In this document: positions 1 through 64,000 of the stretch, piece after piece | Layout of the letters: each line of letters starts with the position of its first letter | How positions within the stretch are numbered: the stretch's first letter is position 1 | Origin: Bacteroidia bacterium Ga0077558 | GTDB taxonomy: Bacteria > Bacteroidota > Bacteroidia > Chitinophagales > Chitinophagaceae | Direction: 5' to 3' | DNA: 64,000 nucleotides | Assembly: GCA_001464625.1 (NCBI GenBank) | Contig: LNFJ01000094.1 | Coordinates: 22,215 to 86,214 of the forward strand | The notes under the pieces: generated by a model | What the model was told of the DNA's origin: nothing | What the model saw: the letters and a program-made list of their open reading frames with translations, nothing else | Database searches by the model: none | Made by a program: the position numbers and the translations under genes

Positions 1-617
1 GGACCGGATTCGGCAAAGGCGCCACCCGACAACTCCGCTCTCAGGAACTGGTGCCCGGTGTAATTTATGGCGGCTCTGCAGAGATCAGCTTTCATGCTCC
101 TGCTAAAGCTTTCAAAAATTTAGTCTACACCCCGAGTTTCCAGATCGCTGAAGTAAAATTAGATGGCAAAACGTACAGAACTATTCTGAAGGATTTGCAA
201 TTTGACAAAGTGGATGATAAATTGATCCACGTTGACCTACTGGAACTGGTAGAAGATAAAAAAGTGATCGCTGATATTCCATTGAAGTTTGTAGGAACTT
301 CTAAAGGTGTAAAAGACGGTGGTAAGTTAATTACCAAAATGAAATCACTGAAAGTAAAAACTTTACCTAAGTACCTGAAAGAGCAAATTGAAGTTAGCAT
401 TGACAATTTGGAATTGAATGGTAACATCAGAGTTGAAGATGTAAAATTGGACAACTACGAAATTCTTAATTCACCTCGTATTCCAATTGCTTCTGTAGTA
501 TTAACAAGACAGTTGAAACAAGAGGAAGCTGCTGCAACACCTGCTGCTAAGCCTGCTGCCGGTGCTGCTGCTCCAGCCGCTGCTGCTGCGCCTGCAAAAG
601 CTGCTGCCAAGAAGTAA
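1..617 (+). CDS. rplY: 50S ribosomal protein L25 / general stress protein Ctc (5' end cut by window edge)
   Basis: Frame 3 is open from base 3 (TGFGKGATRQLRSQELVPGVIYGG...), a typical L25/Ctc N-terminal region. The listed ORF 51..617 is only the part after an internal GTG. The C-terminal tail is Ala/Pro/Lys-rich. Confidence 0.85.
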   Translation, partial: TGFGKGATRQLRSQELVPGVIYGGSAEISFHAPAKAFKNLVYTPSFQIAEVKLDGKTYRTILKDLQFDKVDDKLIHVDLLELVEDKKVIADIPLKFVGTSKGVKDGGKLITKMKSLKVKTLPKYLKEQIEVSIDNLELNGNIRVEDVKLDNYEILNSPRIPIASVVLTRQLKQEEAAATPAAKPAAGAAAPAAAAAPAKAAAKK

Positions 618-639
618 GCATTTTTTTAAAGAATATTCA

Positions 640-672
640 AACCCGTCTCGTTTTATGCGAGACGGGTTTTTT
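640..672 (+). terminator. Rho-independent terminator after rplY
   Basis: Perfect 10-bp stem acccgtctcg / cgagacgggt (641-650 / 657-666) followed by a T run. Confidence 0.8.
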
Positions 673-709
673 AATCGGTAAACCCGATATTTGATTTAGA
701 TAAAAACAC

Positions 710-1285
710 ATGAAATTTTTAATCGTCGGATTAGGAAATATTGGTGATGAATATGCACACACAAGACATAACATTGGCTTTGATGTGGTGAATGCGTTTG
801 TACAAAAGCACCAGGCTACTTTTAAAGTTGACAGGCTTGCATATATGGCAGCTATTAAATGGAAGGGAAAACAGTTTATTTGTATTTGCCCTACCACTTA
901 TATGAACCTGAGCGGTAAAGCAGTAAAATACTGGATGGACAAAGAAAAAATTCAATTAGAGAATGTCCTGGTAATTGTGGACGAGGTGGCCATTCCGTTC
1001 AATAAATTAAGAATAAAGCCCGGAGGAAGTGATGGTGGACATAATGGATTGAAGAGTATCCAGGAATTGCTGGGTACAACTAATTATCCCAGGCTAAGAT
1101 TCGGTATCGGAAACGACTATCCCAAGGGCTTGCAGGCCGATTTTGTACTGGGAAAATGGATGAAAGAAGAGGAACCATTGGTAAAGCTTAAAATAGAGAA
1201 GTCGGTAGAAGCCATTGAATGCTTTGCCACACAAGGCATTGCAACGGCCATGAATAAGATAAATAATCAGGAGTTTTCACTATGA
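710..1285 (+). CDS. pth: peptidyl-tRNA hydrolase
   Basis: 191 aa. N-terminus MKFLIVGLGNIGDEYAHTRHNIGF and the GGHNGLKS block are characteristic of Pth. The rplY-pth adjacency is common. Confidence 0.92.
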   Translation: MKFLIVGLGNIGDEYAHTRHNIGFDVVNAFVQKHQATFKVDRLAYMAAIKWKGKQFICICPTTYMNLSGKAVKYWMDKEKIQLENVLVIVDEVAIPFNKLRIKPGGSDGGHNGLKSIQELLGTTNYPRLRFGIGNDYPKGLQADFVLGKWMKEEEPLVKLKIEKSVEAIECFATQGIATAMNKINNQEFSL

Positions 1286-1435
1286 TAAATCAGATTGATT
1301 ACTTACTTTAGCTGCCCGACCGGCGATAATCGCTACGAATCCAATAGACTTACTGATAGCCACCTGAATATATGGGATAAACAGCCGTATGAGCAATGTA
1401 TCCGATGTATTTACTAAAACCACCACCTTTCGTTT

Positions 1436-2047
1436 ATGAAAATCTTTTGTGTTGGACGAAACTATGTAGCACATGCTGAAGAATTAGGCAATGAGGTTCC
1501 AGATGAACCTGTGATATTTATGAAGCCTAAAAGCGCCATGTTGCAGCCACATACACCTTTTTATTACCCTGAATTTACCAATGAACTTCACTATGAGTGT
1601 GAGCTGGTATTGCGTATCAGTAAAAATGGTAAATACATCCAGGAAAAATTTGCCAGTAAATATTATGATGCTATTACTGCAGGTATTGATTTTACGGCAA
1701 GGGATATACAAAACCAGTTAAAAGAAAAAGGGCTCCCTTGGGAAAAAGCGAAAGCCTGGGATAATTCTGCTGTAATTGGCAAGTGGACACCGCTTACCAA
1801 TATTAAAAACAAGAAAGACATCAATTTCTGTTTATACAAAAACAAAGAACTCGTTCAACAAAGCAATTCATCGATGATGATTCACAATTTTGATGAAATT
1901 GTAGCCTATATTTCGAACTACTTCTCTGTGAATATTGGCGATGTAATTTTTACGGGTACTCCTGCCGGCGTAGGTGAGGTTGTAGTGGGGGATGAACTGG
2001 AAGGCTTTATTGAAGATGATAGCATGTTTACACTGGAAGTAAAATAA
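1436..2047 (+). CDS. fumarylacetoacetate hydrolase (FAH) family protein
   Basis: 203 aa. MKIFCVGRNYVAHAEELGNEVPDEPVIFMKPKSA and the C-terminal GDVIFTGTPAGVG are typical of the FAH / 2-keto-4-pentenoate hydratase family. Confidence 0.85.
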   Translation: MKIFCVGRNYVAHAEELGNEVPDEPVIFMKPKSAMLQPHTPFYYPEFTNELHYECELVLRISKNGKYIQEKFASKYYDAITAGIDFTARDIQNQLKEKGLPWEKAKAWDNSAVIGKWTPLTNIKNKKDINFCLYKNKELVQQSNSSMMIHNFDEIVAYISNYFSVNIGDVIFTGTPAGVGEVVVGDELEGFIEDDSMFTLEVK

Positions 2048-2100
2048 AAGCAGCATGGCGGTTAATATCCGGCCATGCAAGCGAAACCAACTGCAACAAG

Positions 2101-2137
2101 AAGGCCATTCTGGTAAAACAGGATGGCCTTTCTTTAT
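2101..2137 (+). terminator. probable Rho-independent terminator
   Basis: Stem aaggccattctg / caggatggcctt (one G-U pair) with a 6-nt loop, followed by tctttat. Confidence 0.6.
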
Positions 2138-2213
2138 AAAGTTAAGATAGCTGCGAAATAAATTGCTCTACCGGGTTTCCCTTAAATTTGTTAGTTATTA
2201 TTGCTTGCTGCAA

Positions 2214-4268
2214 ATGATCGATACAACTATTTTATTGAAAGCTTACCGCCTGATGAGTCAGGTAAAAGCAATGGCTGAAACATATGAAGCCAACCGTTCT
2301 ACCTGTAAATATGTTCACTCTACTTCAAGAGGCCATGAAGCTATACAATTAGCCACGGCATTTCAATTACAGCAACAAGATTTTGTAAGTCCATATTACC
2401 GGGATGAAAGTCTCATTATGGGTATTGGCTTTTCTCCATACGAGCAAATGCTACAATTGCTGGCCAAAGGCAATGATATTTTTACTGGTGGCCGGGAATA
2501 TTATTCGCATCCAAATTATCGTGGCAATGATAAGCCAACCATGATACACCAAAGCAGTGCAACGGGTATGCAGGCGATACCAACAACAGGGGTAGCGCAA
2601 GGGGTTAAATACAAAGAGCAACAGAAATCCAACAATTCTTCCATAGAAGGGCCAGTTGTTATCTGTTCTCTCGGCGATGCAAGTATTACCGAAGGCGAAG
2701 TAAGTGAGGCCTTTCAATTTGCAGTATTAAAACAACTCCCGATTATATATTTAGTACAGGATAATAACTGGGGCATAAGTGTAACCGCAGAAGAAGCAAG
2801 AGCGATGAATGCTTTTGAATTTGCAGCTGGTTTTAAAGGGATGAACAGGGTACAGGTGGATGGTAGTGATTTTGAAGCATCCTTTTTAGTAATGAAAGAT
2901 GTAGTAGAGTTTGTACGGAGCGAAAGAAAACCATATCTCGTTCATGCACAAGTGCCGTTACTGGGCCATCATACAAGTGGAGTAAGAAAAGAATTTTACA
3001 GAACCGATACAGATTGGGAAAAACATTTACAAGATGATCCCCATCCAAAACTTAGGAAAAAATTATTGGAGAGAGGCGTAAGTGAAAATGATTTAATGCA
3101 AATAGAAAAGGAAGCAGCAGAATTAGTGGCAAATGATTTTGCAAAAGCAGTTGCTTCGCCAGAACCTGATGCAGCAACGGTGATGGAGCATGTATTTGCA
3201 CCAACAACTATTACTGAGGAGAAAGGAGAGAGGAATCCCACAGGCTCCGCAAAAATTGTGATGGTGGATGCGGCTCTATTTGCTATTCGGGAAATAATGG
3301 AACAACATCCAGAATCAGTGTTATACGGACAAGATGTTGGAAAAAGATTAGGCGGCGTTTTTAGAGAAGCTGCAACACTGGGAGAGCAGTTTGGTGAGAA
3401 TAGAGTTTTTAATACTGCTATACAAGAAGCATATGTTGTGGGTTCAACAGTAGGTATGAGTGCGGTGGGTTTAAAACCAATTGTGGAAGTGCAGTTTGCT
3501 GATTATATCTACCCGGGTTTTAATCAACTCGTAACAGAAGTTTCTAAAAGTTGCTATCTCACTTGCGGAAAATTTCCAGTGTCAATGATATTGCGGGTGC
3601 CGGTTGGTGCTTATGGTGGTGGAGGTCCTTATCATAGTGGCAGTGTAGAAACAACAGTGCTTTCTATCAAAGGAATTAAAGTGGCTTATCCTTCCAATGC
3701 TGCGGACATGAAAGGATTAATGAAAGCAGCTTACTATGATCCGAACCCGGTTGTGATGCTGGAGCATAAAGGACTTTACTGGAGTAAAGTACCCGGAACC
3801 GAAGATGCAAAAACAGCAGAGCCTGATAAAAATTATATTTTACCATTTGGTAAAGCCAATATTATTCTCAATGCATCTGCATCTGCTATTGCCAATGGTG
3901 AAAGCTGTGTAGTGATCACTTATGGAATGGGAGTGTATTGGGCAAAGGCGGCTGCAAAGAATTTTAACCAGCAAATTGAAGTGGTTGATCTGCGAACATT
4001 ATTCCCACTGGATGAAGAACTGGTATTTGAAAGAGTGAAAGCACATGGAAAATGTTTGGTACTTACAGAAGAACAGCAAAATAATTCATTTGCTGAATCA
4101 TTGGCAGGAAGAATTTCTAAAAATTGCTTTCAATCGTTAGATGCAGCGGTAGAAGTTTTAGGTGCATTAAATACTCCTGCTGTGCCGATGAATATGATTT
4201 TGGAGCAGGCAATGTTGCCGAATGCGGAGAAGGTAACGGCTGTGTTGAAGCAATTGTTGAATTCCTGA
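2214..4268 (+). CDS. 2-oxoacid (branched-chain type) dehydrogenase E1 component, fused alpha/beta subunits
   Basis: The N-terminal half resembles a TPP-binding E1 alpha (GDASITEGE, NNWGIS). The C-terminal half resembles E1 beta (QDVGKRLGGVFR, EVQFADYIYPGFNQL). The listed ORF begins at a TTG (2163); the in-frame ATG at 2214 (MIDTTILLKAY) is the more likely start. Confidence 0.85.
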   Translation: MIDTTILLKAYRLMSQVKAMAETYEANRSTCKYVHSTSRGHEAIQLATAFQLQQQDFVSPYYRDESLIMGIGFSPYEQMLQLLAKGNDIFTGGREYYSHPNYRGNDKPTMIHQSSATGMQAIPTTGVAQGVKYKEQQKSNNSSIEGPVVICSLGDASITEGEVSEAFQFAVLKQLPIIYLVQDNNWGISVTAEEARAMNAFEFAAGFKGMNRVQVDGSDFEASFLVMKDVVEFVRSERKPYLVHAQVPLLGHHTSGVRKEFYRTDTDWEKHLQDDPHPKLRKKLLERGVSENDLMQIEKEAAELVANDFAKAVASPEPDAATVMEHVFAPTTITEEKGERNPTGSAKIVMVDAALFAIREIMEQHPESVLYGQDVGKRLGGVFREAATLGEQFGENRVFNTAIQEAYVVGSTVGMSAVGLKPIVEVQFADYIYPGFNQLVTEVSKSCYLTCGKFPVSMILRVPVGAYGGGGPYHSGSVETTVLSIKGIKVAYPSNAADMKGLMKAAYYDPNPVVMLEHKGLYWSKVPGTEDAKTAEPDKNYILPFGKANIILNASASAIANGESCVVITYGMGVYWAKAAAKNFNQQIEVVDLRTLFPLDEELVFERVKAHGKCLVLTEEQQNNSFAESLAGRISKNCFQSLDAAVEVLGALNTPAVPMNMILEQAMLPNAEKVTAVLKQLLNS

Positions 4269-4295
4269 TAAATTTTGTTATCATCGTTCGGTTCC

Positions 4296-4407
4296 TTTGC
4301 TATGCGAAACTTTCAGTTTCGCAGTTTTATTCTATCGCCTTTGGCGATAATGCAATTGCCGGAGGCAATAAAATAAAAATGCGGGGCTGCAAGCCTCGCA
4401 TAGCAAA
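4296..4407. repeat. composite palindromic intergenic element (outer 12-bp inverted repeat enclosing four short hairpins)
   Basis: tttgctatgcga (4296-4307) is the exact reverse complement of tcgcatagcaaa (4396-4407). The internal hairpins are tgcgaaac/gtttcgca, tatcgcc/ggcgata, attgcc/ggcaat and atgcgggg/cctcgcat. Confidence 0.6.
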
Positions 4408-4801
4408 TGTATTCATAATTTTTTTTTCTATAAGCTACAACAATTGATATTGGGAATAGTACTAAATAGCATAAGGTAGGAAAAATAAATAGAAAATAAT
4501 TAAACCTATCAAAAGGGAATGAGAAAAATATTTTTACTATCGGCAGTAATAATAAAATGTATGCTATAATTTCAATTACTAAAGTTAACCTTGACTTTTC
4601 ATTGAAAGAAGCAATCATTAATGCAATTAAAGAAATATCTGCAAGTAAGATTAACACTCTCATTAGAGGTTCGGCTTCAAACAAACCTGTGAACAAAAAG
4701 AGGCCAAACGGAATTAAAATCATTGAGCCTTGCAAGAAAATGAAAAAATAAGCTAATAAGGCAAATACTCGCATAGAATTTTTTGCATATTTTTCAACCA
4801 A
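4313..4801 (-). CDS. hypothetical integral membrane protein
   Basis: 162-aa ORF with about four hydrophobic helices. The last ~30 codons run into the palindromic element at 4296-4407, so the true C-terminus is uncertain. I recognise no family. Confidence 0.5.
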   Translation of the reverse strand: MVEKYAKNSMRVFALLAYFFIFLQGSMILIPFGLFLFTGLFEAEPLMRVLILLADISLIALMIASFNEKSRLTLVIEIIAYILLLLPIVKIFFSFPFDRFNYFLFIFPTLCYLVLFPISIVVAYRKKNYEYICYARLAAPHFYFIASGNCIIAKGDRIKLRN

Positions 4802-4864
4802 GAAAATGTTATAACAGATGGTATTCGAAAATTAATAACCATTTATTTAAGAATATCCGAGTAG

Positions 4865-6715
4865 TTATCCCTTCAAATTCAATTTTATCTGCAACTCTTC
4901 AAACTGCTTTTCATCAATCGTAGCAGGTGCATCCAACATTACATCTCTACCAGAATTGTTTTTTGGAAAAGCAATAAAGTCACGGATGCTTTCGCTGCCA
5001 CCGAGTATAGCACACAGCCTATCAAAACCAAAAGCAATACCACCATGCGGTGGTGCACCATATTCAAAAGCACCGAGAAGGAAACCAAACTTGTGTAATT
5101 GTTCTTCTTCATTCATACCGAGTGCTGCAAACATTTTTTCCTGCAACTCTCTTTGGAAAATTCGGATGGAGCCTCCGCCAATTTCATTCCCGTTCAATAC
5201 CATGTCATACGCATTGGCTTTGATGTTGGCATAAGGATGTTCCAGGTATTTATCTAAGTTCTCTACTTTGGGCGAATTGTTAATCATTGTATCAACATCA
5301 GAAGGCCTTGGACTGGTAAAAGGATGATGCCTTGCTACCCATCGGCCAGCGCCGCCACCGTCCTGATCTTCCAACGCAAATTCAAACAATGGGAATTCCA
5401 GTACCCATAGTAATTTGAATTCATCTTTTTTGCGTAGCGATAATTTATCAGCCATATACATACGTAAATCGCTGATAGCTTTTCTCGTTCTTTCTTCTGC
5501 GCCGGCCAATATTAAAATCAAATCACCGGCTTTTGCATTTGCTGCATCAGCAATGGCTTTTAATTTTTCTTCGCTATAAAATTTGTCTACACTGCTTTTA
5601 TAGGTTCCGTCGGCATTTACTTTTATAAATACCAACCCTTTCATTCCGATCTGCGGACGTTTTACCCATTCCGTTAATTCATCGGTTTGTTTGCGACTGT
5701 ATTCGCTGCAACCTGGTACTGCAATAGCAACTACTGTTTCGGCTTCATCAAATACTTTGAAGTCGGCTCCATTTATAAGTGCAGCATTATCCTGTTTATC
5801 TGTATAAACGGTGGAAGGTTTTTTCAGGTTCAGCACTTTCATGTCGAAGCGAATATCTGGTTTGTCATTGCCATAATTCCACATCGCATCCTCCCAGGTC
5901 ATCCGTTGCACTGTTTCTGTATAGTCAATCCCTTTTACATCTTTGAAGATCGATTTTATCATGCCTTCAAACATGTTCAGAATATCTTCCTGTTCTACAA
6001 ATGCCATTTCACAGTCAATCTGTGTAAACTCTGGCTGGCGATCGGCTCTCAGATCCTCATCCCGGAAACATTTTACAATTTGATAGTAACGGTCATAACC
6101 ACTAACCATTAATAATTGTTTGAATGTTTGTGGCGATTGTGGCAATGCGTAAAACTGCCCGGCATTCATTCTTGATGGAACTACAAAATCTCTTGCACCT
6201 TCTGGTGTTGATTTAATAAGAAACGGAGTTTCTATATCCATGAAATTATGCTGGTGTAAATAATTTCTGGCGGCACGGTTTACGGCGTAGCGTAGTTCCA
6301 GATTTTTCTTCACTGCATTTCTGCGCAGATCAAGAAAACGATATTTCATGCGAAGGTCATCGCCACCATCTGTATCATCCTGTATAGTGAACGGTGGTAC
6401 CGCTGATTTGTTTAATATTTTAAATGCCGTAACGGTAATCTCAATTTCACCAGTTGGTATGTTTGGATTCTTATTGCTGCGTTCGCTTACAACACCTGTT
6501 GCTTGTAATACAAACTCACGGCCCAACGGATTTTCATCCAGTTGTTTGGAAAGGTCTTCACCAATTAGTAACTGGGTAATGCCGTAGCGGTCACGCAGAT
6601 CAACAAAAGTGATGGCAGTTCCTAATTTTCTAACGGTTTGCACCCAGCCTGCCAAAGTGACTTCAGTGCCTTTTTGTGCTAATCTTAATTCGCCACATGT
6701 GTAAGTTCTGTACAT
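4865..6715 (-). CDS. aspS: aspartate--tRNA ligase
   Basis: 616 aa. It has an OB-fold N-terminus ([11 protein letters not shown]...VTLAGWV) and the class II motifs [18 protein letters not shown] and GGGSIRI...[12 protein letters not shown]. Confidence 0.95.
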
Positions 6716-6786
6716 AGTTGTAAACTTCTAAATTAATCTATCGCATTACTGAATGACCGAGTTTTATCGGGGTGCTGCAATATGCG

Positions 6787-6850
6787 GAATAGAATTACTG
6801 CAGTACAAGAGTGCGACGCAACAGCCGATGCTAGTAGTAAAGTCGCTGGG
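6787..6850 (+). repeat. short intergenic repeat, copy 1 (GAATAG-N18-GTGCGAC family)
   Basis: gaatagaattactgcagtacaagaGTGCGACgcaac...gtcgctgg. It shares its left half with copy 41226-41262 and its right half with the inverted copy 26411-26477. The gaatag-to-gtgc spacing is 24 nt in all three. Confidence 0.55.
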
Positions 6851-6885
6851 TAAATAATTGTATTTATCCGCTCTTCAATCGGCGG

Positions 6886-6893
6886 CAAAGATA
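6886..6893 (-). promoter_or_regulatory. candidate -7 promoter box (TATCTTTG) upstream of aspS
   Basis: Exact match to the Bacteroidetes TAnnTTTG -7 consensus on the minus strand, about 170 nt upstream of the aspS ATG. The repeat copy lies between them. Confidence 0.35.
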
Positions 6894-6974
6894 GCAATGC
6901 AGCCCCTATTTTCAGGGGTTTTCAGGCTGTTTTAGAGAAGGCACTTATATTCGCAATGAAGTAGTTACAAGTAA

Positions 6975-7952
6975 ATGCCACCGCCAGATACAATTTACAT
7001 TCCGGGACAAACAGGGCCGCCTCCACGAACCGGGAATTATTATATTGACTCCGTTGTGCAATCCCATTGGAAGGAAAAGGATAGCCATTTATACCAAGCG
7101 GCAAAAGTGGGAGAGGGAGGTTCTTTGTCGGTAGGAGAAATTTTCTGGATGTTATTGTTTGGATTCGTTTTGATAGCAATGAATACGGGTTTGGGGAGGT
7201 TTCCAGAATTAATACGAAAAAGAAAAAGAGAAAAAGCTGCCCGGAAACTAATTGAAGCGTTTGGATTGAAGTATCACAACTGGCTTTTTGCTTATAATCC
7301 TTATTATAAATCTTTATCGGAAGAGAACCGGTTACGTTTTTTACAGCGAACAATTGCTTTTGCCAATGCAAAAGAATTTCGTTTTCACTATTTGAATGCG
7401 GAGGAATACATTCCGATATTAATAAGCGGAGCTGCAGTGCAACTTACTTTTGGTTTGCATAATTACATGCTGAACCATTTTCCTACCATTCATATTGTGC
7501 GCAAGGAATATGTACGACAGGCAGATGATGAAACATATTACGGGCATGTAAGCAGAAGTGATATTTATATTTCCTGGAATCATTTTTTAGCAGGGTATCA
7601 TGATTATGAAGATTCCGTAAATGTGGGCTTACATGAAATGGCACATGCACTTCAGTTTGATGCTTATCTGGGATTTGAGGATTCGAGAGATCGTAATTTT
7701 AAAGAACGATTGAATGATTTTTCAGCGGAGGGAAGGCCCATTTTCCGAGCCATGCGGGAAGGAATGAGCCATGTATTGGATGATTATGCGATGACCAATT
7801 TTGATGAATTTTGGGCAGTGTCTGTTGAAACCTTTTTTGAAAATCCAGGAGGATTTAAAGAACGATTGCCTGTACTGTACCAGGAAATGTGTGAGCTGCT
7901 TAATCAGGATCCGTTATTGCTTCACAAGGTTATTGATCCTGACCTACTCTGA
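6975..7952 (+). CDS. zinc-dependent peptidase, MtfA-like (M90 family)
   Basis: HEMAHAL zinc motif, a downstream DEFWAVSVETFFE block typical of MtfA-like proteins, and an N-terminal hydrophobic helix. The start codon is uncertain (an alternative Met lies near residue 58). Confidence 0.7.
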   Translation: MPPPDTIYIPGQTGPPPRTGNYYIDSVVQSHWKEKDSHLYQAAKVGEGGSLSVGEIFWMLLFGFVLIAMNTGLGRFPELIRKRKREKAARKLIEAFGLKYHNWLFAYNPYYKSLSEENRLRFLQRTIAFANAKEFRFHYLNAEEYIPILISGAAVQLTFGLHNYMLNHFPTIHIVRKEYVRQADDETYYGHVSRSDIYISWNHFLAGYHDYEDSVNVGLHEMAHALQFDAYLGFEDSRDRNFKERLNDFSAEGRPIFRAMREGMSHVLDDYAMTNFDEFWAVSVETFFENPGGFKERLPVLYQEMCELLNQDPLLLHKVIDPDLL

Positions 7953-7965
7953 TGGCTATTTACTT

Positions 7966-8376
7966 TTACATTGTTACCGGGTGTTTCAATTTTAATTCAC
8001 GGGGACGTTGAACTGCATAATAATATAGCAATATAAGGACCCCGATAAAAAATGGAATTAATGCAATGTGTTTTCCTGTAAACTCTCTCCAGATAATTAG
8101 TTGATCAAAATGAAAAAACTCACTTATCATCCAATAACCGTTAGCGCATATCCAAAATGTAATGGCAAGGTTATGCGCCAACTCTGCCTTCACTTGCCGG
8201 TTCTGCCAGGAGATAATAATAGCAATAATTAAAGTTGGGGCAAACATGGCCAAAGCCAGCTCCCGCCATATCATGCACCAACTAATATCTTTTACTAGCC
8301 AGAAAACGATGTGCATATTTTCCATACGTCTGTATCTTGCAGGAATGATGTATTGTCTTTCGTTAGCTTGATTCAT
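7966..8376 (-). CDS. hypothetical integral membrane protein
   Basis: 136 aa with four predicted hydrophobic helices. No recognised motif. Confidence 0.55.
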   Translation of the reverse strand: MNQANERQYIIPARYRRMENMHIVFWLVKDISWCMIWRELALAMFAPTLIIAIIISWQNRQVKAELAHNLAITFWICANGYWMISEFFHFDQLIIWREFTGKHIALIPFFIGVLILLYYYAVQRPRELKLKHPVTM

Positions 8377-8400
8377 TGGTAATTTGTTAGCTGGAGAAAG

Positions 8401-9465
8401 TTAAGAAATATTGCGGGAAAGAATTTTGCTAAAGCGATTTACATCCGCTTCTGAATTGATTGGTTCGTTGTGCACTAAATGATTTGCTAATTGCTTTGCA
8501 AAAAATGGCGCCAGTGAGCAGCCTTTTGTTCCCATCCCATTTAGTATCCCAATCGAAGGATGCAAGGGATGAAAACCAACGAAAGGCCTTCGTTCCAATG
8601 TAGCGGGACGAATGCCACACAGGTGATCGATAATTTTGAAAGGAACTTTTAGCCAATGATTTAAAAGCTGTTCTGTTTTGATATAAAATTCTTGCGTTGG
8701 ATTTTCATTGTTAAACTCCCACGCATAATTGGAACCAACCCACCATTGCCCCGGCGTAGCTAATGGAACGAGCATCATTCCTTTTTTATAAATATGGGTA
8801 GGAGATAGGTCTGAAGCTTCAATCAATAGCATTTCTCCTTTGTTGGGAGCAAATGGTAATAGACTAAAATATGGATTAGTGCCACTACTGTTTCCATCGC
8901 AGAATATAATTTTATTAGCTGTTACGTTTTTATAGTGAATTTTATCTGCGACATTTAATTGGGTGATATCAAATTCTTCTTCCAATAACTGTTCATTTGT
9001 TATTAGTTGTTTGCGCCATGCAGGTAGTAATGTATCAAGATGAACAGTATAAACGGGTTTTATTTCTCCGCATCCAAAATCATAGTTGAATTGATTTAGA
9101 AAATAATTTTGTTCCGGGTAGCTGCTAACATAATCTAATTTTTCTTCTACCCGCTGCATAAAACTTTGCCGCATTTGGGGGCTGGGAAAAAAGTCAATGA
9201 TATTTTTTTGAGAAAGAGCTGTAATAGCTAACTCATTTCCAATTTGTAAATAAGCACCCAATGCAAAAGGAAGAATCTCTTTTGCCATCCACACTTCTAC
9301 ATGGCGACGGCCGGTAACAGGGTTGATAATTCCGGCAGCAATTCTGGATGAAGCAAGCCTGTAATGATTATCAATTACAAGAAAAGATTTTTTTTCTTTT
9401 TGTAGGAAATAACTGAGCCATGTGCCTGATATTCCTTGACCGATGATTAAATAGTCAACTTGCAT
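8401..9465 (-). CDS. FAD-dependent oxidoreductase (DAO family)
   Basis: N-terminal dinucleotide-binding motif DYLIIGQGISG. Length and C-terminal GxGxxG-like segment NGMGTKG are typical of glycine/D-amino-acid oxidase-like enzymes. Confidence 0.8.
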   Translation of the reverse strand: MQVDYLIIGQGISGTWLSYFLQKEKKSFLVIDNHYRLASSRIAAGIINPVTGRRHVEVWMAKEILPFALGAYLQIGNELAITALSQKNIIDFFPSPQMRQSFMQRVEEKLDYVSSYPEQNYFLNQFNYDFGCGEIKPVYTVHLDTLLPAWRKQLITNEQLLEEEFDITQLNVADKIHYKNVTANKIIFCDGNSSGTNPYFSLLPFAPNKGEMLLIEASDLSPTHIYKKGMMLVPLATPGQWWVGSNYAWEFNNENPTQEFYIKTEQLLNHWLKVPFKIIDHLCGIRPATLERRPFVGFHPLHPSIGILNGMGTKGCSLAPFFAKQLANHLVHNEPINSEADVNRFSKILSRNIS

Positions 9466-9480
9466 TTTACAAAAATAGGC

Positions 9481-9569
9481 TTTGGGCTAAAGCCCTTAGC
9501 AGTAAATAAATTGCCCCGGCATTAATGCCGGGGCAATGAAAATAGAATTTATATGGGCTTTAGCCCAAA
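9481..9569. repeat. composite palindromic element (15-bp inverted arms flanking a 10-bp-stem hairpin)
   Basis: tttgggctaaagccc (9481-9495) is the exact reverse complement of gggctttagcccaaa (9555-9569). The central hairpin ttgccccggc/gccggggcaa (9511-9536) probably also acts as terminator of the alpha-2-macroglobulin gene. Confidence 0.65.
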
Positions 9570-9572
9570 AGA

Positions 9573-12500
9573 TTATTCAACATTAATTCTCACACCTTCC
9601 GAATGACTCGTAAACTCCGGCGCATACATACATTGAATCGTCGTTACCCCGTTGCTAAAGTTGCCTGTATGTGTAGCAAACAATGTGTATTCAAAAACAT
9701 AAGTACCTTTTCTTAAATAGCTGAAGAAAAAATTGGTGCTGGCATCCTTAGTGCTTTCATAATAACCCAATCCTCCCTGCCATTTGTACTGGCTTAATAC
9801 ATTTACAGGTTCCAAAGCAGATGCCCGCATATCTTTCATATGAACATATTCCATGTCACGATCCACTCTTAATTCAACCCTTACTTTTACTTTATCGCCT
9901 ACTTTAATTACGCCGCCTTCGTTGATTGGAGTAATTACCGGTCCACGGTCTGTGTTTTTTTCTACAAACAATTTCTTCGTCAGTTTCAGTGGTGTAGAAG
10001 CAGTAGTGATTTTATCCAGATCTTCAAAATATTGCCAGTAAACACCACCCCATGATGCAGACAAATTGTTGTTTGTTGAGCTTACATTCACACTGATATT
10101 ACCCATTTCTGGTTTTACCTGTTTTCCTTCAATTGTTTTTTTGAAGTAACCTGTTCCAGCTTCTAGCTTATTTTCTGTTGAACTAACTGTGGTGCTTCCT
10201 AATTTTATTTGCACTGTTGGTTCATTGCTCAACCATTCTGTTCCTTGTAATAATAAAGCATAACAAGCTTCCGCAGTAGCTTTTGTTGTTTTCCAGTTAT
10301 TGGTTTGCTTATTTTTCAATAACCAGGTTCTAAGATCATCAACTGTTTTTGTGTCTTTACCAACTTCCTGGAAAGCTTCAATTAACAATGCATGGGTTTC
10401 AATGGGTGCTTCGTACCAGAACCAGCCATTGCGTTGGTCTTTCCAATACATGCCCAACTCAGCATTGGTGATTGAAGTTTCCTTCAATGATTTTAAAATT
10501 GCAACGGGTGTTTTTGTATCACCTGTTCTATTGAGTGCCAAAGCAGTCATCCCTTGCATATACTTACTTTGTTTTACCCAATATTGCTGCGCCTGCTTGT
10601 AATAATAGTTATACGCTGTTTGTGAAGCGGCATCAATTTTATATTCAGGAAAGAAGCTGCGCATATACAAGTACTGTACCTGTAAATAACTAATATTCTG
10701 TTGCTTCAGGTTCGCTTTGTATTTAATCAGGTAATCGTAATCCTCTTTTATCTTTTTATCTAAGTACGGGATGGCCGTTGTAAGTATTGCTTTTAATTTA
10801 TCATCCTGTCCAGGAGAAATGCCTTTTAATTTTTTCAAATGACCAATACCTGTAACAATATATTGAGTGATGTAACGATCATCCGGGCCACCACTAAACC
10901 ATACAAAACCGCCGTTAGGGCTTTGCATTTGTTTTAATTTATTATATGTGTTGTCGAGTTGTTCGCTCATTTTCACCATATCAAATAACAATGCTATATT
11001 TCTTTTTTGTTCGGCTTCATTTTTTGCCTGTAATACCCAGGGAGTTTCTTCCAGCAAGATGGCTTTTAGCTCTTGATTTTTTTGCAGGTTGCTCATTAAT
11101 GCTGCAGTGTCTTTTATTTTCCATTGCTCAAACACTTGCTTGATGCGTGGTGATGAATTAGAAATATAAGTGGCCAATGAATTAGCATAATACCGGTTCC
11201 AGTTTTGCTCTGCACATTCATATGGATATTCCATCAGGTACGGAAGTGCTTGTACCGCATACCAGGCTGGGTTAGATGTGTACTCCAGCGTTAATGCATA
11301 ATGTTGTAAACTTTCACTCTTCCCACTGTTCAATAATTTATCGAACGAGAAATTCTTTGTGCCGGTTCCTCTCATTGGTAAAGTGATCGTTTCTGTTACC
11401 AGCATACGGTTGGTGAGTACAGGCAATATATTTTCTTCTCCATCACTAAAGTTGCCAGCTTTTGCAACAACTCTCCAGGTTAATGCTTTATTAAACTGGT
11501 AAGGAATTTCAATAGGGAATTTCACAGCTTCACTTTGACCCGCAGCAACGGTAAAGTATTGGTTGGGTATAACACTTTTAAAACGACCGTCTACTCTTTC
11601 ATTTGTTTCGGCATCAAATAATTGAAACTCTGCAGTACCTGTTAATTCTTTATCAGAAAGATTTACAATTTTGGTACTAAATTCCATTTTATCGCCTTCC
11701 CGCATAAATCTAGGTGCATTCGGCTGCACCATTAATTCTTTCTGCGTAACGATCTCTTTGGTGCTCATGCCAAATGCTGCTTCTTTGGTATGCACCATTG
11801 CCATGAATTTCCATTTGGTCAGTGCTTCGGGCATAGTAAACGAAAATTCTATTGCACCTGTGCTGTCCGTTTTTAAATCGGGTAAGAAAAAAGCAGTCTC
11901 ATTGAAGTTCTTGCGAATCTTAACATCACCAGATTGCTCAGTAGAGCCAGGCTCTTTATTCATTTGATCGGTTACTCCATCAGCATCTTTATCTCTCTCT
12001 TTGGATTCCTCCTGTTTAGGTGATGGTGGAGGTGGAGGTGACATCGCATCATCTGCATTACCAGGTGCCCCTTCGCTAACAGCCCTGCTCATTTTCATCA
12101 CACCACCGCCATAGTATGTCATTTCCTCATTGTACAAAAGATAATCATATCGCTTGTCAACATATTTATTGTCGTCATCGGCAATATATCGTTGGTACGA
12201 ATCATGCTTGGTAAAGTTTTGAGTGCCTGACCAACTGCGTCCTCCATAATAAGAAGGCCAGATATTTGGCTTATACCAATTATGGGCATAGAATTGATCC
12301 AGCGAAGCATCGTACATGCTAGCCAGCATTTCGGCAGCAACCTTTTCTTTTTTATAGCCACTGATCTTTACTTTCCATTTTTCTTCACTACCCGGTAATG
12401 TTTTATCACGATAAGTTGCATATTCAACCGTTAAATCTTTATTGGTCCAGGGAATATAAATAGACTGACTTAACTGGTAATAGCGATTATGTTTTACAAA

Positions 12501-15500
12501 CATCCAGCTTACACCATATCCGCCACGATCTACTTCCGTAACCGGGAAGGTGAAGGTTTGTTTTTGATTATTTAGCTGGATAAAGTCGTAGGATTGATCT
12601 CCTGCATTTTTATCTATTTGGCGCACTACAAATATATTATCAGCAGCAGTGCCTACTCCAATTTTAGCTGTCTCGCCTGGCTCCACGGTCGTTTTATTAT
12701 TGCCAGTCCACAAATAGGCAGGGCTATTTAGTTGATTACTTTTTTCATCAAACAATTCTATGTACTTAATATCTTTTACAATTTCTCCGTTTTTATCTTT
12801 TGTTTCAATTTCAATAATGTAGAATCCAGGCAAAAATTTGGTATTGGGGATTTCATAATTGGAATTTTCTTTTACCGTTTCTGTTTTACTAAAGACCTCT
12901 TGTCCCTTTTCCCAGCTTCTTGAATCAGTTTCATTATCATACTCATCGTATGGAAAGTTTTTAATGTACTCTTCTTTTGTCATTACAAATTGATCAGGTC
13001 TATCCCAATAACGGTCACGGATCAATCTTTTTTCTTCTTTCAATTTAGAGATGGTTACTTTAACCGTTGATGGTTCATACTCTCCATTCATATTTTCTGT
13101 GCGGATGCTTAGTTTCTTTAAACTATCAGCAGGCATGGTAGCAGGTATGTTTGCTACGAGTATTAATGCTTTATAACTTATAGAAACCGATTTTTCTCCG
13201 CTTCTTGTTTCACCATTAATATCTGTTACGTCTGCATATACGGTGTAGTCAAATACCGGCTCAAACTTTTTCTCGATCGTCAGATCAGGAATAGCCGTGA
13301 ACTCTACTACAAATTTTCCGTCTTTATCTGTTTTTACTTCACCATGTGCTATTTCCATTTCCTCTGCTGGTGGCTGCCACCAACGCCAGAATAACCACGG
13401 ATACAAGAATCGGGGTTGACGAACAACCCTATATTTTACCATTGCTTCATCAATATTATTGCCGGCGTATGCTTTTGCAGTTCCCGTTACGGCAATTTTA
13501 TCATTTACTTTATAAGTGCCTTTAACAGGCTCATAATCCACATAAAATTTCGGACGTTTATATTCTTCTACATGAAATGCTGAATTTCCGCCATCATCTT
13601 TTGTAAAAATGGTAAACTGTCCATTCATACCTGTTTGTGGTAACTGAAACTTGCCGCTGAATGACCCATACTCGTTTGTTCTTATTTTAATGGTATCTAC
13701 ATTTTTGTAGTTGGCATCTCTGAGTATTACAGTGGTTGTATAGTCACTTATTACATTACCTGTTTTATCTTTTGTATTCCTGCTTAAAACGATTCCTTTA
13801 AAGTAAACTGTTTGACCGGGTCTGTAAATACTTCTGTCGGTAAATAGATGTATGGAAGTAGTGGCTTTAGACTCATTATTATTTTCTGCATTGTAGTAAT
13901 AATAGTAATCATAGACCATGTCATTCATAAACAGCTTATCGCTATTATGTACTACTTCCAGCAGGTAGGTATAATTGCTGTAGTTATTATTGTTAGTTCC
14001 TTTGATCCTTTCCATTTTAAAGAATCCATTTGCATCTGTTGTATAAGCTTTGCCTTTTTCTTTTAGATATTTTGATTCTCTGTAATCATATTTTTGCTCC
14101 CATACCTGTACGGCTGCTTTTGCAAGCGGCTGTCCGTTGTTTCGGTTTAGCACAAAAAAATCATTATTGTTGTTTACATAACTAATGTTCGACACAAAAA
14201 AAAGTCTTGCTCCCAAAACGATTTTTTTACCCGTAAAGTCATTGTCATTGGATGCCAGCAACACATATTCTCCAGTTGGTAAGCCATCGGATTTAATTTC
14301 TACGGAATGTTGTTGCAGGTCGTTAGTAGCAGACAAAGATTGTTGCCAGCTTTTTACCGGAGTACTCTCAATAAGGGCAGACCAATATTTTTCATCAGAT
14401 TGATTGGCGAGTAATGTTTTTATTTTTTCATCGGCTTTAATTACCCGTAAGTACAGCGTATTGAAGTTTTTGTAATTCACAAAAACCCTGAATGGCTCCC
14501 CGGGAACATTTACTTTTTCAACACTAAACTGTAATGATTTACTGTTTATTTGATTTAGTAAATTTTGCGCATTTATTTTTCCTTCTGATGAATCTTTCTG
14601 TTGAACTATCCTTTCAACAATTTCTTTTGCTTTAACTCTTGCAAAACGATTGGTAGTATCTCCGTATGGCTTGTAAGTGTTTGCCTTTTCATTGTAATAA
14701 TCAGCTACCAGATACCAGGCCTGTGCAGCTGCTGGGGTAGCAGCATATTGATTAGCAATATGATTGATGGCGTTGAAATAAAGCTTGTCTTTTTCAGGAT
14801 GCGTTGATTTGCTTTTTACAAATTCAATTCTTTTTATATCTGCATCGATCAACGCATCAGGTTTTGCATCTTTTAGGTGAAAGGCAATAAGCTTCTGATA
14901 AATTAAAAGAGCTTTATGTTGGAGAGACAGGGAATCGCTGGTAACGAATTTTCGGGTTATAAAATCTAAAGCAGGATCAAATGCACTGGCCTGGTTGATT
15001 TCAAAAGCATAGGCAGGTTTTGAAATATCCCTTTCATCGTTTTCAAAATAAGCAATGGCCCGGTGTGCCAGCAAATCGTAAAGGGTAGGGCGGAGGTGCC
15101 TCATATTTCCTTTTACTATAACTGCATCAAATTGGTTTAGCTTTGTTAGCTGTAAAAGTTTTTCTTCTTTTACCGATGCCAGATAAAGAGTGCTGATTGT
15201 TGTATGAAAATTTTCCGCATCCCAGGTGGCAATATCAGTCTTTTTGAAGTTTACAGTTTTAGTACGGTCATATATTTTCCAACGGTTGCGTTGGAAGTAG
15301 CTCCAGTAGCGATCTGCGAGATAACTTTTTAAAACAGATACAACGGGTTCTTTGCTTACAGTTATTTCTTTTTCTATCTCAGCAATGGAAAGTGCAGCAT
15401 TGTCTTCCCTGTTGTCAACTTGCAAAGTTGTTATATACATCAATGACTTAATAATTTGTGCATCCTGCTTTTCTTTTTTTGCAAGGGCATAAATTTTCTT

Positions 15501-15659
15501 TACTTCATCTAATGCTGATTTAGGCAGGCCCTGGTTAGTAAAATCTTCTACTTTCTTCCAGGCAGCTTCGTAGTTTTTTATAAGGTTTTGGCTATTTGCA
15601 TTCATAGTAAAAAAACCAGCTAAAAGGGTTATAAAAAATATAGATCTTAATTGTTGCAT
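9573..15659 (-). CDS. alpha-2-macroglobulin family protein (secreted, thioester-type motif present)
   Basis: 2028 aa with signal peptide MQQLRSIFFITLLAGFFTMNANSQ and a long array of beta-sandwich-like segments. The thioester-region motif YPYECAEQNW is present; the CAEQ codons were verified at 11205-11216 on the minus strand. Confidence 0.85.
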   Translation of the reverse strand: MQQLRSIFFITLLAGFFTMNANSQNLIKNYEAAWKKVEDFTNQGLPKSALDEVKKIYALAKKEKQDAQIIKSLMYITTLQVDNREDNAALSIAEIEKEITVSKEPVVSVLKSYLADRYWSYFQRNRWKIYDRTKTVNFKKTDIATWDAENFHTTISTLYLASVKEEKLLQLTKLNQFDAVIVKGNMRHLRPTLYDLLAHRAIAYFENDERDISKPAYAFEINQASAFDPALDFITRKFVTSDSLSLQHKALLIYQKLIAFHLKDAKPDALIDADIKRIEFVKSKSTHPEKDKLYFNAINHIANQYAATPAAAQAWYLVADYYNEKANTYKPYGDTTNRFARVKAKEIVERIVQQKDSSEGKINAQNLLNQINSKSLQFSVEKVNVPGEPFRVFVNYKNFNTLYLRVIKADEKIKTLLANQSDEKYWSALIESTPVKSWQQSLSATNDLQQHSVEIKSDGLPTGEYVLLASNDNDFTGKKIVLGARLFFVSNISYVNNNNDFFVLNRNNGQPLAKAAVQVWEQKYDYRESKYLKEKGKAYTTDANGFFKMERIKGTNNNNYSNYTYLLEVVHNSDKLFMNDMVYDYYYYYNAENNNESKATTSIHLFTDRSIYRPGQTVYFKGIVLSRNTKDKTGNVISDYTTTVILRDANYKNVDTIKIRTNEYGSFSGKFQLPQTGMNGQFTIFTKDDGGNSAFHVEEYKRPKFYVDYEPVKGTYKVNDKIAVTGTAKAYAGNNIDEAMVKYRVVRQPRFLYPWLFWRWWQPPAEEMEIAHGEVKTDKDGKFVVEFTAIPDLTIEKKFEPVFDYTVYADVTDINGETRSGEKSVSISYKALILVANIPATMPADSLKKLSIRTENMNGEYEPSTVKVTISKLKEEKRLIRDRYWDRPDQFVMTKEEYIKNFPYDEYDNETDSRSWEKGQEVFSKTETVKENSNYEIPNTKFLPGFYIIEIETKDKNGEIVKDIKYIELFDEKSNQLNSPAYLWTGNNKTTVEPGETAKIGVGTAADNIFVVRQIDKNAGDQSYDFIQLNNQKQTFTFPVTEVDRGGYGVSWMFVKHNRYYQLSQSIYIPWTNKDLTVEYATYRDKTLPGSEEKWKVKISGYKKEKVAAEMLASMYDASLDQFYAHNWYKPNIWPSYYGGRSWSGTQNFTKHDSYQRYIADDDNKYVDKRYDYLLYNEEMTYYGGGVMKMSRAVSEGAPGNADDAMSPPPPPSPKQEESKERDKDADGVTDQMNKEPGSTEQSGDVKIRKNFNETAFFLPDLKTDSTGAIEFSFTMPEALTKWKFMAMVHTKEAAFGMSTKEIVTQKELMVQPNAPRFMREGDKMEFSTKIVNLSDKELTGTAEFQLFDAETNERVDGRFKSVIPNQYFTVAAGQSEAVKFPIEIPYQFNKALTWRVVAKAGNFSDGEENILPVLTNRMLVTETITLPMRGTGTKNFSFDKLLNSGKSESLQHYALTLEYTSNPAWYAVQALPYLMEYPYECAEQNWNRYYANSLATYISNSSPRIKQVFEQWKIKDTAALMSNLQKNQELKAILLEETPWVLQAKNEAEQKRNIALLFDMVKMSEQLDNTYNKLKQMQSPNGGFVWFSGGPDDRYITQYIVTGIGHLKKLKGISPGQDDKLKAILTTAIPYLDKKIKEDYDYLIKYKANLKQQNISYLQVQYLYMRSFFPEYKIDAASQTAYNYYYKQAQQYWVKQSKYMQGMTALALNRTGDTKTPVAILKSLKETSITNAELGMYWKDQRNGWFWYEAPIETHALLIEAFQEVGKDTKTVDDLRTWLLKNKQTNNWKTTKATAEACYALLLQGTEWLSNEPTVQIKLGSTTVSSTENKLEAGTGYFKKTIEGKQVKPEMGNISVNVSSTNNNLSASWGGVYWQYFEDLDKITTASTPLKLTKKLFVEKNTDRGPVITPINEGGVIKVGDKVKVRVELRVDRDMEYVHMKDMRASALEPVNVLSQYKWQGGLGYYESTKDASTNFFFSYLRKGTYVFEYTLFATHTGNFSNGVTTIQCMYAPEFTSHSEGVRINVE

Positions 15660-16017
15660 TCCTATGCTTTTAAAATTTAATACAAGGTAATTAATCTTAT
15701 GCGCCCATAAGATGCAGAAAGGAAATGAATTTCATAAATAGCCCTGCTTGAACTGATTTATAAACGAGTTAAAAGCAATTTGGCTGCCAAGAAAAAGGAA
15801 ATTGAAAAATATTTTTTAAGGAATAGGTCTATTTAGCTATTTAATTGTTGGTGACTTAAAATCCTTTGCCATCAAGCACTCCCGCACAAACCTGCAATCA
15901 ATGTTTTGAATCCGTGTATTCCTTTAACTTTTTGTTGCAATGATTTTTGGATCGATGGCATATGCTTTGAAATTATTATTTCGGCAACAATATTTATACA
16001 CATTAAAAACACGAACC

Positions 16018-16737
16018 ATGAAAAAATTTTTTACCCTTTTATTAAGCTCACTGTTCTCACTTTCTCTTCTTGCCTTTGATGGAAATCGATTAAGCGTAGC
16101 AACCGTAACTAACGGAATGAACTTAACCATTGAAATTGATGGAAGAAGGTTTAAGATGCAAGACAATAATATTACCCTCAGTAGTCTTTCTGAAGGTAGT
16201 CACAACATCCGCATTTACCGGGATAAAAACAAAAGAGGTAACGGCTTTGGTTTTGGCCATGGAAAAAAGCTAGAGGTCATATATGCCAGTAATGTTTACC
16301 TGAAAAGAGGTTTCCATACTGATATAACTGTGAACCGCTTTGGTAAAGTGTTGGTAGATGAAAGAAGATTTACCAACAACAATAGCGATGAGTGGTTTGA
16401 AGATGAAGATATTTATGATGATGGTGGTTGGGATAATGACTACAGCAATGTAATATCAGCCCGGGATTTCGAATCAGTAAAAGAACAAATTCGTAAAGAG
16501 TGGTTCGAAAGCAGCCGTTTGGTTTCTGTTAAAACGATCATCAGTAAAAACAATTTTACTACTCAGCAAGTAAAAGAAATGATGTTGCTTTTCACCTTTG
16601 AAAACAACAGATTAGAAGTGGCAAAAGCAGCTTACCGCAGAACAGTTGATAAGCAACGCTACTTTGAGTTGAATGATGCATTTACTTTTAGCAGCAGCAG
16701 AGATGAGTTGGCCCGTTTTATCCGTGAATCAAGATAG
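16018..16737 (+). CDS. DUF4476 domain-containing secreted protein
   Basis: The start was moved to the ATG giving MKKFFTLLLSSLFSLSLLA (a signal peptide). The C-terminal segment FESVKEQIRKEWFESSRLVSVKTII...FTFENNRLEVAKAAY matches my recollection of DUF4476. Confidence 0.65.
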   Translation: MKKFFTLLLSSLFSLSLLAFDGNRLSVATVTNGMNLTIEIDGRRFKMQDNNITLSSLSEGSHNIRIYRDKNKRGNGFGFGHGKKLEVIYASNVYLKRGFHTDITVNRFGKVLVDERRFTNNNSDEWFEDEDIYDDGGWDNDYSNVISARDFESVKEQIRKEWFESSRLVSVKTIISKNNFTTQQVKEMMLLFTFENNRLEVAKAAYRRTVDKQRYFELNDAFTFSSSRDELARFIRESR

Positions 16738-16778
16738 GAAAATGAGGAACAAAAAATAGGAATACACCCTTGAAATAA

Positions 16779-16806
16779 GATGCCCTCCGAAAATTTGGAG
16801 GGCATC
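16779..16806. terminator. bidirectional hairpin terminator between convergent genes
   Basis: Perfect 10-bp stem gatgccctcc / ggagggcatc with an 8-nt loop, lying between the DUF4476 gene (+) and sucD (-). Confidence 0.7.
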
Positions 16807-16863
16807 GTTTATATAAAGAATTATTTGGAATAAGGACTCTTCCTATTAAACACTTTCCATTCT

Positions 16864-17742
16864 CTATTTTCCTTTCATCACTTCCGCCATCTTCTTTCCA
16901 ATATCAGCAGGGCTGCTTACTACATGAATTCCACATTCCGCCATAATCTTCATTTTTGCAGCAGCAGTATCATCAGCACCACCTACGATTGCTCCGGCAT
17001 GTCCCATACGGCGACCGGGAGGCGCAGTTTGACCAGCTATAAATCCTACCACCGGTTTTTTATTTCCGTTTGCTTTTATCCAGTTAGCTGCTTCCGCTTC
17101 CATACCACCACCAATTTCTCCAATCATTACAATAGCATCGGTTTCAGGATCATTCATAAATAGCTCAACTGCTTCTTTGGTTGGTGTGCCAATAATTGGA
17201 TCACCACCAATACCAATGGCTGTAGAAATACCTAAACCAGCTTTAGCTACCTGGTCAGCAGCTTCGTAGGTTAATGTTCCTGATTTTGAAACGATACCAA
17301 TACGACCGGGTTTAAAAATAAAGCCCGGCATAATGCCCACTTTACATTCATCAGAAGTAATGATGCCCGGACAATTTGGTCCTATCAATCTCGTATTCTT
17401 CCCCTGTAAATAGTTTTTCACTTTTACCATATCCTGCACGGGAATACCTTCAGTGATACATACTACTAATGTAACACCAGCATCAGCAGCTTCCATGATC
17501 GCATCTGCGGCAAATGCAGGAGGAACGAAAATGATGCTTACATCCGCCCCGGTAGCTTTTACACAATCCACCACGGTATTAAATATTGGTCTTTCCAAAT
17601 GGGTGCCCCCACCTTTTCCCGGAGTAACACCACCCACTACGTTTGTTCCATACTCGATCATTTGAGTAGCATGGAATGTACCTTCTGTACCTGTAAAACC
17701 CTGTACTAAAATTTTCGAATTTTTATTAACGAGAATACTCAT
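16864..17742 (-). CDS. sucD: succinate--CoA ligase subunit alpha
   Basis: 292 aa. [24 protein letters not shown]...SKSGTLTYE...MGHAGAI includes the phosphohistidine loop. sucC is not adjacent. Confidence 0.95.
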
Positions 17743-17764
17743 ATTTATGCTTTAAAAGTTGCCG

Positions 17765-17772
17765 CAAAAATA
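17765..17772 (-). promoter_or_regulatory. candidate -7 promoter box (TATTTTTG) for sucD
   Basis: Exact TAnnTTTG on the minus strand, 23 nt upstream of the sucD ATG. Confidence 0.45.
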
Positions 17773-17856
17773 AGGGATTTGGTGGGTTTTAAGGAGAGCT
17801 ATTCGTCGCCACAGGTGCGACCTCCCCAGTAACTCTGCCATTGGGCTATACAGAAA

Positions 17857-18708
17857 TTAATTTTCTTCATCCGGAGGTGGTACAAGGGTAGGAGCATTTT
17901 TATCCATCAATTCTTCCATGTTTCGGTTATTGGAAATTTTACCAGTCTCTTCCAGCATCCGCATATCTTTTGCATCCTGTAAAAATTCCGAAGCAAAAAT
18001 AAAATCATTCAGCCGTTGGTTCTTACTGAAAATGATCTCTTTGTTAGTGCCTTCCCATTCTTTATTGCCCATGTACATATATAAAATGTAATTGCCAATT
18101 TCCATTACACTATTCATGTCATGGGTGTTTATAACTGTGGTAATATTATATTCAACTGTTATTTCCTTAATGAGTTTATCAATTACCAGAGATGTTAATG
18201 GGTCAAGCCCGGAATTAGGCTCATCACAAAAGAGATATTTAGGATTCAACACAACGGCTCTTGCGAGGGCAACCCTTTTTTTCATACCGCCACTTAGTTC
18301 GGCAGGAAATTTTTTATTGGCATCCACCAAGTTTACCCTTGCTAAAACTTCATTTACCCGTTCCAGCTTTTTTTTATAAGAATCTTTGGTAAACATGTTC
18401 AATGGAAACATCACATTCTCCTGCACATTCAAACTATCAAATAATGCAGAGCCTTGAAATAACATTCCAATTTCTTTACGAATCTCTGTCTTTTCCTGCC
18501 CTTTCATTTCGGTGAAGTTCTGACCATCGTATAAAACTTCCCCTTCATCTGGTTCAAACAACCCCACCATGCATTTTTGCAATACCGTTTTCCCGCTACC
18601 ACTGGAGCCGATAATAAGATTACATTGTCCCGCTTTCATCACGGCACTCACATCCTCAATGACAACTTTTTCACCAAAACTTTTCTTTATATTTTTTACT
18701 TCAATCAT
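17857..18708 (-). CDS. ABC transporter ATP-binding protein (MlaF-like)
   Basis: Walker A GSSGSGKT, signature LSGGMKKR and Walker B LFCDEP. The start is placed at MIEVKNIKKSF (18708), which removes the overlap with the upstream permease gene. Confidence 0.88.
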   Translation of the reverse strand: MIEVKNIKKSFGEKVVIEDVSAVMKAGQCNLIIGSSGSGKTVLQKCMVGLFEPDEGEVLYDGQNFTEMKGQEKTEIRKEIGMLFQGSALFDSLNVQENVMFPLNMFTKDSYKKKLERVNEVLARVNLVDANKKFPAELSGGMKKRVALARAVVLNPKYLFCDEPNSGLDPLTSLVIDKLIKEITVEYNITTVINTHDMNSVMEIGNYILYMYMGNKEWEGTNKEIIFSKNQRLNDFIFASEFLQDAKDMRMLEETGKISNNRNMEELMDKNAPTLVPPPDEEN

Positions 18709-18715
18709 TCGATAA

Positions 18716-19492
18716 CTATAACAATAGGGCTGATAAAATGTAATCTGCAAATAATATTAGTATGCAGCTAACTACCACTGCTTTTGTACTGGCTCTTCCA
18801 ATTTCTAATGCCCCTCCTTTTACATAATAACCATAAAATGCAGGTATGCTTGCAATAATAAAAGAAAACACATAGGCTTTTATCAAAGCAAAAATTACAT
18901 TGTATGGTACAAAAAATTCAAGTAATCCTTTATCAAAAATGCTACCCGAAATAATGCCAGAAGCAGTACCGGCTAATCTTCCCCCCAAAATGCCTAGGCA
19001 CATGGCTATAACCACGAGTAATGGAATCATTAATAATGCGGCAACTATTTTAGGAAGTATCAGATAGGTTTTTGTATTAATCCCCATTATCTCTAATGCA
19101 TCAATTTGTTCACTTACCCGCATATTACCTAACTCACTGGCAATACGGCTACCGGCTACACCTGCTAATACAATACTTACAAGCGTAGGGGCAAATTCAA
19201 GAATAACAGTATCTCTTACAATTTGTGCAATAGTAGATGGTGGAATTAACGGGCTTACTAACTGATAGGCTGTTTGTATGGTGGAAACCGCACCAATAAA
19301 AACAGAAATGATTGCAACGATGCCCAAGGAACCAAAACCGATTTCAGTACATTGGTGAATAAACTCTTTCCAATACATCTTTCCGTTCTCCGGTTTGGAG
19401 AACATTCCTTTAAGCATCAAGAGGTATCGGCCTATGTCGTTGAAAATCGTCATATAATGTGCTAAGATACAGTATGAAAAGAGAAAAGCCAT
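18716..19492 (-). CDS. ABC transporter permease (MlaE-like)
   Basis: Multi-helix membrane protein immediately upstream of the MlaF-like ATPase. Sequence is typical of MlaE/YrbE permeases. An alternative ATG lies at 19453. Confidence 0.8.
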   Translation of the reverse strand: MAFLFSYCILAHYMTIFNDIGRYLLMLKGMFSKPENGKMYWKEFIHQCTEIGFGSLGIVAIISVFIGAVSTIQTAYQLVSPLIPPSTIAQIVRDTVILEFAPTLVSIVLAGVAGSRIASELGNMRVSEQIDALEIMGINTKTYLILPKIVAALLMIPLLVVIAMCLGILGGRLAGTASGIISGSIFDKGLLEFFVPYNVIFALIKAYVFSFIIASIPAFYGYYVKGGALEIGRASTKAVVVSCILILFADYILSALLL

Positions 19493-19546
19493 TAGCGATT
19501 GACTATTGGCCTTTCTCTGTTATAAACCGTTTATTAACCGGCTCAA

Positions 19547-21889
19547 CTATAAATCTTTACTCACTTTGCGGAATCGTTTCCACCAACGGGATTTTTTTAC
19601 TATCTCCTCTGTTGAGTTTTTACTCTTTAACTGTGCATCTACTACGGCAACCAGTGCCATATTTAAAATATTGCGAACAGAACTCCCTAGTTGCAAAATA
19701 TGAACCGGTTTTTTTAACCCTAACAATATCGGCCCTACTGCATCAGCAGTTTCCAGTTCTTTTAGCAGATTATAGGCTATATTGCCAGAAGCAAGATTCG
19801 GGAAAATCAATGTATTTACATCTTTATCCGCCAATTCGCTGAACGGATAGTTTTCTTTTATTAATTCTTTATTAAATGCTACGCTAGCTTGCATTTCTCC
19901 ATCCACTAACAAAGAAGGCATTTTTTCTTTTACAATTTTTCTTGCTTTGGCCACCAATTGGGCTTCGGGAGAATTACTGCTTCCAAAATTGGAATAACTA
20001 AGCATTGCAATACGGGGGATGATATTAAAATTGCGTACTTCTTTGGCAACCATCAAGGTTATCTCTGCTAATTCTTCTGCCGTTGGATTAAAGTTAACAG
20101 TTGTATCTGCCAAGAACAGCGGCCCTTTTTTCGTCAACATCAAATACATACCTGCAATTTTCTTTACGCCTTCTTCTGTGCCTATTGTGTGCAATGCGGG
20201 ACGAATTGTATCAGGATAATTTTTTGCCAACCCAGAGATCATTGCATCTGCATCGCCACATTCCACCATCATGCAACCGTAATAATTGCGGTCTTTCATT
20301 ACTTTTTTTGCCTCATATGCATTGAAACCTTTTCTCCCTCTTTTGGCAAAGAAGAGTTCGGAATATTTATTTCTTCTTTCTTCCATGGCATCGCTGCGGG
20401 GGTCAAAAATTGGCAAGCCTTCTATATCTATACCATTGGCATTAGCGATACTTTTAATTTTGATTTCATCACCCAATAAAATAGGGTAGCCAATTCCCTC
20501 ATCAAAAATAATTTGTGCGGCTTTTAAGATTTTTACATTATCTGCCTCTGCAAATACAATTCGTTTAGGGTCTTTTCGGGCTTTATTACCCAGCACTCTC
20601 ATCACCTGGTTATCGAGGCCTAATCGCTTATTAAGATCGTTTACATAACTGTCCCAATTAGTTATTGGGTGTTGTGCTACACCACTTTCCATAGCTGCTT
20701 TTGCAACCGCAGGTGCTACGGTGGCTAACAATCTTGGGTCAAGCGGTTTTGGAATGATATAGTTCTCGCCAAAAGTGATATTTTTTTCATTGTAGGCCAT
20801 GTTCACAATATCCGGCACCGGAGTTTTGGCTAACTCCGCTAATGCCTTAACAGCGGCCATCTTCATTTCTTCGTTAATATGCTTAGCTCTTACATCTAAT
20901 GCGCCACGAAATATATACGGGAACCCCAATACATTATTTACCTGGTTGGGATAATCACTACGACCCGTAGCCATGATCACATCCTTTCTTGCTCCGGTTG
21001 CATCTTCCCAACTAATTTCAGGATCTGGGTTGGCCATCGCAAAAACGATAGGATTTTTGGCCATACTTTTAACCATGTCGGCATTCACCACATTGCCAGC
21101 ACTTAAACCAATAAATACATCCGCATCTTTCATTGCCTGTGCTAAGGTCATTTCTCCTTTAGCATTCGCAAATTTTTGTTTGAACTCTTCCAGGTCGGTT
21201 CTTCCTTTATGTAATACACCTTTTCTATCGAAGAGTAAGAAGTTTTCATGCTTTGCACCGAGTGCTTCATACAACATAATACAAGCCATTGCAGCTGCGC
21301 CGGCACCATTCACTACAAACTTTACTTTATCAATTTTCTTTTTCTGAATTTCCAATGCATTCAACAAAGCCGCTGCAGAAATGATAGCGGTTCCATGCTG
21401 GTCATCATGCATAACCGGAATATTCATCTGCTTTTTTAATTCCTTTTCTATATAAAAGCATTCCGGTGCTTTAATATCTTCAAGATTAATACCACCAAAA
21501 GTTGGTTCCAGTGCTTTTACGATCTGCACAAACTTTTCCGGATCTTTTTCATTTATCTCGATGTCGAACACATCTATGTCGGCGAAAATTTTGAAGAGAA
21601 CTCCTTTTCCTTCCATAACTGGTTTACTGGCTTCGGGGCCAATATCACCAAGACCAAGAACTGCAGTACCGTTACTGATAACAGCCACTAAATTTCCTTT
21701 AGCGGTGTATTTATATACGTTCTCAATATTGTCTGCAATTTCTAAACAAGGGGCGGCTACGCCGGGTGAGTAGGCCAGTGAGAGATCTCTTTGTGTTTTG
21801 GCTTCCTTGGTTGGTATTACTTCTATTTTTCCTGGCCTTCCTTTAGCATGATATTCCAAGGCCTGTTGTTTGCGTAGTTCGTTTGACAT
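19547..21889 (-). CDS. maeB: NADP-dependent malic enzyme (malic enzyme domain + phosphotransacetylase-like domain)
   Basis: 780 aa. The N-terminus [19 protein letters not shown]...[10 protein letters not shown] plus the C-terminal PTA-like half is the MaeB architecture. Confidence 0.92.
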
Positions 21890-22004
21890 GGTTCAAATTT
21901 AATGTTCTCCTTTCTGCACGGTAATCAAAACGGGTTGCAATGTACAAAATAATAATCCGAATGAATTTTGGTAGAAAAAATTTCAAAGCCAATTACTTAC
22001 CGGA

Positions 22005-23183
22005 TTACATTTTTAAACTGCTCCCCAACCAAGCCATCATGCCCATTCCAATTTCAATCGCATCTTCATCAATATTAAAAACAGGAGTATGTACGCCGGC
22101 GGTGATTCCTTTGGCTTTGTTCATAGTGCCCAGACGAAAAAAGCAGGCTGGTATTTGCTGGGCATAGTAGCCAAAATCTTCAGCACCCATGCGTAATTCC
22201 GTTTCGCTTACATTTTCTTCACCCATATATAGGGCAGCATTTATTGCAGCATTGGTTGTTACTGTTTCATTGTTCATTACACAAGGATAACCAACATCAA
22301 TATGAAGATCAACTTCGCCACCCATGGAGTGAACAAAATCCGTAGTTAGTTTGCGCATCAGTTCATGTGCTTTAAAACGCCATGTTTCATCCATTGCCCT
22401 GAATGTTCCCATTAGTTTCACTTCATTGGGCACCACATTCGTTGTATTACCGCCATTGAAGGATGTAATGGAAAGAACAGAAGGATTGAAGGGATTATTA
22501 TTTCTGCTGATCAATTGTTGCAATGCAATTATTAAATGAGAAGCAATAAGAATGGGGTCAATAAATAAATGAGGAGAAGCAGCATGTCCACCTTTTCCTT
22601 TCACCGTGAAATATAATTCATCTGCACTAGCCATTACTTTGCCACTGCGAAAACTTAATTGGCCTACTTCTAAAATGGTGTTCACATGCAAAGCAAGAAT
22701 TGCCTGCGGTATTGGATTTTCCAGCACACCATCTTTTATCATTAGCGATGCGCCACCAGGATTTTTTTCTTCGCCCGGTTGAAAAACAAGTTTCACCGTT
22801 CCTTCCCATTCATCTTTTAATTCTGAGAGAATTTTTGCAGCACCTAAAAGACAGGTTGTATGCACATCATGACCGCAGGCATGCATCACACCATCATTCT
22901 TTGATTTATAGGGAACATCATTTTCTTCTTTGATAGGCAATGCATCCATATCGGCACGCAATGCAATAATGCGACTATCAGGATTTTTTCCTTTGATCAA
23001 TCCAACTACACCTGTTGTGGCTTTTACTTCAAATGGAATTCCTAGTTCGGTTAGTTTTCCCTGCACAAACTTTGAAGTTTCAAACTCCTGGTAGCTCAGT
23101 TCAGGATTTGCATGTAAATGATTGCGTACACCTACATATTCAGCAAAATACTTTTTAGCGAGGGCTTTAATTTTTTCTTGCAT
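22005..23183 (-). CDS. M20D family amidohydrolase (N-acyl-amino acid / hippurate hydrolase-like)
   Basis: 392 aa. HANPELSYQEFETS, RADMDALP and HACGHD are typical of M20D. Confidence 0.85.
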   Translation of the reverse strand: MQEKIKALAKKYFAEYVGVRNHLHANPELSYQEFETSKFVQGKLTELGIPFEVKATTGVVGLIKGKNPDSRIIALRADMDALPIKEENDVPYKSKNDGVMHACGHDVHTTCLLGAAKILSELKDEWEGTVKLVFQPGEEKNPGGASLMIKDGVLENPIPQAILALHVNTILEVGQLSFRSGKVMASADELYFTVKGKGGHAASPHLFIDPILIASHLIIALQQLISRNNNPFNPSVLSITSFNGGNTTNVVPNEVKLMGTFRAMDETWRFKAHELMRKLTTDFVHSMGGEVDLHIDVGYPCVMNNETVTTNAAINAALYMGEENVSETELRMGAEDFGYYAQQIPACFFRLGTMNKAKGITAGVHTPVFNIDEDAIEIGMGMMAWLGSSLKM

Positions 23184-23199
23184 GGCGCAAAAATAGAAA

Positions 23200-23221
23200 A
23201 TCCCTGTTGGCTAACAGGGAT
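23200..23221 (-). terminator. Rho-independent terminator after the SPOR-domain gene
   Basis: Stem ccctgtt / aacaggg (loop ggct). On the minus strand it is followed by ttttctattttt. Confidence 0.65.
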
Positions 23222-23248
23222 TATTTGATAAGCGATTATGTAAATTAT

Positions 23249-23713
23249 TTACGGCTGGCTATCATCATTATCATCAATGCCCTTGCCCGACTTCACTTCG
23301 ATCACATCTTTCATAATAAAAACACCCTTAGGAAAATAGGTGTTCAATCTTCGTTGAAAAGCTTCTGCATCTTTGCGGTCTTTAAAATTGCCGGCTTTTA
23401 CTTTAAAATAAGGGGATTGGTACCACATATATGCTTTCAGGTCCGGGAAATAAGTATAGATCTTAGTTTTTGCAGCCAATGCTTCATCCCGGTTATTAGT
23501 ACTGATGATCATTAAACGATAACCTTTATCAGTTCTTCTTCCATCCCGGCTGGTTTCTTCGTTGATCTGTGCTTGTTTTTTTACCAGCAATTCAAGGCGT
23601 GGGTCTTTATGAACTATGACCGAGTTGCTGTCAATAGGAGCCGAAACGGTATCCTTTTGTGCAAAACAATTTGTAGTAATAGCTAAAATTGTGAGTGTAA
23701 TAATGAATTTCAT
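23249..23713 (-). CDS. SPOR domain-containing protein
   Basis: Signal peptide plus C-terminal YRLMIISTNNRDEALAAKTKIYTYFP...YFKVKAGNFKDRKDAEAFQRRL, a SPOR-type repeat. Confidence 0.75.
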   Translation of the reverse strand: MKFIITLTILAITTNCFAQKDTVSAPIDSNSVIVHKDPRLELLVKKQAQINEETSRDGRRTDKGYRLMIISTNNRDEALAAKTKIYTYFPDLKAYMWYQSPYFKVKAGNFKDRKDAEAFQRRLNTYFPKGVFIMKDVIEVKSGKGIDDNDDSQP

Positions 23714-23741
23714 ATTTCGTATAAGGTTTCAAAAATCCTAC

Positions 23742-23749
23742 CAAAAATA
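23742..23749 (-). promoter_or_regulatory. candidate -7 promoter box (TATTTTTG) for the SPOR-domain gene
   Basis: Exact TAnnTTTG on the minus strand, 28 nt upstream of the ATG at 23713. Confidence 0.4.
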
Positions 23750-23854
23750 GGAAGGTTTATTGTTTTTAGTTTTTTGTTATTTAAAGTAAAAAGCTTTCAA
23801 AAATATTCAGGAACTTTTGCCATGCAAGAACTACAAACCCTAAACTACAAACTT

Positions 23855-24805
23855 TTAATATCCTCCTCCTGCGCCTGCAATATTTTCCACCGGGTGCCAG
23901 GTTGTTTTTATTTCTTGTGTGTCCATAATAAAGTAAGGTGATTGGCCTTCATCTGTGTACCAGTTTATCTTATCATAGAAAGTAATACGCTTTAGGTTGC
24001 TTGCCGATTTTTCCCGTATCATTTTCTGTGTATCAGAAATATTTTCACAGTAAATGGTTGCATTTACATCCATGTGATCTACAAACCAGCTGGCTAACTC
24101 GGCTGGTTTGCCTGTTAAAATATTTACAACGCCACCAGGGAGGTCAGACGAATTCAATACTTCGGCGAAGGTAACTGAACAAAGCGGTTTTGTTTCCGAT
24201 GCTAAAACAATACAGGTATTTCCTCCCGCAATCACGGGAGCTATAACAGAAACTAATCCCAAAAGAGAATCATTTTGCGGGGCTATAATTGAAACAACAC
24301 CTGTTGCTTCCGGTACCGAAAAATTAAAATGCGATGAGGCAACAGGATTTACGGCACTAAAGATTTGCTGAAATTTATCGCACCAGCCGGCATAATATAT
24401 CAAGCGGTCGATAGCAAGATTTACTTCTTTCTCAGCCTTTGCTTTGGTGGAATCCTGTTGTACCAACTCATCAATGAATTGTGCTTTTCTTCCTTCCAGC
24501 ATTTCGGCCATGCGATATAAAATCTGGCTGCGGTTGAAAGCGGCACGGCCACTCCATCCACTTACTGCACCTCTTGCACTTACTACGGCATCCCGAAAAT
24601 CTTTTCTTGAACTCAGGCACACATTTGCCAACGTTTTTCCGGTAGCATTTACCGGTTGATAATATCTTCCAGATTCCGTTCTTGGGAATTGTCCGCCGAT
24701 ATAAATTTTATAGGTCTTCAATACTTCCAATCGTTTAGCAGAAGTTTTTTTCTCTAAACCATTTTCGCTGATTGAAAGCGAAGATTTTTTAATTACTTTT
24801 TGCAT
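23855..24805 (-). CDS. aldehyde dehydrogenase-like protein, short form lacking the catalytic-Cys region
   Basis: 316 aa. It aligns by eye with the N-terminal/NAD-binding part of the neighbouring ALDH (YYAGWCDK, PPGVVNILTG-like LPGGVVNILTG). It reads NLKRITFYDKINW where ELGGK is expected and ends about 40 aa later. Confidence 0.7.
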   Translation of the reverse strand: MQKVIKKSSLSISENGLEKKTSAKRLEVLKTYKIYIGGQFPRTESGRYYQPVNATGKTLANVCLSSRKDFRDAVVSARGAVSGWSGRAAFNRSQILYRMAEMLEGRKAQFIDELVQQDSTKAKAEKEVNLAIDRLIYYAGWCDKFQQIFSAVNPVASSHFNFSVPEATGVVSIIAPQNDSLLGLVSVIAPVIAGGNTCIVLASETKPLCSVTFAEVLNSSDLPGGVVNILTGKPAELASWFVDHMDVNATIYCENISDTQKMIREKSASNLKRITFYDKINWYTDEGQSPYFIMDTQEIKTTWHPVENIAGAGGGY

Positions 24806-24894
24806 ATAATAGAACGCAGATTTTTATGATGGTTATGATTTTCGCTGACACATATAATTGATTTTAATAATCATGATGATCAGCGTTCATGCAT

Positions 24895-26394
24895 TTAAAC
24901 AATATTCACATACGCCGACAACCCATGTAATCCACCCTCTCTTCCAAATCCACTTTCTTTATAACCACCAAATGGAGAAGTAGGGTCAAACTTATTAAAA
25001 GTGTTTGCCCACACCACACCGGCTCTCATTCTCTTCGTCATATTGAAAATCTTAGAACCTTTATCCGTCCAAACACCGGCACTTAAACCATATGGTGAGT
25101 TATTTGCTTTCTCAATTACTTCATCATCGGTACGGAAAGTGAGAATAGAAAGGACTGGTCCAAAAATTTCTTCCTGTGCAATGCGATTGCTTTGTGCCAC
25201 GTTGCTGAAGATGGTTGGCCTGCACCAAAAACCTTTTGATGGCAATGCACAACTGCTTTCATACATTTCGGCACCTTCTTTTTTGCCGATAGCAATATAT
25301 TTCTGAATGATATTTAATTGTTCTCTGGAATTGATAGCGCCAATATCGGTGTTCTTATCCATCGGGTCGCCAACAATTAATGATTGCATTCGGTCTCTTA
25401 ATTTGCGAATCACTTCTTTCGCTACCGATTCCTGCACATACAATCTGGAACCAGCGCAACACACATGACCCTGGTTAAAAAAGATAGCATTCACCACACC
25501 TTCCACTGCCTGGTCTATTGGGGCATCTTCAAAAATGATATTCGCTGCTTTACCACCCAATTCTAATGTTGCTTTTTTATTAGTACCTGCAATGGCCCGT
25601 TGTATTATTTTGCCAACATTGGTAGAACCTGTGAATGCAATTTTGTTTACATCAGCATGATTAACGATAGCAGCACCAGTATCTCCGGCACCAGTAATTA
25701 TATTCACCACACCCGGTGGTAAATCTGCTTCCTGAATTATCTCTGCGAGTTTTAATGTGGTTAACGGAGTTGTCTCTGCAGGTTTTAATACAACGGTGTT
25801 TCCTGTTGCCAATGCCGGTGCAATTTTCCAGGCGGCCATCAGTAATGGAAAATTCCACGGCGTAATTTGTCCAGCTACACCCAATGGCTCTGTTGTACGA
25901 TTGGGGAATGCATATTCCAATTTATCGGCCCAGCCTGCATAATAAAATAAATGATTGGCCGCTGTTGGTACATCAAAGTCCCGGCTTTCTTTAATCGGTT
26001 TACCACCATCCAGAGTTTCAACGATTGCCAGCTCTCTTGCTTTCTCCTGCATGATGCGGGCAATACGAAAAATATATTTTGCTCTTTCTTTCGCTGGCAT
26101 TTTCTTCCACACTTTATCATAAGCATTCCGGGCAGCTTTCACTGCTTTGTCAACATCAGCCGCATTGGCATCCGCTACTTCACTCAACTTTTCTTCTGTT
26201 GCAGGATTAATGGTATCAAAATATTTCTTGCTGGATGGTTTTTGCCATTCGCCATTAATAAACAGATCATATTGCTTTTTGATCGTTGCTGCACTTTTAC
26301 TTTCTGGTGCAGGTGCATACTCCCACGAAGTATCAAATTTTAATTTGATAGTGTTGGATTTCTTACTTGTAACTTTCTTTTTTGTAACCGCCAT
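24895..26394 (-). CDS. NAD(P)-dependent aldehyde dehydrogenase
   Basis: 499 aa with the canonical LELGGK (general-base Glu) and FFNQGHVCCAGSR (catalytic Cys) motifs. Confidence 0.92.
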   Translation of the reverse strand: MAVTKKKVTSKKSNTIKLKFDTSWEYAPAPESKSAATIKKQYDLFINGEWQKPSSKKYFDTINPATEEKLSEVADANAADVDKAVKAARNAYDKVWKKMPAKERAKYIFRIARIMQEKARELAIVETLDGGKPIKESRDFDVPTAANHLFYYAGWADKLEYAFPNRTTEPLGVAGQITPWNFPLLMAAWKIAPALATGNTVVLKPAETTPLTTLKLAEIIQEADLPPGVVNIITGAGDTGAAIVNHADVNKIAFTGSTNVGKIIQRAIAGTNKKATLELGGKAANIIFEDAPIDQAVEGVVNAIFFNQGHVCCAGSRLYVQESVAKEVIRKLRDRMQSLIVGDPMDKNTDIGAINSREQLNIIQKYIAIGKKEGAEMYESSCALPSKGFWCRPTIFSNVAQSNRIAQEEIFGPVLSILTFRTDDEVIEKANNSPYGLSAGVWTDKGSKIFNMTKRMRAGVVWANTFNKFDPTSPFGGYKESGFGREGGLHGLSAYVNIV

Positions 26395-26410
26395 AATTTC
26401 TTTTTTATGT

Positions 26411-26477
26411 TACCAGCGACATTAACACGGATGAACTTCCGTTGCGTCGCACTCTTCGGGGTTCTGTTCGCTATTCA
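26411..26477 (-). repeat. short intergenic repeat, copy 2 (inverted orientation)
   Basis: The reverse complement reads gaatagcgaacagaaccccgaagaGTGCGACgcaacgg...gtcgctgg. The block order and 24-nt spacing match copy 6787-6850. Confidence 0.55.
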
Positions 26478-26508
26478 GCTTTGATTGCTTTATTTGATTT
26501 GAGATTTC

Positions 26509-26736
26509 TCATCTTCCGTAAAATGTTTGCTTTTTAAGTGTCACCAAATCTCTATTATAAAAAACATCTTTTGCTAATCGTTCGTTTAGCTCAATTTCTT
26601 TGATTAATTCTTCCCACCCACAATTTGAATATTCTTTTATGAACTCAGACTTAGAAGTCTGCTCAATCTGTTTTTCATTTCTATTGCATTTACAAAATAC
26701 AAGAGATATGAAGGCTATTGTAATGGTACGTTTCAT
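26509..26736 (-). CDS. small hypothetical secreted/lipoprotein
   Basis: 75-aa ORF with a hydrophobic leader MKRTITIAFISLVFCKC. No family recognised and coding status is not certain. Confidence 0.4.
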   Translation of the reverse strand: MKRTITIAFISLVFCKCNRNEKQIEQTSKSEFIKEYSNCGWEELIKEIELNERLAKDVFYNRDLVTLKKQTFYGR

Positions 26737-26804
26737 ATTGTATCACTATATATAATCATATATAATCTTCGACCGAAGTCTCCCCTTTAGGAGGACAGGG
26801 GTCC

Positions 26805-27725
26805 TTAATCCACACTAAAATAATTTGCACTTTGATACTGCCCTGTTTTCAACTTCACCAATTGCATCAACACATCATTCGCCAAGCTACTTGCACCAAA
26901 ACGGAACCATTCATTATTCAGCCAATCTTCGCCCAATACTTCTTTTACCATTACTAAATAATGCAAAGCTAGTTTTGATTTAGAGATACCACCCGCAGGT
27001 TTCATTCCAATCATCTTTCCTGTCTTGTAATAAAAATCCCAGATTGCTTCCAGCATTACCAATGTTACGGGCATGGTGGCCGCTGGTTGTATTTTTCCTG
27101 TTGATGTTTTAATAAAATCTGCACCGGCATGCATCGCAATATCACTGGCTCTTCTTACTTTATCATACGTACCAAGTTCGCCGGTTTCTAAAATCACTTT
27201 CAATCTTGCAGCACCACAGGCTTCTTTAATAGCTGCTATTTCATCAAATACAAAATTATATTCGCCACTATGGAATTTTCCGCGGCTGATCACCATGTCC
27301 ACTTCATCGGCGCCTTCATTCACGGCGTATTTTGTATCTCTTATTTTAATATCCTTTGGTGCTTGCCCGCTGGGGAAGGCCGTAGCAACTGATGCTACTT
27401 TTATTCCTGAATCGCCTAATGCTTTTTTTGCCACTTTTACCATACTTGGATAAACACAAATCGCAGCTACAGTCGGAATATCAGCCAACGCATCATGCGG
27501 ATGCATCGCTTTATAACAAAGCTGTTTTACTTTTCCATCAGTGTCTTTTCCTTCCAGCGTAGTAAGGTCGATCATATTGAGTACCAGCTTCAGCCCATTT
27601 TCTTTCGATTCGTTTTTAATACTGCGTTTGGTAAACCGGGAAGCCCTTTCTTCTACACCTACCTGGTCAATCCGGGGCGACAAGGAAAAATCATGTATCA
27701 TTTGTGAGGATTTGGCAATCGCCAT
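26805..27725 (-). CDS. deoC: deoxyribose-phosphate aldolase (long form)
   Basis: 306 aa. VDMVISRG, FIKTSTGK (Schiff-base Lys region) and KPAGGI are typical of DERA. The N-terminal extension resembles long, eukaryote-like DERAs. Confidence 0.88.
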   Translation of the reverse strand: MAIAKSSQMIHDFSLSPRIDQVGVEERASRFTKRSIKNESKENGLKLVLNMIDLTTLEGKDTDGKVKQLCYKAMHPHDALADIPTVAAICVYPSMVKVAKKALGDSGIKVASVATAFPSGQAPKDIKIRDTKYAVNEGADEVDMVISRGKFHSGEYNFVFDEIAAIKEACGAARLKVILETGELGTYDKVRRASDIAMHAGADFIKTSTGKIQPAATMPVTLVMLEAIWDFYYKTGKMIGMKPAGGISKSKLALHYLVMVKEVLGEDWLNNEWFRFGASSLANDVLMQLVKLKTGQYQSANYFSVD

Positions 27726-27938
27726 ATATCAAAATATTTGGATTTCAAAGGTAATCAAAACTTTGTGCGAAATGCCGGATAGCTTACCGTATGCAAACCC
27801 CTTGTACCACAAACTTTTATAATACGATTACCTCTTATAAAGTGCCTGTTTTAATTTGCTGTAATTGATTTACATTCGGAGTTCTGATTCAGCGCAAGGT
27901 TCTGTGATAAAAATCATCTAATAAAAAAACTTACAGCA

Positions 27939-30900
27939 ATGAGAAAAACCCGGTTACTAGAAAAACTGGCGTTACTGACTGTTCTTTTGATGGGAACAGC
28001 ACAAGTAATGGCACAGGCCACATTTCCCGAGAATGGGATTGCCGATCCAAGGCACGGACATTATGCTTTCACCAATGCTACAATTGTAAAAGATGCAAAC
28101 ACAACGATAGCCAATGCTACATTGGTTATAAAGGATGGAAAGATCGTTGCTGTTGGCACCGGACTTTCGGTTCCTTCAGGTGCAGTAGAAGTAGATTGCA
28201 AAGGCAAGTTCATTTATCCTTCGTTTATTGATATCTACACAGATTATGGAACTCCGGTTCGTCCGCAACAACAAGGCGGTGGTGGATTCAATTTTTTTGC
28301 TCAACCTCAATTAGAGACCAATGTAAAAGGTCCCTATGGATGGAACCAGGCCATTAAATCCGATGTGGACGTTTTTAAAGTGTTTGGAGTTAACGATGCT
28401 GCGGCAAAACCAATGCGGGAAGTTGGTTTTGGTACAGTGCTTACTCATGTTAAAGATGGTGTAGCAAGAGGAACCGGAGCGGTTGTAACATTAGCCAACG
28501 AGAAAGAAAATCTTACAATCATAAAAGAAAAAGCTTCAGCTCATTATTCGTTTAATAAGGGAACTTCAACGCAATCATACCCAACTTCTAAAATGGGCTA
28601 TATCTCTTTGTTGCGTCAGACATTTTTAGATGCTGCCTGGTATAAAAACAAACCATATGAAGAAGGCTTTAATCTTAGTCTGCAATCATGGAATGAAAAC
28701 CAGGGCTTACCACAAATTTTTGAAGCCAATGATAAATGGGATGATTTGAGAGCTGATAGAATAGGAGATGAGTTCGGCGTTCAATACATCATTAAAGCAG
28801 GGCAGAACGAATACCAGCGTATCAATGAAATGAAAGCCACCAATGCTACATTCATTCTTCCATTAAACTATCCGCAAGGACAAGATGTAGAAGATCCGAA
28901 TGATGCAAAATTTGTATCGTTAGAAGATATGAAACATTGGGAACTGGCACCCACAAGCCCGGCTGCTTTTGAAAAAGCAGGTATACCTTTTTGTATTACT
29001 ACTGCTGATCTTAGAAGTGTGAATACCTTCTGGGTCAATCTTCGCAAAGCGATGGAATATGGATTAAGTGAAAGCAAAGCGATGGAAGCTCTTACCAAAA
29101 CACCAGCTACAATTTTGGGTGTGTATGATAAAGTAGGAAGTCTTGAGGCTGGTAAACTGGCTAATTTCTTAATTACAAACGGTCCAGTTTTCAGTGAAAA
29201 AACAAATATTCTTTACAATTATGTGCAGGGTATCAAATACAATGTAAAAGACGATTCAAATATTGCAGGTACTTATAATCTTAGTATTAATACGCCAACA
29301 GGAGTAGAAAAATATACACTGGATGTAAAAAGTACCAGCTCTGTTGGCATGTTTGGTAAAGACACCATGAATACTAAATTTAGTTTTGATGGTAAGCAAG
29401 TGAAATTGAGTTATGCGCCAATGGTAAGAAGACAAAGACCTCCTGGTGGTCCAGGTGGCGACCCTACTCAACCAAGACCGGGAGGGTTTGGTGGCGGACA
29501 AGTACCAGCATTACCTGCAACAGCTACAAGGTTAGGTGGTATCAGCAATGGTACAGAATGGAATGGCACTGGTGTTGATTCAGCAGGTAACTCACTTACC
29601 TGGACAGCTGTGTTTGTAAAAGCTGCTGATATAAAAATGGATAGCACTAAGAAAAAAGATATACCTGTTGTAGGAAAAGTAAATTATCCTTTCTTGCCTT
29701 TTGGCAATAGCCAGGATGAAATACCAAAGCAGGAAACGATGTTGATCAAAAATGCAACTGTATGGACCAGTGAGGGTGAAGGTGTGTTGCAGAATACAGA
29801 TGTATTATTAAAGAATGGAAAAATTGCAGCTATCGGTAAGAATTTGAGTGACCCGGCTGCTAAAGTAATTGATGGTACCGGCAAGCATGTTTCTCCGGGA
29901 ATTATTGATGAACACTCACATATTGCAGCTGCTTCTATAAATGAAGGGGCACAATCTGTAACTTCAGAAGTAAGAATTGCTGATAACCTGAATCCAGATG
30001 ATATTAATATTTATCGTCAGTTAAGTGGTGGTGTTACTTCTTCTCATATACTTCATGGTTCTGCCAACGTAATTGGTGGACAAACTCAGTTGATAAAACT
30101 TCGCTGGGGTGCAAATGCAGAAGACCTGAAATTTAAGGATTGGGCGGGGCAAATAAAATTTGCATTGGGAGAAAATGTAAAACGTTCTTCTTCTACACAA
30201 GGCAACAACCGCTACCCAGATACAAGAATGGGAGTGGAACAGGTTTTAACAGATGCCTTTACCCGTGCAAAAGACTACAAGAAAAAATGGGATAGCTATA
30301 ATGCTGAAAAAGATAAATTAGTTAAGGCAAAAAAACCATTGACAGGTTTGAATGCTCCCCGTCGTGACCTTGAGTTAGAAGCATTGGTGGAAATTTTAGA
30401 TAAGAAAAGATTTATCACTTGTCATTCCTATGTACAAAGTGAGATCAACATGGCTATGAAAGTAGCAGAAGAAATGGGTTATACAGTGAATACTTTCACT
30501 CACATATTGGAAGGATATAAAGTAGCTGATAAAATGAAAGCACATGGTGCCTTTGTATCTACTTTCTCTGATTGGTGGGCTTATAAAGTAGAAGTAGAAG
30601 ATGCTATACCTTATAATGCCGCTATCATGCACAAAACAGGATTAGTGGTGGCAATTAATTCTGATGATGCTGAAATGGCAAGACGGTTAAACCAGGAAGC
30701 AGCTAAAACGATGAAGTATGGAGGTGTATCTGCAGAAGAAGCATTGAAGATGGTAACACTTAATCCTGCAAAAATGTTACATGTGGATGATCGAATTGGT
30801 AGTTTGAAAGTAGGTAAAGATGCAGACGTGGTGGTTTGGTCAGATAATCCGCTTAGCATTTACGCAAAACCTTTGTACACTATTGTTGATGGAACTATTT

Positions 30901-31106
30901 ATTTCGACAGAGTAAAGGATGAGCAAAAGCAAAAAGAAGTAGATGCAGAAAGAGCAAGACTGGTAAAAAAATTAAATGGTGAAAAAAGAAGTGGTATGCC
31001 AATGGCTCCAGCAACACCTTCTTACCAGATAATGCATTCCTGCATGGATCATGGACATAGCCATGGCTTGCTGGTAATTGATGCTGATGAATTTGAAAAC
31101 CAATAA
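27939..31106 (+). CDS. secreted amidohydrolase family protein, two-module (1055 aa)
   Basis: Signal peptide, then two amidohydrolase-like modules. The second has the canonical PGIIDEHSH (HxH codons at 29913-29921). The first reads PSFIDIYTDYG at the equivalent site (28218-28250). A Gly/Pro-rich linker RPPGGPGGDPTQPRPGGFGGG joins them. Confidence 0.8.
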   Translation: MRKTRLLEKLALLTVLLMGTAQVMAQATFPENGIADPRHGHYAFTNATIVKDANTTIANATLVIKDGKIVAVGTGLSVPSGAVEVDCKGKFIYPSFIDIYTDYGTPVRPQQQGGGGFNFFAQPQLETNVKGPYGWNQAIKSDVDVFKVFGVNDAAAKPMREVGFGTVLTHVKDGVARGTGAVVTLANEKENLTIIKEKASAHYSFNKGTSTQSYPTSKMGYISLLRQTFLDAAWYKNKPYEEGFNLSLQSWNENQGLPQIFEANDKWDDLRADRIGDEFGVQYIIKAGQNEYQRINEMKATNATFILPLNYPQGQDVEDPNDAKFVSLEDMKHWELAPTSPAAFEKAGIPFCITTADLRSVNTFWVNLRKAMEYGLSESKAMEALTKTPATILGVYDKVGSLEAGKLANFLITNGPVFSEKTNILYNYVQGIKYNVKDDSNIAGTYNLSINTPTGVEKYTLDVKSTSSVGMFGKDTMNTKFSFDGKQVKLSYAPMVRRQRPPGGPGGDPTQPRPGGFGGGQVPALPATATRLGGISNGTEWNGTGVDSAGNSLTWTAVFVKAADIKMDSTKKKDIPVVGKVNYPFLPFGNSQDEIPKQETMLIKNATVWTSEGEGVLQNTDVLLKNGKIAAIGKNLSDPAAKVIDGTGKHVSPGIIDEHSHIAAASINEGAQSVTSEVRIADNLNPDDINIYRQLSGGVTSSHILHGSANVIGGQTQLIKLRWGANAEDLKFKDWAGQIKFALGENVKRSSSTQGNNRYPDTRMGVEQVLTDAFTRAKDYKKKWDSYNAEKDKLVKAKKPLTGLNAPRRDLELEALVEILDKKRFITCHSYVQSEINMAMKVAEEMGYTVNTFTHILEGYKVADKMKAHGAFVSTFSDWWAYKVEVEDAIPYNAAIMHKTGLVVAINSDDAEMARRLNQEAAKTMKYGGVSAEEALKMVTLNPAKMLHVDDRIGSLKVGKDADVVVWSDNPLSIYAKPLYTIVDGTIYFDRVKDEQKQKEVDAERARLVKKLNGEKRSGMPMAPATPSYQIMHSCMDHGHSHGLLVIDADEFENQ

Positions 31107-31117
31107 AAAAATTAGAT

Positions 31118-32452
31118 ATGCAAAAGATATTTTTTCTAACGATCATGATGGCATTGGCTGTTTCGGTTCATTCGCAATCGAATGTATTACCAGCGCCGCC
31201 GCAAAAAGGCTTGTTGTTTATTAAAAACGCAACTATCCATGTAGGCAACGGAACAGTAATTGAAAATGGAACCATCCAAATCAGAGATGGGAAAATTGAA
31301 AAAGTTGGTAAAGACATCACCATACCGCAGGATGATGTGCAGGTGGTGGATGCCAAAGGCAAACATGTTTATCCAGGTCTTATTTTACCAACCAGTACAT
31401 TAGGTTTAGTTGAAACAGGTTCTATCCGTGCATCGAACGATGTTCGGGAAATTGGTGACCTGAACCCGAATATTCGTTCTATTGTAGCCTACAATACAGA
31501 TTCAAAAGTTATCAATACACTTCGTTCAAATGGTATTCTTGCTGCTAATGTGGTTCCGCAAGGAAGTTTTTTGGCTGGTACATCATCCGTTGTTCAATTA
31601 GACGCTTGGAATTGGGAAGATGCTGCAGTTAAAGCAGATGGTGGAATGCATTTGTATATGCCATTGCTCATGGCTCGTCCGGGTGGAGGAAGAGGTGGAT
31701 TTGGTGGCGGCGGCCCAAATGCTGGTGGTGCACAAGCAGACCCTGTAAAAGATGGGTTTGAAAAAATTGAGAACCTGAAAGCTTTTTTCCGGGAAGCAAA
31801 GGCTTATATCGCTGCTACTACCCGTGAAGAAACAAATTTGAAATATGAAGCAGTCAAAGATTTGTTAGCGAAGAAACAAAAACTATACGTGCATGCCAGC
31901 ACTGCCAAACAAATGTTGGCTGCATTAGATTTTGTAAAAGAATTTGGTGTTGATATGGTAATTGTTGGTGGTAGCGAAAGCTGGCAGATAGCCAGTTTGT
32001 TGAAGCAACATAATGTGGCAGTAATTCTTCAGCAAATGCATAGCCTGCCAACCACAACTGACGATGATGTGGATCAGCCGTATAAAACAGCAGCTATATT
32101 GCAAAAAGCAGGAGTGCTGTTTGCAATTTCGGATGATGATTCACAAACCCGTGGCCGTAATCTTCCTTTTAATGCAGGAACTGCAGTTGCTTTTGGATTA
32201 ACAAAAGAAGAAGCCTTAGCTGCTATCTCATTGAACTCTGCAAAAATTATGGGAGTAGCTGATAAAACTGGAAGTATTGAAGTAGGAAAAGAAGCTAATA
32301 TTATTATCAGCTCTGGTGATATACTGGATATGAGTACTAGTAATGTAACTGATGCTTTTATCAAAGGACGTAAGATCAATCTGGATGACAAGCAAAAACA
32401 ATTGAACGACAGGTATGAAATTAAATATGATCTGAAGAAGAAAGGGTTCTAA
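31118..32452 (+). CDS. secreted amidohydrolase family protein (444 aa, HxH motif not conserved)
   Basis: Signal peptide and an amidohydrolase-like N-terminal beta segment (IKNATIHVGNG...IRDGKIEKVG). The metal-site position reads PGLILPTST (31373-31399). It also carries a Gly-rich insert ARPGGGRGGFGGGGPNAGG. Confidence 0.75.
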   Translation: MQKIFFLTIMMALAVSVHSQSNVLPAPPQKGLLFIKNATIHVGNGTVIENGTIQIRDGKIEKVGKDITIPQDDVQVVDAKGKHVYPGLILPTSTLGLVETGSIRASNDVREIGDLNPNIRSIVAYNTDSKVINTLRSNGILAANVVPQGSFLAGTSSVVQLDAWNWEDAAVKADGGMHLYMPLLMARPGGGRGGFGGGGPNAGGAQADPVKDGFEKIENLKAFFREAKAYIAATTREETNLKYEAVKDLLAKKQKLYVHASTAKQMLAALDFVKEFGVDMVIVGGSESWQIASLLKQHNVAVILQQMHSLPTTTDDDVDQPYKTAAILQKAGVLFAISDDDSQTRGRNLPFNAGTAVAFGLTKEEALAAISLNSAKIMGVADKTGSIEVGKEANIIISSGDILDMSTSNVTDAFIKGRKINLDDKQKQLNDRYEIKYDLKKKGF

Positions 32453-32467
32453 AAAAGTTAGAACAAC

Positions 32468-32508
32468 AAAAAAATCCCGTCTTGCATTAAGCAGGACGGG
32501 ATTTTTTT
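32468..32508. terminator. bidirectional Rho-independent terminator
   Basis: A-run, stem tcccgtcttgc / gcaggacggga, then T-run, between convergent genes. Confidence 0.8.
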
Positions 32509-32529
32509 ATTGCGAGCTAGTATTATTAA

Positions 32530-32931
32530 TTATTGCGGCATTAATTCTTTACTAACCGTCATTATCCAGTCAGCCCATTTTTTTGCTTCATCTGGTGTTT
32601 TAGCTAATTTCATTCCTACTTCAGTAGATTTTGAAGACCAATCCTGCATTTTTTTAGTGAGGTCAGCTAATTTGGCAGGGTCTTTCATTCCAGCTTTGTA
32701 CTCAGATATAAAGGCGGCATAGTCGTTTGCAAATTTCTGTACTTCAGGATCAGAGAAAGTTGGCACACCTGTAGATGCAGATGTAGTGGTTGTCGTAGTT
32801 GTTGGCTCAGTCGTAGTTGTTGGCTCTGTTGTTGTTGTGGTAGTTGTTTCCTCAGGCTTTTTCTCATCTTTTTTGTCTTTGCAAGATGTCATAATGCCGG
32901 CAATCGTAACTACTAAAAGTAATTTTTTCAT
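32530..32931 (-). CDS. Thr-rich lipoprotein, hypothetical
   Basis: The start is placed at MKKLLLVVTIAGIMTSC (a lipobox-like TSC). It is followed by KDKKDEKKPEETTTTTTTEPTTTTEPTTTTTTTS and a helical C-terminal domain. Confidence 0.6.
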   Translation of the reverse strand: MKKLLLVVTIAGIMTSCKDKKDEKKPEETTTTTTTEPTTTTEPTTTTTTTSASTGVPTFSDPEVQKFANDYAAFISEYKAGMKDPAKLADLTKKMQDWSSKSTEVGMKLAKTPDEAKKWADWIMTVSKELMPQ

Positions 32932-33031
32932 TTTTTTTGATTTTGGTTTAATGAATAATGACAACAAACGTATTGTTTTTTTTGATATTGTGAAATAGTT
33001 AAAAAAAATGGTTGTTCACATCATCTAAAAT

Positions 33032-33060
33032 AAAAAGGCTGCAAGTTTTTGCAGCTTTTT
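33032..33060 (-). terminator. Rho-independent terminator after secA
   Basis: Stem gctgca / tgcagc flanked by an A-run and a T-run, 22 nt downstream of the secA stop. Confidence 0.6.
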
Positions 33061-33081
33061 AAAATTTATAAGGTGTTAATA

Positions 33082-36000
33082 CTAAGCATCTTTACCATGG
33101 CACTGTTTGTACTTCTTTCCACTTCCACATGGGCAGGCGTCATTACGGCCAATTTTGGGAGCAACTTTTATAGGCTCATGTTTTATTGCTACTTCAGGTC
33201 CGCCTGGTTCAAACTTATCTTTTTCATTAGCAGCATAATCTTGTCCTGCATTATCTACCTCATCTTTATTGGCCCGCATTTTACTCATATCCGTTTTTTG
33301 CTGACGGCCTTCTTTTAATGGAGCATTTTCCTGTTGAATAGGAATAGAGGAGTGACAAAGGAAAGAAACAATGTTCTTATTTACCTCTGTATTCATATTG
33401 CTGAACTGGTTATACGCTTCCATTTTATAAATAATAAGCGGATCTTTTTGTTCAAGGTATGCAGTTTGCACACTTTGTTTCAAATCATCCATTGCACGAA
33501 GGTGTTCTTTCCATGCATCATCGATCACAGCCAGTGTAATTGTTTTCTCTAATGAATTGGCTAACTCTGCACCATTTGAACTGAGTGTTTTATCAAGATT
33601 AGCCAACACATTTAATCCCTTACGACCATCACTAAATGGAACCACCACATTTTCTATGTGGCTGCCCTGTGTAAGACGAATGTTTTTGAATACAGGGATA
33701 GCCTGTTTTTGTAACTCTCCCTTGTGTAGATTATATTTTTCTGTTGCTTCGTTATACAATTTGTCTATTAAACTATTTACATCAGTTTTCTTGAATGTTT
33801 CTTCCTCAATCTTTGTATCTAACCCGAAGTTTACAATACAAGCCATTTTAAATCCTTCAAAATCTTCTTGTTCCCGGAATGAATCAATTAAGCTTCCGGC
33901 AACAGCAGAGAAAGAAGTATCAATATCTAATGCAAGGCGTTCGCCAAATAATGCATGGTTTCTTTTTTCATAAACAGCATTTCTCTGTTTATTCATTACA
34001 TCATCATACTCCAGCAAACGCTTACGGATACCAAAGTTGTTTTCTTCAACTTTCTTTTGTGCCCGTTGGATACTGTTACTGATCATGCTGTGTTGTATCA
34101 CATCGCCTTCTTTGTAACCTAATTTATCCATTAAGGAAGCAATACGTTCGCTACCGAACATACGCATCAGATCATCTTCTAATGAAACATAGAATTGAGA
34201 AGAACCGGGATCGCCCTGGCGACCGGCACGGCCACGCAACTGTCTGTCTACACGACGGCTTTCATGACGTTCTGTACCAATAATTGCTAAACCACCTGCT
34301 TCTTTTACGCCTGGCCCAAGTTTAATATCGGTACCACGACCCGCCATGTTAGTTGCAATAGTAACTGCGCCGGGCAATCCAGCCTCAGCAACTACCTGTG
34401 CTTCCCTGGCATGTTGTTTTGCATTCAATACATTGTGCGGAATTTTTTTCTGCTGCAACATTCGTCCCAACAATTCGCTTACCTCTACGGAAGTAGTACC
34501 AACAAGGCAAGGACGGCCTGCATTTCTTAATATTTCAATTTCATCAATTACGGCCTTGTATTTTTCTCTCTTTGTTTTATAAACCAGATCTTGCTTATCA
34601 TTTCTTACCATTTTCAAATTGGTAGGAACATTCACAACGTCTAATTTATAAATACTCCATAACTCTGCTGCTTCAGTTTCGGCAGTACCCGTCATACCAC
34701 AAAGTTTGTGATACATACGGAAATAGTTTTGTAAAGTGATAGTGGCATACGTTTGTGTAGCGGCTTCGATCTTTACATTCTCTTTTGCCTCTAATGCCTG
34801 GTGCAAACCATCGCTATAACGACGGCCTTCCATGATACGACCAGTTTGCTCATCTACAATTTTAATAGCACCGTCTATTATTACATATTCCACATCTTTT
34901 GCAAACATGGTATATGCTTTCAATAATTGCTGAACCGTATGTATGCGGTCGGCTTTCTGAGAATATTCATTCAGTATCGTTTCTTTCTGCTGCAGTTTTT
35001 CATCCGCACTCAATTCACTTTTTTCTACATCTGCCAGTTTTACTCCAATATCCGGAAGTACAAAGAATTCTGAATCTTCACCAGTTTTGGTAATCATATT
35101 CAGACCTTTTTCAGTCAGATCAACAGAGTTATTCTTTTCATCAATATGAAAAAGCAATTCTTCATCTACGATATGCATATTCCGCATCTGGTCTTGCAGA
35201 TAATAGTTTTCTGCTTTCTGCATTTTTACACGGATACCCGGCTCACTTAAAAATTTAATTACCGGGCCATATTTTGGTAAACCACGATGTGCCCTGAATA
35301 AATACAAGCCACCTCCTTTTGCATCATCATCACCTTCGGCAAAACGTTTTTTTGCTTCGTTCAGGCAGTTACGAACAATGCGTTCTTGTTCTTGTACTAA
35401 TTGTAAAATTCTGGGTTTATGAATATGGTATTGTTGGTCATCTCCTTTAGCAACAGGACCGGAAATAATTAAAGGAGTTCTCGCATCATCGATCAACACG
35501 GAGTCAACTTCATCAACCATGGCAAAATGATGTTTGCGTTGCACCATTTCATCGGGGGTGTGTACCATGTTATCACGCAGGTAATCGAACCCAAATTCAT
35601 TATTGGTTCCATAAGTAATATCTGCGAGGTATGCTTTTCTTCTTTCTTCTGTATTGGGTTGATGTTTGTCAATACAATCAACCGTGATGCCCAGCCATTC
35701 AAAAATGGTTCCGTTCCATTCCTGGTCACGACGGGCCAGGTAATCATTCACTGTTACAATATGAACACCTTCGCCGGGTAATGCATTCAGGTAAGCCGGT
35801 AATGTAGATACAAGGGTTTTACCTTCTCCCGTTGCCATCTCCGCAATTTTTCCTGAGTGTAATACAGCACCGCCGATCAACTGCACATCATAGTGCACCA
35901 TATTCCAGGTTACTTGCCCGCCAGCAGCAGTCCAGGTGTTTTTGAAAGTGGAAGTGGAGCCATCAATCGTTATGTAATTCTTTTTGATACTTAATTCTCT

Positions 36001-36411
36001 GTCCAATTCGGTGGCGCTAGAAACTATATCTGTGTTCTCTTTAAAACGACGGGAGGTTTCTTTTACTACTGCAAATGCTTCCGGGAGTAATTTTTCAAGT
36101 ATTACTTCAATTTCTTTGTTGCGGTCTTTTTTTAATTTGTCTACTTCCTGGTAGATGGCATCTTTTTCCATCAGTTCATTGAAAGGAAGTGCTTCAGCCG
36201 CCGCATTTTTTTCGGCAATTCTAGCATCAATTTCAGACAGGTGTTCTTTGATACGCTGACGAAACTCCTGTGTTTTGTTACGGAGCTGGTCATTGCTGAG
36301 AGACTGATACGAAGCAAACGCTTCGTTGATTTTGCCAACATAGGGTTCAATCTTTTTTACATCTTTCTCTGACTTACTGCCGCCAAAAATTTTTGAAATA
36401 AAACCAAGCAT
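33082..36411 (-). CDS. secA: preprotein translocase subunit SecA
   Basis: The start is placed at MLGFISKIFGGSKSEKDVKK (ATG verified at 36409-36411). DEAD-like motor motifs are present (MATGEGKTLV, DEVDSVLIDDARTPLIISG, TNMAGRGTDI), as is the C-terminal zinc motif CPCGSGKKYKQCHG. Confidence 0.95.
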   Translation of the reverse strand: MLGFISKIFGGSKSEKDVKKIEPYVGKINEAFASYQSLSNDQLRNKTQEFRQRIKEHLSEIDARIAEKNAAAEALPFNELMEKDAIYQEVDKLKKDRNKEIEVILEKLLPEAFAVVKETSRRFKENTDIVSSATELDRELSIKKNYITIDGSTSTFKNTWTAAGGQVTWNMVHYDVQLIGGAVLHSGKIAEMATGEGKTLVSTLPAYLNALPGEGVHIVTVNDYLARRDQEWNGTIFEWLGITVDCIDKHQPNTEERRKAYLADITYGTNNEFGFDYLRDNMVHTPDEMVQRKHHFAMVDEVDSVLIDDARTPLIISGPVAKGDDQQYHIHKPRILQLVQEQERIVRNCLNEAKKRFAEGDDDAKGGGLYLFRAHRGLPKYGPVIKFLSEPGIRVKMQKAENYYLQDQMRNMHIVDEELLFHIDEKNNSVDLTEKGLNMITKTGEDSEFFVLPDIGVKLADVEKSELSADEKLQQKETILNEYSQKADRIHTVQQLLKAYTMFAKDVEYVIIDGAIKIVDEQTGRIMEGRRYSDGLHQALEAKENVKIEAATQTYATITLQNYFRMYHKLCGMTGTAETEAAELWSIYKLDVVNVPTNLKMVRNDKQDLVYKTKREKYKAVIDEIEILRNAGRPCLVGTTSVEVSELLGRMLQQKKIPHNVLNAKQHAREAQVVAEAGLPGAVTIATNMAGRGTDIKLGPGVKEAGGLAIIGTERHESRRVDRQLRGRAGRQGDPGSSQFYVSLEDDLMRMFGSERIASLMDKLGYKEGDVIQHSMISNSIQRAQKKVEENNFGIRKRLLEYDDVMNKQRNAVYEKRNHALFGERLALDIDTSFSAVAGSLIDSFREQEDFEGFKMACIVNFGLDTKIEEETFKKTDVNSLIDKLYNEATEKYNLHKGELQKQAIPVFKNIRLTQGSHIENVVVPFSDGRKGLNVLANLDKTLSSNGAELANSLEKTITLAVIDDAWKEHLRAMDDLKQSVQTAYLEQKDPLIIYKMEAYNQFSNMNTEVNKNIVSFLCHSSIPIQQENAPLKEGRQQKTDMSKMRANKDEVDNAGQDYAANEKDKFEPGGPEVAIKHEPIKVAPKIGRNDACPCGSGKKYKQCHGKDA

Positions 36412-36535
36412 AAAATGAGTGTTAGTGGGTATTCTTCTCTTGAAAAATTTTATAGAACTTAATGTTGTCAAAAAAAGTGCTACATGTATTATTGAGCCAA
36501 TTTGACAGCATTTTTACCCCAATTATCGGGGTTGG

Positions 36536-36543
36536 CAAAGATA
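36536..36543 (-). promoter_or_regulatory. candidate -7 promoter box (TATCTTTG) for secA
   Basis: Exact TAnnTTTG on the minus strand, about 125 nt upstream of the preferred secA ATG. Confidence 0.35.
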
Positions 36544-36599
36544 ATGTAATTGAACTAGTGGGGATACCTAATGAGTATTAACCTTTTAAAAGAATTTTT

Positions 36600-37247
36600 A
36601 TGAAAAAATACATGCTGTTTTTAGCAATTGCAACGGTGGTATTGGCAAATCATTCCAAGGCTCAAGATTATATTATAACCTGGAAAAATGATACAATTGC
36701 CTGCGAATTGCCCGGCGATGCTAAAAAAATGGGATTTAAGCCGGCCTGGAAATATGAAGACGGGCATGAGAAAATAATAACTGTTTTTAAAAACGATTCA
36801 ATACGGATAGTAAATGCAGGCGAGATAAAAGGATACAGCCGCAAAGAACACGGTAAATGGCTTCTTTGCGATGGTTTTTTTGAGGCGAAACAAATTATTA
36901 ATACTGCACAAAGTAAACGGACTCTTGTTGAAGAAAAAGGTTCGGATAAGAATCTGCAGTGGCATTTTCTAAACAGAATAGTGGAGGGAAAATACGCCAC
37001 ATTATATATTCGGTATGATTCTGATGGCCAATGTATTTTTGCTGCTTATTATATTAAGAGGCACGGAACCGAAGCAGAAAACACCGTAATACCTTTTTTT
37101 AATAAAAAGAAAATGATAGAGCTGCTAAGTGAAAGTGATATTGCCAGCGAAATGAAAGCATTTAAATATAAAAAATCAAGTAAAGGATTTGCAGAAATTG
37201 TTAATGAATATAACCGTTTGAAAGAAGCCGCTGCAAAAAAAATGTAA
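36600..37247 (+). CDS. hypothetical secreted protein
   Basis: 215 aa with signal peptide MKKYMLFLAIATVVLANHSKAQ. No recognised family. Confidence 0.55.
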   Translation: MKKYMLFLAIATVVLANHSKAQDYIITWKNDTIACELPGDAKKMGFKPAWKYEDGHEKIITVFKNDSIRIVNAGEIKGYSRKEHGKWLLCDGFFEAKQIINTAQSKRTLVEEKGSDKNLQWHFLNRIVEGKYATLYIRYDSDGQCIFAAYYIKRHGTEAENTVIPFFNKKKMIELLSESDIASEMKAFKYKKSSKGFAEIVNEYNRLKEAAAKKM

Positions 37248-37345
37248 CCATGAATGTTGAGTTCATTTATTATTTCTCAGTGTGATTTAATCTTGCTCTA
37301 ATGAATTTGGCAAGTTTTAATTCTACTTTGCTATAATTTGCAGTC

Positions 37346-38065
37346 ATGTTAAGGAAGAAATTAGAAAAGAGGCAGTACTTTTTATTTTTAACAGCTATGG
37401 TATTGGTGGCTGTAGGTTGTAGAAGTAAGGATAGGCCCGCCAGTAGTTTTAATGCTGAGGATATTTTCTTTGATTATAAAATAAGTGGCAGGGAGACCGA
37501 TGACAAGCTTACCGTTTTGCTGCAGTTTAGAGAAGGGGAAGAAGATGGCAATGCAATATCCATTGCGGAATGGGGCAAAGTGACATTGGATGGAGAAGAA
37601 TTGATGGGTGATAGCTCTAAAAGAACAGGTTTTTTTTATGAAACACATAGGGCAATAGGCGATTTTGCCGGGAAGCATACCATCGTTTTATCTGGTGGGG
37701 AAGAAGAGGAGTATAAAGAGGATTTCGATTTTCAACGGGTGGAGTTATTAACTGAAGTTCCGGATACATTAGCCAGGGAAGAATTGGTGTTAGAGTTTGC
37801 AGGTCTGGAGCCGGAAGATTACCTGCGGGTGTTAATCGTTGATACTTCTGTAATAAATGAAGGTATTAACCGGGTAGATACACTTCAAAATGGCAGATTA
37901 ATTATAACTTCCGAAGACCTTCAAAAGCTGGAGAGCGGCCCGGTCCAGTTGCTATTTTTCCGGGAGTTGGTGATACCTACGAAAGCCAGCACTAATAAGG
38001 GTGGCAGAATATTGATTACTTATAGCCTAGGCCGGGAGTTTTTTCTGAAAGATCAGGCTGAATAG
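37346..38065 (+). CDS. hypothetical lipoprotein
   Basis: 239 aa with a lipobox-like LVAVGC after a hydrophobic leader, and an acidic beta-rich body. No recognised family. Confidence 0.55.
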   Translation: MLRKKLEKRQYFLFLTAMVLVAVGCRSKDRPASSFNAEDIFFDYKISGRETDDKLTVLLQFREGEEDGNAISIAEWGKVTLDGEELMGDSSKRTGFFYETHRAIGDFAGKHTIVLSGGEEEEYKEDFDFQRVELLTEVPDTLAREELVLEFAGLEPEDYLRVLIVDTSVINEGINRVDTLQNGRLIITSEDLQKLESGPVQLLFFRELVIPTKASTNKGGRILITYSLGREFFLKDQAE

Positions 38066-38177
38066 GAGAGATTTACACATCTAAGTAACAACCTTACAAA
38101 ACGGGGATTATTATTTTCATTTCTCAATGGAATTTTAGCTTCTACGCCGTACTTTTGCCGCCAATTAAGCAAGCATT

Positions 38178-39059
38178 ATGGCAGGCCAATTAAAAGAGGT
38201 AAGAAATCGCATCAAATCAGTACAAAGTACACAGCAGATCACTAAAGCCATGAAAATGGTAAGTGCGGCAAAACTACGCCGTGCCCAAGATGCAATCATC
38301 CAGATGCGTCCGTATGCGCAGAAATTGCAGGAAATGCTGAGCAATATTGTGAGCAATAGTGAAGGGGAAGCAGGAATGAGCCTGGCTGCTGAACGTCCGG
38401 TTGAAAAAGTGTTGTTTATTGTTATTACCAGTGACCGTGGATTGGCAGGAGCTTTCAATGCGAATACTATTAAACTAACCAAAGCTACTATCGCCGAAAA
38501 ATATTCCGACCAATACAAAAAAGGCAATGTAACCATCTGGAATATTGGTAAAAAAGGCTACGAGCATTTTCTGAAGAACAATTATAAAGCAGACGCTACT
38601 TTCAAAGATATTTTCCTGAATCTGACTTTTGAAAATGTACAAGCCGCTTCTAAAGCAGCTATGACCGCCTTCGAGGAAAGACAATTTGATGTAGTGGAAG
38701 TGGTGTACAGCCAGTTTAAAAATGCCGCTACGCAGAAATTTGAAGTAGAACGTTTCTTACCAATTCCTAAAGTGGAGAAAAAGGTGGGAGCGACAAAAGC
38801 AGATTTTATTTACGATCCATCCAAAGAGTTGTTGATAGCGGAGTTGATGCCTAAAATTCTAAACACTCAATTATACAAAGCTGTTTTGGATTCCAACGCT
38901 TCTGAACATGGTGCAAGAATGACCGCCATGGATAAAGCCAGCGAAAATGCGAATGAAATGCTGCGCAGTCTGAAAATTTCTTACAACCGGGCAAGACAAG
39001 CTGCCATTACTACCGAATTGACGGAGATTGTGAGTGGTGCAGCGGCATTAAATGGGTAA
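38178..39059 (+). CDS. atpG: F0F1 ATP synthase subunit gamma
   Basis: 293 aa. MAGQLKEVRNRIKSVQSTQQITKAMKMVSAAKLRRAQ and the C-terminal ITTELTEIVSGAAAL are diagnostic. Confidence 0.93.
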   Translation: MAGQLKEVRNRIKSVQSTQQITKAMKMVSAAKLRRAQDAIIQMRPYAQKLQEMLSNIVSNSEGEAGMSLAAERPVEKVLFIVITSDRGLAGAFNANTIKLTKATIAEKYSDQYKKGNVTIWNIGKKGYEHFLKNNYKADATFKDIFLNLTFENVQAASKAAMTAFEERQFDVVEVVYSQFKNAATQKFEVERFLPIPKVEKKVGATKADFIYDPSKELLIAELMPKILNTQLYKAVLDSNASEHGARMTAMDKASENANEMLRSLKISYNRARQAAITTELTEIVSGAAALNG

Positions 39060-39196
39060 ATCCCTATCTCCGAAGGGAAAGTAGGTTCAGTATTTGTTTT
39101 TCTTTCTAACAATGACACAACACAATTGTTAATAAGTGTGTTTTCGTCTTCCTGTCAGTAATATTAATTTCGTTCAAATCGTTTTGAGATAACAAC

Positions 39197-39901
39197 ATGG
39201 AAATAACTAATCTGATACCGCATATAGAGGCCTTGATCTTTGCCAGTGATAAAGGATTGTCCACTCTTGAAATTACGGAGATGGTAAATAATGCCCTTGG
39301 CTATATGGATGATAAAATTTCATTAGACCAGGTGGAAGCAGCACTCGAAGGAATTACTGAGAAATATAGCGCCGATTTTTATCCGTTTGAAGTAAAGCAA
39401 AGTGGCGGTGGCTGGCAATTTTTAACCCGCAAAGAATTTCATAAAACAATTGCTCAACTAAACGGCGATAAGTTTTTAAAAAGATTGTCTGCAGCCGCAT
39501 TGGAAACATTGGCCATTATTGCATACAAACAGCCGGTAACCAAAGGAGAAATTGAAGCCATCCGTGGTGTAAGCTCTGATTATGCTGTGCAAAAACTATT
39601 GGAAAAGGAATTAATTATAATTAGCGGCAGAAATGAAAAAGCAGTAGGTCAGCCATTGTTATACGCTACTTCAAAAAGCTTCATGGATTATTTCGGTATT
39701 AACTCAGCGGATGAATTGCCTAAGATAAAAGAAGTATTGGCAGAGCAATTAGTAGAGCCGACAGTAATGAAAGATGTGCATGAAGAGCATGCAAAAGCAG
39801 ACGAAGCAGAGGAGAATGATACAGAGACCGAAGCATTGGTGGTTACTGATAGCGGCGAGTTGATAGTAAACAATGAACAAGGCGAAGGAGAAGAAAGTTA
39901 A
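39197..39901 (+). CDS. scpB: SMC-Scp complex subunit ScpB
   Basis: IEALIFASDKGLS...ETLAIIAYKQPVTKGEIEAIRGV is a tandem winged-helix ScpB pattern. The tail is acidic. Confidence 0.85.
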   Translation: MEITNLIPHIEALIFASDKGLSTLEITEMVNNALGYMDDKISLDQVEAALEGITEKYSADFYPFEVKQSGGGWQFLTRKEFHKTIAQLNGDKFLKRLSAAALETLAIIAYKQPVTKGEIEAIRGVSSDYAVQKLLEKELIIISGRNEKAVGQPLLYATSKSFMDYFGINSADELPKIKEVLAEQLVEPTVMKDVHEEHAKADEAEENDTETEALVVTDSGELIVNNEQGEGEES

Positions 39902-39980
39902 TTCAACATCTTTAGAATATAGTATGGTGCGGTTTTTTGCTGCACCATTTTTTTGCCCTTGCTTCAATATCTTCGCAACT

Positions 39981-41204
39981 ATGCCAGCACAATTATCCAT
40001 CGAGCAATTAATACAAGCAGCAAAAGAATTTGGAACACCTTTGTATGTCTATCATGCGGAAAAAATAAAAGAACAGTATCAAAAACTGACGGACGGATTT
40101 TCTATTCTCGACACTAAGTTTTTCTATGCCAGCAAGGCGTTGACAAACATCAGCATTCTCCGCTATATAAAGGAGATCGAGTGTAATGTGGATTGCAGTT
40201 CTATCAATGAAGTAAAACTGGCGATACATGCAGGTTTTGAACCACAATGTATTTTATATACTTCCAATGGAATTGCTTTTAGCGAAATTGAAGAAGCCGT
40301 AAAAGCGGGGGTTCATATAAATATCGACAGTCTTTCCAATTTAGAAAAATTTGGAAAAAAATATGGGCATAGTTATCCTGTTGGTATAAGAATCCGACCT
40401 AATATTATGGCAGGCGGCAACCTTAAAATTTCTACCGGTCATGAAGGAAGTAAATTTGGAATACCTGTTGAACAATTAAATAAGATCGAAGAAATAGTAA
40501 AGGAAAATAAAATTTTCATCCGCACTTTACACATACATACCGGAAGCGATATAAAAGATGCGGATGTATTTGTAAAAGGAATAGAAGTATTGTTTGAATT
40601 GATCCCGCATTTTCCGGAATTGGAAGTGATTGACCTCGGTGGTGGATTTAAAGTGCCGTATATACCCGGCGAAAAGGGAACTGATATAAACTTACTGGCA
40701 CAAAAAATTAAAGAGACTTTCGATAATCATCCAATAGCTGGCGGAAAAAAATTTCAATTGTGGTTTGAGCCGGGGAAGTTTTTAGTAAGTGAATGTGGTT
40801 ATTTACTGACAGAGGTTACTGTAATGAAAGAAACGGCAGCTGCAACTTTTGCAGCTGTTGACAGCGGTCTTAATCATTTAATACGTCCGATGATGTATGA
40901 TGCGTATCATCACATCAATAATATTTCTAACCCTGCGGGAAAATTAAAATCATATACAGTAACCGGTAATATTTGCGAAACAGACACCTTCGCTGCTAAT
41001 AGAGAAATTAATGAAATAAGAGAGGGAGATTATCTTGCTTTTCTTAACGCAGGTGCTTATGGTTTTGAAATGGCATCCAATTATAATTCAAGATTTAAAC
41101 CGGCAGAAGTATTGGTGAGAGATGGTAAAGTCCGTCTTATTCGTAAAAGAGATGAGATGAATGATTTGTTGAAAAATCAGATTGAAGGAAACATTACCAA
41201 CTAA
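39981..41204 (+). CDS. lysA: diaminopimelate decarboxylase
   Basis: The start is placed at MPAQLSIEQLIQAAKEFGTPLYVY (ATG 39981). YASKAL (PLP Lys), HIHTGS, GGGF and EPGKFLV are typical fold-III decarboxylase motifs. Confidence 0.88.
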   Translation: MPAQLSIEQLIQAAKEFGTPLYVYHAEKIKEQYQKLTDGFSILDTKFFYASKALTNISILRYIKEIECNVDCSSINEVKLAIHAGFEPQCILYTSNGIAFSEIEEAVKAGVHINIDSLSNLEKFGKKYGHSYPVGIRIRPNIMAGGNLKISTGHEGSKFGIPVEQLNKIEEIVKENKIFIRTLHIHTGSDIKDADVFVKGIEVLFELIPHFPELEVIDLGGGFKVPYIPGEKGTDINLLAQKIKETFDNHPIAGGKKFQLWFEPGKFLVSECGYLLTEVTVMKETAAATFAAVDSGLNHLIRPMMYDAYHHINNISNPAGKLKSYTVTGNICETDTFAANREINEIREGDYLAFLNAGAYGFEMASNYNSRFKPAEVLVRDGKVRLIRKRDEMNDLLKNQIEGNITN

Positions 41205-41225
41205 CTTTTGCACATACATAATGTT

Positions 41226-41262
41226 GAATAGAATTCATGCAGTACAAATGTGCACCTCCAAT
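41226..41262 (+). repeat. short intergenic repeat, copy 3
   Basis: gaatagaattcatgcagtacaaatGTGCACctcc is nearly identical to the left half of copy 6787-6850, with the same 24-nt spacing. Confidence 0.5.
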
Positions 41263-41357
41263 TATTCGCTATCGCTCAACTCGGGGCAAACATTAGGAAA
41301 GACGATACCTGTCCCGACACATTCGAGAGTCGCAATAAGCTTATTAAATAATTTGTA

Positions 41358-42233
41358 TTAATTAATTACTGGCTTTACTGTAATCGTTACCGTCGTTTTT
41401 GAAGTGACAGGCAACGTTCCAAATGATGCTTCAGTATTGCCATTTGATTCGGTCGTCATTGTTTTTTCCTTCATTATGCCTGTCAATCGGTCAATGATAA
41501 TTTTACCAGTTGATTTATTATTCATGGTAGTGGTTGTTTCACTGCCCATCATTTCTGCTTTACTAACGGTGAGGGAGCTGGTTGCAAAATCAACAACAAT
41601 AGTGGAGTCATTAATGTCACTTATTGTGAACGCCTCATCAAACTTACCGTTTTGGTTAACATAGGAATTAGTCCATGGCTCACCTTTTCCTGTTTCCGTT
41701 TCGGGGAGTATTTTAAAGAAACTTGCTGCTCCTTTTTGTGGAGGCTGCACCAGGTCAGTTACATCTTTTAACATGGTAGTAATAATCGCCATGCGGCTAT
41801 CTGTTTCTGCCAGCTGAATTTTTTCAGGAATTGCCATCATCACTTTTCCAGTTGGATCAATAACTATATCATATTTTTTATCCAGTAAATCTTTTACGGG
41901 TTTGCCAAACTGGCCATTCAGATCTTTCTCATCCTTAGAGTCTACTTTTCTTTTTTGTCCCATGCCATCAAATGAAAAGCTTATTTGATCAATTAGATGT
42001 TTAAGGGTAGTGTTGTCAGCCGTAGAATTAGTTACTGTAAAAGAGTGATTTGCATTAGCATCTACTTTAAAGTCGATTGCCTGACCCATTGCCTGCTGGG
42101 AAATAGTGGTATTGGTCTTCATTTCAATTTGAAAAACCTGTCCTTGTTCAAATTTTAAACTACTTGCTACTTTTTGACCAACTGCTGCGTCTGCAAATGC
42201 GAGAAATGTAAATGCAATAATGAGGGATTTCAT
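41358..42233 (-). CDS. hypothetical secreted protein
   Basis: 291 aa with signal peptide MKSLIIAFTFLAFADAAVGQ. It is Thr/Ser-rich and beta-rich. No confident family assignment. Confidence 0.55.
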   Translation of the reverse strand: MKSLIIAFTFLAFADAAVGQKVASSLKFEQGQVFQIEMKTNTTISQQAMGQAIDFKVDANANHSFTVTNSTADNTTLKHLIDQISFSFDGMGQKRKVDSKDEKDLNGQFGKPVKDLLDKKYDIVIDPTGKVMMAIPEKIQLAETDSRMAIITTMLKDVTDLVQPPQKGAASFFKILPETETGKGEPWTNSYVNQNGKFDEAFTISDINDSTIVVDFATSSLTVSKAEMMGSETTTTMNNKSTGKIIIDRLTGIMKEKTMTTESNGNTEASFGTLPVTSKTTVTITVKPVIN

Positions 42234-42403
42234 ACTGATTTTTAAGTTATGCTCAAAGTTGACGATTCCCTGCCATAATCGTTGCAGAAAGTGGAAAAAT
42301 ATTAATTGTATCAGTTTTTATTACTGCTTTTTATTCCTTTTAACTTACTATTTTTAATTACGTTTTAACCTTCCTGTCGGCTGACAGGCTAAAATTTTTT
42401 ACT

Positions 42404-43990
42404 ATGCCAATAAGAATGACTGATGACCCCGTAGATCCTAATCAACAGAACGATGATGGCGGCGGAGGTGGTGGGAGACCAAATTTTCCGGGTGGCGGCG
42501 GCGGTGGCGGCCTGATGTCGTTGCTGCCAATGTTATTGGGATTATTTAAAGGAAAAGGAATTTTCGTATTACTTATTCTCGGTGTTGGTGCTTATTTCTT
42601 GCTAGGTAAAAGTGGTGGATGTAATGTAGCTGATGTGGTGAAGCAATTCTCGCAAAGCGGTTACAATTTCAACCCGGCAGAGTTTAATAAAGCATCTGTG
42701 TATGAAGGGTTGGAAGATGATGCAGGAAAAAACCCATTACCGGAGGCTGTATCATTATTGAAATATGCTCCTGATCGTGGAAACCAGGGTCAGCAGGGGA
42801 GTTGCGTAGCCTGGAGTTGTGCATATAGTGCGCAAACAATTTTAACAGCTGCTGCAACAGGGCAAGATCCTAATCAAATTGTTTTCAGTCCTTCTTATTT
42901 ATATAATCAGATTCGGTTGGAAGGTTGCCAGGGCTCTTATATTCAACGAGCAATGGAAAGTATGAGCCGCAATGGCGGTGTTCCACTTAGTCAATATCCT
43001 TACAATGATCAGGATTGTGAAAGAATGCCAGGAGAATCCGCTAAGCAAGTGGGCAGACAAAACTTAATTCATGGATTTACCCGAATAACCAATGGGGATA
43101 ATATCAATGAAATAAGTGTAAGAGGTATAAAAGAGCACTTAAATAAGAATGCACCGGTTGCAATTGGTATGATGGTGGGGCAAAGCTTTATGCAGGATAT
43201 GATAGGCAAAGAATTATGGACACCACAAGGTATGGATGGATCACAAATGGGAATGGGTGGACATGCCATGACCGTTATTGGATATGACGATAGAAAATTT
43301 GGCGGTGCATTTCAGATAATGAATAGCTGGGGACCAGAGTGGGGTAAAGATGGAGTTGGTTGGGTCCGCTACGGCGATTTTAAAACGTATGTACGAGAAG
43401 CTTATGGCATCGATCCATTGCCAAAGAGAAGTGAAGTAGCGAACATTCCGCTGGAGTGTACAATCGGTTTAGTAAATAATGAGGGAGGAAAAAATATTCC
43501 ATTGAGAGTTGCTGGTGTAAATATTTTTCAAACAGTTTCACCAATCAAGATTGGTACCCGTTTTAAAATGTCGATCAATAATGTAACGGAATGTTATATC
43601 TATGTTTTTGGAAGAGATACTAACAATACGAGTTTTGTTTTATTCCCTTATTTGAAGCAGGGAGAAACTGTTTCTAAACACTCACCGTATTGTGGTATTA
43701 CTGGTTACCGTCTTTTTCCGAAAGCACAGTCATTTGAAGCGGATAATATCGGCAACAGCGATCAGATAGCAATTGTAGTAAGTAAAGATGAACTGGATTA
43801 TAATGCATTGAATGCTGCGATAAGCAATAGTCGTCAAGGCGATTATCTGGGTAAAGTGAACGAAGCATTGCAAAGTATTATGATCCGTTCTGCCAGATTT
43901 AGTAATACAAATGACGGAACTATTTATTTTAAAGTAGATGCTAATAGTAATAAGGCGGTAGCTTGTGTGGTAGCTATTGATAAGCAATAG
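42404..43990 (+). CDS. membrane-anchored papain-like (C1 family) cysteine peptidase with DUF4384-like C-terminal domain
   Basis: The N-terminus has poly-Gly tracts followed by a TM helix (LMSLLPMLLGLF...VLLILGVGAYFLL). Papain-type motifs are QGSCVAWS (Cys codon 42803-42805), GGHAMTVIGYDD and NSWGPEWG. The C-terminal CYIYVFGRDTNNTSFVLFPY segment (from ~43568) resembles DUF4384. Confidence 0.8.
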   Translation: MPIRMTDDPVDPNQQNDDGGGGGGRPNFPGGGGGGGLMSLLPMLLGLFKGKGIFVLLILGVGAYFLLGKSGGCNVADVVKQFSQSGYNFNPAEFNKASVYEGLEDDAGKNPLPEAVSLLKYAPDRGNQGQQGSCVAWSCAYSAQTILTAAATGQDPNQIVFSPSYLYNQIRLEGCQGSYIQRAMESMSRNGGVPLSQYPYNDQDCERMPGESAKQVGRQNLIHGFTRITNGDNINEISVRGIKEHLNKNAPVAIGMMVGQSFMQDMIGKELWTPQGMDGSQMGMGGHAMTVIGYDDRKFGGAFQIMNSWGPEWGKDGVGWVRYGDFKTYVREAYGIDPLPKRSEVANIPLECTIGLVNNEGGKNIPLRVAGVNIFQTVSPIKIGTRFKMSINNVTECYIYVFGRDTNNTSFVLFPYLKQGETVSKHSPYCGITGYRLFPKAQSFEADNIGNSDQIAIVVSKDELDYNALNAAISNSRQGDYLGKVNEALQSIMIRSARFSNTNDGTIYFKVDANSNKAVACVVAIDKQ

Positions 43991-44012
43991 AATTGACACT
44001 ATAAATAAGAAA

Positions 44013-44510
44013 ATGAGAAAATATATTATAGCAGTAGCAGGTTTGTTTTTGTGTTCCGTTTCCTTTTCTCAGGATATGACAAAATTCAAACTCTATAATC
44101 CTGAAGCCAATGCCAAAAAGGATATTGAAGCAACAGCAAAAGAAGCAAAGGGTGCCGGGAAACATGTAATGATTCAAATTGGTGGTAACTGGTGTGTATG
44201 GTGTGCAAGATTCAATGATTTCGTAACGAAAGATGCATCGCTTGATTCCTTAGCGAAAGCCAACTATGTGGCCTATCATCTTAATTATAGCAAAGAAAAT
44301 AAGAATCTTGAATTATTGTCGAAGTACGATTTTCCGCAACGCTTTGGCTTTCCTGTTTTTTTAGTGTTGAATGAAAAGGGTGATCTGTTACATACACAAA
44401 CCTCCTGGTATCTGGAAGCAGGAAAAGGATATGATAAAGAAAAAGTAACGGCATTCTTTAATGACTGGAGTAAGAAAGCATTTGACCCTGCACAATACAA
44501 AGAAGAATAA
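44013..44510 (+). CDS. thioredoxin-fold protein (secreted)
   Basis: The start is placed at MRKYIIAVAGLFLCSVSFSQ. It has a CxxC motif GGNWCVWCARF in a thioredoxin-like context. Confidence 0.75.
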   Translation: MRKYIIAVAGLFLCSVSFSQDMTKFKLYNPEANAKKDIEATAKEAKGAGKHVMIQIGGNWCVWCARFNDFVTKDASLDSLAKANYVAYHLNYSKENKNLELLSKYDFPQRFGFPVFLVLNEKGDLLHTQTSWYLEAGKGYDKEKVTAFFNDWSKKAFDPAQYKEE

Positions 44511-45002
44511 ATGAATCCTAACACACCAGTTTTTATCAAAATATTAAAACATCCGTTTAAGTTCAGGATGTTTTTATTTTCCAAACTACCGGCTGCCTAT
44601 TTTGCAGGAGTAAGAGTACGGGAGGCGGACGAGCAACGATGTGTGGTGACCGTTCCATACAAATGGCTGTCACAAAATCCTTTTCGCTCCACCTATTTTG
44701 CTTGCTTAAGTATGGCAGCTGAAATGAGTACAGGTGCATTAGCAATGGCGCATTTGTATAAAATTAATCCACCGGTATCAATGCTGGTAGTAAAAGTGGA
44801 ATCCGAATATTTTAAAAAGGCAACTGGCAGAACAAGCTTTGTATGTGAGGATGGCGGACTTTTTGACAAGGCAATAGAAGAAACAATCGCAACTGGTGAA
44901 GCAAGAACAGTAAAAGCAAAATCAATCGGAAAAAATAAAGACGGTGAAGTAGTAGCAGAATTCTACATTACATGGTCGTTAAAAGTAAAATCAAAAAAAT
45001 GA
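44511..45002 (+). CDS. hotdog-fold / DUF4442-like protein
   Basis: 163 aa. The ATG directly follows the upstream stop codon. The sequence pattern resembles DUF4442 (PaaI-type thioesterase-like); this is from memory, not a search. Confidence 0.55.
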   Translation: MNPNTPVFIKILKHPFKFRMFLFSKLPAAYFAGVRVREADEQRCVVTVPYKWLSQNPFRSTYFACLSMAAEMSTGALAMAHLYKINPPVSMLVVKVESEYFKKATGRTSFVCEDGGLFDKAIEETIATGEARTVKAKSIGKNKDGEVVAEFYITWSLKVKSKK

Positions 45003-46402
45003 AAATAGCATTTCACGGAGCAGCAAGAACGGTGACAGGTTCAAAGCATTTGCTAACATTAAAGAACGGAAAGAAAGTTTTGTTAGACTGTGGTATGTTC
45101 CAGGGATTGGGGCAAGAAACAGATGAACTGAACAGAGACTTTGGTTTTGATGCAGCTGATGTAGATGTTATGATACTTTCACATGCACATATAGATCATA
45201 GCGGACTTATTCCCCGGCTGGTTCAATTTGGATTTAGAGGAAGAATATTTTGTACACCTGCTACTAAAGATCTTACGACCGTACTCTTAGAGGATTCTGC
45301 TGAAATTCAGGAGGGTGAAATTAAGTACAGTAATAAGCGCAGAAAAGCAGAAGGGTTACCTTTATTGCAACCACTATATACAATAGAAGATGCAAGACGG
45401 GCGGCTGACCGGTTTGATGTACAACATTATGGTAAGTGGTTTACAGCTATAGAAGGAGTGGAGGTGATGTTTACTGATGCGGGTCATATTATTGGAAGTG
45501 CCTGTGTGCATTTAAAGGTAACCGAGAATGGTAAACAAACCAGAATAACTTTTAGTGGTGATATTGGAAGATACAGAGATGCTATTTTAAAATCACCAGA
45601 TACTTTTCCGCAAGCTGATTATATTTTAATCGAGTCAACTTATGGTAATAGTTTGCATGATACACATGTAACTACACCGGATATGGTGCTTGCATGGATT
45701 GAGAAAGCTTGCTTGCAGAAAAAAGGAAAACTTATAATGCCGGCATTCAGTGTAGGCCGCACACAAGAATTATTATATGCCTTAAACCAACTTGAATTAG
45801 AAAACAGGTTGCCCGATCTTGATTATTATGTTGATAGTCCGTTAAGTATTGAGGCAACAACTATAATTAAAAATTACCCGGAATATTTTAATCGTACTAT
45901 TCAAAAAATAATGAAGACCGACAACGATCCTTTTGGATTCAAAGGTCTTCGTTATGTACAAACTGTCGATCAATCCAAGCAACTCAATTTTCAAGATGGT
46001 CCGTTTGTTATCATCTCAGCAAGTGGAATGGCAGATGGTGGCAGGGTAAAACATCATATCAGTAATAATGTGGAGAATAGTCGAAATACAATTTTATTTA
46101 CCGGCTATTGTGAGCCTCGTTCTTTGGGAGGTAAATTATTAGCTGGAGATAAAGAAGTAGGTATATATGGTGTAAAGCATGAAGTGCATGCGGAGATCGG
46201 TTCTATTCGCAGCATGAGTGCCCATGGCGATTATGAAGATATGAGCCAGTGGCTGGCTTGCCAGGATGCCAAACAAGTAAAAAAGATTTTCCTGGTGCAC
46301 GGCGAGTTTGAAGTGCAACAAGATTTCAAGAAAAAACTTGTTAAAAAAGGATTTCTTGAAGTTGAAATTCCTTCTCAACATTATGAAATAGGCCTTACTT
46401 AA
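44999..46402 (+). CDS. MBL-fold metallo-hydrolase of the beta-CASP (RNA-metabolising) type
   Basis: The start ATG at 44999 overlaps the upstream stop (ATGA). It has the HxHxDH motif SHAHIDHSG, and its length and C-terminal SAHGD motif are typical of beta-CASP nucleases. Confidence 0.8.
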   Translation: MKIAFHGAARTVTGSKHLLTLKNGKKVLLDCGMFQGLGQETDELNRDFGFDAADVDVMILSHAHIDHSGLIPRLVQFGFRGRIFCTPATKDLTTVLLEDSAEIQEGEIKYSNKRRKAEGLPLLQPLYTIEDARRAADRFDVQHYGKWFTAIEGVEVMFTDAGHIIGSACVHLKVTENGKQTRITFSGDIGRYRDAILKSPDTFPQADYILIESTYGNSLHDTHVTTPDMVLAWIEKACLQKKGKLIMPAFSVGRTQELLYALNQLELENRLPDLDYYVDSPLSIEATTIIKNYPEYFNRTIQKIMKTDNDPFGFKGLRYVQTVDQSKQLNFQDGPFVIISASGMADGGRVKHHISNNVENSRNTILFTGYCEPRSLGGKLLAGDKEVGIYGVKHEVHAEIGSIRSMSAHGDYEDMSQWLACQDAKQVKKIFLVHGEFEVQQDFKKKLVKKGFLEVEIPSQHYEIGLT

Positions 46403-46552
46403 CCATTTTTGGGTATTAATTTCCGCAATGCTGGTATATTCTTTCTTCTTCAATAATAGCGAGGAATACTTTCACATCTCCTTAATAAACTGCGCATAGT
46501 TTTTGTCGTTTATAGTGCAGGTTTATAATTCACATAAAAAAAAGGAGAAACT

Positions 46553-47131
46553 ATGAAAATGAACCTGAAACAATGGAGCGGATCATTAGCCATCGTCTTC
46601 TTGCTTGCAAGTTGCGGCACTACGGCTCACATTGAAAAAGACGACAATACAGATTTTTCACGTTACAAAACTTTTGCCTGGGTTGATAAAGATGAAAATG
46701 GCAAAAGAGGCGGCGACTTGTCAGAACAGAAAATGAGAGATGCCGTTAACAAAGAGTTAGAGAAAACAGCCGGATGGAGAGAAGTAAAAAATCGTCCGGA
46801 TGTATTACTGAGTTATGATGTGTTGGTAGAAAGAAGTGTTAGAGAGGATAACAATCCTGTTTACTCTAATCCTACTACAAGGGTTTTTTACAATCCCAGA
46901 ACCCGTCGTTATGTTAATGTGTATTATCCTTCACAATTTCTTGGTTATGATAGAGATCAGCGGGAAGTGAAAGAAGGAACAGTAACCATTTCTATGATTG
47001 ATGCTAAATCAGATAAAACGGTTTGGCAGGGATGGACGACGGATGAAGTAAAAAACAGAAATCTAACCAGTAAGGAAATTCAGAATAGCGTTAAAGCGAT
47101 TTTTAGAAAATTTGATATTGCTAAAAACTAA
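46553..47131 (+). CDS. DUF4136-like lipoprotein
   Basis: Lipobox LLASCG. The FSRYKTFAW and TVWQGW segments resemble DUF4136. Confidence 0.55.
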   Translation: MKMNLKQWSGSLAIVFLLASCGTTAHIEKDDNTDFSRYKTFAWVDKDENGKRGGDLSEQKMRDAVNKELEKTAGWREVKNRPDVLLSYDVLVERSVREDNNPVYSNPTTRVFYNPRTRRYVNVYYPSQFLGYDRDQREVKEGTVTISMIDAKSDKTVWQGWTTDEVKNRNLTSKEIQNSVKAIFRKFDIAKN

Positions 47132-47157
47132 TTTTCGGTACGGACGGTTTCGGACAA

Positions 47158-47187
47158 TGGCCCCTTCTCTGTTGAAGGGGCTTTTTA
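47158..47187 (+). terminator. Rho-independent terminator
   Basis: Stem ggccccttc / gaaggggc followed by ttttt. It also lies directly downstream of the convergent 1584-aa gene. Confidence 0.75.
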
Positions 47188-50100
47188 TTACCAAACAACC
47201 CAGTTAAATTCTATATTCTCTCTTCTTGAAACAGGTCGTTGTTTGCCTTTCGTTAATTCGCTAACCTTTTTACTAACATAGTTTTTTAACTCTGCTACAT
47301 CCACCCTTCTGTCAGCATTGCCACCATCCCTATCAGCCATCACTTCTTCTATTCCTTTTCGAATGCAATAAGTAAATACGCCATTGTTCCATTTTTCAGA
47401 TTCAAAAGCATATTCCATTCCACCGGCAGCAGAAATGACAATAGCACCATTACCTGCTGAAATATCTGCAAATAAATTTTGCATAACCTCATAAGAACTG
47501 TTAGCATCTACAGCTGCTTTTTTATCTTTTACAATAAGCCCTCTTGATGCAAATCCTGATACGGAGCCATTATCCGTAGCCGTATCTTTTATAGTCGTTA
47601 TCTTGTTTTGTTGCGCAAGCATCTCTTCCTTATCTAATGCACCGGAATGGCAAGCATCAATTAGCAATAATTTCTTTCTTGCAGGTATTCCATCCAGTAA
47701 GGCTTCCAGGTCTTCATACTTCAAACCTTTTTGAGTTGGCTTTTTAAAATCAATATCATACGTAGCATAATAAAAATCAAGACTATCGCTTAGTAAGCCA
47801 TGTCCATTTACGGAAATAATTACTTTGTCATTAACGGTCGTCTTCATTAATTTTTCCCGGAGAGCTAATATGTTTTCTTTAGTTGCACGACTATCAATCA
47901 ATGTATCTGCTTCAAAATTTGATTTAAATATTTTTCCGAAAGATGTAGCGAGGTCCCGAACATCTTTGGCCGCAAACCGAAGATTCATCGATGTGTCTTT
48001 ATAATTGGAAACAGCGATTCCAATAAAATAAGTTTTGGCAGGAGTGGGAGGTTTGTAGCTGCTGCTAATTTCTATTGTTTCTGTTAGGGAGATGGCACCT
48101 TTACTATTGGTGCAAAACACTTTCACTAGATTTTTATCTGTAGAAAGGGGCACTTTTACTTTCAGTGTAGTTCTATTTGCATTGCTTGAAATGACTTTTC
48201 CTGCTGTTCCAAAAACAGGGCTGTTATTTACCAAAACCTGTAGTGATTGCAGCGGATATTTTGCATCATAACATTCTATCTCCATTTCATACTCACTTAA
48301 TGATGTTGCGGGTTTTACTGTAAACCGATCTTTTAATCTAACAACGGGCAAATGAACATCATCACCTAATGAGCTTTCAGTAATATCCAGCTTCTTCAAT
48401 CTTTTTTTGTACGCAGCATAATAGGAAGTGATGAGGCTGCTATCTGCTCTGCCAAGTTGCTTCAATACTAGATCAGGCCTGTTAAAACGGGTATCAAACT
48501 GTTCAAAACCGTAACTGTTATTATTCAAATTGAACGTCACGGCATCTAAGGTATTTTTTGGAGCCAGGTAATTGCCTTTACTATCAGCGATCATAAAATC
48601 TTTGCCTCTGGGAGTAAAAATGGTTGCTATTTTATTGCCAGTAGCTAAATCATACATATTCACTTTACAATCAAAGCCACCGGTTGCTAAAGTTTTATTA
48701 TTATGGCTAATTGCCATCATCCCATTTTCATAGTCATGGTCGTACTTTTCGTAAAGCACTTTATCTGTTTTCGTATCGAGTGTAACAAACTTGTCGGCAA
48801 TTTGAACTACGAGATAGCGGTAGTCGTATGACATTACTGAGTTATAACAAAGCTTTTTGTCCTTATATACTTTTATTTTTTTCAATAATTTTAGCGTAGT
48901 CGCATCATATTTATATACTGCCCCATCTCCGCCAGGAACATAAATAAACTTTGGTGTTATTTCGAGTGTCAAAGCATCTTCTGTCATAATACTGTCCAGA
49001 ATATTTCCGTTTTTTACATCAATTATTACTATCCTGTTCAATATCTCTCTTGCAAAAAGTCTTTGCCGTATACTATCATACCTAAGTGCAGAATATCCTT
49101 TCAAAATTTTATTTTTACTTTTATTATAAACATGGCTAAATATTTTTTTATAAGTTGCCAGTTCAAACCCTGCAATCGTTCCGTTATCGCCTCCTAAAAA
49201 CACATATCGATTATCCGCTGACAATTCGAAATGGGTAAGCTTCTCCGTAGCATCGGGTAAGCTAACCTTGCCAACAAATTCTTTTTTTGTATAGTCGTAA
49301 AATTTAAGCGAAGGAAGCTCTGTATCTGTGTAAATCCCTATATTTTCATTATTAAGCAGTATATAATTATTTTGAAACGACAACGCACCGAAGTATAGGA
49401 ACGATGTGCTTCCATTTTTTAAATTCACTTTTGATACTCCGTCATGAACAATTGCCAGCTCATTGTCGTCTTTTGTAAATTGAATATTTAGCGGAAGAGT
49501 ATAATATGTTTTTATATCCTTATGGCTTAGAGAAGAATTAGATTCAAAATCCCAATTCGAAAAATTAAAAATGCGAATGGGGCCTCCATCAGCTAGTCGT
49601 CCCGCTAAGTAGTTGCCATCCGGGCTAAATTTAACATCAAAAAGTCCATAGCCATCAGCAGAGCTATATAGATAATTTCTTTCTTTTAAGGTTGCCAAGT
49701 TAATAATGCATAGACTATCGGCACCTAATGCTAGTGCAAGTGTTTTACTATCGGCACTAAATGAAGGTGTGGCATAAGTGCCCCAGGAGCCGTTGCTTTT
49801 TGCATGCGCTTTAATTCTAAAATATCTTTTTTTGTTTTCCAGGTCCCATACATTCACCAAGCTATCGGAAGTAAGACTGCACATATATTTTCCATTGTTG
49901 CTAACCCAAACACCTATTACCCTACTTCTTTCTTTGTACCGCCGGTCCCAGTCTCCTGTTTCTAAGTCCCATTTATATACCAAACTGTCAGATCCACATG
50001 AAAAAAGCACCGTACTATTTGCAGGCGAAAAGGCAAGCCCGGTTATGGAGGCATTGTGTACTTGCAGTAAAGTTTTTGCAATTGCACCAGTACTTATGTC

Positions 50101-51942
50101 GTAAAATTTAATTAATGAATCTCTTCCTCCGGCTACTAGTTGTTTACTATCCGGCGTAAATATTACAGCCATCTCTGGCCGCCTTGTATTTATTGTTTTA
50201 ATCAAAGAGTAATCATATGCATTCCATATTTTTATTGTGGAGTCGTAGGAAGAGCTTACCAGGTAACGTCCATTTGGACTATATTGTAAAGCATAAATAT
50301 CACTTGTGTGGGCCGTAAAAGTTGAAATTTCTCTACCCAATGTCACATCCCATATCTTAATAAATTTATCATAGATCCCACCAGTAGCCATAAATCTGGA
50401 GTTGGGCGAAATAGCAATGATATAAGGAAACAAATGTCCCGTTTGAACGGATACTTTTATTTGTTCACTGCTGCGGAGATTAGCAATAGCACTGATTGCC
50501 CATCCTTCGCCTTCTTTATTGCCTGATTGTATAAACTGTGCCAGCGATTTTTTGAAAGAACTATCAGCTTTTTTATAATTACCTAATTTTTTTTCGGTAA
50601 AGCCGGTAAGATAATTTGCCCATCCTTCATTCAGTTTATCATTTAAAGCAAAGCTGGCATCCTGAATCAACTGTGCCATGTATTGTGCAGAGTCTATATT
50701 GTCTGCATTTGCCATCAGCATACCTTCATTGAACCATCTTACAATAAGTTCGTTATCGGTAATATCTTTTGATAAATTTCCTGCCAATTTTTTTCTGATT
50801 ATAGAAGTTGGTTGTTTAATAAGAAAGGAACTAACCACTGCAGGATCCATAGGTGTATTATTAATAACCCAGGTGGCGTAAACTTCAGAAAATTTATAGG
50901 GTGTTCCCATATACTTTCTCGGAAATGCATTTACGAAATCTAAAAAGAGTTTTAAATGGTCATCTGTGCTATTGGCCATTGCCTTTATGATATTTTCTCC
51001 GGCAAAAATTCCTTTACTTCCTTTTACTTCTGCATAGCCACCGCCTGCAACAGTATCTTCTGCTAATATCCTTACCGCTTCATCAATCTGATTTTTCATT
51101 ATGCGGGCAATATCATTATTGGTAAGACTATCTGCATAGTAATACAAGTAGCGGGAATTATAAATCGGTTCCCGATAATTGTTTTGAAAATAAATTAAAC
51201 GATTTGCAGAAACACTAATAGCAAGATTTTTCCAGCTAACAGGTACTCTTGTTTTCAATTCAACCAAATCTCCGGGCAAAACTTGCAGTAAAGAATCATT
51301 AGTAGCATGTGCTATCGTGTAATTATTACCAACTTCCCTTGGATAACAGTTAACCAGTCCGTAGGGTCGTTGAACATCTTTTGATTCCCATTTTGAAATG
51401 ATGCCGCCTCTTTTTACCGAATCGGTAATTCCATCATATTTACCGGCTTGTATGGTAATACGAATTGAATCAGCAGAAATTACTTCCACTTTAGTGACCG
51501 GGTAAAAGATAGAGGTTTCTTCTGTTGCTGCAATTGCAGGATAGTTGAATAGCTGATTGTTAATACTGATGGAACGATGCAAATCATTTAATTCTATAAA
51601 AGCAGTTTCAATATCGATATCTATTCTGTTTGCACGGGACTGGCGTAGGGCAAAACTTAAAAATCGATGTGTATTTTCAGGATCTTCTTTTTTTTTGTAA
51701 CACCTTCCAATATTCAACATTACTTGTGCAGATAAAATATTGGTATAATTTTCCTGTTTGTTATTGCGAATCCATTGTAAAGCTCTAAGATTAATAACAA
51801 GCGATGAATCATAATTTTTAACAGCGTAAAAAGAATCAGCTTGAGAAACAAGGGAGTCCAGGTGTTTATATTCTTGTGCAGCGGCTTTTGGCAACAAAGC
51901 TGGCAGAAAAAGTAAGAAAATTATAAATCTGCCAATATGCAT
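47188..51942 (-). CDS. secreted multidomain protein: TPR-like N-terminus + WD40-type repeats + Ig-like linker + C-terminal caspase-like (C14) peptidase
   Basis: 1584 aa with signal peptide MHIGRFIIFLLFLPALLPKAAAQ. WD40-type units include FMATGGIYDKFIKIWDV, LVSSSYDSTIKIWNA and LVAGGRDSLIKFYDI. C14 blocks are YFIGIAVSNYKD, VIISVNGHG and LLLIDACHSG. Confidence 0.85.
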   Translation of the reverse strand: MHIGRFIIFLLFLPALLPKAAAQEYKHLDSLVSQADSFYAVKNYDSSLVINLRALQWIRNNKQENYTNILSAQVMLNIGRCYKKKEDPENTHRFLSFALRQSRANRIDIDIETAFIELNDLHRSISINNQLFNYPAIAATEETSIFYPVTKVEVISADSIRITIQAGKYDGITDSVKRGGIISKWESKDVQRPYGLVNCYPREVGNNYTIAHATNDSLLQVLPGDLVELKTRVPVSWKNLAISVSANRLIYFQNNYREPIYNSRYLYYYADSLTNNDIARIMKNQIDEAVRILAEDTVAGGGYAEVKGSKGIFAGENIIKAMANSTDDHLKLFLDFVNAFPRKYMGTPYKFSEVYATWVINNTPMDPAVVSSFLIKQPTSIIRKKLAGNLSKDITDNELIVRWFNEGMLMANADNIDSAQYMAQLIQDASFALNDKLNEGWANYLTGFTEKKLGNYKKADSSFKKSLAQFIQSGNKEGEGWAISAIANLRSSEQIKVSVQTGHLFPYIIAISPNSRFMATGGIYDKFIKIWDVTLGREISTFTAHTSDIYALQYSPNGRYLVSSSYDSTIKIWNAYDYSLIKTINTRRPEMAVIFTPDSKQLVAGGRDSLIKFYDISTGAIAKTLLQVHNASITGLAFSPANSTVLFSCGSDSLVYKWDLETGDWDRRYKERSRVIGVWVSNNGKYMCSLTSDSLVNVWDLENKKRYFRIKAHAKSNGSWGTYATPSFSADSKTLALALGADSLCIINLATLKERNYLYSSADGYGLFDVKFSPDGNYLAGRLADGGPIRIFNFSNWDFESNSSLSHKDIKTYYTLPLNIQFTKDDNELAIVHDGVSKVNLKNGSTSFLYFGALSFQNNYILLNNENIGIYTDTELPSLKFYDYTKKEFVGKVSLPDATEKLTHFELSADNRYVFLGGDNGTIAGFELATYKKIFSHVYNKSKNKILKGYSALRYDSIRQRLFAREILNRIVIIDVKNGNILDSIMTEDALTLEITPKFIYVPGGDGAVYKYDATTLKLLKKIKVYKDKKLCYNSVMSYDYRYLVVQIADKFVTLDTKTDKVLYEKYDHDYENGMMAISHNNKTLATGGFDCKVNMYDLATGNKIATIFTPRGKDFMIADSKGNYLAPKNTLDAVTFNLNNNSYGFEQFDTRFNRPDLVLKQLGRADSSLITSYYAAYKKRLKKLDITESSLGDDVHLPVVRLKDRFTVKPATSLSEYEMEIECYDAKYPLQSLQVLVNNSPVFGTAGKVISSNANRTTLKVKVPLSTDKNLVKVFCTNSKGAISLTETIEISSSYKPPTPAKTYFIGIAVSNYKDTSMNLRFAAKDVRDLATSFGKIFKSNFEADTLIDSRATKENILALREKLMKTTVNDKVIISVNGHGLLSDSLDFYYATYDIDFKKPTQKGLKYEDLEALLDGIPARKKLLLIDACHSGALDKEEMLAQQNKITTIKDTATDNGSVSGFASRGLIVKDKKAAVDANSSYEVMQNLFADISAGNGAIVISAAGGMEYAFESEKWNNGVFTYCIRKGIEEVMADRDGGNADRRVDVAELKNYVSKKVSELTKGKQRPVSRRENIEFNWVVW
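47191..48036 (-). other. caspase-like (peptidase C14) catalytic domain of the 1584-aa protein
   Basis: This is the last 282 residues. The His codon is at 47800-47802 and the Cys codon at 47650-47652; both were checked on the DNA. Confidence 0.8.
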
Positions 51943-52033
51943 CTTTTTTATTTTAGAAGTACAAATGTTGTAATGCTATGCCAATATATGGCCTTGCAAT
52001 CTATTTAACTATAGTGGCATTTTGTGCTTAAAA

Positions 52034-55000
52034 TCATTTTAACGTTTCTGTGGCTTTGTCAACTACAGACTTTGTAAGCTGATTCAATTTGTCTTTAGTG
52101 CCGCTTATTTCGAACTTAGTTTTTATAGCTTTATTTTGCTTCACATTTACAGTTATTGTAATGCCGTCTCCTTTTACAGTATAACGTCCACTTAAGGAAT
52201 AGGCATCAGGAGAATTAGTAGCAGTTACATATACAATTTTGCTATCTGATCCCCTTGTTGCCAATTCATTTAATTGGAGATTAACCATTCTGCTAAATTC
52301 CAAATCATCATCGGCAATAGCCTCATCGCTATTTTGAAAATTACTGGCAGCGAACAATGGTTTCTCTTGTGGCAAAATAATTTTAGCCATTACTTCCTCA
52401 TCAACCACCCCGATATTAAAATTGGTATTGGTAACAACTTGTGGTTCCTGTCTTGCACCATTTTCTTTTGAGAGCTCTGTCACTGTTTTTTCAGCGGCAT
52501 TAAACCAGCGGCTTACATTCAGGTATTTGCCATCTTCTAATATATCCGGTTGTTGCTTAATTGCTTTTAGTAAAGAATAGGTAAGTAGACCCTGCGAATA
52601 TCTCCCCATCTCATAGGCACTTTGATTACTTGCCGAAGCGGAGAGTATAAACAAACCAGATTTTTCATTTAGTTTATCTATTGCTTTTACCTGTTGCGCT
52701 GCATCATCATCTCTCGCTGCCATATAATTTTGCTCATCAGCACCCATTTTTACAAAATCTTTAATGGCTTGTCCACTATTGCAAGCATCAAATATTAGAA
52801 TACGTTTTTGAGCTTTTATATTTTGTGGCTTCATCCATTCGGTAAGTTCTGCCGTGCTGATGCCAACATCGGCAACCGCACTGCCAGCAGTTAAAGATGA
52901 AGCATCTGCGGTTAGAAAATAAAATTGCTTTTGTTCCCCTTCCATTACCCCATGACCTGCAAAGAATATCAGCAGAATATCATTGGCAGTAGCCTTTTTG
53001 CCTATTTCTTCCAGCGTTTTTTTGATACTGTTCTTTTCAGGTAGCTGGTATCTTTCTTTAGCGGTGGTGAGATTATACATAAACACATGTTCTTTATTAT
53101 CTGTGTTTAATAATTTTTTAGCTGCATTGGAAACCGCAGCAGAAATATCAGTAGCATCTTTAGCGGCATATTTCAGATCCAGTTCGTCTCCTTTGTAATC
53201 GCTTACGCCAACCATTACTGCATACAAGTTAGGTGGAGTAGTAGCCTGACTGCTTTTATCTTCTTTTACTTTAAATCCACGGGAGGATATTGTATTGTCT
53301 GTTGTAAATGCTTTTACTGTTACCTGGTTTTCTACACCAGCAATAAAATAAGGGCTGAGTTCAGTTTTTCTTATAATCAACTCATAGATGTTACCATTCA
53401 TTTTTAATTGTGCAGGCTTATATGTTTTGGTAGGATTTCCATTAATGGAAAGAATTGTTTCTCCCAATCCTCCGCGGCGGGGAATTATTTTAAAATAGTA
53501 TTCATCTGCTTTGCTGCTGGCATCTTCAATTTCAGGTGTAAGGCCACAAATACTTAACTGCTCTAATGTTTTTGCATTAATGCTATCGCCACTGGTAATC
53601 CTTTCAATTAGATTAGGAACCCACAATTGATTTTTTGCCTGGTCCAATTCTATCACTTCTTCTCCGCAAACAAAATAGAGCATTTTACGGGCAGCTTCAG
53701 TTCCATCATACCGTCCAAAATTATCTTGTACTAAAAAATCTGTATTGCCAGTAACAAAATGTTTGTAAGCCAATTTTACCTGGGGTAGTGTGTACACTTC
53801 CAATGCGTCATCAGTAAACACATAGAGATATTTGCCAGATTTTCCATATGTAATTTCATTGCCTTTAAGTTTTAGTACCGTTGCTCCTGATAATAAGTTG
53901 TGTATTCTAATATTGTCGCCAGAATGTACCACCAGGATTTCATTACTTACAAAATGAAACTCTATGCCTTTTCCTGGTTCATTGAGTTTTGTAACAATAG
54001 TTTCCTCAACATTGACTATAGGTGTTGTCACAATTTTCCCATTCGCATATATTAGTTTCAGTTCGTTTTTATTGGCTGTAAAACCAGCATAATTTATATC
54101 ACTCAAGGTTGTAACCAATTTTCCTGAAACTGTTTCCCAAACCTGCAAAAGTGATTCGTTGTTATCAAAACATAGGAAATATTTTGAGTCGGAGCTCATT
54201 TCTATGGTATGCGGATAAGCTGTTCCCACGGTAACGGATTGAATTAGCTCTTGAGTGGCTACCGACCAGATTTTTACTTTATTACTTCCTCCCGTAATAA
54301 TATACGCACCATCAGGACTGAACCGTTGTTCCGTAAACATGCTAATACTATCAATAGTCAACAACCGTTTATTGTCAGACAATCGAACAAGCTGCACTGT
54401 AAAATTATCATCGTGTAAAACATATTTTCCATTGGGGCTAAACTTGCTGAATGATTCATATGATCCTGATGCATCGCTTAGTGTTGTTTCATCACCCCCT
54501 TCTGCATTAAAAACAACACTACTGGCTCTTCCGCCTGCTACTACAAAAAGGCTATCATTAGCACTAAAATCTACACTGGTGGCCCACTGATTATTAAATA
54601 GTTTTTTGTGAAAAACAATTTTGCCAGTAGCTGCTTCCATTTTTCGTACTACACCATCTCTTGAAGCAGTCAAAATGTATTTTTCATCTTTAGAAAGTTG
54701 CAGCGCAGCGAGCCGTTCATTATGTGAACCATAAGTCAGTTCTTTTTTTCCTGTTGTGGCATTCCAACGGCTTAAAACAGGGTCGTAGTTTCCGGCAAGA
54801 ATGCTGTTGCTTTTTTTAAGATAGTTTAGAAAAAAGAGAGATTCATTTCCTGATTGGAAATAGAAAGCCAATTTATATGTATCAATATCCCAAACACTGC
54901 AATACCCACTTTTATCTGCAAGAGCAAAAGTTTTTTTGTCGGGAGAAACTCGTATTTTATAGATCCAGTCTTTATGGTTTTCTATAGCGCCAACAAAGTT

Positions 55001-55819
55001 GCCAGTCTGTTTATTCCATATCCTCGCAGAATTATCGCTGGATGAAGAAATTATATTACCATCGGGAAGAAATTTTGCATTCCAAACAGTATTCGTATGG
55101 CCGCTATACTCCACTAATTGTTTGCCGGTTGCAGTTTCCCAAAGCCTGGCTGTAGAATCATCTGCTGCAGTTAGTAATTCAATATCATTATCGGAAAATT
55201 CTACATCAATTACCCGGCTTCGATGGCCTGCGAGGGAAGCTGAAAATTTTCTTTGTTCTATGTCCCAAAGTTTTATGGTAGCACCTCCATACAAAGCAAG
55301 CATTTTACTATTGTTGCTAAACTTTAGTTCGTCATTAAAATAAGTCTGTGCAATGGTATCGGCTAATTGTAGAGTAATGGCGTTATATATTCTTATACTA
55401 GATCCACCTTTTTCGCCATAATATTGACCACAAATCGCAATCCATTTACCGTCTGTACTTACAGCAAGTCCCGGAGAGAAATCATAGGTCCCTAAAATTG
55501 TTGATTTGCCTGTTCCAATATTGTAGACTTCTGCAGGCGTAAAACCTGTAATAACAAGGTTCTTATTATCTGCAGTAAAGGCCATTTCGGTGGGATTACC
55601 ACGATTAAGGCTTGCTAATAATTTTCCGGTTGCCGTTTCCCATATTTTAATTTTTCCATCCAAATCACCCGAAGCAATTAATTTTTCATTTGGACTTATG
55701 GCAACAGCTTTAATCTCATTGCCATTAGCACTGGGGAGTATCAACTCGGGTTGTTGTGCCAATAAATGAGATATACAAAGCACACTACAAACCAGGGAAA
55801 TTAACTTGAAACCTCGCAT
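52034..55819 (-). CDS. secreted multidomain protein: WD40-type repeats + Ig-like linker + caspase-like (C14) peptidase + C-terminal beta-rich extension
   Basis: The start is placed at the ATG giving MRGFKLISLVCSVLCISHLLAQQ; the listed ORF start at 55864 is a TTG inside the promoter-like unit. WD40-type units include LIASGDLDGKIKIWETATGK, LLTAADDSTARLWETATGK and IISSSSDNSARIWNKQTG. C14 blocks are LYAVMVGVSDYKG, LLIFFAGHG and ILIFDACNSG. Confidence 0.85.
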   Translation of the reverse strand: MRGFKLISLVCSVLCISHLLAQQPELILPSANGNEIKAVAISPNEKLIASGDLDGKIKIWETATGKLLASLNRGNPTEMAFTADNKNLVITGFTPAEVYNIGTGKSTILGTYDFSPGLAVSTDGKWIAICGQYYGEKGGSSIRIYNAITLQLADTIAQTYFNDELKFSNNSKMLALYGGATIKLWDIEQRKFSASLAGHRSRVIDVEFSDNDIELLTAADDSTARLWETATGKQLVEYSGHTNTVWNAKFLPDGNIISSSSDNSARIWNKQTGNFVGAIENHKDWIYKIRVSPDKKTFALADKSGYCSVWDIDTYKLAFYFQSGNESLFFLNYLKKSNSILAGNYDPVLSRWNATTGKKELTYGSHNERLAALQLSKDEKYILTASRDGVVRKMEAATGKIVFHKKLFNNQWATSVDFSANDSLFVVAGGRASSVVFNAEGGDETTLSDASGSYESFSKFSPNGKYVLHDDNFTVQLVRLSDNKRLLTIDSISMFTEQRFSPDGAYIITGGSNKVKIWSVATQELIQSVTVGTAYPHTIEMSSDSKYFLCFDNNESLLQVWETVSGKLVTTLSDINYAGFTANKNELKLIYANGKIVTTPIVNVEETIVTKLNEPGKGIEFHFVSNEILVVHSGDNIRIHNLLSGATVLKLKGNEITYGKSGKYLYVFTDDALEVYTLPQVKLAYKHFVTGNTDFLVQDNFGRYDGTEAARKMLYFVCGEEVIELDQAKNQLWVPNLIERITSGDSINAKTLEQLSICGLTPEIEDASSKADEYYFKIIPRRGGLGETILSINGNPTKTYKPAQLKMNGNIYELIIRKTELSPYFIAGVENQVTVKAFTTDNTISSRGFKVKEDKSSQATTPPNLYAVMVGVSDYKGDELDLKYAAKDATDISAAVSNAAKKLLNTDNKEHVFMYNLTTAKERYQLPEKNSIKKTLEEIGKKATANDILLIFFAGHGVMEGEQKQFYFLTADASSLTAGSAVADVGISTAELTEWMKPQNIKAQKRILIFDACNSGQAIKDFVKMGADEQNYMAARDDDAAQQVKAIDKLNEKSGLFILSASASNQSAYEMGRYSQGLLTYSLLKAIKQQPDILEDGKYLNVSRWFNAAEKTVTELSKENGARQEPQVVTNTNFNIGVVDEEVMAKIILPQEKPLFAASNFQNSDEAIADDDLEFSRMVNLQLNELATRGSDSKIVYVTATNSPDAYSLSGRYTVKGDGITITVNVKQNKAIKTKFEISGTKDKLNQLTKSVVDKATETLK
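52421..53230 (-). other. caspase-like (peptidase C14) catalytic domain of the WD40-caspase protein
   Basis: The His codon is at 52952-52954 and the Cys codon at 52781-52783, both checked on the DNA. A further ~120-aa unassigned C-terminal domain is encoded at about 52037-52390. Confidence 0.8.
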
Positions 55820-55833
55820 CAGCAAATTTTTTG

Positions 55834-55880
55834 AAAAATTACCACTATTAGCATGCTTTTCCAATACCGTATGCAGGGTA
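55834..55880 (-). promoter_or_regulatory. promoter-like unit B (TACC-N8-GGTATTGG-N19-TAATTTTT)
   Basis: The minus strand reads TACCCTGCATACGGTATTGG aaaagcatgctaatagtgg TAATTTTT, ending 15 nt before the ATG at 55819. Units A and C have the same geometry. Confidence 0.55.
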
Positions 55881-55907
55881 CTTTAAAATTTGGACTACAG
55901 GGGGCAC

Positions 55908-55938
55908 AAAAAAACCGGCTATATTAGCCGGTTTTTTT
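55908..55938. terminator. bidirectional Rho-independent terminator after the small Tyr/Trp/Cys-tail gene
   Basis: aaaaaaaccggct / agccggttttttt: a perfect stem with a 5-nt loop, flanked by A and T runs. Confidence 0.8.
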
Positions 55939-55947
55939 GTAATTCGA

Positions 55948-56331
55948 TTAACAGTAGTACCAATATTTGTACCAGTAGCAATAGCCATAGCCATCGCAAT
56001 AGTAATACCAATAGTAGCAAAGTCCGGCACGGGATGCTTCCGGAGCTTTATACTTTTTTTGAAAAGCTTTTACTGCAGCAGCAAGTGATTTTGCATTAGC
56101 AGCTGTCAATGTTTGACCGGCTTTGTAAGTTGTTCCGCCAACTGTAGCTTCAGGAGAACCGCCACGGTTTGCGTCAAGACTCGCATTAGATACCATGCTT
56201 AAAAAGCCGATATCGCTGTCAGTTAAAGTTGTGCCTGCCTTCATAGCAGATACTGTTTTTTCTGCCTGGCCAAATACTACTGATGCCATCAGCAGCAAAG
56301 AGGCCGAGAATAAGAGTTTAATCTTTTTCAT
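55948..56331 (-). CDS. small secreted protein with extreme Tyr/Trp/Cys-rich C-terminal tail
   Basis: 127 aa with signal peptide MKKIKLLFSASLLLMASVVFGQA. The tail LCYYWYYYCDGYGYCYWYKYWYYC was verified codon by codon at 55951-56019. The gene has its own terminator and an upstream promoter-like unit. Confidence 0.6.
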   Translation of the reverse strand: MKKIKLLFSASLLLMASVVFGQAEKTVSAMKAGTTLTDSDIGFLSMVSNASLDANRGGSPEATVGGTTYKAGQTLTAANAKSLAAAVKAFQKKYKAPEASRAGLCYYWYYYCDGYGYCYWYKYWYYC

Positions 56332-56526
56332 TGTTGTTTTTTGTAGGTGATGAAATTTGATGGTTTTTAAATATATGCTTTTTTAGCAGATAAAAAATTG
56401 GACTGTTTATTCAAACAGGTTATTAAAAAGTAAATTTATTTGTCTTATCCGATCTTACCAATACTCTATTTTGAGTAGTCGCTTTAACTGTTTGGGTAAA
56501 GTTTTTCTATTTCATTTATTCTTACA

Positions 56527-56573
56527 TAAAGTTAGTAGTGGAATAACCTGTTTTCAATACCCAATAGCAGGTA
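56527..56573 (-). promoter_or_regulatory. promoter-like unit C (TACC-N8-GGTATTGA-N19-TAACTTTA)
   Basis: The minus strand reads TACCTGCTATTGGGTATTGA aaacaggttattccactac TAACTTTA. It lies 20 nt downstream of the stop of the 744-aa gene and about 195 nt upstream of the small-protein ATG. Confidence 0.45.
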
Positions 56574-56593
56574 TTTATTACCAGGGGTTAAAA

Positions 56594-58828
56594 TTATTTT
56601 TCTTTTGTAGGGATGAAAATAAATTCACTAAAGGCGTCTGTATTTCCAAAATCGGCCATATGAGGCGATATTTTTAGGGTAGCGGTTTCATTGAGGCTGG
56701 CGGTCTGCAATACAGCATTAATATCGCCCAATGTAACAATACCGTTGGAACCTTCACCTTTTGCCCGTAGCACCTGTAACAGAAGGTTGGCAAACGGCGA
56801 ATGGCGGCCAGCTTTACCATCAAATGCAGGTTCGCTGCCGACAGAGGATAAAAATTTTCGGGTACGGAGCGGTAATTTATCTTTTAAAAACTGCAGCACA
56901 TTTTTATTATTTATATTGGTAGTGGTTGTTTCCCTTTTTGCATTGTCAAAAGCTTTGGCATCAAAAGTGCCGCCGTGGCAAACATCCAGCAACACCAGTA
57001 CCTGCCTGGCTGGAATATTATTCAGCATTTTTTGCAGCTTGGCATAGGGGATATAGGTGTTACGAACCGGGTCGTCATCAATTGACCGGGAGTCTGTACA
57101 AACTATAAAACCATCATCCAGCAATTCATTATCCACATCACCGTGGCCAGCAAAATAAACCACCAGTTGATCATTAGGTTGTGCAATACGATAGTATTCC
57201 CTGATGGCCTTATAAATACTGTCCATGGGTTTGTCTTCTAATAATTGTACATCAAAGCCGTAGGAGTTGGATAATTCATCAGCTACTGCACGGGCATCTT
57301 TTATAGGGTTGCTGAGTTTATTCCATCCTTTGCCTTTATAATTATCGGTACCTACAACAAGGGCATATTTTTTGGCGGTCAGATTAGTTAATGTTTGCTG
57401 AAGTTCCTTTGGTTTTACCTTCATTCCTCTAGTGTCACTCTCTCCATCACCAAATATTTCTTTGTAATCCTGCAAAAATTTTTTCTCAAAGAAAATATCA
57501 AAATAGTCGTAGGGGAACGACTTGCAGGTATATTCTTTATCTTTTATAGAGAAAGCTATTTTTGCTGCCTTGCTATCATCTCGGAATATATCATAAATGT
57601 TGTACGTGGTATCCAATGAAGTTATATAATAATTAATAGGACCTTTCCTGATGGTTTCTCCATTACACCCTACAGCATCCATCCCAATACGATTGGGGAA
57701 AATGATAATACGGTTTTTGTTGAGAAGACTTGCAACAGTAGGAGAGTTTCTCATTAATGTTTTTACAAACTCAGTTTTAAACTTTTCTTCAGTACCAGTT
57801 TCGGAAATAAAGAGTTGATTATTAGCAGGTATAATCTGGATGTACTCTTGGAGGACGTTTATTGAAATAAGATCATGGTTAATTTCCTCAATAAGATCTT
57901 TATGCTTACTGCTATTTCCAAAGAGTTCTCTTTTGTAGCCTTTTTTTTGGTAGGGGAAAAAATAGGTAACCTTGTTACTGCTTGAGTCGAGCACAAGAGG
58001 AAAACTATGGCCGTTATAATTCAGAATAAAATAATCATTTGCCGAAGATTTAGCGGCGATCTCCTTTAACGCATTAATAATTTTTTCTTTTGTGGCACCA
58101 CTATCAAGCAATGTATATTCATTATATAAAGTTTCGGAAATCTCATTACCAACCACTTTATCTAGCTGCTCTTTAAAAAAAGTTGAATAGGACTGGGCAT
58201 CGGACTTGCAGTTTGTCAAATACATAAGGGCGCCTGAATATTTATCAATACCAATTGATAATACCCAAACTGAACCGATGGAGTATTTATTTCTGTCTGA
58301 GGCATTGTATACTTGGTTAAGTCTTAGCAATGATGATAGTGATCTATTGGGAACATTCGATTCTTTAATTTTTTGCCCATAATTAAGGATAAATTTATCG
58401 ATTACCTTCTTAGAATCATAAGTGACAATTTTCATCAGGGTGTTGTTAAGAACATAAGCCTGATCGGTAAGTTGAAATTCATTATCAAACTGCCATACGC
58501 TATCAATTGAAATAGTGTTTTTGAAAATCAACCTGTATGCTTTTACTCCACCCCTTGTAGAGTCTATAAAGCCTTTCAAGTTGATTATAGTATCATTTTT
58601 TATAAATTTTTCCATCCATTTAGCGGACGAATAATACATGCCAGTACCAACAATATAAATTTGGGAAGGGTTGTGTTTTTTTAATGTTTCCGGATATTGA
58701 TGTGCTGCCAACACATAAGTTGTAGGTCTTAGAACACCAGGATTTCCTAAAGAATAATTACTGAAAAACAACCCGTTAACCAGTAATATGGCAACCACAA
58801 GGTTCGCTTTACAAATATGTAAATTCAT
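56594..58828 (-). CDS. secreted protein with degenerate caspase-like module followed by an intact caspase-like (C14) peptidase domain
   Basis: 744 aa with a hydrophobic leader. The C-terminal C14 blocks are YALVVGTDNYKG, LVVYFAGHG and VLVLLDVCHGG. The upstream module has WVLSIGIDKYSG and FILNYNGHS, but reads LFISETGTEE where the Cys block is expected. Confidence 0.8.
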   Translation of the reverse strand: MNLHICKANLVVAILLVNGLFFSNYSLGNPGVLRPTTYVLAAHQYPETLKKHNPSQIYIVGTGMYYSSAKWMEKFIKNDTIINLKGFIDSTRGGVKAYRLIFKNTISIDSVWQFDNEFQLTDQAYVLNNTLMKIVTYDSKKVIDKFILNYGQKIKESNVPNRSLSSLLRLNQVYNASDRNKYSIGSVWVLSIGIDKYSGALMYLTNCKSDAQSYSTFFKEQLDKVVGNEISETLYNEYTLLDSGATKEKIINALKEIAAKSSANDYFILNYNGHSFPLVLDSSSNKVTYFFPYQKKGYKRELFGNSSKHKDLIEEINHDLISINVLQEYIQIIPANNQLFISETGTEEKFKTEFVKTLMRNSPTVASLLNKNRIIIFPNRIGMDAVGCNGETIRKGPINYYITSLDTTYNIYDIFRDDSKAAKIAFSIKDKEYTCKSFPYDYFDIFFEKKFLQDYKEIFGDGESDTRGMKVKPKELQQTLTNLTAKKYALVVGTDNYKGKGWNKLSNPIKDARAVADELSNSYGFDVQLLEDKPMDSIYKAIREYYRIAQPNDQLVVYFAGHGDVDNELLDDGFIVCTDSRSIDDDPVRNTYIPYAKLQKMLNNIPARQVLVLLDVCHGGTFDAKAFDNAKRETTTTNINNKNVLQFLKDKLPLRTRKFLSSVGSEPAFDGKAGRHSPFANLLLQVLRAKGEGSNGIVTLGDINAVLQTASLNETATLKISPHMADFGNTDAFSEFIFIPTKEK
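56597..57373 (-). other. intact caspase-like (C14) domain of the 744-aa protein
   Basis: The His codon is at 57143-57145 and the Cys codon at 56978-56980, both checked on the DNA. Confidence 0.8.
57629..58273 (-). other. degenerate caspase-like module (catalytic Cys apparently lost)
   Basis: Residues ~186-400 show the same block order as a C14 domain (IGIDKYSG ... NYNGHS ... hydrophobic strand). There is no Cys at the position aligned by eye. Confidence 0.45.
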
Positions 58829-58844
58829 AGTTGCTAATTTCCTG

Positions 58845-58891
58845 AAAAGATATAACTATAAAGACATTCTTTCAATACCCAGCAGAGGGTA
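58845..58891 (-). promoter_or_regulatory. promoter-like unit A (TACC-N8-GGTATTGA-N19-TATCTTTT)
   Basis: The minus strand reads TACCCTCTGCTGGGTATTGA aagaatgtctttatagtta TATCTTTT, ending 17 nt before the ATG of the 744-aa gene. Confidence 0.55.
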
Positions 58892-58921
58892 CATTATCTT
58901 CTGCAAACTATATTATCTTTA
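58888..58921 (+). promoter_or_regulatory. possible divergent promoter sharing the palindrome of unit A (GGTACATT-N18-TATCTTTA)
   Basis: On the plus strand the right arm of the TACC-N8-GGTA palindrome is followed, after 18 nt, by TATCTTTA (58914-58921). This lies upstream of the caspase-TPR gene. Confidence 0.35.
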
Positions 58922-58986
58922 GCTATAATAAAAAGGTTCAGGCAACTTCTTTTGGCCGTATAATGTCTGAGAAAGGTATTTTAATA

Positions 58987-61449
58987 ATGAAACGGAATAG
59001 CATTTTCATATTATTGTTTTTATTGGGCTGTTTTTTGCAGGCCATGGCACAGCCTGATGAACGGGGTTTTAAAAAAGCAGGCGATACCGCAACAGCAAAG
59101 GGTAATGTATATGCTATTATCGTAGGCATCAGCGATTATAAATTGGTACCCGATCTACAGTATGCAGATAAAGATGCACAATCATTTGAAAGTTTTCTAC
59201 TGAGTGATGGCGGCGGCAAAGTGCCGGCCACCAATATTGAAACGTTTTTGAATGAAAATGCAACCCGTACCAATGTGGGAGATGCCATTTCGGTATTGGC
59301 CCGTAGGGCCAAACCTGGCGACAGGGTGTATTTCTTTTTTGCCGGGCATGGTGATATGGAAGATCTGACTCAAATTGAAAATGGATTGTTACTATTACAC
59401 AATAGTCCCAATGGAAATTATTTTGGTATGAATGATGATGTGCTGGAAATTTTAGATCTAAAAAGATATTTATCTCCATTAGCACAGCGGGGAGTTGAAA
59501 TGATATTTATTGTGGATGCCTGCCACTCCGGGAATTTAAAAGGTGGGGTAGAAGGAGTGTCACAAACAGCATCTGCCCTTACCGCTGCTTGGGGCAAAGA
59601 GTATAAAATTCTTTCTTGCCAACCCAATCAGCTTTCCCTGGAGAGCTCCGAGTGGGGTGGAGGCAGAGGCCTTTTTTCGTTGCAACTGGAAGAAGGATTG
59701 AAAGGCCTAGCAGATATGGATAATAATGGAACGGTTAGCATGTTTGAATTACAGAGCTATATTCAATCCAATGTGGCAAAATATAGCGAGGGAAAACAAA
59801 TTCCCTTAGTTACCGGCGATTTAAGTAAACCAATTTGTAAAGTTAACCCTACCATACTTGCAGCACTAAAATTAGAAAAGGCTAAGAATTATCCCATACT
59901 TGCATCTGCTAATACAAAGGGTAATGATGATAAATATGTTGATTCGCTGGACCCTGCCGGGAAGAAATTATATGCGTCTTTTAAAAATAATATTGCCGAA
60001 AAAAGGTTGGTCGCACCAACAGATACCAATGCATTCAGGGATTATCGTTTGTTTGAAAAAAGCTATCCGGCCAGTCCGCTTGTAGTACAGATGCGGCGCA
60101 ACCTCGCTGCCGTATTAAATGAGAAGTTTAATGGCATTGTATCTCCTTTATTAAAAGGACAAAGAAGCTATTCTTCAAGGGAAGAATGCGGATTGGTGGC
60201 AGTCGAACTGGATAGTTCGATGCAATTACTCGGTAGCCAGCATTATATGTACACCAACATTAAAGCCCGCAAATTATTCATGGATGCGATGGCTCTTACC
60301 TGGGCCTTATCGGAGAATGAATATAATATCTATATGAAGCCTGCGGTAGAAACATCAATCAAGTTGTTGGAACAATCGGAACTATTGGAGCCGAATGCAG
60401 CTTATACTTTGGATGCATTAGGCATTCGTTATATATTCTTGTATGAGAATGATAAAGCAACAAAAGCTTTTCAAAAATACCTTGATCTGCGGCCCAATGA
60501 TTTAATGGCTCGTTATACCTTGGGTATTACTTATACAAACTTAAAAATGTATGATAATGCAGAAAAAATATTTGAAGAGCTTTTGAAAGAAAATCCGGGA
60601 TGGCTGGAGCTAGGAGTAAAATTGTCAGATGTTTATCTTAACAACAAAAAGTCTAAAAACGCATTAGCTATTATCAATACAATTATCGATACCTCTACTT
60701 TATATAAGGGGAATGGATATTTTTTTAAAGGAGTGTACTATTCCAGGAATAGTATGACGGACAGTGCCATCTACTATTACAATCTTGCTAAAAAGGAAAT
60801 GGGGGCTTGTGATATTTGCGATAATAACATCGGGCATAATTATTTTGTGAATAACCAGTTGGACTCTGCCAGGAAATATTTCAAAAAACTTTTGGAGATT
60901 GATAGCCTGAATGTGTTTGCCAATTTTAATATGGGTACCATTGAAGTATTGGAAGGTGATATAACTAAAGCTTTTCAGTCATTCGTTAAATCGGCCGTAT
61001 ATGCACCTGCATTTCTGGAAGGTTATGTAAATAATCTTCAACTATATTTTGGTAAAACATATACAGCAACAGACGAAAAGGAGTTTAAACAATTTAAAGA
61101 AATACAGTATATTTTTAATATGCAGTACTTGTCCTACTTATCTATCTTGTATGGATATATTCGGGATTCTGCATTGTTGTATAAAGGAACCGGGGTGCAG
61201 TATTTTTTTGATCAGGCCTTTGTTTATAAACAACATGATTTGTACACATGGTATCATCATGCCTGTTACAAATCGCTAATAAAAGAAAAGCAGGCTGCAT
61301 TGGCAAGTTTGGAAAATGCGTTACGTCTTGGCTATGGAAATTATTTTACACTTCTATATGATGCGGATCTTTCATTTATTCGCAATACTCCGGAGTTTAA
61401 AAAACTCATCCAGAAATATTTCCCCAAAGAATCTGCTGCTGCTAATTAA
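58987..61449 (+). CDS. secreted caspase-like (C14) peptidase fused to C-terminal TPR repeats
   Basis: The start is placed at MKRNSIFILLFLLGCFLQAMAQ; an upstream ATG at 58963 is also possible. C14 blocks are VYAIIVGISDYK, VYFFFAGHG and IFIVDACHSG. TPR-like 34-mers run from about residue 430 to 720, e.g. AFQKYLDLRPNDLMARYTLGITYTNLKMYDNAEKIFEELLKENP. Confidence 0.85.
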   Translation: MKRNSIFILLFLLGCFLQAMAQPDERGFKKAGDTATAKGNVYAIIVGISDYKLVPDLQYADKDAQSFESFLLSDGGGKVPATNIETFLNENATRTNVGDAISVLARRAKPGDRVYFFFAGHGDMEDLTQIENGLLLLHNSPNGNYFGMNDDVLEILDLKRYLSPLAQRGVEMIFIVDACHSGNLKGGVEGVSQTASALTAAWGKEYKILSCQPNQLSLESSEWGGGRGLFSLQLEEGLKGLADMDNNGTVSMFELQSYIQSNVAKYSEGKQIPLVTGDLSKPICKVNPTILAALKLEKAKNYPILASANTKGNDDKYVDSLDPAGKKLYASFKNNIAEKRLVAPTDTNAFRDYRLFEKSYPASPLVVQMRRNLAAVLNEKFNGIVSPLLKGQRSYSSREECGLVAVELDSSMQLLGSQHYMYTNIKARKLFMDAMALTWALSENEYNIYMKPAVETSIKLLEQSELLEPNAAYTLDALGIRYIFLYENDKATKAFQKYLDLRPNDLMARYTLGITYTNLKMYDNAEKIFEELLKENPGWLELGVKLSDVYLNNKKSKNALAIINTIIDTSTLYKGNGYFFKGVYYSRNSMTDSAIYYYNLAKKEMGACDICDNNIGHNYFVNNQLDSARKYFKKLLEIDSLNVFANFNMGTIEVLEGDITKAFQSFVKSAVYAPAFLEGYVNNLQLYFGKTYTATDEKEFKQFKEIQYIFNMQYLSYLSILYGYIRDSALLYKGTGVQYFFDQAFVYKQHDLYTWYHHACYKSLIKEKQAALASLENALRLGYGNYFTLLYDADLSFIRNTPEFKKLIQKYFPKESAAAN
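59104..59832 (+). other. caspase-like (C14) catalytic domain of the caspase-TPR protein
   Basis: The His codon is at 59347-59349 and the Cys codon at 59521-59523, both checked on the DNA. Confidence 0.8.
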
Positions 61450-61562
61450 AAGTAGCTTAGCACCTTGCTAATAATTTCATTAAGGTTTATTTAACTGCGT
61501 CACAAGTGTAATTTCGGTTACAACAGTATCTTCTTGTGTATAAACACACCAAAAGCACTGTT

Positions 61563-62096
61563 ATGAAACGTTATACTTCTCTTCTTATAGTATTTTTACT
61601 TTCTTATTCAATAAGCTTCGCAGATGAAATTGCCTTTGAAAAAAATGCCAGCTGGGCAGATGTAAAAGCCAAGGCTAAACGGGAGAACAAAATGATATTT
61701 TTTGATGCCTATACTGCCTGGTGTGGCCCTTGTAAATACCTGGAAAAAAATGTGTATACAGATGCAGGCGTAGCTGCTTATTACAACCAATACTATATAA
61801 GCGTAAAGTTTGATATGGAAAGGGGAGAAGGTATAGAGTTGGCTAAAGAATTTTCTATTGACTCATACCCTACATTATTATTTTTTACTGCAGATGGCAA
61901 ACTGGTTCATAAATATATAGGAGCAACTGATGTGGCAGGGTTTAAAAGCCTTGGTGAAAATGCGGCAGATCCTTCTAAACAATATATAGTAATGAAGGAG
62001 CAGGCTGCCAGTTTAGCATTAGCTGATGCTGCATTTACCAAATGGGCATTCCAGGCAGAAAGGTTACAAGATGGGAGATATAGGGAAAATCATTAG
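61563..62096 (+). CDS. thioredoxin-fold protein (secreted), possibly the N-terminal part of a frameshifted longer gene
   Basis: The start is placed at MKRYTSLLIVFLLSYSISFA. The motif is FFDAYTAWCGPCKYLE (CGPC). The ORF ends in a helical segment that continues in the +1 frame (see findings). Confidence 0.75.
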   Translation: MKRYTSLLIVFLLSYSISFADEIAFEKNASWADVKAKAKRENKMIFFDAYTAWCGPCKYLEKNVYTDAGVAAYYNQYYISVKFDMERGEGIELAKEFSIDSYPTLLFFTADGKLVHKYIGATDVAGFKSLGENAADPSKQYIVMKEQAASLALADAAFTKWAFQAERLQDGRYRENH

Positions 62097-62757
62097 GACA
62101 TACTTAGCAGGAAAGGATGATCTTCTTGCCAATAGAGATGTAGCTATTACCGCATTGTTGCAGGCGCCAGAACTTACCGACACTCAGTTGAATTATTTAA
62201 TAAATAATCCTGCCCGAATCGGCGAATTGTTGAAGCTTGATGCCCCGCAAACCGCTTCTTTGTTATACAAAAGAATTTTTAACCAGGCAATGACTGTTTA
62301 CCAAAGAAGCGGCCAGCAAGTAGATTCTTTTGCCATAGTTATACAAAAATATGCTCCTGCAAATTGTGAGTATGCAATGAAAGATATGTTGTTTAAAGAA
62401 GCTTTGCGGGCCGATAAAGATATAAATAAGGCAACTGCTTTATTAATAGAATATATTGATGATAAGAAAGCTCCCGTAGACATTGCAGCAATAGCTGGTT
62501 GGTTTGAGGAATTATCGGCAGTGATTGATAAAGAAAATTCACAACGGTTAATTAATAAGCTTACCAGTTTTGTATTACAGGAAAGTGATAAAGGAAAAGA
62601 ATGCTATCTGTTCCTTATTCAAATGAGTTGCTATAATACTATTGGCGACAAGGCTCAGGCAAAAACGTATGCTTTGAAAGCTTATCATGCTAAAGAATTG
62701 CCAGAAGAATATAAGGAAATGCTTAAAGCAACATGGGGCTTTACTGATTCTCAATAA
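62071..62757 (+). CDS. helical (TPR-like?) protein, or the C-terminal part of the upstream thioredoxin-fold gene
   Basis: The ORF is open from 62026 and the first plausible ATG is at 62071 (MGDIGKIIRTYLAGKDD). It overlaps the upstream ORF by 26 nt in a different frame. Composition is all-helical. Confidence 0.5.
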   Translation: MGDIGKIIRTYLAGKDDLLANRDVAITALLQAPELTDTQLNYLINNPARIGELLKLDAPQTASLLYKRIFNQAMTVYQRSGQQVDSFAIVIQKYAPANCEYAMKDMLFKEALRADKDINKATALLIEYIDDKKAPVDIAAIAGWFEELSAVIDKENSQRLINKLTSFVLQESDKGKECYLFLIQMSCYNTIGDKAQAKTYALKAYHAKELPEEYKEMLKATWGFTDSQ

Positions 62758-63086
62758 TCCAGGTCATAATGAATTGCTCATTAGCTACACTATTATAAAT
62801 ACCCATAAATGGGTATAGTTTTCCGCTTATTTAGCAGCTAAATTGTGTAAATAATGAAATCTTCAAAAACAGCTGGCTTATTTAATACAAAAAGGAAAGT
62901 AACTTTTTTTTCGGGGTATACAACTTTTCAGACTCTGATCCAATCAATACTAGCGGTTCGCAGGATTATGTTGGTTGTTGTCCCCAAAACACTTTATATT
63001 AGTACTTAACCAGTCTCTCAGATGGTTTTTACAAATAAAGGCATTAAAATCGTAAAAAGTAACCACCAATCTCTAAAATAAAGGCA

Positions 63087-64000
63087 ATGTCAAAACATTT
63101 TATTATCACTGCATTGGCTCTCGTTATTACCAGCCTTGCCATGGCGCAAGAAAAAAGAGCACTTATTATTGCTATCGATCAGTATGAGCCACCAACAAAT
63201 TATAAACCCGCCAGTACTGCAAGGTCAAATTTCAGAAATTTAGATGGTTGTGTAAATGACGGCCGTTCTATGCAATCTGTTATAGTTTCCAAATTTCAAT
63301 TTGATGCAGGCAATGTGGATACCTTGTATAACGATGCTGCAAACAGAGCTGCCATTCTTAAATCAATGAATGATTTATTAGCTGAAAGTAAAGCCAATGA
63401 TATTGCGTTTATCTATTATGCCGGACACGGAAGCCAGGTGCCTAACAGCCTTGCAAAGGAAGCAGATAAAAAAGATGAATCAATGGTGCCTAGTGATACC
63501 TATAAAGAAGGAGTGGAGGACATCCGGGATAAAGAACTGGCTAAAATCTTTAATGCTTTTATAGATAAAGGAGTAAAGCTAACGGTGATAATGGACTGCT
63601 GTCATAGTGGATCACTTTCCCGTGGTCCAAATGCTCCCGGTAAATCAAGGTTTATTGCTGATGCAAACTATGATGCTAAAGATGCTTCACAACCAGTGCC
63701 GCCAGAAACAAGATCAGAAGGAAATTTTCTTATAATCTCTGCAGCACAGGATAATGAATTTGCACAAGAGCAGCGGGATGAAAATAATATTCCCCGTGGC
63801 GCCTTCACTATTGCTTTAACCCAGGCTTTGGAACAACAATCTGTAAATGCATCGGTAATAAATTTATTTACCAGTTTGCGGGCCATTTTAAAAAGTAATG
63901 GAAAGAAACAAGAACCTGTATTGGCCGGTAAGCCAGAAAGACAACAACAAACATTGTTTGGTATTGAAAAAGGAACTCTTCCGGATAAATCATTAGTTGC
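63087..64000 (+). CDS. secreted metacaspase-type (C14) peptidase, 3' end cut by window edge
   Basis: This gene is not in the ORF track because no stop codon falls inside the window. My translation is MSKHFIITALALVITSLAMAQEKRALIIAIDQYE...IAFIYYAGHGSQ...LTVIMDCCHSGS... The His codon is at 63426-63428 and the Cys codon at 63600-63602. Confidence 0.8.
   Translation, partial: MSKHFIITALALVITSLAMAQEKRALIIAIDQYEPPTNYKPASTARSNFRNLDGCVNDGRSMQSVIVSKFQFDAGNVDTLYNDAANRAAILKSMNDLLAESKANDIAFIYYAGHGSQVPNSLAKEADKKDESMVPSDTYKEGVEDIRDKELAKIFNAFIDKGVKLTVIMDCCHSGSLSRGPNAPGKSRFIADANYDAKDASQPVPPETRSEGNFLIISAAQDNEFAQEQRDENNIPRGAFTIALTQALEQQSVNASVINLFTSLRAILKSNGKKQEPVLAGKPERQQQTLFGIEKGTLPDKSLV

What the first reader, a model, noticed from the sequence alone, without database searches (positions are those of the whole stretch)
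47188..64000. Island of five secreted caspase-like (C14) proteases with WD40/TPR repeat arrays
**Sequence evidence.** Five ORFs within 17 kb carry the two C14 signature blocks in the right order:
- SVNGHG...LIDACHSG (47188..51942)
- FFAGHG...IFDACNSG (52034..55819)
- YFAGHG...LLDVCHGG (56594..58828)
- FFAGHG...IVDACHSG (58987..61449)
- YYAGHG...IMDCCHSG (63087..>64000)

I checked every His and Cys codon on the DNA. All five products begin with a Sec-type hydrophobic leader, so they should act outside the cytoplasm.

**Architecture.** Two are fused to long WD40-type arrays, one to TPRs, and one to a degenerate copy of its own fold. No NB-ARC/STAND NTPase, CHAT domain, cas gene or gasdermin-like gene is present. 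The island also holds a small Tyr/Trp/Cys-tailed secreted protein, a thioredoxin-fold gene and a shared promoter-like motif.

**Context.** Fusions of caspase-like domains to WD40/TPR repeats in bacteria are known from comparative genomics, but their functions are largely uncharacterised.

**Inference.** The clustering suggests an extracytoplasmic proteolytic module. Repeat-bearing members would act as ligand- or partner-sensing initiators, and shorter members as downstream proteases.
Basis: partly seen in the sequence, partly recalled or inferred. Interest (0 to 1): 0.8.

Follow-up and report, generated by a model that had tools for sequence, protein, structure and literature searches.

The report
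Co-regulated cluster of exported caspase-like proteases
A soil or wastewater bacterium of the Chitinophagaceae carries a conserved cluster of six exported caspase-like cysteine proteases that share one DNA control motif with two small cysteine-rich proteins, but what the cluster does is still unknown.

Summary
All five ORFs pass Pfam Peptidase_C14 above the curated cut-off. Each has an aligned His/Cys dyad and a Sec-type leader. The WD40, TPR and degenerate-copy architectures are confirmed. The source contig shows that the island continues past the window, giving a full-length fifth gene, a second small secreted protein and a sixth C14 gene.

Linkage is conserved. In 21 of 21 Chitinophagaceae species genomes with enough flank, an ortholog of the 744-aa protein has at least one more C14 gene within 10 kb.

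A 16-bp element, TACC-N8-GGTA, precedes the island genes in about 40 species. In this window it occurs only in the island's four intergenic regions.

The enzymes are metacaspase-like: their nearest solved relatives are metacaspases, and two acidic S1-pocket positions are conserved. An invariant Arg-Gly motif lies in linkers of five of the six proteases and just before the cysteine-rich tails of both small proteins.

Best reading: a co-regulated, probably periplasmic network of Arg-specific proteases that processes itself and these small proteins. A periplasmic thioredoxin may assist, although its gene is frameshifted here. The initiator/executioner cascade is not shown.

This is a new variant of a known kind, of moderate interest.

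The parts
47188..51942 (-). C1: 1584-aa exported protein. Signal peptide, about 480-aa N-terminal region, WD40 beta-propellers (about aa 490-1150), Ig-like region and C-terminal C14 domain (aa 1309-1574; His1381 codon 47800-47802, Cys1431 codon 47650-47652). Conserved ASRG motif at aa 1466, after the catalytic Cys.
52034..55819 (-). C2: 1261-aa exported protein. Signal peptide, WD40 propellers (about aa 14-700), Ig-like region, invariant ISSRG at aa 846, C14 domain (aa 866-1132; His956, Cys1013, motif DACNSG) and a 120-aa C-terminal tail. The ATG at 55819 is the likely start, because the alternative TTG at 55864 abuts the upstream motif.
55908..55931 (-). Intrinsic-terminator-like hairpin (CCGGCT AATAT AGCCGG plus a T-run) just after the S1 stop codon. 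It separates S1 from C2.
   Evidence: Read directly from the sequence. The scan tool missed it, probably because the stem extends into the A/T runs.
55865..55880 (-). TACC-N8-GGTA element, 46 nt upstream of the C2 ATG.
   Evidence: PWM score 26.2; shuffle maximum 16.7
55948..56331 (-). S1: 127-aa exported protein. Signal peptide, small alpha/beta domain, linker with invariant Arg101, then a 25-aa tail GLCYYWYYYCDGYGYCYWYKYWYYC (four invariant Cys) predicted to form a beta-hairpin. A second Arg-Gly (R56-G57) lies in a disordered loop.
56558..56573 (-). TACC-N8-GGTA element, 227 nt upstream of the S1 start.
   Evidence: PWM score 29.2
56594..58828 (-). C3: 744-aa exported protein. Signal peptide, beta-rich N-domain (about aa 33-150), Cys-less pseudo-C14 domain (about aa 187-460; window about 57449-58270), disordered linker with invariant TRG (aa 466-468) and active C14 domain (aa 486-744; His562, Cys617). 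The N-terminal 470 aa are a divergent allele relative to the closest genomes.
58876..58891 (.). TACC-N8-GGTA element in the divergent C3/C4 intergenic region, 48 nt upstream of the C3 ATG and 96 nt upstream of the C4 ATG.
   Evidence: PWM score 25.1
58987..61449 (+). C4: 820-aa exported protein. Signal peptide, conserved ERG five residues after the predicted cleavage site, N-terminal C14 domain (aa 42-281; His121, Cys179), then a TPR array (about aa 454-810).
61563..62757 (+). Exported thioredoxin-fold gene (signal peptide, WCGPC motif, about 220-aa helical C-domain). Here it is split into 61563..62096 and 62026..62757 by a 1-nt frameshift near 62066-62076. It is intact (395 aa) in relatives.
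62800..62815 (+). TACC-N8-GGTA element, 272 nt upstream of the C5 start.
   Evidence: PWM score 22.2
63087..64000 (+). C5, cut by the window end. It is 746 aa in the source contig: signal peptide, N-terminal C14 domain (His114, Cys172, CHSGSLSRGP) and a C-terminal region with a weak DUF4384 match. Beyond the window follow S2 (131 aa, exported, invariant SRG before a beta-rich domain that carries Cys in most but not all orthologs) and C6 (708 aa, TPR-like + Ig-like + C14).

Best explanation
The island is a conserved, co-regulated set of anciently diverged, Sec-exported and probably periplasmic metacaspase-like (C14B-type) cysteine proteases found in Chitinophagaceae.

Shown:
- Six C14 proteins with intact His/Cys dyads and signal peptides.
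- WD40, TPR, Ig-like or pseudo-protease domains attached to them.
- Conserved linkage across species.
- A shared TACC-N8-GGTA element in front of the transcription units. It lies about 23 nt upstream of a weak -7-type box, which suits an operator or activator site.

Inferred:
- The enzymes cut after Arg or Lys.
- The invariant (S/T/E)-Arg-Gly motifs are processing sites. They lie in disordered linkers or at domain borders of C1-C5 and just before the conserved C-terminal domains of S1 and S2 (cysteine-rich in S1 and in most S2).
- The proteases therefore activate themselves or each other and mature the two small proteins. For example, cleavage would release the disulfide-stapled Tyr/Trp-rich hairpin of S1.
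- The WD40 and TPR arrays and the polymorphic N-terminal half of C3 select partners.
- The exported WCGPC thioredoxin keeps the catalytic thiols reduced or handles the disulfides of the small proteins in the oxidising periplasm.

The physiological output (envelope remodelling, lysis or antagonism) is not determined.
For: C14 membership and dyads.

Fold: the AlphaFold model of C3 (pLDDT 76) matches GSU0716, MALT1, metacaspases and caspases with Foldseek probability 1.0.

Metacaspase-type chemistry:
- The nearest solved sequences are Yca1, AtMC9, AtMC4 and TbMCA2.
- Asp on helix alpha1 and Asp two residues before the Cys are present in all six and invariant in orthologs. These match TbMCA2 Asp95 and Asp211 (PMC4357240).

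Export: leaders with Gln at +1 in most of the proteins (Q-rule PMC5837995). There are no other hydrophobic segments.

Conserved linkage:
- 21/21 loci have at least one further C14 gene within 10 kb.
- 20/21 have a C4 or C5 ortholog.
- S1 is present in 11/21, S2 in 13/21 and Trx in 7/21.
- The paralogs are only 22-31% identical. They are therefore not recent duplicates and are kept together.

Shared cis-element:
- 103 of 141 exact sites in 1.41 Mb of related loci lie within 400 bp upstream of island-family genes.
- A PWM built only from other species finds exactly four sites above the shuffle maximum in the 64-kb window. All four are in island intergenic regions.
- Spacing to a -7-like box is fixed.
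- S1 homologs located away from caspase genes keep the element.

Arg-Gly motifs:
- Conservation is C1 4/4, C2 9/9, C3 39-40/40, C4 22/22 (Arg) and C5 25/25.
- In S1, R101 is invariant in 36 sequences. In S2 the motif is present in 25/25.
- The C3 and S1 sites fall in low-confidence or coil segments.
- [ST]RG is about 6-fold enriched over the other window proteins.
- Orthocaspase MaOC1 needs autoprocessing after Arg for activity (PMC5756287).

A second pairing of an extracytoplasmic Cys protease with a thioredoxin lies just upstream, at 42404-44510.
Against: - There are no biochemical or expression data.
- The Arg-Gly motif was noticed post hoc. Conservation does not prove cleavage, and in C6 the motif lies inside an Ig-like fold, so it may be structural.
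- The thioredoxin gene is frameshifted in this genome and absent from most related islands (7/21), so it is not essential to the module.
- S1 and S2 are absent from the minimal C5/C3 islands.
- S1 can sit far from any C14 gene (L085), so physical linkage of the small proteins is partial.
- The regulator that binds the element was not found.
- Signal peptides were judged by rule, not by a trained predictor.
- C6 lacks the element and has no orthologs in the other islands.
Confidence: 0.5

Rival explanations
1. This is the first reader's model: an extracytoplasmic caspase-like cascade. WD40- and TPR-bearing members sense a ligand or partner and act as initiators. They then activate the shorter members as executioners, for example for envelope-directed programmed cell death.
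For: - The repeat domains are real.
- Conserved Arg-Gly sites at domain borders fit trans-activation.
- The genes share a regulatory element.
- CHASE2 sensor and CHAT protease genes sit in a related island, L004.
Against: - Nothing orders the proteases into tiers.
- The most conserved core is C3 with C4 or C5, not the WD40 members. C1 is present in 2/21 loci and C2 in 5/21.
- Metacaspase-type enzymes are typically active as monomers and self-process (PMC4357240, PMC5756287).
- No lytic effector was identified.
Confidence: 0.15
2. The island is an anti-phage or conflict system of the caspase-effector type. Infection would trigger proteolysis and abortive death.
For: - There are weak matches to the PADLOC 'caspase' model and to the NCBIfam EACC1-associated caspase model.
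- The non-catalytic N-terminal half of C3 has been replaced by a divergent allele between close strains. This pattern is common in conflict systems.
- Island gene content varies between genomes.
Against: - All members carry signal peptides, so they would not meet cytoplasmic phage components.
- There is no NTPase, EACC1, CHAT or gasdermin partner in the window.
- NCBIfam scores (50-88 bits) are well below the 140-bit cut-off.
- The chromosomal position is stable. There is no tRNA, no flanking repeats and no GC shift.
Confidence: 0.08
3. These are secreted digestive or surface-processing proteases for nutrient acquisition, like other exported clan CD peptidases of Bacteroidota.
For: - The proteins are exported.
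- Bacteroidota export many clan CD proteases (general knowledge).
- A papain-like exported protease lies next to the island.
Against: - There is no type IX secretion C-terminal domain and no SusC/D-type partner in the island.
- Large WD40 and TPR arrays and a pseudo-protease domain are unusual for bulk digestive enzymes.
- A dedicated shared operator and cognate small proteins point to a specific pathway.
Confidence: 0.1
4. The genes have unrelated functions and merely accumulate at a permissive locus.
For: - Island composition varies.
- C6 has no ortholog elsewhere and lacks the shared element.
Against: - Deeply diverged paralogs (22-31% identity) stay adjacent in 21/21 genomes.
- They carry the same conserved upstream element, which in this window is found nowhere else.
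Confidence: 0.07

Closest known systems
Bacterial orthocaspases / metacaspase-like proteases (MEROPS C14B), e.g. Microcystis MaOC1 and Geobacter GSU0716 (PDB 3bij)
   Same: - The p20-type fold with a His/Cys dyad.
- Acidic S1-pocket residues that imply Arg/Lys specificity.
- Frequent fusion to WD40 and TPR repeats.
- Pseudo-enzyme variants.
- Several genes per genome, and occasional operons with up to three such genes, including in Bacteroidetes (PMC3501461, PMC5756287, PMC6426788).
   Different: - All members here are Sec-exported.
- Six diverged paralogs are kept together.
- They share a dedicated cis-element.
- They travel with two families of small cysteine-rich exported proteins and a periplasmic thioredoxin.
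- The pseudo-domain is fused in tandem to an active domain and lacks the Cys. The cyanobacterial pseudo-variants are of the Tyr/Ser type.
Eukaryotic type I metacaspases (Yca1, TbMCA2, AtMC9/AtMC4)
   Same: - They are the closest solved sequences (E 1e-13 to 1e-10).
- They share the DxCHSG and GHG motifs and the alpha1 Asp.
   Different: - The eukaryotic enzymes are cytosolic, lack signal peptides and have different accessory domains.
- Calcium dependence was not assessed here.
STAND/NLR-type caspase conflict systems (caspase-NACHT-WD40/TPR; EACC1-associated caspases)
   Same: A caspase-like domain combined with WD40 or TPR repeat arrays.
   Different: - There is no NTPase domain and no EACC1.
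- Scores are below the NCBIfam cut-off.
- Signal peptides place the proteins outside the cytoplasm.
Cysteine protease gene pairs with small co-encoded partner proteins (staphopain-staphostatin, SpeB-Spi; recalled from general knowledge)
   Same: A small beta-rich protein is encoded directly downstream of a cysteine protease: S2 after C5 and S1 after C3.
   Different: - S1 and S2 show no sequence or fold match to those inhibitors. S1 has no PDB fold match at all.
- They are exported.
- They carry a conserved Arg-Gly site that looks more like a substrate than an inhibitor.

Membership tests
Peptidase family C14 (Pfam PF00656) | Profile match above the curated gathering score | tested here: met
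   All five window ORFs score 50-106 bits against a 21.4-bit cut-off. C5 full length and C6 score 99 and 51 bits.
Peptidase family C14 (Pfam PF00656) | Catalytic His then Cys, at the positions of known enzymes | tested here: met
   GHG and DxC(H/N/F)(S/G)G align among the six proteins and with Yca1 YSGHG/DSCHSG. Both residues are invariant in orthologs.
Peptidase family C14 (Pfam PF00656) | Caspase-hemoglobinase fold | tested here: met
   Tested for C3 only. The AF2 model matches GSU0716, MALT1, metacaspases and caspases with E about 3e-8 and probability 1.0. The other five were not modelled.
Subfamily C14B, metacaspase/orthocaspase type | Acidic S1-pocket residues (equivalents of TbMCA2 Asp95 and Asp211) | tested here: met
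   The alpha1 Asp (KD/ND/AD) and the Asp two residues before the Cys are present in all six. The latter is invariant in orthologs. Residue roles are from PMC4357240.
Subfamily C14B, metacaspase/orthocaspase type | Cleavage after Arg/Lys | not testable with these tools
   This needs enzyme assays.
EACC1-associated caspase (NCBIfam NF047832) | Score at or above the 140-bit cut-off, with an EACC1 partner | tested here: not met
   Scores are 50-88 bits. No EACC1 or NTPase gene is nearby.
STAND/NLR caspase systems | NACHT or NB-ARC NTPase domain in the protein or the operon | tested here: not met
   No such Pfam or NCBIfam hit appears in any island protein or in the neighbours from 33-47 kb.
CHAT / type III-E Craspase | CHAT domain and cas genes | tested here: not met
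   There is no CHAT or cas hit in the window genes tested. CHAT genes do occur next to related islands in L004 and L084.
Bacterial gasdermin-protease systems | Adjacent gasdermin gene | tested here: not met
   The small ORFs S1 and S2 have no Pfam or PADLOC family and are 127 and 131 aa. The S1 model has no PDB match.
Type IX secretion cargo (gingipain-like) | C-terminal Por_Secre_tail domain | tested here: not met
   No PF18962 or TIGR04183 hit appears in any island protein.
Sec/SPI substrates of Bacteroidota | N-terminal signal peptide, typically exposing Gln after cleavage | tested here: inconclusive
   The rule-based check is positive for all proteins, and most have Gln at +1. The leader of C4 and S1 is conserved in orthologs. 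No trained predictor was available.

The most novel reading that the evidence does not exclude
The island is a maturation pathway for Sec-exported precursor proteins.
- Periplasmic metacaspase-like proteases would cut at conserved (S/T)-Arg-Gly sites.
- This would release a disulfide-stapled, Tyr/Trp-rich 25-residue beta-hairpin from S1 and a small beta domain from S2.
- The products would act as bacteriocin-like, adhesive or signalling molecules.
- The polymorphic N-terminal half of C3 and the WD40/TPR arrays would set specificity.

This would be a new route to ribosomal peptide products that uses caspase-family enzymes outside the cytoplasm.
Probability: 0.2. Interest if true: 0.8.

Novelty: new variant of a known kind. 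Interest (0 to 1): 0.55.

Why it matters
Bacterial caspase homologs are abundant, but almost none has a known substrate or role. Published discussion centres on cytoplasmic cell-death or defence functions.

This locus offers a tractable and different case:
- a conserved set of exported enzymes;
- a recognisable regulatory element that defines their regulon;
- candidate substrates encoded next door, with a precise predicted cleavage site.

If the predicted processing is real, it would give the first substrate-level handle on extracytoplasmic caspase-like proteases. It would also reveal a new family of small cysteine- and aromatic-rich exported products in a common soil and wastewater lineage.

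Tried and rejected
- **RNA hairpin reading of TACC-N8-GGTA.** Rejected. The half-sites are conserved in sequence, and the fifth positions do not covary.
- **PadR as the regulator.** S1 homologs in L084 and L085 sit beside PadR-PspC genes, and PadR operators have a 4-bp/N8-10/4-bp layout (PMC3506622). However, the PadR promoters carry a different repeat and lack the element. This is unproven and was not adopted.
- **A regulator gene conserved next to the islands.** Clustering all flanking ORFs found only housekeeping neighbours.
- **Extra regulon members in the fetched loci.** Only a few non-island sites appeared, one upstream of a roughly 330-aa lipoprotein family. This was not pursued.
- **A metagenome-wide scan for the element.** Not run. 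With 14-16 specified bases, chance matches would swamp real ones.
- **Fold match for S1.** None was found (best Foldseek E 2.4).
- **Mobile-element origin.** No tRNA, flanking repeats or GC shift was found.
- **Recent tandem duplication.** Rejected. The domains are 22-31% identical and share no DNA repeats.
- **EACC1 and PADLOC membership.** Rejected. Scores are below the cut-off or the matches are partial.
- **Generic sigma-70 promoter scan.** Uninformative: 67 sites against 64 expected.
Full report
**1. The observation**

The region 47188-64000 holds five long ORFs at the coordinates given. Three are on the minus strand (47188..51942, 52034..55819, 56594..58828). Two are on the plus strand (58987..61449, 63087..>64000).

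All five match Pfam Peptidase_C14 well above its curated cut-off. The quoted His and Cys motifs each occur once and in the right order. They align with each other and with the catalytic YSGHG/DSCHSG of yeast metacaspase Yca1.

- WD40 arrays are in the two largest proteins, here called C1 and C2.
- TPRs are in the 820-aa protein, C4.
- The 744-aa protein, C3, carries a second, Cys-less C14 copy at about aa 187-343. An HMM built without this copy detects it at E 4e-13.
- No other ORF in the 64-kb window matches a C14 profile.

**2. The island is larger than reported**

The exact C3 sequence lies on a 35-kb metagenome contig and on a 1.8-Mb contig. The contig extends past the window end (L001). 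It shows three further features:

- C5 is 746 aa, with an N-terminal C14 domain and a weak C-terminal DUF4384 match.
- It is followed by a second small exported protein, S2 (131 aa).
- A sixth C14 protein, C6 (708 aa; TPR-like + Ig-like + C14, motif DACFSG), comes next, and then an acetyltransferase gene.

The six catalytic domains are only 22-31% identical to each other. There are no DNA repeats between the genes. These are therefore old paralogs, not recent duplicates.

**3. Location of the proteins**

Each of the six proteases, both small proteins and the thioredoxin begins with a basic n-region, a 10-14 residue hydrophobic core and a small-residue cleavage motif. Most expose Gln at +1 (KAAA|QE, LLA|QQ, FG|QA, AMA|QP, AMA|QE, ASA|QK, ATS|QS). 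There are no other hydrophobic segments.

This is the pattern described as the Bacteroidetes Q-rule for signal peptidase I substrates (PMC5837995, PMC10653852). I had no trained predictor, so this is a rule-based call.

No type IX secretion C-terminal domain was found. Export to the periplasm is therefore the supported statement, and release from the cell is not.

**4. Kind of protease**

The closest solved sequences are metacaspases (Yca1, AtMC9, AtMC4, TbMCA2) and Geobacter GSU0716. An AlphaFold model of C3 (pLDDT 76, pTM 0.66) matches GSU0716, MALT1, metacaspases and caspases with Foldseek probability 1.0.

All six have an Asp on helix alpha1 and an Asp two residues before the catalytic Cys. 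These are the positions of TbMCA2 Asp95 and Asp211 in the proposed S1 pocket (PMC4357240). Together with His and Cys, the second Asp is invariant in all orthologs examined: 4, 9, 40, 22 and 25 sequences for C1-C5.

Cleavage after Arg or Lys is therefore the expected chemistry. That is an inference from the family, not a test.

**5. Conserved linkage**

C3 has more than 120 full-length relatives at 38-71% identity. All that carry a name are from Chitinophagaceae or Ferruginibacter.

A scan of species-representative genomes returned 79 loci. I annotated them with BLAST against the island proteins and with a C14 HMM. Results for the 21 loci that have a full-length C3 ortholog and at least 5 kb on both sides:

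| Feature within 10 kb | Loci (of 21) |
|---|---|
| At least one more C14 gene | 21 |
| At least two more | 15 |
| At least four more | 8 |
| C4 or C5 ortholog | 20 |
| S1 | 11 |
| S2 | 13 |
| Thioredoxin | 7 |
| C2 | 5 |
| C1 | 2 |
| C6 | 0 |

The closest genome, Chitinophagaceae bacterium IBVUCB2, has the same gene order. It also has an extra WD40-C14 gene and an intact 395-aa thioredoxin, and it lacks C6.

More distant islands add CHAT proteases and a CHASE2 protein. The module is real, with a core of C3 plus C4 or C5 and a variable periphery.

**6. A shared control element**

The upstream regions share a 16-bp element, TACC-N8-GGTA. Its extended consensus is aaATACCCnctnnagGGTATtg.

With exact spacing it occurs four times in the window:

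- 55865 (46 nt upstream of C2)
- 56558 (upstream of S1)
- 58876 (48 nt upstream of C3, in the divergent C3/C4 region)
- 62800 (upstream of C5)

All four are in island intergenic regions. A fifth site precedes S2 in L001.

Across 1.41 Mb of related loci, 103 of 141 sites lie within 400 bp upstream of island-family genes. For C3, C2 and C1 the distance to the start codon is nearly fixed at 44-51 nt.

A weight matrix built only from other species scores exactly these four window sites (22-29) above the best shuffled score of 16.7. Nothing else in the window exceeds it.

A TAnnTTT[GT] box sits 23-24 nt after the element in 27 of 98 sites. This places the element at about -46 to -31 of a weak Bacteroidota-type promoter (the promoter consensus is from general knowledge). 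That position suits an activator or operator site.

The half-sites are conserved rather than covarying, so this is a DNA site and not an RNA hairpin.

C1, the thioredoxin and C6 have no element of their own. The likely transcription units are C3, S1, C2-C1, C4-Trx, C5 and S2. S1 is followed by a clear hairpin and T-run.

S1 homologs that sit far from any caspase gene, next to PadR-PspC genes, still carry the element. This ties S1 to the same regulon. The regulator was not identified.

**7. The small proteins and a recurring Arg-Gly motif**

S1 belongs to a small family with no Pfam domain or descriptive name. It has 132 close relatives, those that are named coming from Chitinophagaceae or Ferruginibacter. 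It forms only 61 clusters among 1.84 billion representative proteins.

Its model (pLDDT 81) has a small alpha/beta domain, a coil linker and a C-terminal beta-hairpin. The hairpin is formed by the tail CYYWYYYC-DGYG-YCYWYKYWYYC, which has four invariant Cys. The model has no match in the PDB.

Arg101, in the linker just before the tail, is invariant. A second Arg-Gly (R56-G57) lies in the only disordered loop. Divergent family members keep (S/T)RG or a basic residue at both places.

S2 orthologs all have (S/P)RG directly before their C-terminal beta domain, which carries Cys in most but not all of them.

The proteases carry the same kind of motif at conserved sites:

- C3: (Q/K)TRG(L/M)K in the disordered linker (aa 460-472, pLDDT below 50) between the pseudo-domain and the active domain. 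Arg is conserved in 39/40 and Gly in 40/40.
- C2: ISSRG just before the C14 domain (9/9).
- C4: ERG five residues after the leader (Arg 22/22).
- C5: SRGP five residues after the catalytic Cys (25/25).
- C1: ASRG after the catalytic Cys (4/4).

[ST]RG occurs 8 times in 6121 island residues, against 3 times in 14239 residues of the other window proteins.

The only biochemically studied orthocaspase needs self-cleavage for activity and cuts after Arg (PMC5756287). The simplest reading is therefore a common Arg-Gly processing site. The enzymes would use it on themselves, on each other and on S1 and S2.

This was noticed after the fact and remains a hypothesis.

**8. Redox partner**

The thioredoxin has a signal peptide and a WCGPC motif. 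It could keep catalytic thiols reduced or manage the disulfides of S1 and S2 in the periplasm.

Its role cannot be essential. It is frameshifted here and is present in only a third of related islands.

A second pairing lies just upstream, at 42404-44510. It consists of a membrane-anchored papain-family protease followed by an exported CxxC thioredoxin-like protein.

**9. Comparison with known systems**

Caspase homologs fused to WD40 or TPR repeats are long known from comparative genomics. So are possible N-terminal signal peptides, pseudo-variants and operons with up to three such genes, including in Bacteroidetes (PMC3501461, PMC5756287, PMC6426788).

The proteins here are members of family C14 and look like the metacaspase/orthocaspase branch. 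They fail the tests for four other groups:

- EACC1-associated or STAND-type conflict systems
- CHAT/Craspase
- gasdermin systems
- type IX secretion cargo

In three literature searches on these themes I found no paper that describes the following combination:

- the conserved assembly of up to six or seven exported paralogs;
- the dedicated cis-element;
- the two small-protein families with the Arg-Gly site;
- the tandem pseudo/active C3, whose N-terminal half is swapped between close strains.

**10. Verdict**

The initiator/executioner hierarchy is not.

The locus is a new variant of a known kind. It is of moderate interest because it offers concrete, testable substrates and a regulon for a protease family whose bacterial roles are largely unknown.

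Noticed in passing
window 62026-62096 (frameshift near 62066-62076): The exported thioredoxin gene is split into 61563..62096 and 62026..62757 by a 1-nt frameshift at a short G run. Orthologs are intact at 392-395 aa. The close relative in L012 also has it split. This may be a real pseudogene or an assembly error.
   Followed up: partly
window 57400-58828 (C3 aa 1-470): C3 is mosaic. Its active C-terminal domain is 92-100% identical to the closest genomes (L019, L012), but the N-terminal 470 aa are only 33-65% identical and are nearer to another lineage (L005). The other island proteins are 82-98% identical to those genomes, apart from the C-terminal part of the thioredoxin (about 70-73%). This suggests allelic replacement of the non-catalytic half.
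   Followed up: partly
window 42404-44510: A membrane-anchored papain-family (C1) cysteine protease with a weak DUF4384 match is followed by an exported thioredoxin-like CxxC protein. This is a second pairing of an extracytoplasmic Cys protease with a thioredoxin, beside the island.
   Followed up: partly
L001 659-3380 (beyond the window end): A sixth C14 gene, C6 (708 aa), and a second small exported protein, S2 (131 aa), lie beyond the window. C6 has no ortholog in the other islands and lacks the shared upstream element.
   Followed up: yes
L084 9902-9917; L085 4776-4791: S1 homologs in other genomes sit downstream of PadR and PspC-domain (toast-rack) genes. In L085 there is no C14 gene within 10 kb. 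These homologs still keep their own TACC-N8-GGTA element.
   Followed up: partly
L004 1297-9940; L084 1-4530: CHAT-domain proteins, one of 2371 aa with ankyrin and WD40 repeats, and a CHASE2 protein lie next to related C14 islands or S1 genes in more distant Chitinophagaceae.
   Followed up: no
L031 14717; L021 602-1576: A lipoprotein-like family of about 325-331 aa recurs in six related loci. In L031 it has a TACC-N8-GGTA site 70 nt upstream, so it may be an extra regulon member. No homolog was looked for in the window.
   Followed up: no
window 46553-47131 and 47159-47182: A DUF4136 lipoprotein gene converges on C1 across a strong GC-rich hairpin with T-runs, which looks like a bidirectional terminator. 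This marks the island's left border.
   Followed up: no
window 9573-15659: A 2028-aa ORF on the minus strand was not examined.
   Followed up: no

Follow-up and report, generated by a model that had tools for sequence, protein, structure and literature searches.

A small exported protein between caspase genes

The window analysed here is a 64,000-nucleotide stretch of a contig from Bacteroidia bacterium Ga0077558, a member of the Chitinophagaceae. On its minus strand, at 55948..56331 (stop codon 55948-55950), it carries the coding sequence of a small exported protein of 127 amino acids, MKKIKLLFSASLLLMASVVFGQAEKTV...FQKKYKAPEASRAGLCYYWYYYCDGYGYCYWYKYWYYC*. This open reading frame had been picked out by an earlier model-made reading of the DNA (the sequence-only reading), and the ORF list and translation agree with it, as do homologues and codon-level purifying selection. 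Two small refinements apart, all descriptive points of that reading have held, and its functional interpretation, in which neighbouring peptidases may free the C-terminal tail of the protein by cutting at a basic site, is only partly supported.

The protein opens with a predicted Sec signal peptide (residues 1-21, MKKIKLLFSASLLLMASVVFG; 56269..56331, minus strand), recognised by its n, h and c regions. The sequence-only reading had also identified it, and had placed its cleavage after A23; the likely site is instead G21|Q22. The junction is conserved as ...F-G/A-Q, with F20 conserved at 90% or above across the close family, Q22 invariant in 108 close sequences and Gln nearly invariant in the wider family. 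Signal peptidase I substrates of Bacteroidetes follow a Q-rule (PMC5837995, PMC10653852), and the small protein likewise has Gln directly after its predicted cleavage site. Cleavage is placed at G21|Q22 because Q22 is invariant and because of this rule (PMC5837995), under which Q22 would become an N-terminal pyroglutamate. The predicted mature form has 106 amino acids. Two distant family members are lipoproteins.

The mature protein comprises an internally duplicated N-domain, a basic linker and a tail. Repeat 1 (residues 24-57; 56161..56262, minus strand), with the AlphaFold2 elements E23-26, H38-47 and H52-56, ends in the first conserved Arg-Gly, N-R56-G57 (56161-56166, minus strand), and repeat 2 together with the linker spans residues 61-103 (56023..56151, minus strand). 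Alignment of the two repeats by hhalign gives a probability of 92% (E 5.5e-7). The repeat unit is a beta-turn-helix with the pattern x-F/Y-x-x-G-x-x-L-S/T-x-x-D..., and two copies form a compact domain. In the global alignment each of the two Arg-Gly motifs stands at the end of a repeat unit. R56 and G57 are conserved at 90% or above in the close family and invariant in the distant set examined; the first Arg-Gly is absent from several family members. LysM and PG_binding_1 (PF01476, PF01471) were considered for the repeats and rejected. One of eight N-domains touched PG_binding_1 (E 0.1, 13 bits against a cut-off of 23), and LysM gave zero matches with the N-domain, whose hydrophobic spacing differs despite a G-x-T-L...A-V-K-A-F-Q resemblance. 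The Bacteroidetes O-glycosylation motif, D-(S/T)-(A/I/L/V/M/T), does not occur at conserved positions of the small protein.

Across the family the linker is Lys-rich and of variable length, and closes with a conserved (S/T)-Arg-Gly. A basic stretch before the tail, noted in the sequence-only reading, is indeed present; the KK/K of its FQKKYK are conserved only in the close subfamily, and the family-wide residue is R101 (S-R-G/A). In the window protein R101 (56029-56031, minus strand) stands in the motif A-S-R-A-G and is invariant in 108 sequences. In 158 of 164 family members an Arg precedes the first tail Cys by 1-8 residues, in the local motif x-(S/T/A/N)-R-(G/A/S), and the stretch between repeat 2 and this Arg ranges from 29 to 45 or more residues. 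Since the spacing from Arg to tail Cys is kept while the linker on its N-terminal side varies, the Arg travels with the tail.

Downstream of the gene, an intrinsic and potentially bidirectional terminator (55905..55941, minus strand) forms a 17-pair hairpin with an A-run, the GC stem CCGGCUA/UAGCCGG and a U-run, at -23 kcal/mol. Its fold has z = -8.5, and none of 200 shuffles folds as well, in agreement with the strong terminator earlier claimed at 55908-55938. A simple terminator scan missed this hairpin, which was revealed by direct folding. Upstream, TATATTTA (56368..56375, minus strand, 36 nt before the ATG) might, with low confidence, be a Bacteroidota -7 element (consensus TAnnTTTG). A promoter scan found no site of the sigma-70 type. 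The gene probably has its own promoter; with a terminator of its own as well, it would thus not be co-transcribed with the caspases in the window.

A conserved family with an aromatic, cysteine-rich tail

The small protein belongs to an undescribed family of Bacteroidota proteins that are Sec-exported, probably periplasmic and found mostly in Chitinophagales. Homology and codon-level conservation had been named by the sequence-only reading as checks on the gene, and both speak for it. Searches recovered 132 close homologues that keep the reading frame and the tail, and 59 distant clusters at 50% identity among 1.84 billion representatives, all of 120-175 amino acids. Carriers account for 45 of 185,579 species genomes, and all belong to Chitinophagaceae, Chitinophagales or Bacteroidota; one that is in culture, Chitinophagaceae bacterium IBVUCB2, has a 97% identical protein. 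In a set of 44 distinct genes, the tail has a pN of 0.059 and the N-domain one of 0.272, with synonymous change saturated, and tail codons at seven loci show many TAT/TAC and TGT/TGC swaps that leave the residues unchanged. A chance reading frame over low-complexity, TA-rich DNA, for which the odd composition alone speaks, can therefore be given a negligible probability: length, frame and residues are kept in about 190 proteins, variation in the tail is synonymous-only, AlphaFold2 models are confident, and frame and tail are conserved in more than 130 homologues. The open reading frame is a real, strongly conserved gene, and the view of it as an exported protein with an unusual tail under selection has proved genuine.

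The small protein and 51 relatives had no significant match in Pfam, NCBIfam, PADLOC or PHROGs, a PDB sequence profile search with the small protein found none either, and Foldseek comparison of two AlphaFold2 models with PDB and BFVD was likewise without significant match. Literature searches on the tail strings and on tyrosine-rich secreted Bacteroidota proteins returned nothing relevant. Metagenome contigs scanned with a distant sub-alignment of the family yielded zero confirmed loci, and a scan with the family member P0165 yielded two weak matches only (28-29%), with no clear open reading frame, which were not used.

The most constrained part of the protein is its tail (residues 105-127, CYYWYYYCDGYGYCYWYKYWYYC; 55951..56019, minus strand), which is nearly invariant in the close family. 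Translation bears out the composition given in the sequence-only reading: the last 23 residues comprise 12 Tyr, 3 Trp and 4 Cys, with 2 Gly, 1 Asp and 1 Lys, for a net charge of 0. Across 120 tails, Tyr makes up 52%, Cys 17%, Trp 13%, Lys 4.2% and Arg 0.1% of residues, and Phe is absent from all 2755. Tail length varies from 20 to 28 amino acids across the family, and the four Cys, which in the window protein follow the register C-x6-C-x5-C-x8-C, are invariant. AlphaFold2 predicts a beta-hairpin (pLDDT 85-91) with strands 104-112 and 118-126 joined by a DGYGY turn. The same topology and hairpin are predicted in the distant member P0144, and two members about 40% identical have pLDDT 85-86. A disulfide-stapled pattern is inferred for the tail Cys, and the disulfide map is uncertain because the predicted hairpin offsets C105 and C127 by two residues. 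The models are compact (pTM 0.74-0.78), which suggests that the hairpin is packed against the N-domain. It may thus belong to a single fold and not be a releasable peptide.

Several known C-terminal elements and hairpins invite comparison with this tail. T9SS C-terminal domains, PEP-CTERM and GlyGly-CTERM share with it a conserved C-terminal element that follows a site of possible cleavage, and PorU, for one, is a clan CD enzyme that processes the C-terminal domains of T9SS. The tail is far shorter than a T9SS domain of about 80 amino acids and has no Por_Secre_tail match; unlike the CTERM tags, it has neither a transmembrane helix nor a basic cluster. A T9SS C-terminal domain (PF18962, TIGR04131/TIGR04183; some 70-100 amino acids) was accordingly rejected for a 23-residue tail, with no Pfam or NCBIfam match in the window protein or 51 members, and PEP-CTERM, GlyGly-CTERM and MYXO-CTERM were rejected for an end, ...YKYWYYC, that lacks a hydrophobic helix and an Arg/Lys cluster and has no NCBIfam match. 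These searches bear out the earlier view that the tail is no T9SS domain or catalogued sorting signal. Tachyplesin, protegrin and arenicin are disulfide-stapled beta-hairpin peptides, and tryptophan zippers are designed peptides. Like them, the tail is predicted to fold as a hairpin of two strands, some 23 residues long, in which aromatic residues pair across the strands and four Cys are present; it differs in not being cationic, in being part of a larger protein and in its Cys register. A cationic beta-hairpin antimicrobial was rejected, strong positive charge being expected of one and the net charge being 0.

Exported caspases and the genomic contexts of the family

In the window the small gene is flanked by caspase genes, as the sequence-only reading had proposed. 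Upstream and co-directional lies an exported C14 protein of 744 amino acids (56594..58828, minus strand; Pfam Peptidase_C14, E 4e-30) with a signal-like N-terminus. Its metacaspase-like C14 domain (residues 486-694), with FAGHG and DVCHGG, is predicted to be active, and its N-terminal half is degenerate and caspase-like, with a weak C14 match (E 1e-4) and no Cys motif. The best PDB relative of this protein is the yeast metacaspase 4f6o, and in many loci an orthologue of it immediately precedes the small gene. Downstream, a 1276-aa reading frame encodes a WD40-repeat caspase, also with a Peptidase_C14 domain (52034..55864, minus strand), which likely starts at Met 55819 with the signal peptide MRGFKLISLVCSVLCISHLLAQ|Q. 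Domain and motif searches show two more caspases. One is a second WD40-repeat protein of 1584 amino acids (47188..51942, minus strand), with a signal peptide (…PKAAAQ) and DACHSG, an orthologue of which lies directly upstream of the small gene in locus L045. The other is a divergent TPR-repeat caspase of 828 amino acids (58963..61449, plus strand), with a signal peptide, FAGHG and DACHSG, whose orthologues occur in nearly all cluster-type loci.

All four window caspases score 50-106 bits with PF00656 (cut-off 21.4), and in all four the signal peptide is followed by Gln. Each has the Cys motif D-x-C-(H/N)-(S/G)-G, three of the four were found to have (F/Y)-(A/S)-G-H-G, and the closest solved relatives are metacaspases (4f6o, 7qp0). 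Two Asp are conserved, one in an I-N-D-A motif and one two positions ahead of the catalytic Cys; both presumably belong to an acidic S1 pocket, as in the TbMCA2 structure. Orthocaspases cut after the basic residues Arg and Lys (PMC6426788), as the sequence-only reading had stated, and the neighbours are metacaspase-like with intact dyads. By their sequences the window caspases are exported, metacaspase-like enzymes that may have Arg/Lys specificity at P1.

Thioredoxin-fold genes lie at both ends of the region, a point on which the domain search concurs with the sequence-only reading. One is at 43977-44510; the other, at 61536..62757 on the plus strand, encodes a periplasmic WCGPC thioredoxin with a C-terminal helical domain and is split into overlapping reading frames (61536-62096 and 62026-62757). 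An intact 395-aa orthologue stands directly downstream of the small gene in L055, and further copies, in keeping with a recurrent cluster member, occur in L001, L007, L009, L014, L019, L021, L029, L032 and L048.

Co-occurrence of the small gene with C14 genes, another check named in the sequence-only reading, extends well beyond the window. Of 55 distinct instances of the small gene, 34 have a Peptidase_C14 gene within 5 kb and 25 have one within 400 bp; across 21 loci of other types, about 309 kb in all, there was one C14 match only. The linkage takes at least eight different arrangements and is seen in six of the eight divergent subfamilies, with identities as low as 28%. In L055 (46% identity) a caspase match lies 4 bp upstream of the small reading frame and a thioredoxin 155 bp downstream, and in L059/L060 (41%) casp883, the small gene and a CHASE2 gene are arranged like an operon, with gaps of 204 and 19 bp. 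C14-linked members are also found in L052 (40%), in L056 (28%), as a second paralogue in L004 together with L048, and in the window's own clade. C14 peptidases of the family clusters are fused to WD40, TPR, ankyrin or DUF4384 modules, and the clusters often include a periplasmic CGPC thioredoxin and sometimes a CHASE2 protein. Repeat or degenerate-caspase modules of the cluster caspases differ sharply between near-identical strains.

The small family is a recurrent accessory gene of exported, metacaspase-like C14 clusters, and its product is probably a dedicated partner of the co-clustered caspase-like proteases. Part of the linkage may be inherited synteny. At twelve loci the small gene stands behind PadR-PspC, and at nine there is no caspase nearby, only unrelated or housekeeping genes; caspase adjacency is thus not obligatory.

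Possible roles of the small protein

We tentatively favour, at somewhat less than even likelihood, a role for the small protein as a dedicated periplasmic substrate of the co-clustered C14 peptidases, cut after a conserved Arg. After export, the four tail Cys would be oxidised or shuffled into disulfides that staple the hairpin, and the protein would then serve the Arg/Lys-specific peptidases of its cluster as their dedicated substrate. Cutting after R101 just before the tail, and possibly also at the R56 Arg-Gly between the repeats, would detach the aromatic hairpin, on which selection is strongest, or expose it. The pre-tail Arg matches the basic-residue specificity expected of the neighbouring peptidases. 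Composition suggests that the Tyr/Trp-only, Phe-free hairpin would act through a hydrogen-bonding aromatic face, which might come to sit at a membrane interface, on a glycan or within the peptidases' repeat domains. Counted against a substrate role are the compact model, the missing first Arg-Gly in some members, the non-obligatory clustering and the gene's probably separate transcription unit; the Arg-Gly motifs that close the repeats could also be structural.

The layout has eukaryotic parallels. Conotoxins, defensins and plant RALF-type hormones are made as pre-pro-peptides, and a cut at a basic site yields their Cys-rich C-terminal product; among clan CD enzymes, asparaginyl endopeptidases set free disulfide hairpins, SFTI-1 being one. 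The small protein shares with eukaryotic pre-pro-peptides a signal peptide, a pro-region, a conserved basic junction and a Cys-framework peptide, and, as in peptide hormones, its C-terminal module is best conserved. It differs from them in being bacterial and in having a folded, duplicated N-domain predicted to pack on the hairpin; there is no homology, and its would-be product is about 65% aromatic, a composition not known from those families.

Two other readings deserve weight. Rather doubtful, though still to be reckoned with, is an autonomous envelope protein that involves no proteolysis: its Tyr/Trp hairpin would bind or anchor at the membrane interface, on peptidoglycan or another glycan, or would self-associate, and its nearness to caspases and PspC would reflect only shared envelope or stress loci. 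Such autonomy would suit a monocistronic gene with its own terminator, a compact AlphaFold2 model, the 21 of 55 instances away from caspases, the twelve that directly follow PadR-PspC envelope-stress genes and the two distant lipoprotein members, which suggest a tethered envelope role. A preference for Tyr and Trp without Phe is also typical of carbohydrate-binding platforms and membrane-interface belts, and the tails have no Phe in 2755 residues. The linkage to C14 genes nevertheless persists through rearrangements to 28-46% identity, with operon-like spacing in L055 and L059, for which inherited synteny is a poor fit; the conserved pre-tail Arg that matches the neighbours' expected specificity is left unexplained, and no likeness to LysM, PG_binding_1 or a carbohydrate-binding module was found. 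More unlikely, in our estimate, is a pseudo-substrate role in the periplasm, in which the protein would inhibit or regulate the co-clustered caspases, its one or two Arg-Gly loops acting as P1 baits (double-headed if both) and its aromatic hairpin as an exosite or docking element, so that the peptidases stay silent until a trigger, much as AprI/Inh and ecotin restrain other exported proteases. Genes for periplasmic inhibitors are well known to neighbour the gene of their protease. AprI/Inh (family I38) and ecotin (reviewed in PMC9904509) are likewise small, carry a signal peptide, are protease-adjacent and present a basic P1-type residue in exposed loops. An inhibitor would fit a mature protein of 106 amino acids with a signal peptide, encoded beside exported proteases in many arrangements, with two conserved Arg-Gly loops, one per repeat, and the compact, confident fold expected of a tight binder. 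However, selection is strongest on the tail and not on the Arg loops, the first Arg-Gly is dispensable in several members, the pre-tail Arg ends a variable-length linker and not a rigid canonical loop, and some copies lie at loci without a nearby protease. The protein also has no sequence or fold similarity to AprI/Inh, ecotin or any other inhibitor family (I38 AprI/Inh, I11 ecotin and I36 gave no significant match in Pfam, NCBIfam, PDB or Foldseek), and the enzymes it would have to inhibit here are cysteine peptidases of clan CD.

A bacteriocin reading, in which the protein would yield a secreted peptide, antimicrobial or RiPP-like, with the N-domain as leader and the Cys/aromatic tail as core, seems very improbable. 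The order of leader, conserved junction and Cys-rich C-terminal core would suit it, and the predicted stapled hairpin recalls peptides of the tachyplesin or protegrin type. Yet the signal peptide is of the Sec kind, with n, h and c regions, and not a leader of the double-glycine or RiPP type; across the locus contexts read, genes for a maturase, an ABC exporter or immunity do not recur; the tail is the most conserved part and not hypervariable; its net charge is 0; and an outer-membrane export signal is absent, there being no T9SS C-terminal domain. The RiPP form was rejected outright for its lack of a conserved maturase or exporter and for the Sec signal. Radical SAM genes near the loci are only of the housekeeping MiaB/RimO type (UPF0004).

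A further elaboration of the substrate role, which we consider improbable, is an envelope effector system driven by caspases, in which exported metacaspase-like sensors would detect a periplasmic insult and cut after R101, and the disulfide-stapled Tyr/Trp zipper hairpin, thereby freed or exposed, would insert at the membrane interface or polymerise. It would parallel the caspase-gasdermin pair in the periplasm and, if true, would be the first case in bacteria of a Sec-exported pro-peptide that a C14 peptidase matures. Bacterial gasdermin cassettes (bioRxiv 10.1101/2021.06.07.447441) likewise pair a TPR/WD40-fused protease of the caspase family with an adjacent small protein, and there the protease removes a short C-terminal segment to activate the gasdermin. 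Gasdermins, in contrast, are cytoplasmic, of about 240-300 amino acids and of another fold, whereas here both partners carry signal peptides and the mature protein has 106 residues and no gasdermin signature. Identity with a bacterial gasdermin was rejected for a 127-aa protein with a signal peptide and no Pfam or PADLOC match.

In the literature searched, exported bacterial caspase homologues have no known physiological substrate or partner. The small family offers them a concrete candidate partner, with a predicted site at R101|G and possibly another at R56|G. If the partnership is real, it would be a new periplasmic protease-effector module in Bacteroidota abundant in soil and water. The tail itself is an unusual natural element, a 23-residue hairpin of about 65% Tyr/Trp with four invariant Cys and no Phe. 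The exclusion of Phe points to chemistry of the hydroxyl or indole groups, for instance binding at interfaces or to glycans, cross-linking or redox reactions, and whatever its biology, the tail is relevant to protein design and peptide materials.

A conserved small protein with an aromatic tail

The gene at 55948..56331 (minus strand) translates into 127 residues, MKKIKLLFSASLLLMASVVFGQAEKTVSAMKAGTTLTDSDIGFLSMVSNASLDANRGGSPEATVGGTTYKAGQTLTAANAKSLAAAVKAFQKKYKAPEASRAGLCYYWYYYCDGYGYCYWYKYWYYC*, and its N-terminus has the n/h/c layout of a Sec-type signal peptide. A sequence-only reading of this DNA had described the ORF and its tail correctly throughout: translation confirms that the final 23 residues (55951-56019) comprise 12 Tyr, 3 Trp, 4 Cys, 2 Gly, 1 Asp and 1 Lys. 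The strong terminator that it assigned to the gene was overlooked by a generic terminator scan and revealed by RNA folding, as a 17-pair hairpin with A-run and U-run flanks directly past the stop codon (55905-55941; -23 kcal/mol, z -8.5; none of 200 shuffles equally stable).

Searching 5.8 billion proteins recovered 132 relatives of 53-99% identity, nearly all of 126-130 aa, the named ones coming from Chitinophagaceae metagenome-assembled genomes (MAGs). When one genome per species was scanned across 185,579 species, 45 family loci were found, all in Chitinophagaceae, Chitinophagales or Bacteroidota, the nearest (97%) belonging to Chitinophagaceae bacterium IBVUCB2 and two MAGs. In an alignment of 108 sequences, conservation reaches at least 90% at 16 of the 23 tail positions, and residues are invariant both outside the tail (Q22, E24, G33, F43, L44, V47, Y94, R101) and inside it (C105, Y109, Y110, C112, G116, C118, Y121, C127). 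Tyr/Trp exchanges are almost the sole tail variants among relatives, and DNA comparison of seven loci reveals many TAT/TAC and TGT/TGC swaps that leave the encoded residues identical. Nei-Gojobori counts over 44 distinct genes place the proportion of nonsynonymous differences (pN) at 0.059 in the tail, 0.272 in the N-domain, 0.194 in the linker and 0.243 in the signal peptide, with synonymous sites saturated in all of them. The ORF is a strongly selected gene, most constrained in its tail. Tyr (51.9%), Cys (17.4%) and Trp (12.6%) dominate 120 tails, and Phe accounts for 0 of their 2755 residues; N-domains use Phe (2.6%) about as often as Tyr (2.4%). This exclusion of Phe from tails points to selection for hydroxyl and indole groups, beyond bulk hydrophobicity.

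Searched exhaustively with a profile, 1.84 billion representatives extend the family to 59 clusters at E <= 1e-3. Most are small proteins, 120-175 aa long, that match over their whole length; two long repeat proteins and a handful of truncated fragments, all among the weakest matches, are the exceptions. The family plan opens with a signal peptide ending in (F/Y)-(A/G)-Q and a domain of ~80 aa. A linker that varies in length and is rich in Lys, Ser and Pro then leads to a conserved junction motif, (K/S/T)-(S/T/A)-R-G, and the protein ends in a Cys/Tyr/Trp-rich tail of 20-28 aa, in which the turn (D/N)-x-(Y/W)-G-x is conserved. The N-domain is internally duplicated, and its halves align with each other (hhalign probability 92%, E 5.5e-7), the repeat unit being x-(F/Y)-x-x-G-x-x-L-(S/T)-x-x-D-x-x-x-L, and in a global alignment s-R-G closes both halves. 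In 158 of 164 members the pre-tail Arg precedes the first tail Cys by 1-8 residues, and it stands anywhere from 29 to 45 or more residues away from repeat 2, so it belongs to the tail junction and not to the repeat scaffold.

Confident AlphaFold2 models of the window protein (pLDDT 85.1, pTM 0.74) and of P0144, a distant member (pLDDT 85.8, pTM 0.78), share the order strand, helix, strand hairpin, long helix and linker. In both, the tail is predicted to form a two-strand hairpin (104-112 and 118-126 in the window protein), and the high pTM values suggest that it packs on the N-domain. On our reading of the register, a Tyr-only ladder would occupy one face, with the C112-C118 pair, K122 and the three Trp on the opposite one; the outer disulfide is uncertain because C105 and C127 are offset by two residues. 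Two distant members, P0166 and P0173, have a lipoprotein box (L-x-S-C) together with a long acidic spacer in place of the signal-peptidase-I site, and the domain-plus-hairpin module can therefore be membrane-tethered.

The window protein has no match in Pfam, NCBIfam, PADLOC or PHROGs, where 51 relatives gave scattered single-member matches only, none common to two members. A profile search of the whole PDB sequence set returned nothing below E 0.04, Foldseek searches of PDB and BFVD with the window-protein and P0144 models returned none at E <= 0.001 (best 0.75-1.9), and full-text literature searches with tail strings and related terms retrieved nothing relevant. The family, its tail motif and its link to exported C14 clusters appear to be undescribed, and we regard the finding as a genuine novelty.

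Linkage to exported C14 peptidases

As had been noted from the sequence, Peptidase_C14 proteins flank the small gene on both sides and thioredoxin-fold genes are present at either end of the region. A co-directional 744-aa caspase (56594-58828, minus strand) lies on one side, with a divergent TPR-caspase (58963-61449) further out; WD40-caspases at 52034-55864 and 47188-51942 occupy the other side, and a thioredoxin gene (61536-62757) lies beyond the 744-aa caspase. All four caspases start with a signal peptide followed by Gln and carry a D-x-C-(H/N)-(S/G)-G motif, and three of the four have a FAGHG-type motif. The nearest solved relatives of the active domain of the 744-aa protein are yeast and Candida metacaspases. 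Since the small protein and the caspases both have export signals, both are probably periplasmic; no T9SS C-terminal domain was found in either.

We surveyed the window and 54 further loci, locating family genes with the family HMM and caspase, thioredoxin and PspC genes by tblastn. A C14 gene lies within 5 kb of the family gene in 34 of 55 distinct gene instances, and within 400 bp in 25 of those 34. Twelve of the 55 directly follow PadR-PspC genes and nine have neither context; these 21 loci (~309 kb) contain one C14 match. Read in detail, two of the "neither" loci (L011, L035) have unrelated or housekeeping neighbours, as do L053 and L054, where two other distant members have housekeeping surroundings.

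The arrangement of the linked genes is variable. The small gene follows a 744-type caspase in the window and many other loci, lies on the far side of the TPR-caspase in L003, L021, L027 and L031, is flanked by a WD40-caspase and a caspase-DUF4384 in L045, and sits just upstream of a 678-type caspase in L043, L046, L047 and L033. Elsewhere a TPR-caspase is 2-4 kb off with unrelated genes intervening (L038, L042, L044, L050), and one cluster (L004) holds two family paralogues. Among distant members, P0190 (46% identity; L055) begins 4 bp after a caspase-DUF4384 match, with a thioredoxin 155 bp downstream, and P0144 (40%; L052) is separated by 392 bp from a divergently oriented 678-type caspase. 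The gene for P0207 (41%; L059/L060) falls in the order casp883, small gene, CHASE2, 306-aa gene, WD40 protein, with gaps of 204 and 19 bp to its two neighbours, and transposases are inserted in the 3.9 kb between the gene for P0165 (28%; L056) and a WD40-caspase. Linkage kept at such divergence and rearrangement argues for a functional tie to C14 peptidases, and part of it must be inherited synteny. Judged by sequence, the small gene is shown to cluster recurrently with predicted exported metacaspase-like peptidases, their catalytic motifs intact, and with a predicted periplasmic CGPC thioredoxin.

Candidate roles of the small protein

Orthocaspases and metacaspases cleave after basic residues (PMC6426788), and the sequence-only reading had proposed that neighbouring C14 proteases release the tail at a KK/K/R site. 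A functional link to C14 through a pre-tail basic site gains comparative support, short of proof; the residue concerned is R101, and not the KK/K stretch. We tentatively propose, with less than even confidence, that the small protein is a dedicated substrate of its co-clustered C14 peptidases. Cleavage after R101, and perhaps also after R56 (the Arg of the first Arg-Gly, at the end of N-domain repeat 1), would detach or unmask the aromatic hairpin, whose disulfides would be set by periplasmic oxidoreductases. With a hairpin packed against the N-domain, the outcome of a cut might be a nicked protein and not a released peptide.

The same data also fit an autonomous envelope-binding protein, which is conceivable but doubtful, and a pseudo-substrate inhibitor of the peptidases, which we consider unlikely. 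A bacteriocin or RiPP is highly improbable, as the protein has a Sec signal, comes without a maturase or exporter, is neutral in charge, and has a core that is conserved and not diversifying.

The nearest functional analogues are cassettes of a caspase-like protease and small substrates, such as bacterial gasdermins (10.1101/2021.06.07.447441), eukaryotic Cys-rich pre-pro-peptides cleaved at basic sites, disulfide-stapled beta-hairpin peptides, and periplasmic inhibitors with a gene beside their protease. The layout of the small protein resembles that of pre-pro-peptides whose mature peptide is the best-conserved part: a signal peptide and pro-region, then a linker of variable length, a conserved basic junction and a conserved module with a Cys framework. 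The small protein belongs to none of these systems, lacking every testable sequence or fold feature that defines them. For exported bacterial caspase homologues it is a candidate partner amenable to experiment, and its tail is predicted to form an unusual natural aromatic hairpin.

Variation in the neighbouring genes

The 744-aa caspase (56594-58828, minus strand) is a mosaic when compared with L007 (7650-9818), L014 and L008. Identity between the window and the closest relatives reaches 95% in the C-terminal active domain and 97% in the small protein, but only 45-49% over the N-terminal 480 residues of the caspase. Such a sharply set-off hypervariable N-half, next to a conserved catalytic region, is the pattern expected of a recognition or sensor domain, through diversifying selection or cassette exchange. 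Residues 1-480 (57389-58828, minus strand) include a degenerate caspase-like domain with a weak Peptidase_C14 match (E 1e-4, residues 188-277), in which the His is kept (NYNGHS) and ISETG stands at the position of the catalytic D-x-C-H-S-G; the equivalent N-half of the L007 orthologue has no Peptidase_C14 match whatever. The window's periplasmic WCGPC thioredoxin, which has a helical C-domain, is split into overlapping ORFs (61536-62096 and 62026-62757, plus strand) and intact in L055 (395 aa) and L001 (394 aa); a frameshift (pseudogene) or else a sequencing error near 62030-62090 accounts for the split.

The L004 paralogues (2421-2876 and 7965-8387, on the same contig as L036) comprise a short-linker type and a long-linker type (…NPGEKNPTRNTESARGGLCYYWYWYC…); the latter has an ankyrin-caspase on one side and the TPR-caspase on the other. 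In L056, the most divergent caspase-linked locus, three transposase genes of ISL3 and DDE_Tnp_1 types (6682-9022) separate the WD40-caspase from the small gene; AbiE-type toxin-antitoxin genes flank L056 and L059. The CHASE2 extracytoplasmic sensor 19 bp after the small gene in the P0207 subfamily (L059 4446-6631, L060 10439-12588) has a homologue at the border of the L006 caspase cluster (104-1270). In cyanobacteria, CHASE2 genes also adjoin CHAT-type caspase homologues and small secreted proteins.

In twelve species (L002, L005, L016, L018, L022-L025, L034, L037, L039, L040), genes for a PadR regulator and a 745-aa PspC/LiaF-type toast-rack protein precede the family gene by ~150-400 bp, and a stretch of 5 kb around it is free of caspases; this second conserved context hints at a tie of the family to envelope-stress sensing. 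The same MiaB/RimO-like radical SAM gene (UPF0004) is the neighbour of the small gene in caspase-free L011 (6579-7886) and of the caspase cluster in L045 (3865-5118), suggesting that caspases were lost from, or inserted into, a neighbourhood that is otherwise shared. Finally, a beta/gamma-crystallin protein that matches Peptidase inhibitor I36 (L050 6101-6895, minus strand) adjoins a 1161-aa TPR-caspase and could be another caspase-associated small protein.

Follow-up and report, generated by a model that had tools for sequence, protein, structure and literature searches.

A pseudo-caspase domain fused to a live caspase domain in a putatively exported protein of a Bacteroidia bacterium

Introduction

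The fusion of a pseudo-enzyme to its active paralogue is a recurring regulatory solution. Among clan CD peptidases, the fusions of a dead and a live domain for which structures exist are those of separase and Csx29, both intracellular members of the CHAT/C50 branch. Separase, as cited in PMC10028731, contains a dead caspase-fold domain (PPD/SD) followed by the active one (APD), and it cleaves after Arg (PMC4357240, Table 2). Csx29 has a separase-like organization that combines a pseudo-caspase, CHAT1, with an active CHAT2 (PMC10028731). Catalytically dead relatives of orthocaspases have also been described, mostly in Cyanobacteria and Alphaproteobacteria, and 10 of 1078 Bacteroidetes sequences are such pseudo-variants (Klemencic et al., 2019; PMC6426788). 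Lastly, PMC7586951 and PMC3220528 describe dead caspase-family paralogues that work with a live one, namely FLIP(L) with caspase-8 and TbMCA4 with MCA3.

Here we analyze a protein encoded in a 64,000-nucleotide stretch of DNA from Bacteroidia bacterium Ga0077558 (hereafter the window), in which a dead caspase-fold domain (M) precedes a live one (C). Its closest analogues are the PPD-APD pair of separase and the CHAT1-CHAT2 pair of Csx29. As in separase (MEROPS C50), the dead domain lies directly N-terminal to the live one in a single polypeptide; but separase is eukaryotic, cytosolic or nuclear, controlled by securin and endowed with a very large helical N-terminus. Csx29 (TPR-CHAT; type III-E CRISPR, Craspase) is likewise a bacterial pair of dead and live caspase domains in one chain, yet it is cytoplasmic, CRISPR-associated, fused to TPRs, activated by RNA and of the CHAT family. 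No CRISPR context was seen at our locus, and the active domain belongs to Pfam Peptidase_C14 rather than to CHAT/C50, the match to CHAT (PF12770) having an E-value of 0.27 and a score of 11.1 bits where 24 would be required. In FLIP(L)/caspase-8 and TbMCA4/MCA3, unlike in M-C, the partners are separate polypeptides, and FLIP uses the canonical beta6 interface of caspase dimers, from which the prediction for M-C differs.

The pseudo-orthocaspases of PMC6426788 resemble M in that they, too, are prokaryotic homologues of C14 peptidases, conserved despite the loss of the His-Cys dyad. However, they are stand-alone proteins that typically bear Tyr/Ser in place of His/Cys. We considered M as a pseudo-orthocaspase in the sense of Klemencic et al. 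(2019) and rejected this assignment, since M is fused to a live domain, has Gly at the Cys position and shows Tyr in place of His in only 12 of 109 homologs. The best structural neighbours are GSU0716 (3bij), AtMC4 (6w8r), Yca1 (4f6p), TbMCA2 (4af8) and MALT1, with Z-scores of 15-18 for M and 18-21 for C. Metacaspases have acidic pocket residues in common with M, but GSU0716, the metacaspases and MALT1 are all single-domain enzymes, with an intact dyad and no tandem dead copy. In the literature that we searched, we found no description of a tandem dead and live pairing in exported Bacteroidota-type proteins.

Results

The gene at 56594..58828 of the window, on the minus strand (as are all features of the protein given below), is a genuine open reading frame for a product of 744 aa. 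From N- to C-terminus, the protein consists of a signal peptide, a beta-rich N domain, M (residues ~186-458) and C (486-744), and its full-length AF2 model has a pTM of 0.79. The putative signal peptide (residues ~1-28, 58745..58828) is a hydrophobic helix, modelled at residues 5-22, followed by a low-confidence stretch (pLDDT <50 at 23-32). Every aligned homolog has a hydrophobic N-terminus, and in short relatives M starts as early as residues ~24-45. The original prediction called the protein secreted; the Sec-type signal peptide is the basis on which we infer export, but we found no T9SS tail domain in the 744-aa protein. The N domain (residues 33-170, 58319..58732) is made almost entirely of strands, with pLDDT mainly between 80 and 94. 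It matched no Pfam and no NCBIfam family, the ESM-Atlas gave no usable feature match, and its best fold match, the DUF3836 protein 4r03_A, is weak (Z 7.4, 95 residues aligned). It is missing from most M-C relatives. NCBIfam has no model for M and none for the full architecture.

C (residues 486-744, 56597..57373) is an orthocaspase-type Peptidase_C14 that matches PF00656 with 86.7 bits (cut-off 21.4, E 2.4e-24, residues 486-694). Its fold is that of the caspase/hemoglobinase family, with VIA Z-scores of 21.2 to metacaspase 4 (6w8r_A; 214 aa, 3.0 Å) and 21.1 to MALT1 (3v4o_A). It also matched the NCBIfam model 'caspase, EACC1-associated type' with 87.5 bits, under the cut-off of 140. The C-terminal 259 residues had been proposed to form an intact C14 domain, and indeed the codons of the dyad, His562 (57143-57145) and Cys617 (56978-56980), had been placed correctly. 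Neither residue varies in 109 homologs or in 98 wider clusters, and the same is true of Asp511 (57296-57298), of Asp615 (56984-56986) and of the catalytic motifs G561-H562-G563 and D615-x-C617. Asp511 and Asp615 align to Asp95 and Asp211 of TbMCA2, the acidic pair to which metacaspases owe their preference for Arg/Lys at P1, and from their invariance we infer that C would be a protease with Arg/Lys P1 specificity.

M (residues 186-458, 57455..58273) is harder to recognize. Pfam C14 matches residues 188-277 with 23.5 bits (cut-off 21.4, E 5e-5), a match limited to positions 3-83 of the profile. A plain BLASTP comparison of the two domains detected their relationship just marginally (E 0.005; 89 aa at 24% identity), which made profile and structure methods necessary. 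Profile-profile alignment of M with C by hhalign gave 90% probability (E 1.5e-6, 159 columns), and the register is the one originally proposed for residues 186-400, in which the blocks of C recur in the same order: WVLSIGIDKYSG at 188-199, FILNYNGHS at 267-275 and LFISETGTEE at 339-348. In this register GHS lies on GHG, and E343-T344-G345 on D615-V616-C617. Modelled alone, M reached a pLDDT of 83.7 and a pTM of 0.85. Far from being unrelated to the caspase/hemoglobinase fold, the model aligned over residues 180-454 with VIA Z-scores of 17.9 to GSU0716 (3bij_A; 3.2 Å, 202 aa), 17.7 to metacaspase 4 (6w8r_A) and 16.8 to MALT1 (3v4o_A). Foldseek agreed (E 1e-9, probability 1.00), and the neighbours of M in the ESM Atlas are all PF00656.

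The dyad is gone from M. At G273-H274-S275 (58004..58012), the counterpart of the catalytic Gly-His-Gly, Gly273 is found in all 109 homologs. The GHS block had been read as a repeat of the catalytic one, and it does align to GHG; its His, however, is no feature of the family, being present in just two of the 109, the others having Q, C, F, Y (12 of 109), R, I, L and so on. In most of the 98 wider clusters, position 274 is occupied by F, Y, I, V, L or M; five have His there. At E343-T344-G345 (57794..57802), the counterpart of the Asp-x-Cys block, Glu343 and Gly345 are each present in 109/109 homologs, which bears out the claim that no catalytic Cys sits at the equivalent position. Across the 98 clusters, the first position of this block is E in 86 and D in 12, and the third is G in 88 and C in 5. 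The same register of the dead site came from an HMM alignment to TbMCA2. The loop of this pseudo-site and the helices that follow are the most conserved part of M (column identity 0.87-0.90). In the predicted structure, M is a complete caspase/hemoglobinase fold lacking the catalytic dyad, and a pseudo-caspase and an active-type caspase do lie in tandem in one protein, as first proposed.

The catalytic residues have been lost but the putative pocket has not. In the alignment to TbMCA2, C207-K-S-D210 of M (58199..58210) is the counterpart of the metacaspase S1-pocket helix, with Cys207 on Cys92 and Asp210 on Asp95, and Glu343 falls on Asp211. Asp210 is present in all 109 homologs and Cys207 in 99 of them; in the wider family Cys207 is kept in 61 of 89 aligned clusters, and position 343 is acidic in 98/98. 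The S1-pocket residues of metacaspases are themselves a proposed assignment (PMC4357240); with it, four putative S1-pocket positions are largely retained in M, whereas both catalytic positions are gone.

M and C are joined by a linker (residues 459-485, 57374..57454) with a candidate processing site, Arg467-Gly468 (57425-57430), which lies inside a stretch of pLDDT <50 (residues 461-472). Among aligned homologs Arg467 is invariant and Gly468 at least 90% conserved. An [ST]-R-[GS] motif occurs in the linkers of 94 of the 98 M-C clusters, where ~14% would be expected to have one, and strand 1 of C follows it at a median distance of 22 residues. From this conservation, Arg467-Gly468 is likely a site of maturation or processing.

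The M-C pairing is common among Bacteroidota-type proteins. This large family falls into 98 clusters when grouped at 50% identity; its N-termini differ, some members have a third caspase-like domain, and the dyad of C is intact in 98/98. In the tree, M and C fall on opposite sides of one branch with a support of 100, and their pairwise distances are correlated (r 0.74). These comparisons establish M-C, at the level of sequence, as an old module that has been co-inherited in ~100 sequence clusters. One distant relative (P0232) has an M with both 'SGH' and 'DAC'. Cys-retaining M domains are nested and on long branches in a FastTree phylogeny rooted on C, and from such a C-rooted tree we make no claim either way about a stepwise decay of M from Cys-retaining forms.

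The two domains are predicted to dock. The M-C complex reached an ipSAE of 0.78, versus 0.00 for the best of three controls; 58 of 80 solved complexes and 2 of 110 mismatched pairs reach this mark, a calibration that is only rough for M-C, as it is a prediction from our own alignments for two halves of one chain. Runs had at least 82% of contacts in common, with partner pLDDT of at least 83, and the predicted interface comprises ~100-118 contacts. The confident ones join M 255-263, 317-334 and 360-370 to C 672-718, so that alpha2/alpha3 and the post-beta4 helices of M face alpha4/alpha5 and the beta5-alpha4 loop (672-676) of C. The idea that the modules might pack like a caspase dimer thus holds in that they are predicted to touch, but the confident contacts are helical: beta6 of M (443-447) and of C (723-726) have none, bearing in mind that in a prediction an unlisted residue is no proof of a lack of contact. 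Interface residues were no more conserved than the remainder of M (0.69 versus 0.61, permutation p 0.13) or of C (0.71 versus 0.73, permutation p 0.70), and conservation therefore adds no support for the docking. We also compared the whole model with all PDB representatives, seeking the arrangement of separase, Csx29 or gingipain, and obtained single-domain alignments only. Separase chains aligned with Z 8.1-8.7 over 152-162 residues of one domain; by VIA, 9hvy_A, 5u1t_A, 5mz6_1, 7zoq_A and 7y9x_B each covered one domain (152-169 residues), and the match of Csx29 (7y9x_B) to M was weak (Z 6.9, 161 residues).

Discussion

We lean, with some reservation, toward reading this protein as an exported cysteine-protease zymogen in which M is a fixed dead partner with an acidic pocket and Arg467-Gly468 is the maturation site. 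M would be a non-catalytic partner permanently attached to C. In the predicted complex it would contact C with its alpha2/alpha3 face and with the helices that stand in for the cleavable intersubunit loop; on the side of C, the alpha4/alpha5 face and the region of the beta5-alpha4 substrate loop would receive it. Either the protein would cleave itself at Arg467-Gly468 or a caspase from the neighbourhood would do so, and both halves would remain together. The pocket of M, formed by Cys207, Asp210, Ser/Asn272 and Glu343, would be acidic and S1-like but devoid of a nucleophile; judging from its residues, it would probably bind a basic side chain, which could belong to a substrate, the pocket then serving as an exosite, or to the linker of the protein itself. 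By analogy, M may play a role like that of the separase pseudo-protease domain or of Csx29 CHAT1. M would then have a regulatory role.

Other readings share part of this evidence. M could be a cleavable pro-domain, a chaperone and/or an inhibitor that leaves after the cut at Arg467, so that the mature enzyme is C alone, as with the pro-domains of gingipains. The conserved Arg-Gly lies in a disordered linker precisely between M and C, M is predicted to touch the beta5-alpha4 loop of C at residues 672-676, and clan CD enzymes often inhibit themselves through N- or C-terminal regions and are activated by proteolysis (PMC4357240). However, a pro-domain has no need for an invariant acidic pocket, nor for a peak of conservation at its former active site; the predicted interface is large and on the face of C opposite to that expected of a simple active-site plug; and the M-C pairing has been retained in ~100 clusters with correlated divergence. 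We regard this reading as unlikely, though worth serious consideration. It is quite improbable, in our opinion, that M acts only as a structural spacer or scaffold: a duplicate that has decayed and persists because it aids folding or stability, its acidic residues being structural and without a role in ligand binding. Asp265 and Gly273, classic structural positions of the fold, are likewise invariant, no ligand or partner of M was identified, and conservation is not raised at the interface; but conservation in M peaks at the loop standing in for the catalytic Cys block and in the helices after it, and the four putative S1-pocket positions have largely survived the loss of both catalytic ones.

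The geometry of the prediction also bears on whether M and C form a canonical beta6 pseudo-dimer, with a continuous 12-stranded sheet, in which M activates C as FLIP(L) does caspase-8. Caspases and paracaspases require such dimers (PMC4357240) and both domains have the complete fold, beta6 included. Nevertheless, the confident contacts in the predicted complex are all made by helices and the beta5-alpha4 loop and none by beta6. As far as a prediction goes, this leans against the arrangement, which we consider very improbable. Finally, M could still be an enzyme that uses non-canonical residues, such as Cys207, or Ser/Thr342 with Glu343. Within the subfamily, conservation of Cys207 reaches at least 90%, almost every member has Ser or Thr at position 342 and Glu343 never varies; moreover, Cys occupies the canonical position in a handful of distant relatives, P0232 among them. 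Against this, M has no conserved His or other general base, most clusters having a hydrophobic or aromatic residue at position 274; about one third of the aligned clusters have Ser, Ala or another residue instead of Cys207; and Gly is strictly conserved at the position of the nucleophile. We consider catalysis by M extremely improbable.

The acidic pocket lends itself to one more reading, in which the dead domain is a protease-derived 'reader' that captures Arg467, or a P1-type Arg of substrates, and the surrounding caspase island is a cascade of peptide maturation or signalling. Arg467 held in the pocket of M would act as a built-in latch, keeping the zymogen closed until cut, and the small exported neighbour with Ser-Arg-Ala-Gly would be a candidate substrate. 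If this were true, the caspase island would be periplasmic or extracellular, its specificity being set by pseudo-protease exosites. We consider it rather unlikely.

In domain make-up, the C14 (orthocaspase) branch has reached the same dead and live design as separase and Csx29, and has done so in exported Bacteroidota proteins. The family, large and strongly conserved, can be diagnosed by Gly at the Cys position of M, the acidic pocket of M and the Arg-Gly of the linker, traits by which annotators can recognize a second domain that Pfam detects just marginally. M-C also offers a tractable bacterial system in which to study how a dead caspase domain serves a live one, and the family may help to explain the multi-caspase islands of Chitinophagales.

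At this locus, PADLOC returned a generic caspase model only, which indicates no known defence system. A conserved neighbour is a divergent caspase-TPR gene (58963..61449, plus strand; Pfam C14 and TPR), and the divergent pairing recurs in L001, L002 and L003. We also observed that a small exported neighbour protein of 127 aa carries a conserved Ser-Arg-Ala-Gly directly before its Tyr/Trp/Cys-rich tail. A repeat search did not recover 47-bp repeat units and confirmed a short palindrome alone, TACC-N8-GGTA, of which one copy (58876..58891) lies between the two divergent genes, 48 bp ahead of the start codon of the M-C gene. The window contains four copies (55865, 56558, 58876 and 62800) against 0.44 expected, all of them intergenic and inside the caspase island.

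Results and discussion

The open frame at 56594..58828 (minus strand) encodes 744 residues, and on its sequence the product is a C14 orthocaspase-type protease that carries a pseudo-caspase domain N-terminal to the live one. The original prediction had described a secreted protein with both domains in tandem. The catalytic codons it quoted are exact (His562, 57143-57145; Cys617, 56978-56980), its three motif blocks lie at residues 188-199, 267-275 and 339-348, and the C-terminal domain (C, residues 486-744) is indeed an intact C14 domain, matched by Pfam Peptidase_C14 over residues 486-694 (E 2e-24) and keeping G-H-G and D-x-C in 109/109 full-length homologs, the set used for all such conservation counts. 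A second Peptidase_C14 match, at residues 188-277, barely exceeds the curated cut-off (23.5 bits versus 21.4); because it reaches no further than the profile's first third, automatic annotation names the protein simply a 'caspase family protein'. The N-terminal beta domain (residues 33-170; 58319-58732, minus strand) belongs to no sequence family; it weakly resembles Parabacteroides BDI_3222, a DUF3836 protein (4r03_A, Z 7.4, 95 of 109 residues).

Since BLASTP of the two halves of the protein against each other was marginal (E 0.005), homologs were gathered for profile methods. The search gave 173 matches; nearly all of the 120 listed are 720-750 aa long, and the named ones among those listed come from MAGs of Chitinophagaceae, Chitinophagales and Sphingobacteriales. 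We aligned 38 homologs and split the alignment into its N-terminal, middle (M, residues ~186-458) and C parts. Profile-profile alignment of M with C (hhalign, 90% probability, E 1.5e-6, 159 columns) places G273-H274-S275 on G561-H562-G563 and E343-T344-G345 on D615-V616-C617, so that the repeated block order first read by eye holds. The M profile also picks up PDB metacaspases by sequence (TbMCA2, E 0.006) and, in the window's own genome, the adjacent WD40-caspase gene (E 2.9e-8). AlphaFold2 models M alone with confidence (pLDDT 83.7, pTM 0.85), and the model matches orthocaspase-like GSU0716 (Z 17.9, 202 residues, 3.2 A), Arabidopsis metacaspase 4 (Z 17.7), MALT1 (Z 16.8) and caspases-8, -3 and -9 (Z 14.6-15.4). 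The structural matches extend over residues 180-454 and so take in the p20-like as well as the p10-like half; Foldseek likewise finds a caspase fold, and the ESM-Atlas neighbours of M are PF00656 without exception. The pseudo-domain call thus survived a fold comparison set beforehand, in which M could have turned out to be an unrelated fold.

The other refuting outcome named beforehand, a Cys at the position equivalent to the catalytic one, does not occur either: in M this position is Gly in 109/109 homologs, and this lack of Cys, together with the fold match, confirms both the pseudo-domain and the overall observation. The catalytic-His position holds His in only 2/109 (the window protein and its closest relative), being otherwise Q, C, F, Y, R, I, L or others, so the 'GHS' of the window protein reads as an accident of lineage and not as a selected remnant. 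Other residues of M are retained: neither Asp210 nor Glu343 varies, Cys207 occurs in 99/109 homologs, and position 272 is Ser in 96/109, the window protein having Asn there. By profile alignment Cys207, Asp210, position 272 and Glu343 correspond to Cys92, Asp95, Ser156 and Asp211 of TbMCA2 (numbering corrected for a 20-residue tag offset and checked against Ser156 and His158), which are the proposed S1-pocket residues of that metacaspase (PMC4357240). From this we infer that M may keep an acidic pocket and have a role of its own. The highest conservation in M (column identity 0.87-0.90) lies in the loop standing in for the Cys block and the helices that follow.

Predicted packing of the two domains

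It had also been suggested that M and C might form an intramolecular, regulatory caspase-like dimer. The full-length AF2 model has a pTM of 0.79, suggesting a defined multidomain arrangement. When the M and C alignments, halves of one protein, were given to complex prediction as two chains, the score was 0.78, against 0.00 for the best of three controls; this mark is reached by 58/80 solved complexes and 2/110 mismatched pairs, rough counts since our own alignments were used here. The runs have at least 82% of contacts in common, with partner pLDDT of at least 83. On the M side the confident contacts involve the end of alpha2 (255-263), alpha3 with its flanks (317-334) and residues 360-370, in the helices replacing the cleavable loop after beta4; on the C side they involve a conserved loop after beta5 (672-676), alpha4 (678-689), residues 691-694, and alpha5 with the following loop (698-718). 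In caspase dimers the two beta6 strands pair with each other, making one sheet of 12 strands (PMC4357240), but no confident contact falls on beta6 of M (443-447) or of C (723-726). The prediction therefore supports a fixed unit with the two sandwiches face to face rather than a caspase-type pseudo-dimer: it favours a fixed intramolecular partner and leans against the caspase-dimer geometry. Interface residues showed no significant excess of conservation over the rest of the domains.

An M-C family and its known counterparts

Searching 1.84 billion cluster representatives with the M profile gave 84 matches with E <= 1e-30; with the threshold relaxed to 1e-10 the total was 327. Of the top 150 matches, 147 were new representatives, and scoring these with custom HMMs for the three domains showed 98 clusters (mutually <=50% identical) in which M and C, both full-length, follow each other in that order. 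The commonest form is signal peptide-M-C (~545-600 aa); the window protein, with its N-terminal beta domain, belongs to a form of ~710-750 aa, and N-terminally extended forms measure ~830-870 and ~1040-1125 aa. At least some extensions hold a third caspase-like domain ahead of M-C (residues 24-282 of member P0144, PF00656 E 8e-15; residues 276-492 of P0129, E 3.5e-7), whose dyad is usually halved, SGHG without DxC or DxCHSG without GHG. Across the 98 clusters the C dyad is always intact. At the Cys position of M, 88 clusters have Gly and 5 have Cys; F, Y, I, V, L or M predominate at its His position, and position 343 is acidic in every cluster. A distant relative, P0232 (565 aa; locus L004:8001-9698), has 'SGH' and 'DAC' at the M dyad positions and may be a tandem live/live form; its branch in the tree is long.

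In this tree M and C sequences fall on opposite sides of a single branch (support 100). Distances between pairs of M domains track those between the matching C domains (r 0.74; Mantel p about 0.001), a correlation much of which shared ancestry accounts for by itself. The pattern fits one old duplication or fusion, with M-C inherited as a unit. Named members are Bacteroidota, and the module is rare among species-representative genomes: strong M matches occur in 3/201 of the same family and in 3/4 sampled genomes of the window's own genus.

The closest known design is that of Csx29, in which a pseudo-caspase CHAT1 and an active CHAT2 share one chain, 'resembling separases' (PMC10028731). By analogy our protein would work along the separase/Csx29 design, a pseudo-caspase plus an active caspase in one chain, but it is no member of that family: its live domain is C14 by sequence, not CHAT, and we therefore file it as a C14 protease with a pseudo-caspase domain. 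Stand-alone pseudo-orthocaspases occur mainly in Cyanobacteria and Alphaproteobacteria and are rare in Bacteroidetes (PMC6426788). A term search of a large survey of prokaryotic caspase homologues gave no sign of tandem dead/live C14 domains (PMC3501461), and the papers searched contain no description of the M-C architecture.

Candidate processing sites

The M-C linker is predicted to be disordered (pLDDT <50 at 461-472) and is variable apart from Arg467, invariant in the 38-homolog alignment, and Gly468, conserved there at >=90%. In the equivalent 32-residue stretch, 94/98 clusters have [ST]-R-[GS], a median of 22 residues ahead of the first strand of C, versus about 14% expected from dipeptide frequency elsewhere. 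C carries acidic residues that in metacaspases are associated with a basic P1 preference, which makes the linker motif an obvious candidate for the site of maturation; processing at Arg467, like the pocket and role of M, is a mechanism that we infer. Processing of caspases and type II metacaspases takes place in the loop that joins their p20-like and p10-like parts, and in the corresponding disordered loop (626-642, after Cys617) the nearly invariant Arg632 (56933-56935) is a second candidate.

Genomic context

The gene sits in an island of caspase genes, with WD40-caspases at 47188-51942 and 52034-55864, a divergent caspase-TPR gene at 58963-61449 (plus strand) and a further caspase starting at 63087. 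The whole genome (4.08 Mb) has 12 Peptidase_C14 (PF00656) matches, 6 of them on this contig. Three other assemblies (L001-L003, 49-63% identity) also have the gene paired divergently with a caspase-TPR gene, and in two of these, as in the window, a small exported protein of 127-128 aa comes next (55948-56331, minus strand; L001:12385-12768; L003:12485-12871). All three copies compared, two of them nearly identical, have Ser100-Arg101-Ala-Gly just ahead of a Tyr/Trp/Cys-rich tail; its likeness to the [ST]-R-[GS] motif of the linker makes it a possible cleavage site. The short signal peptide-M-C relatives lie outside caspase islands, so the M-C module seems self-sufficient.

The palindrome TACC-N8-GGTA occurs four times in the window versus 0.44 expected (0/100 shuffles reach 4), always intergenic and within the caspase island (55865-55880, 56558-56573, 58876-58891 and 62800-62815). 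The copy at 58876-58891 lies 48 bp upstream of the tandem caspase start, and together the copies suggest a candidate shared operator and co-regulation. In the gap that separates the caspase-TPR gene from the caspase after it, two overlapping frames of 186 and 243 aa (61536-62757, plus strand) occupy the place of a single 395-aa thioredoxin-family gene in L001, and may be a frameshift-split copy of it.
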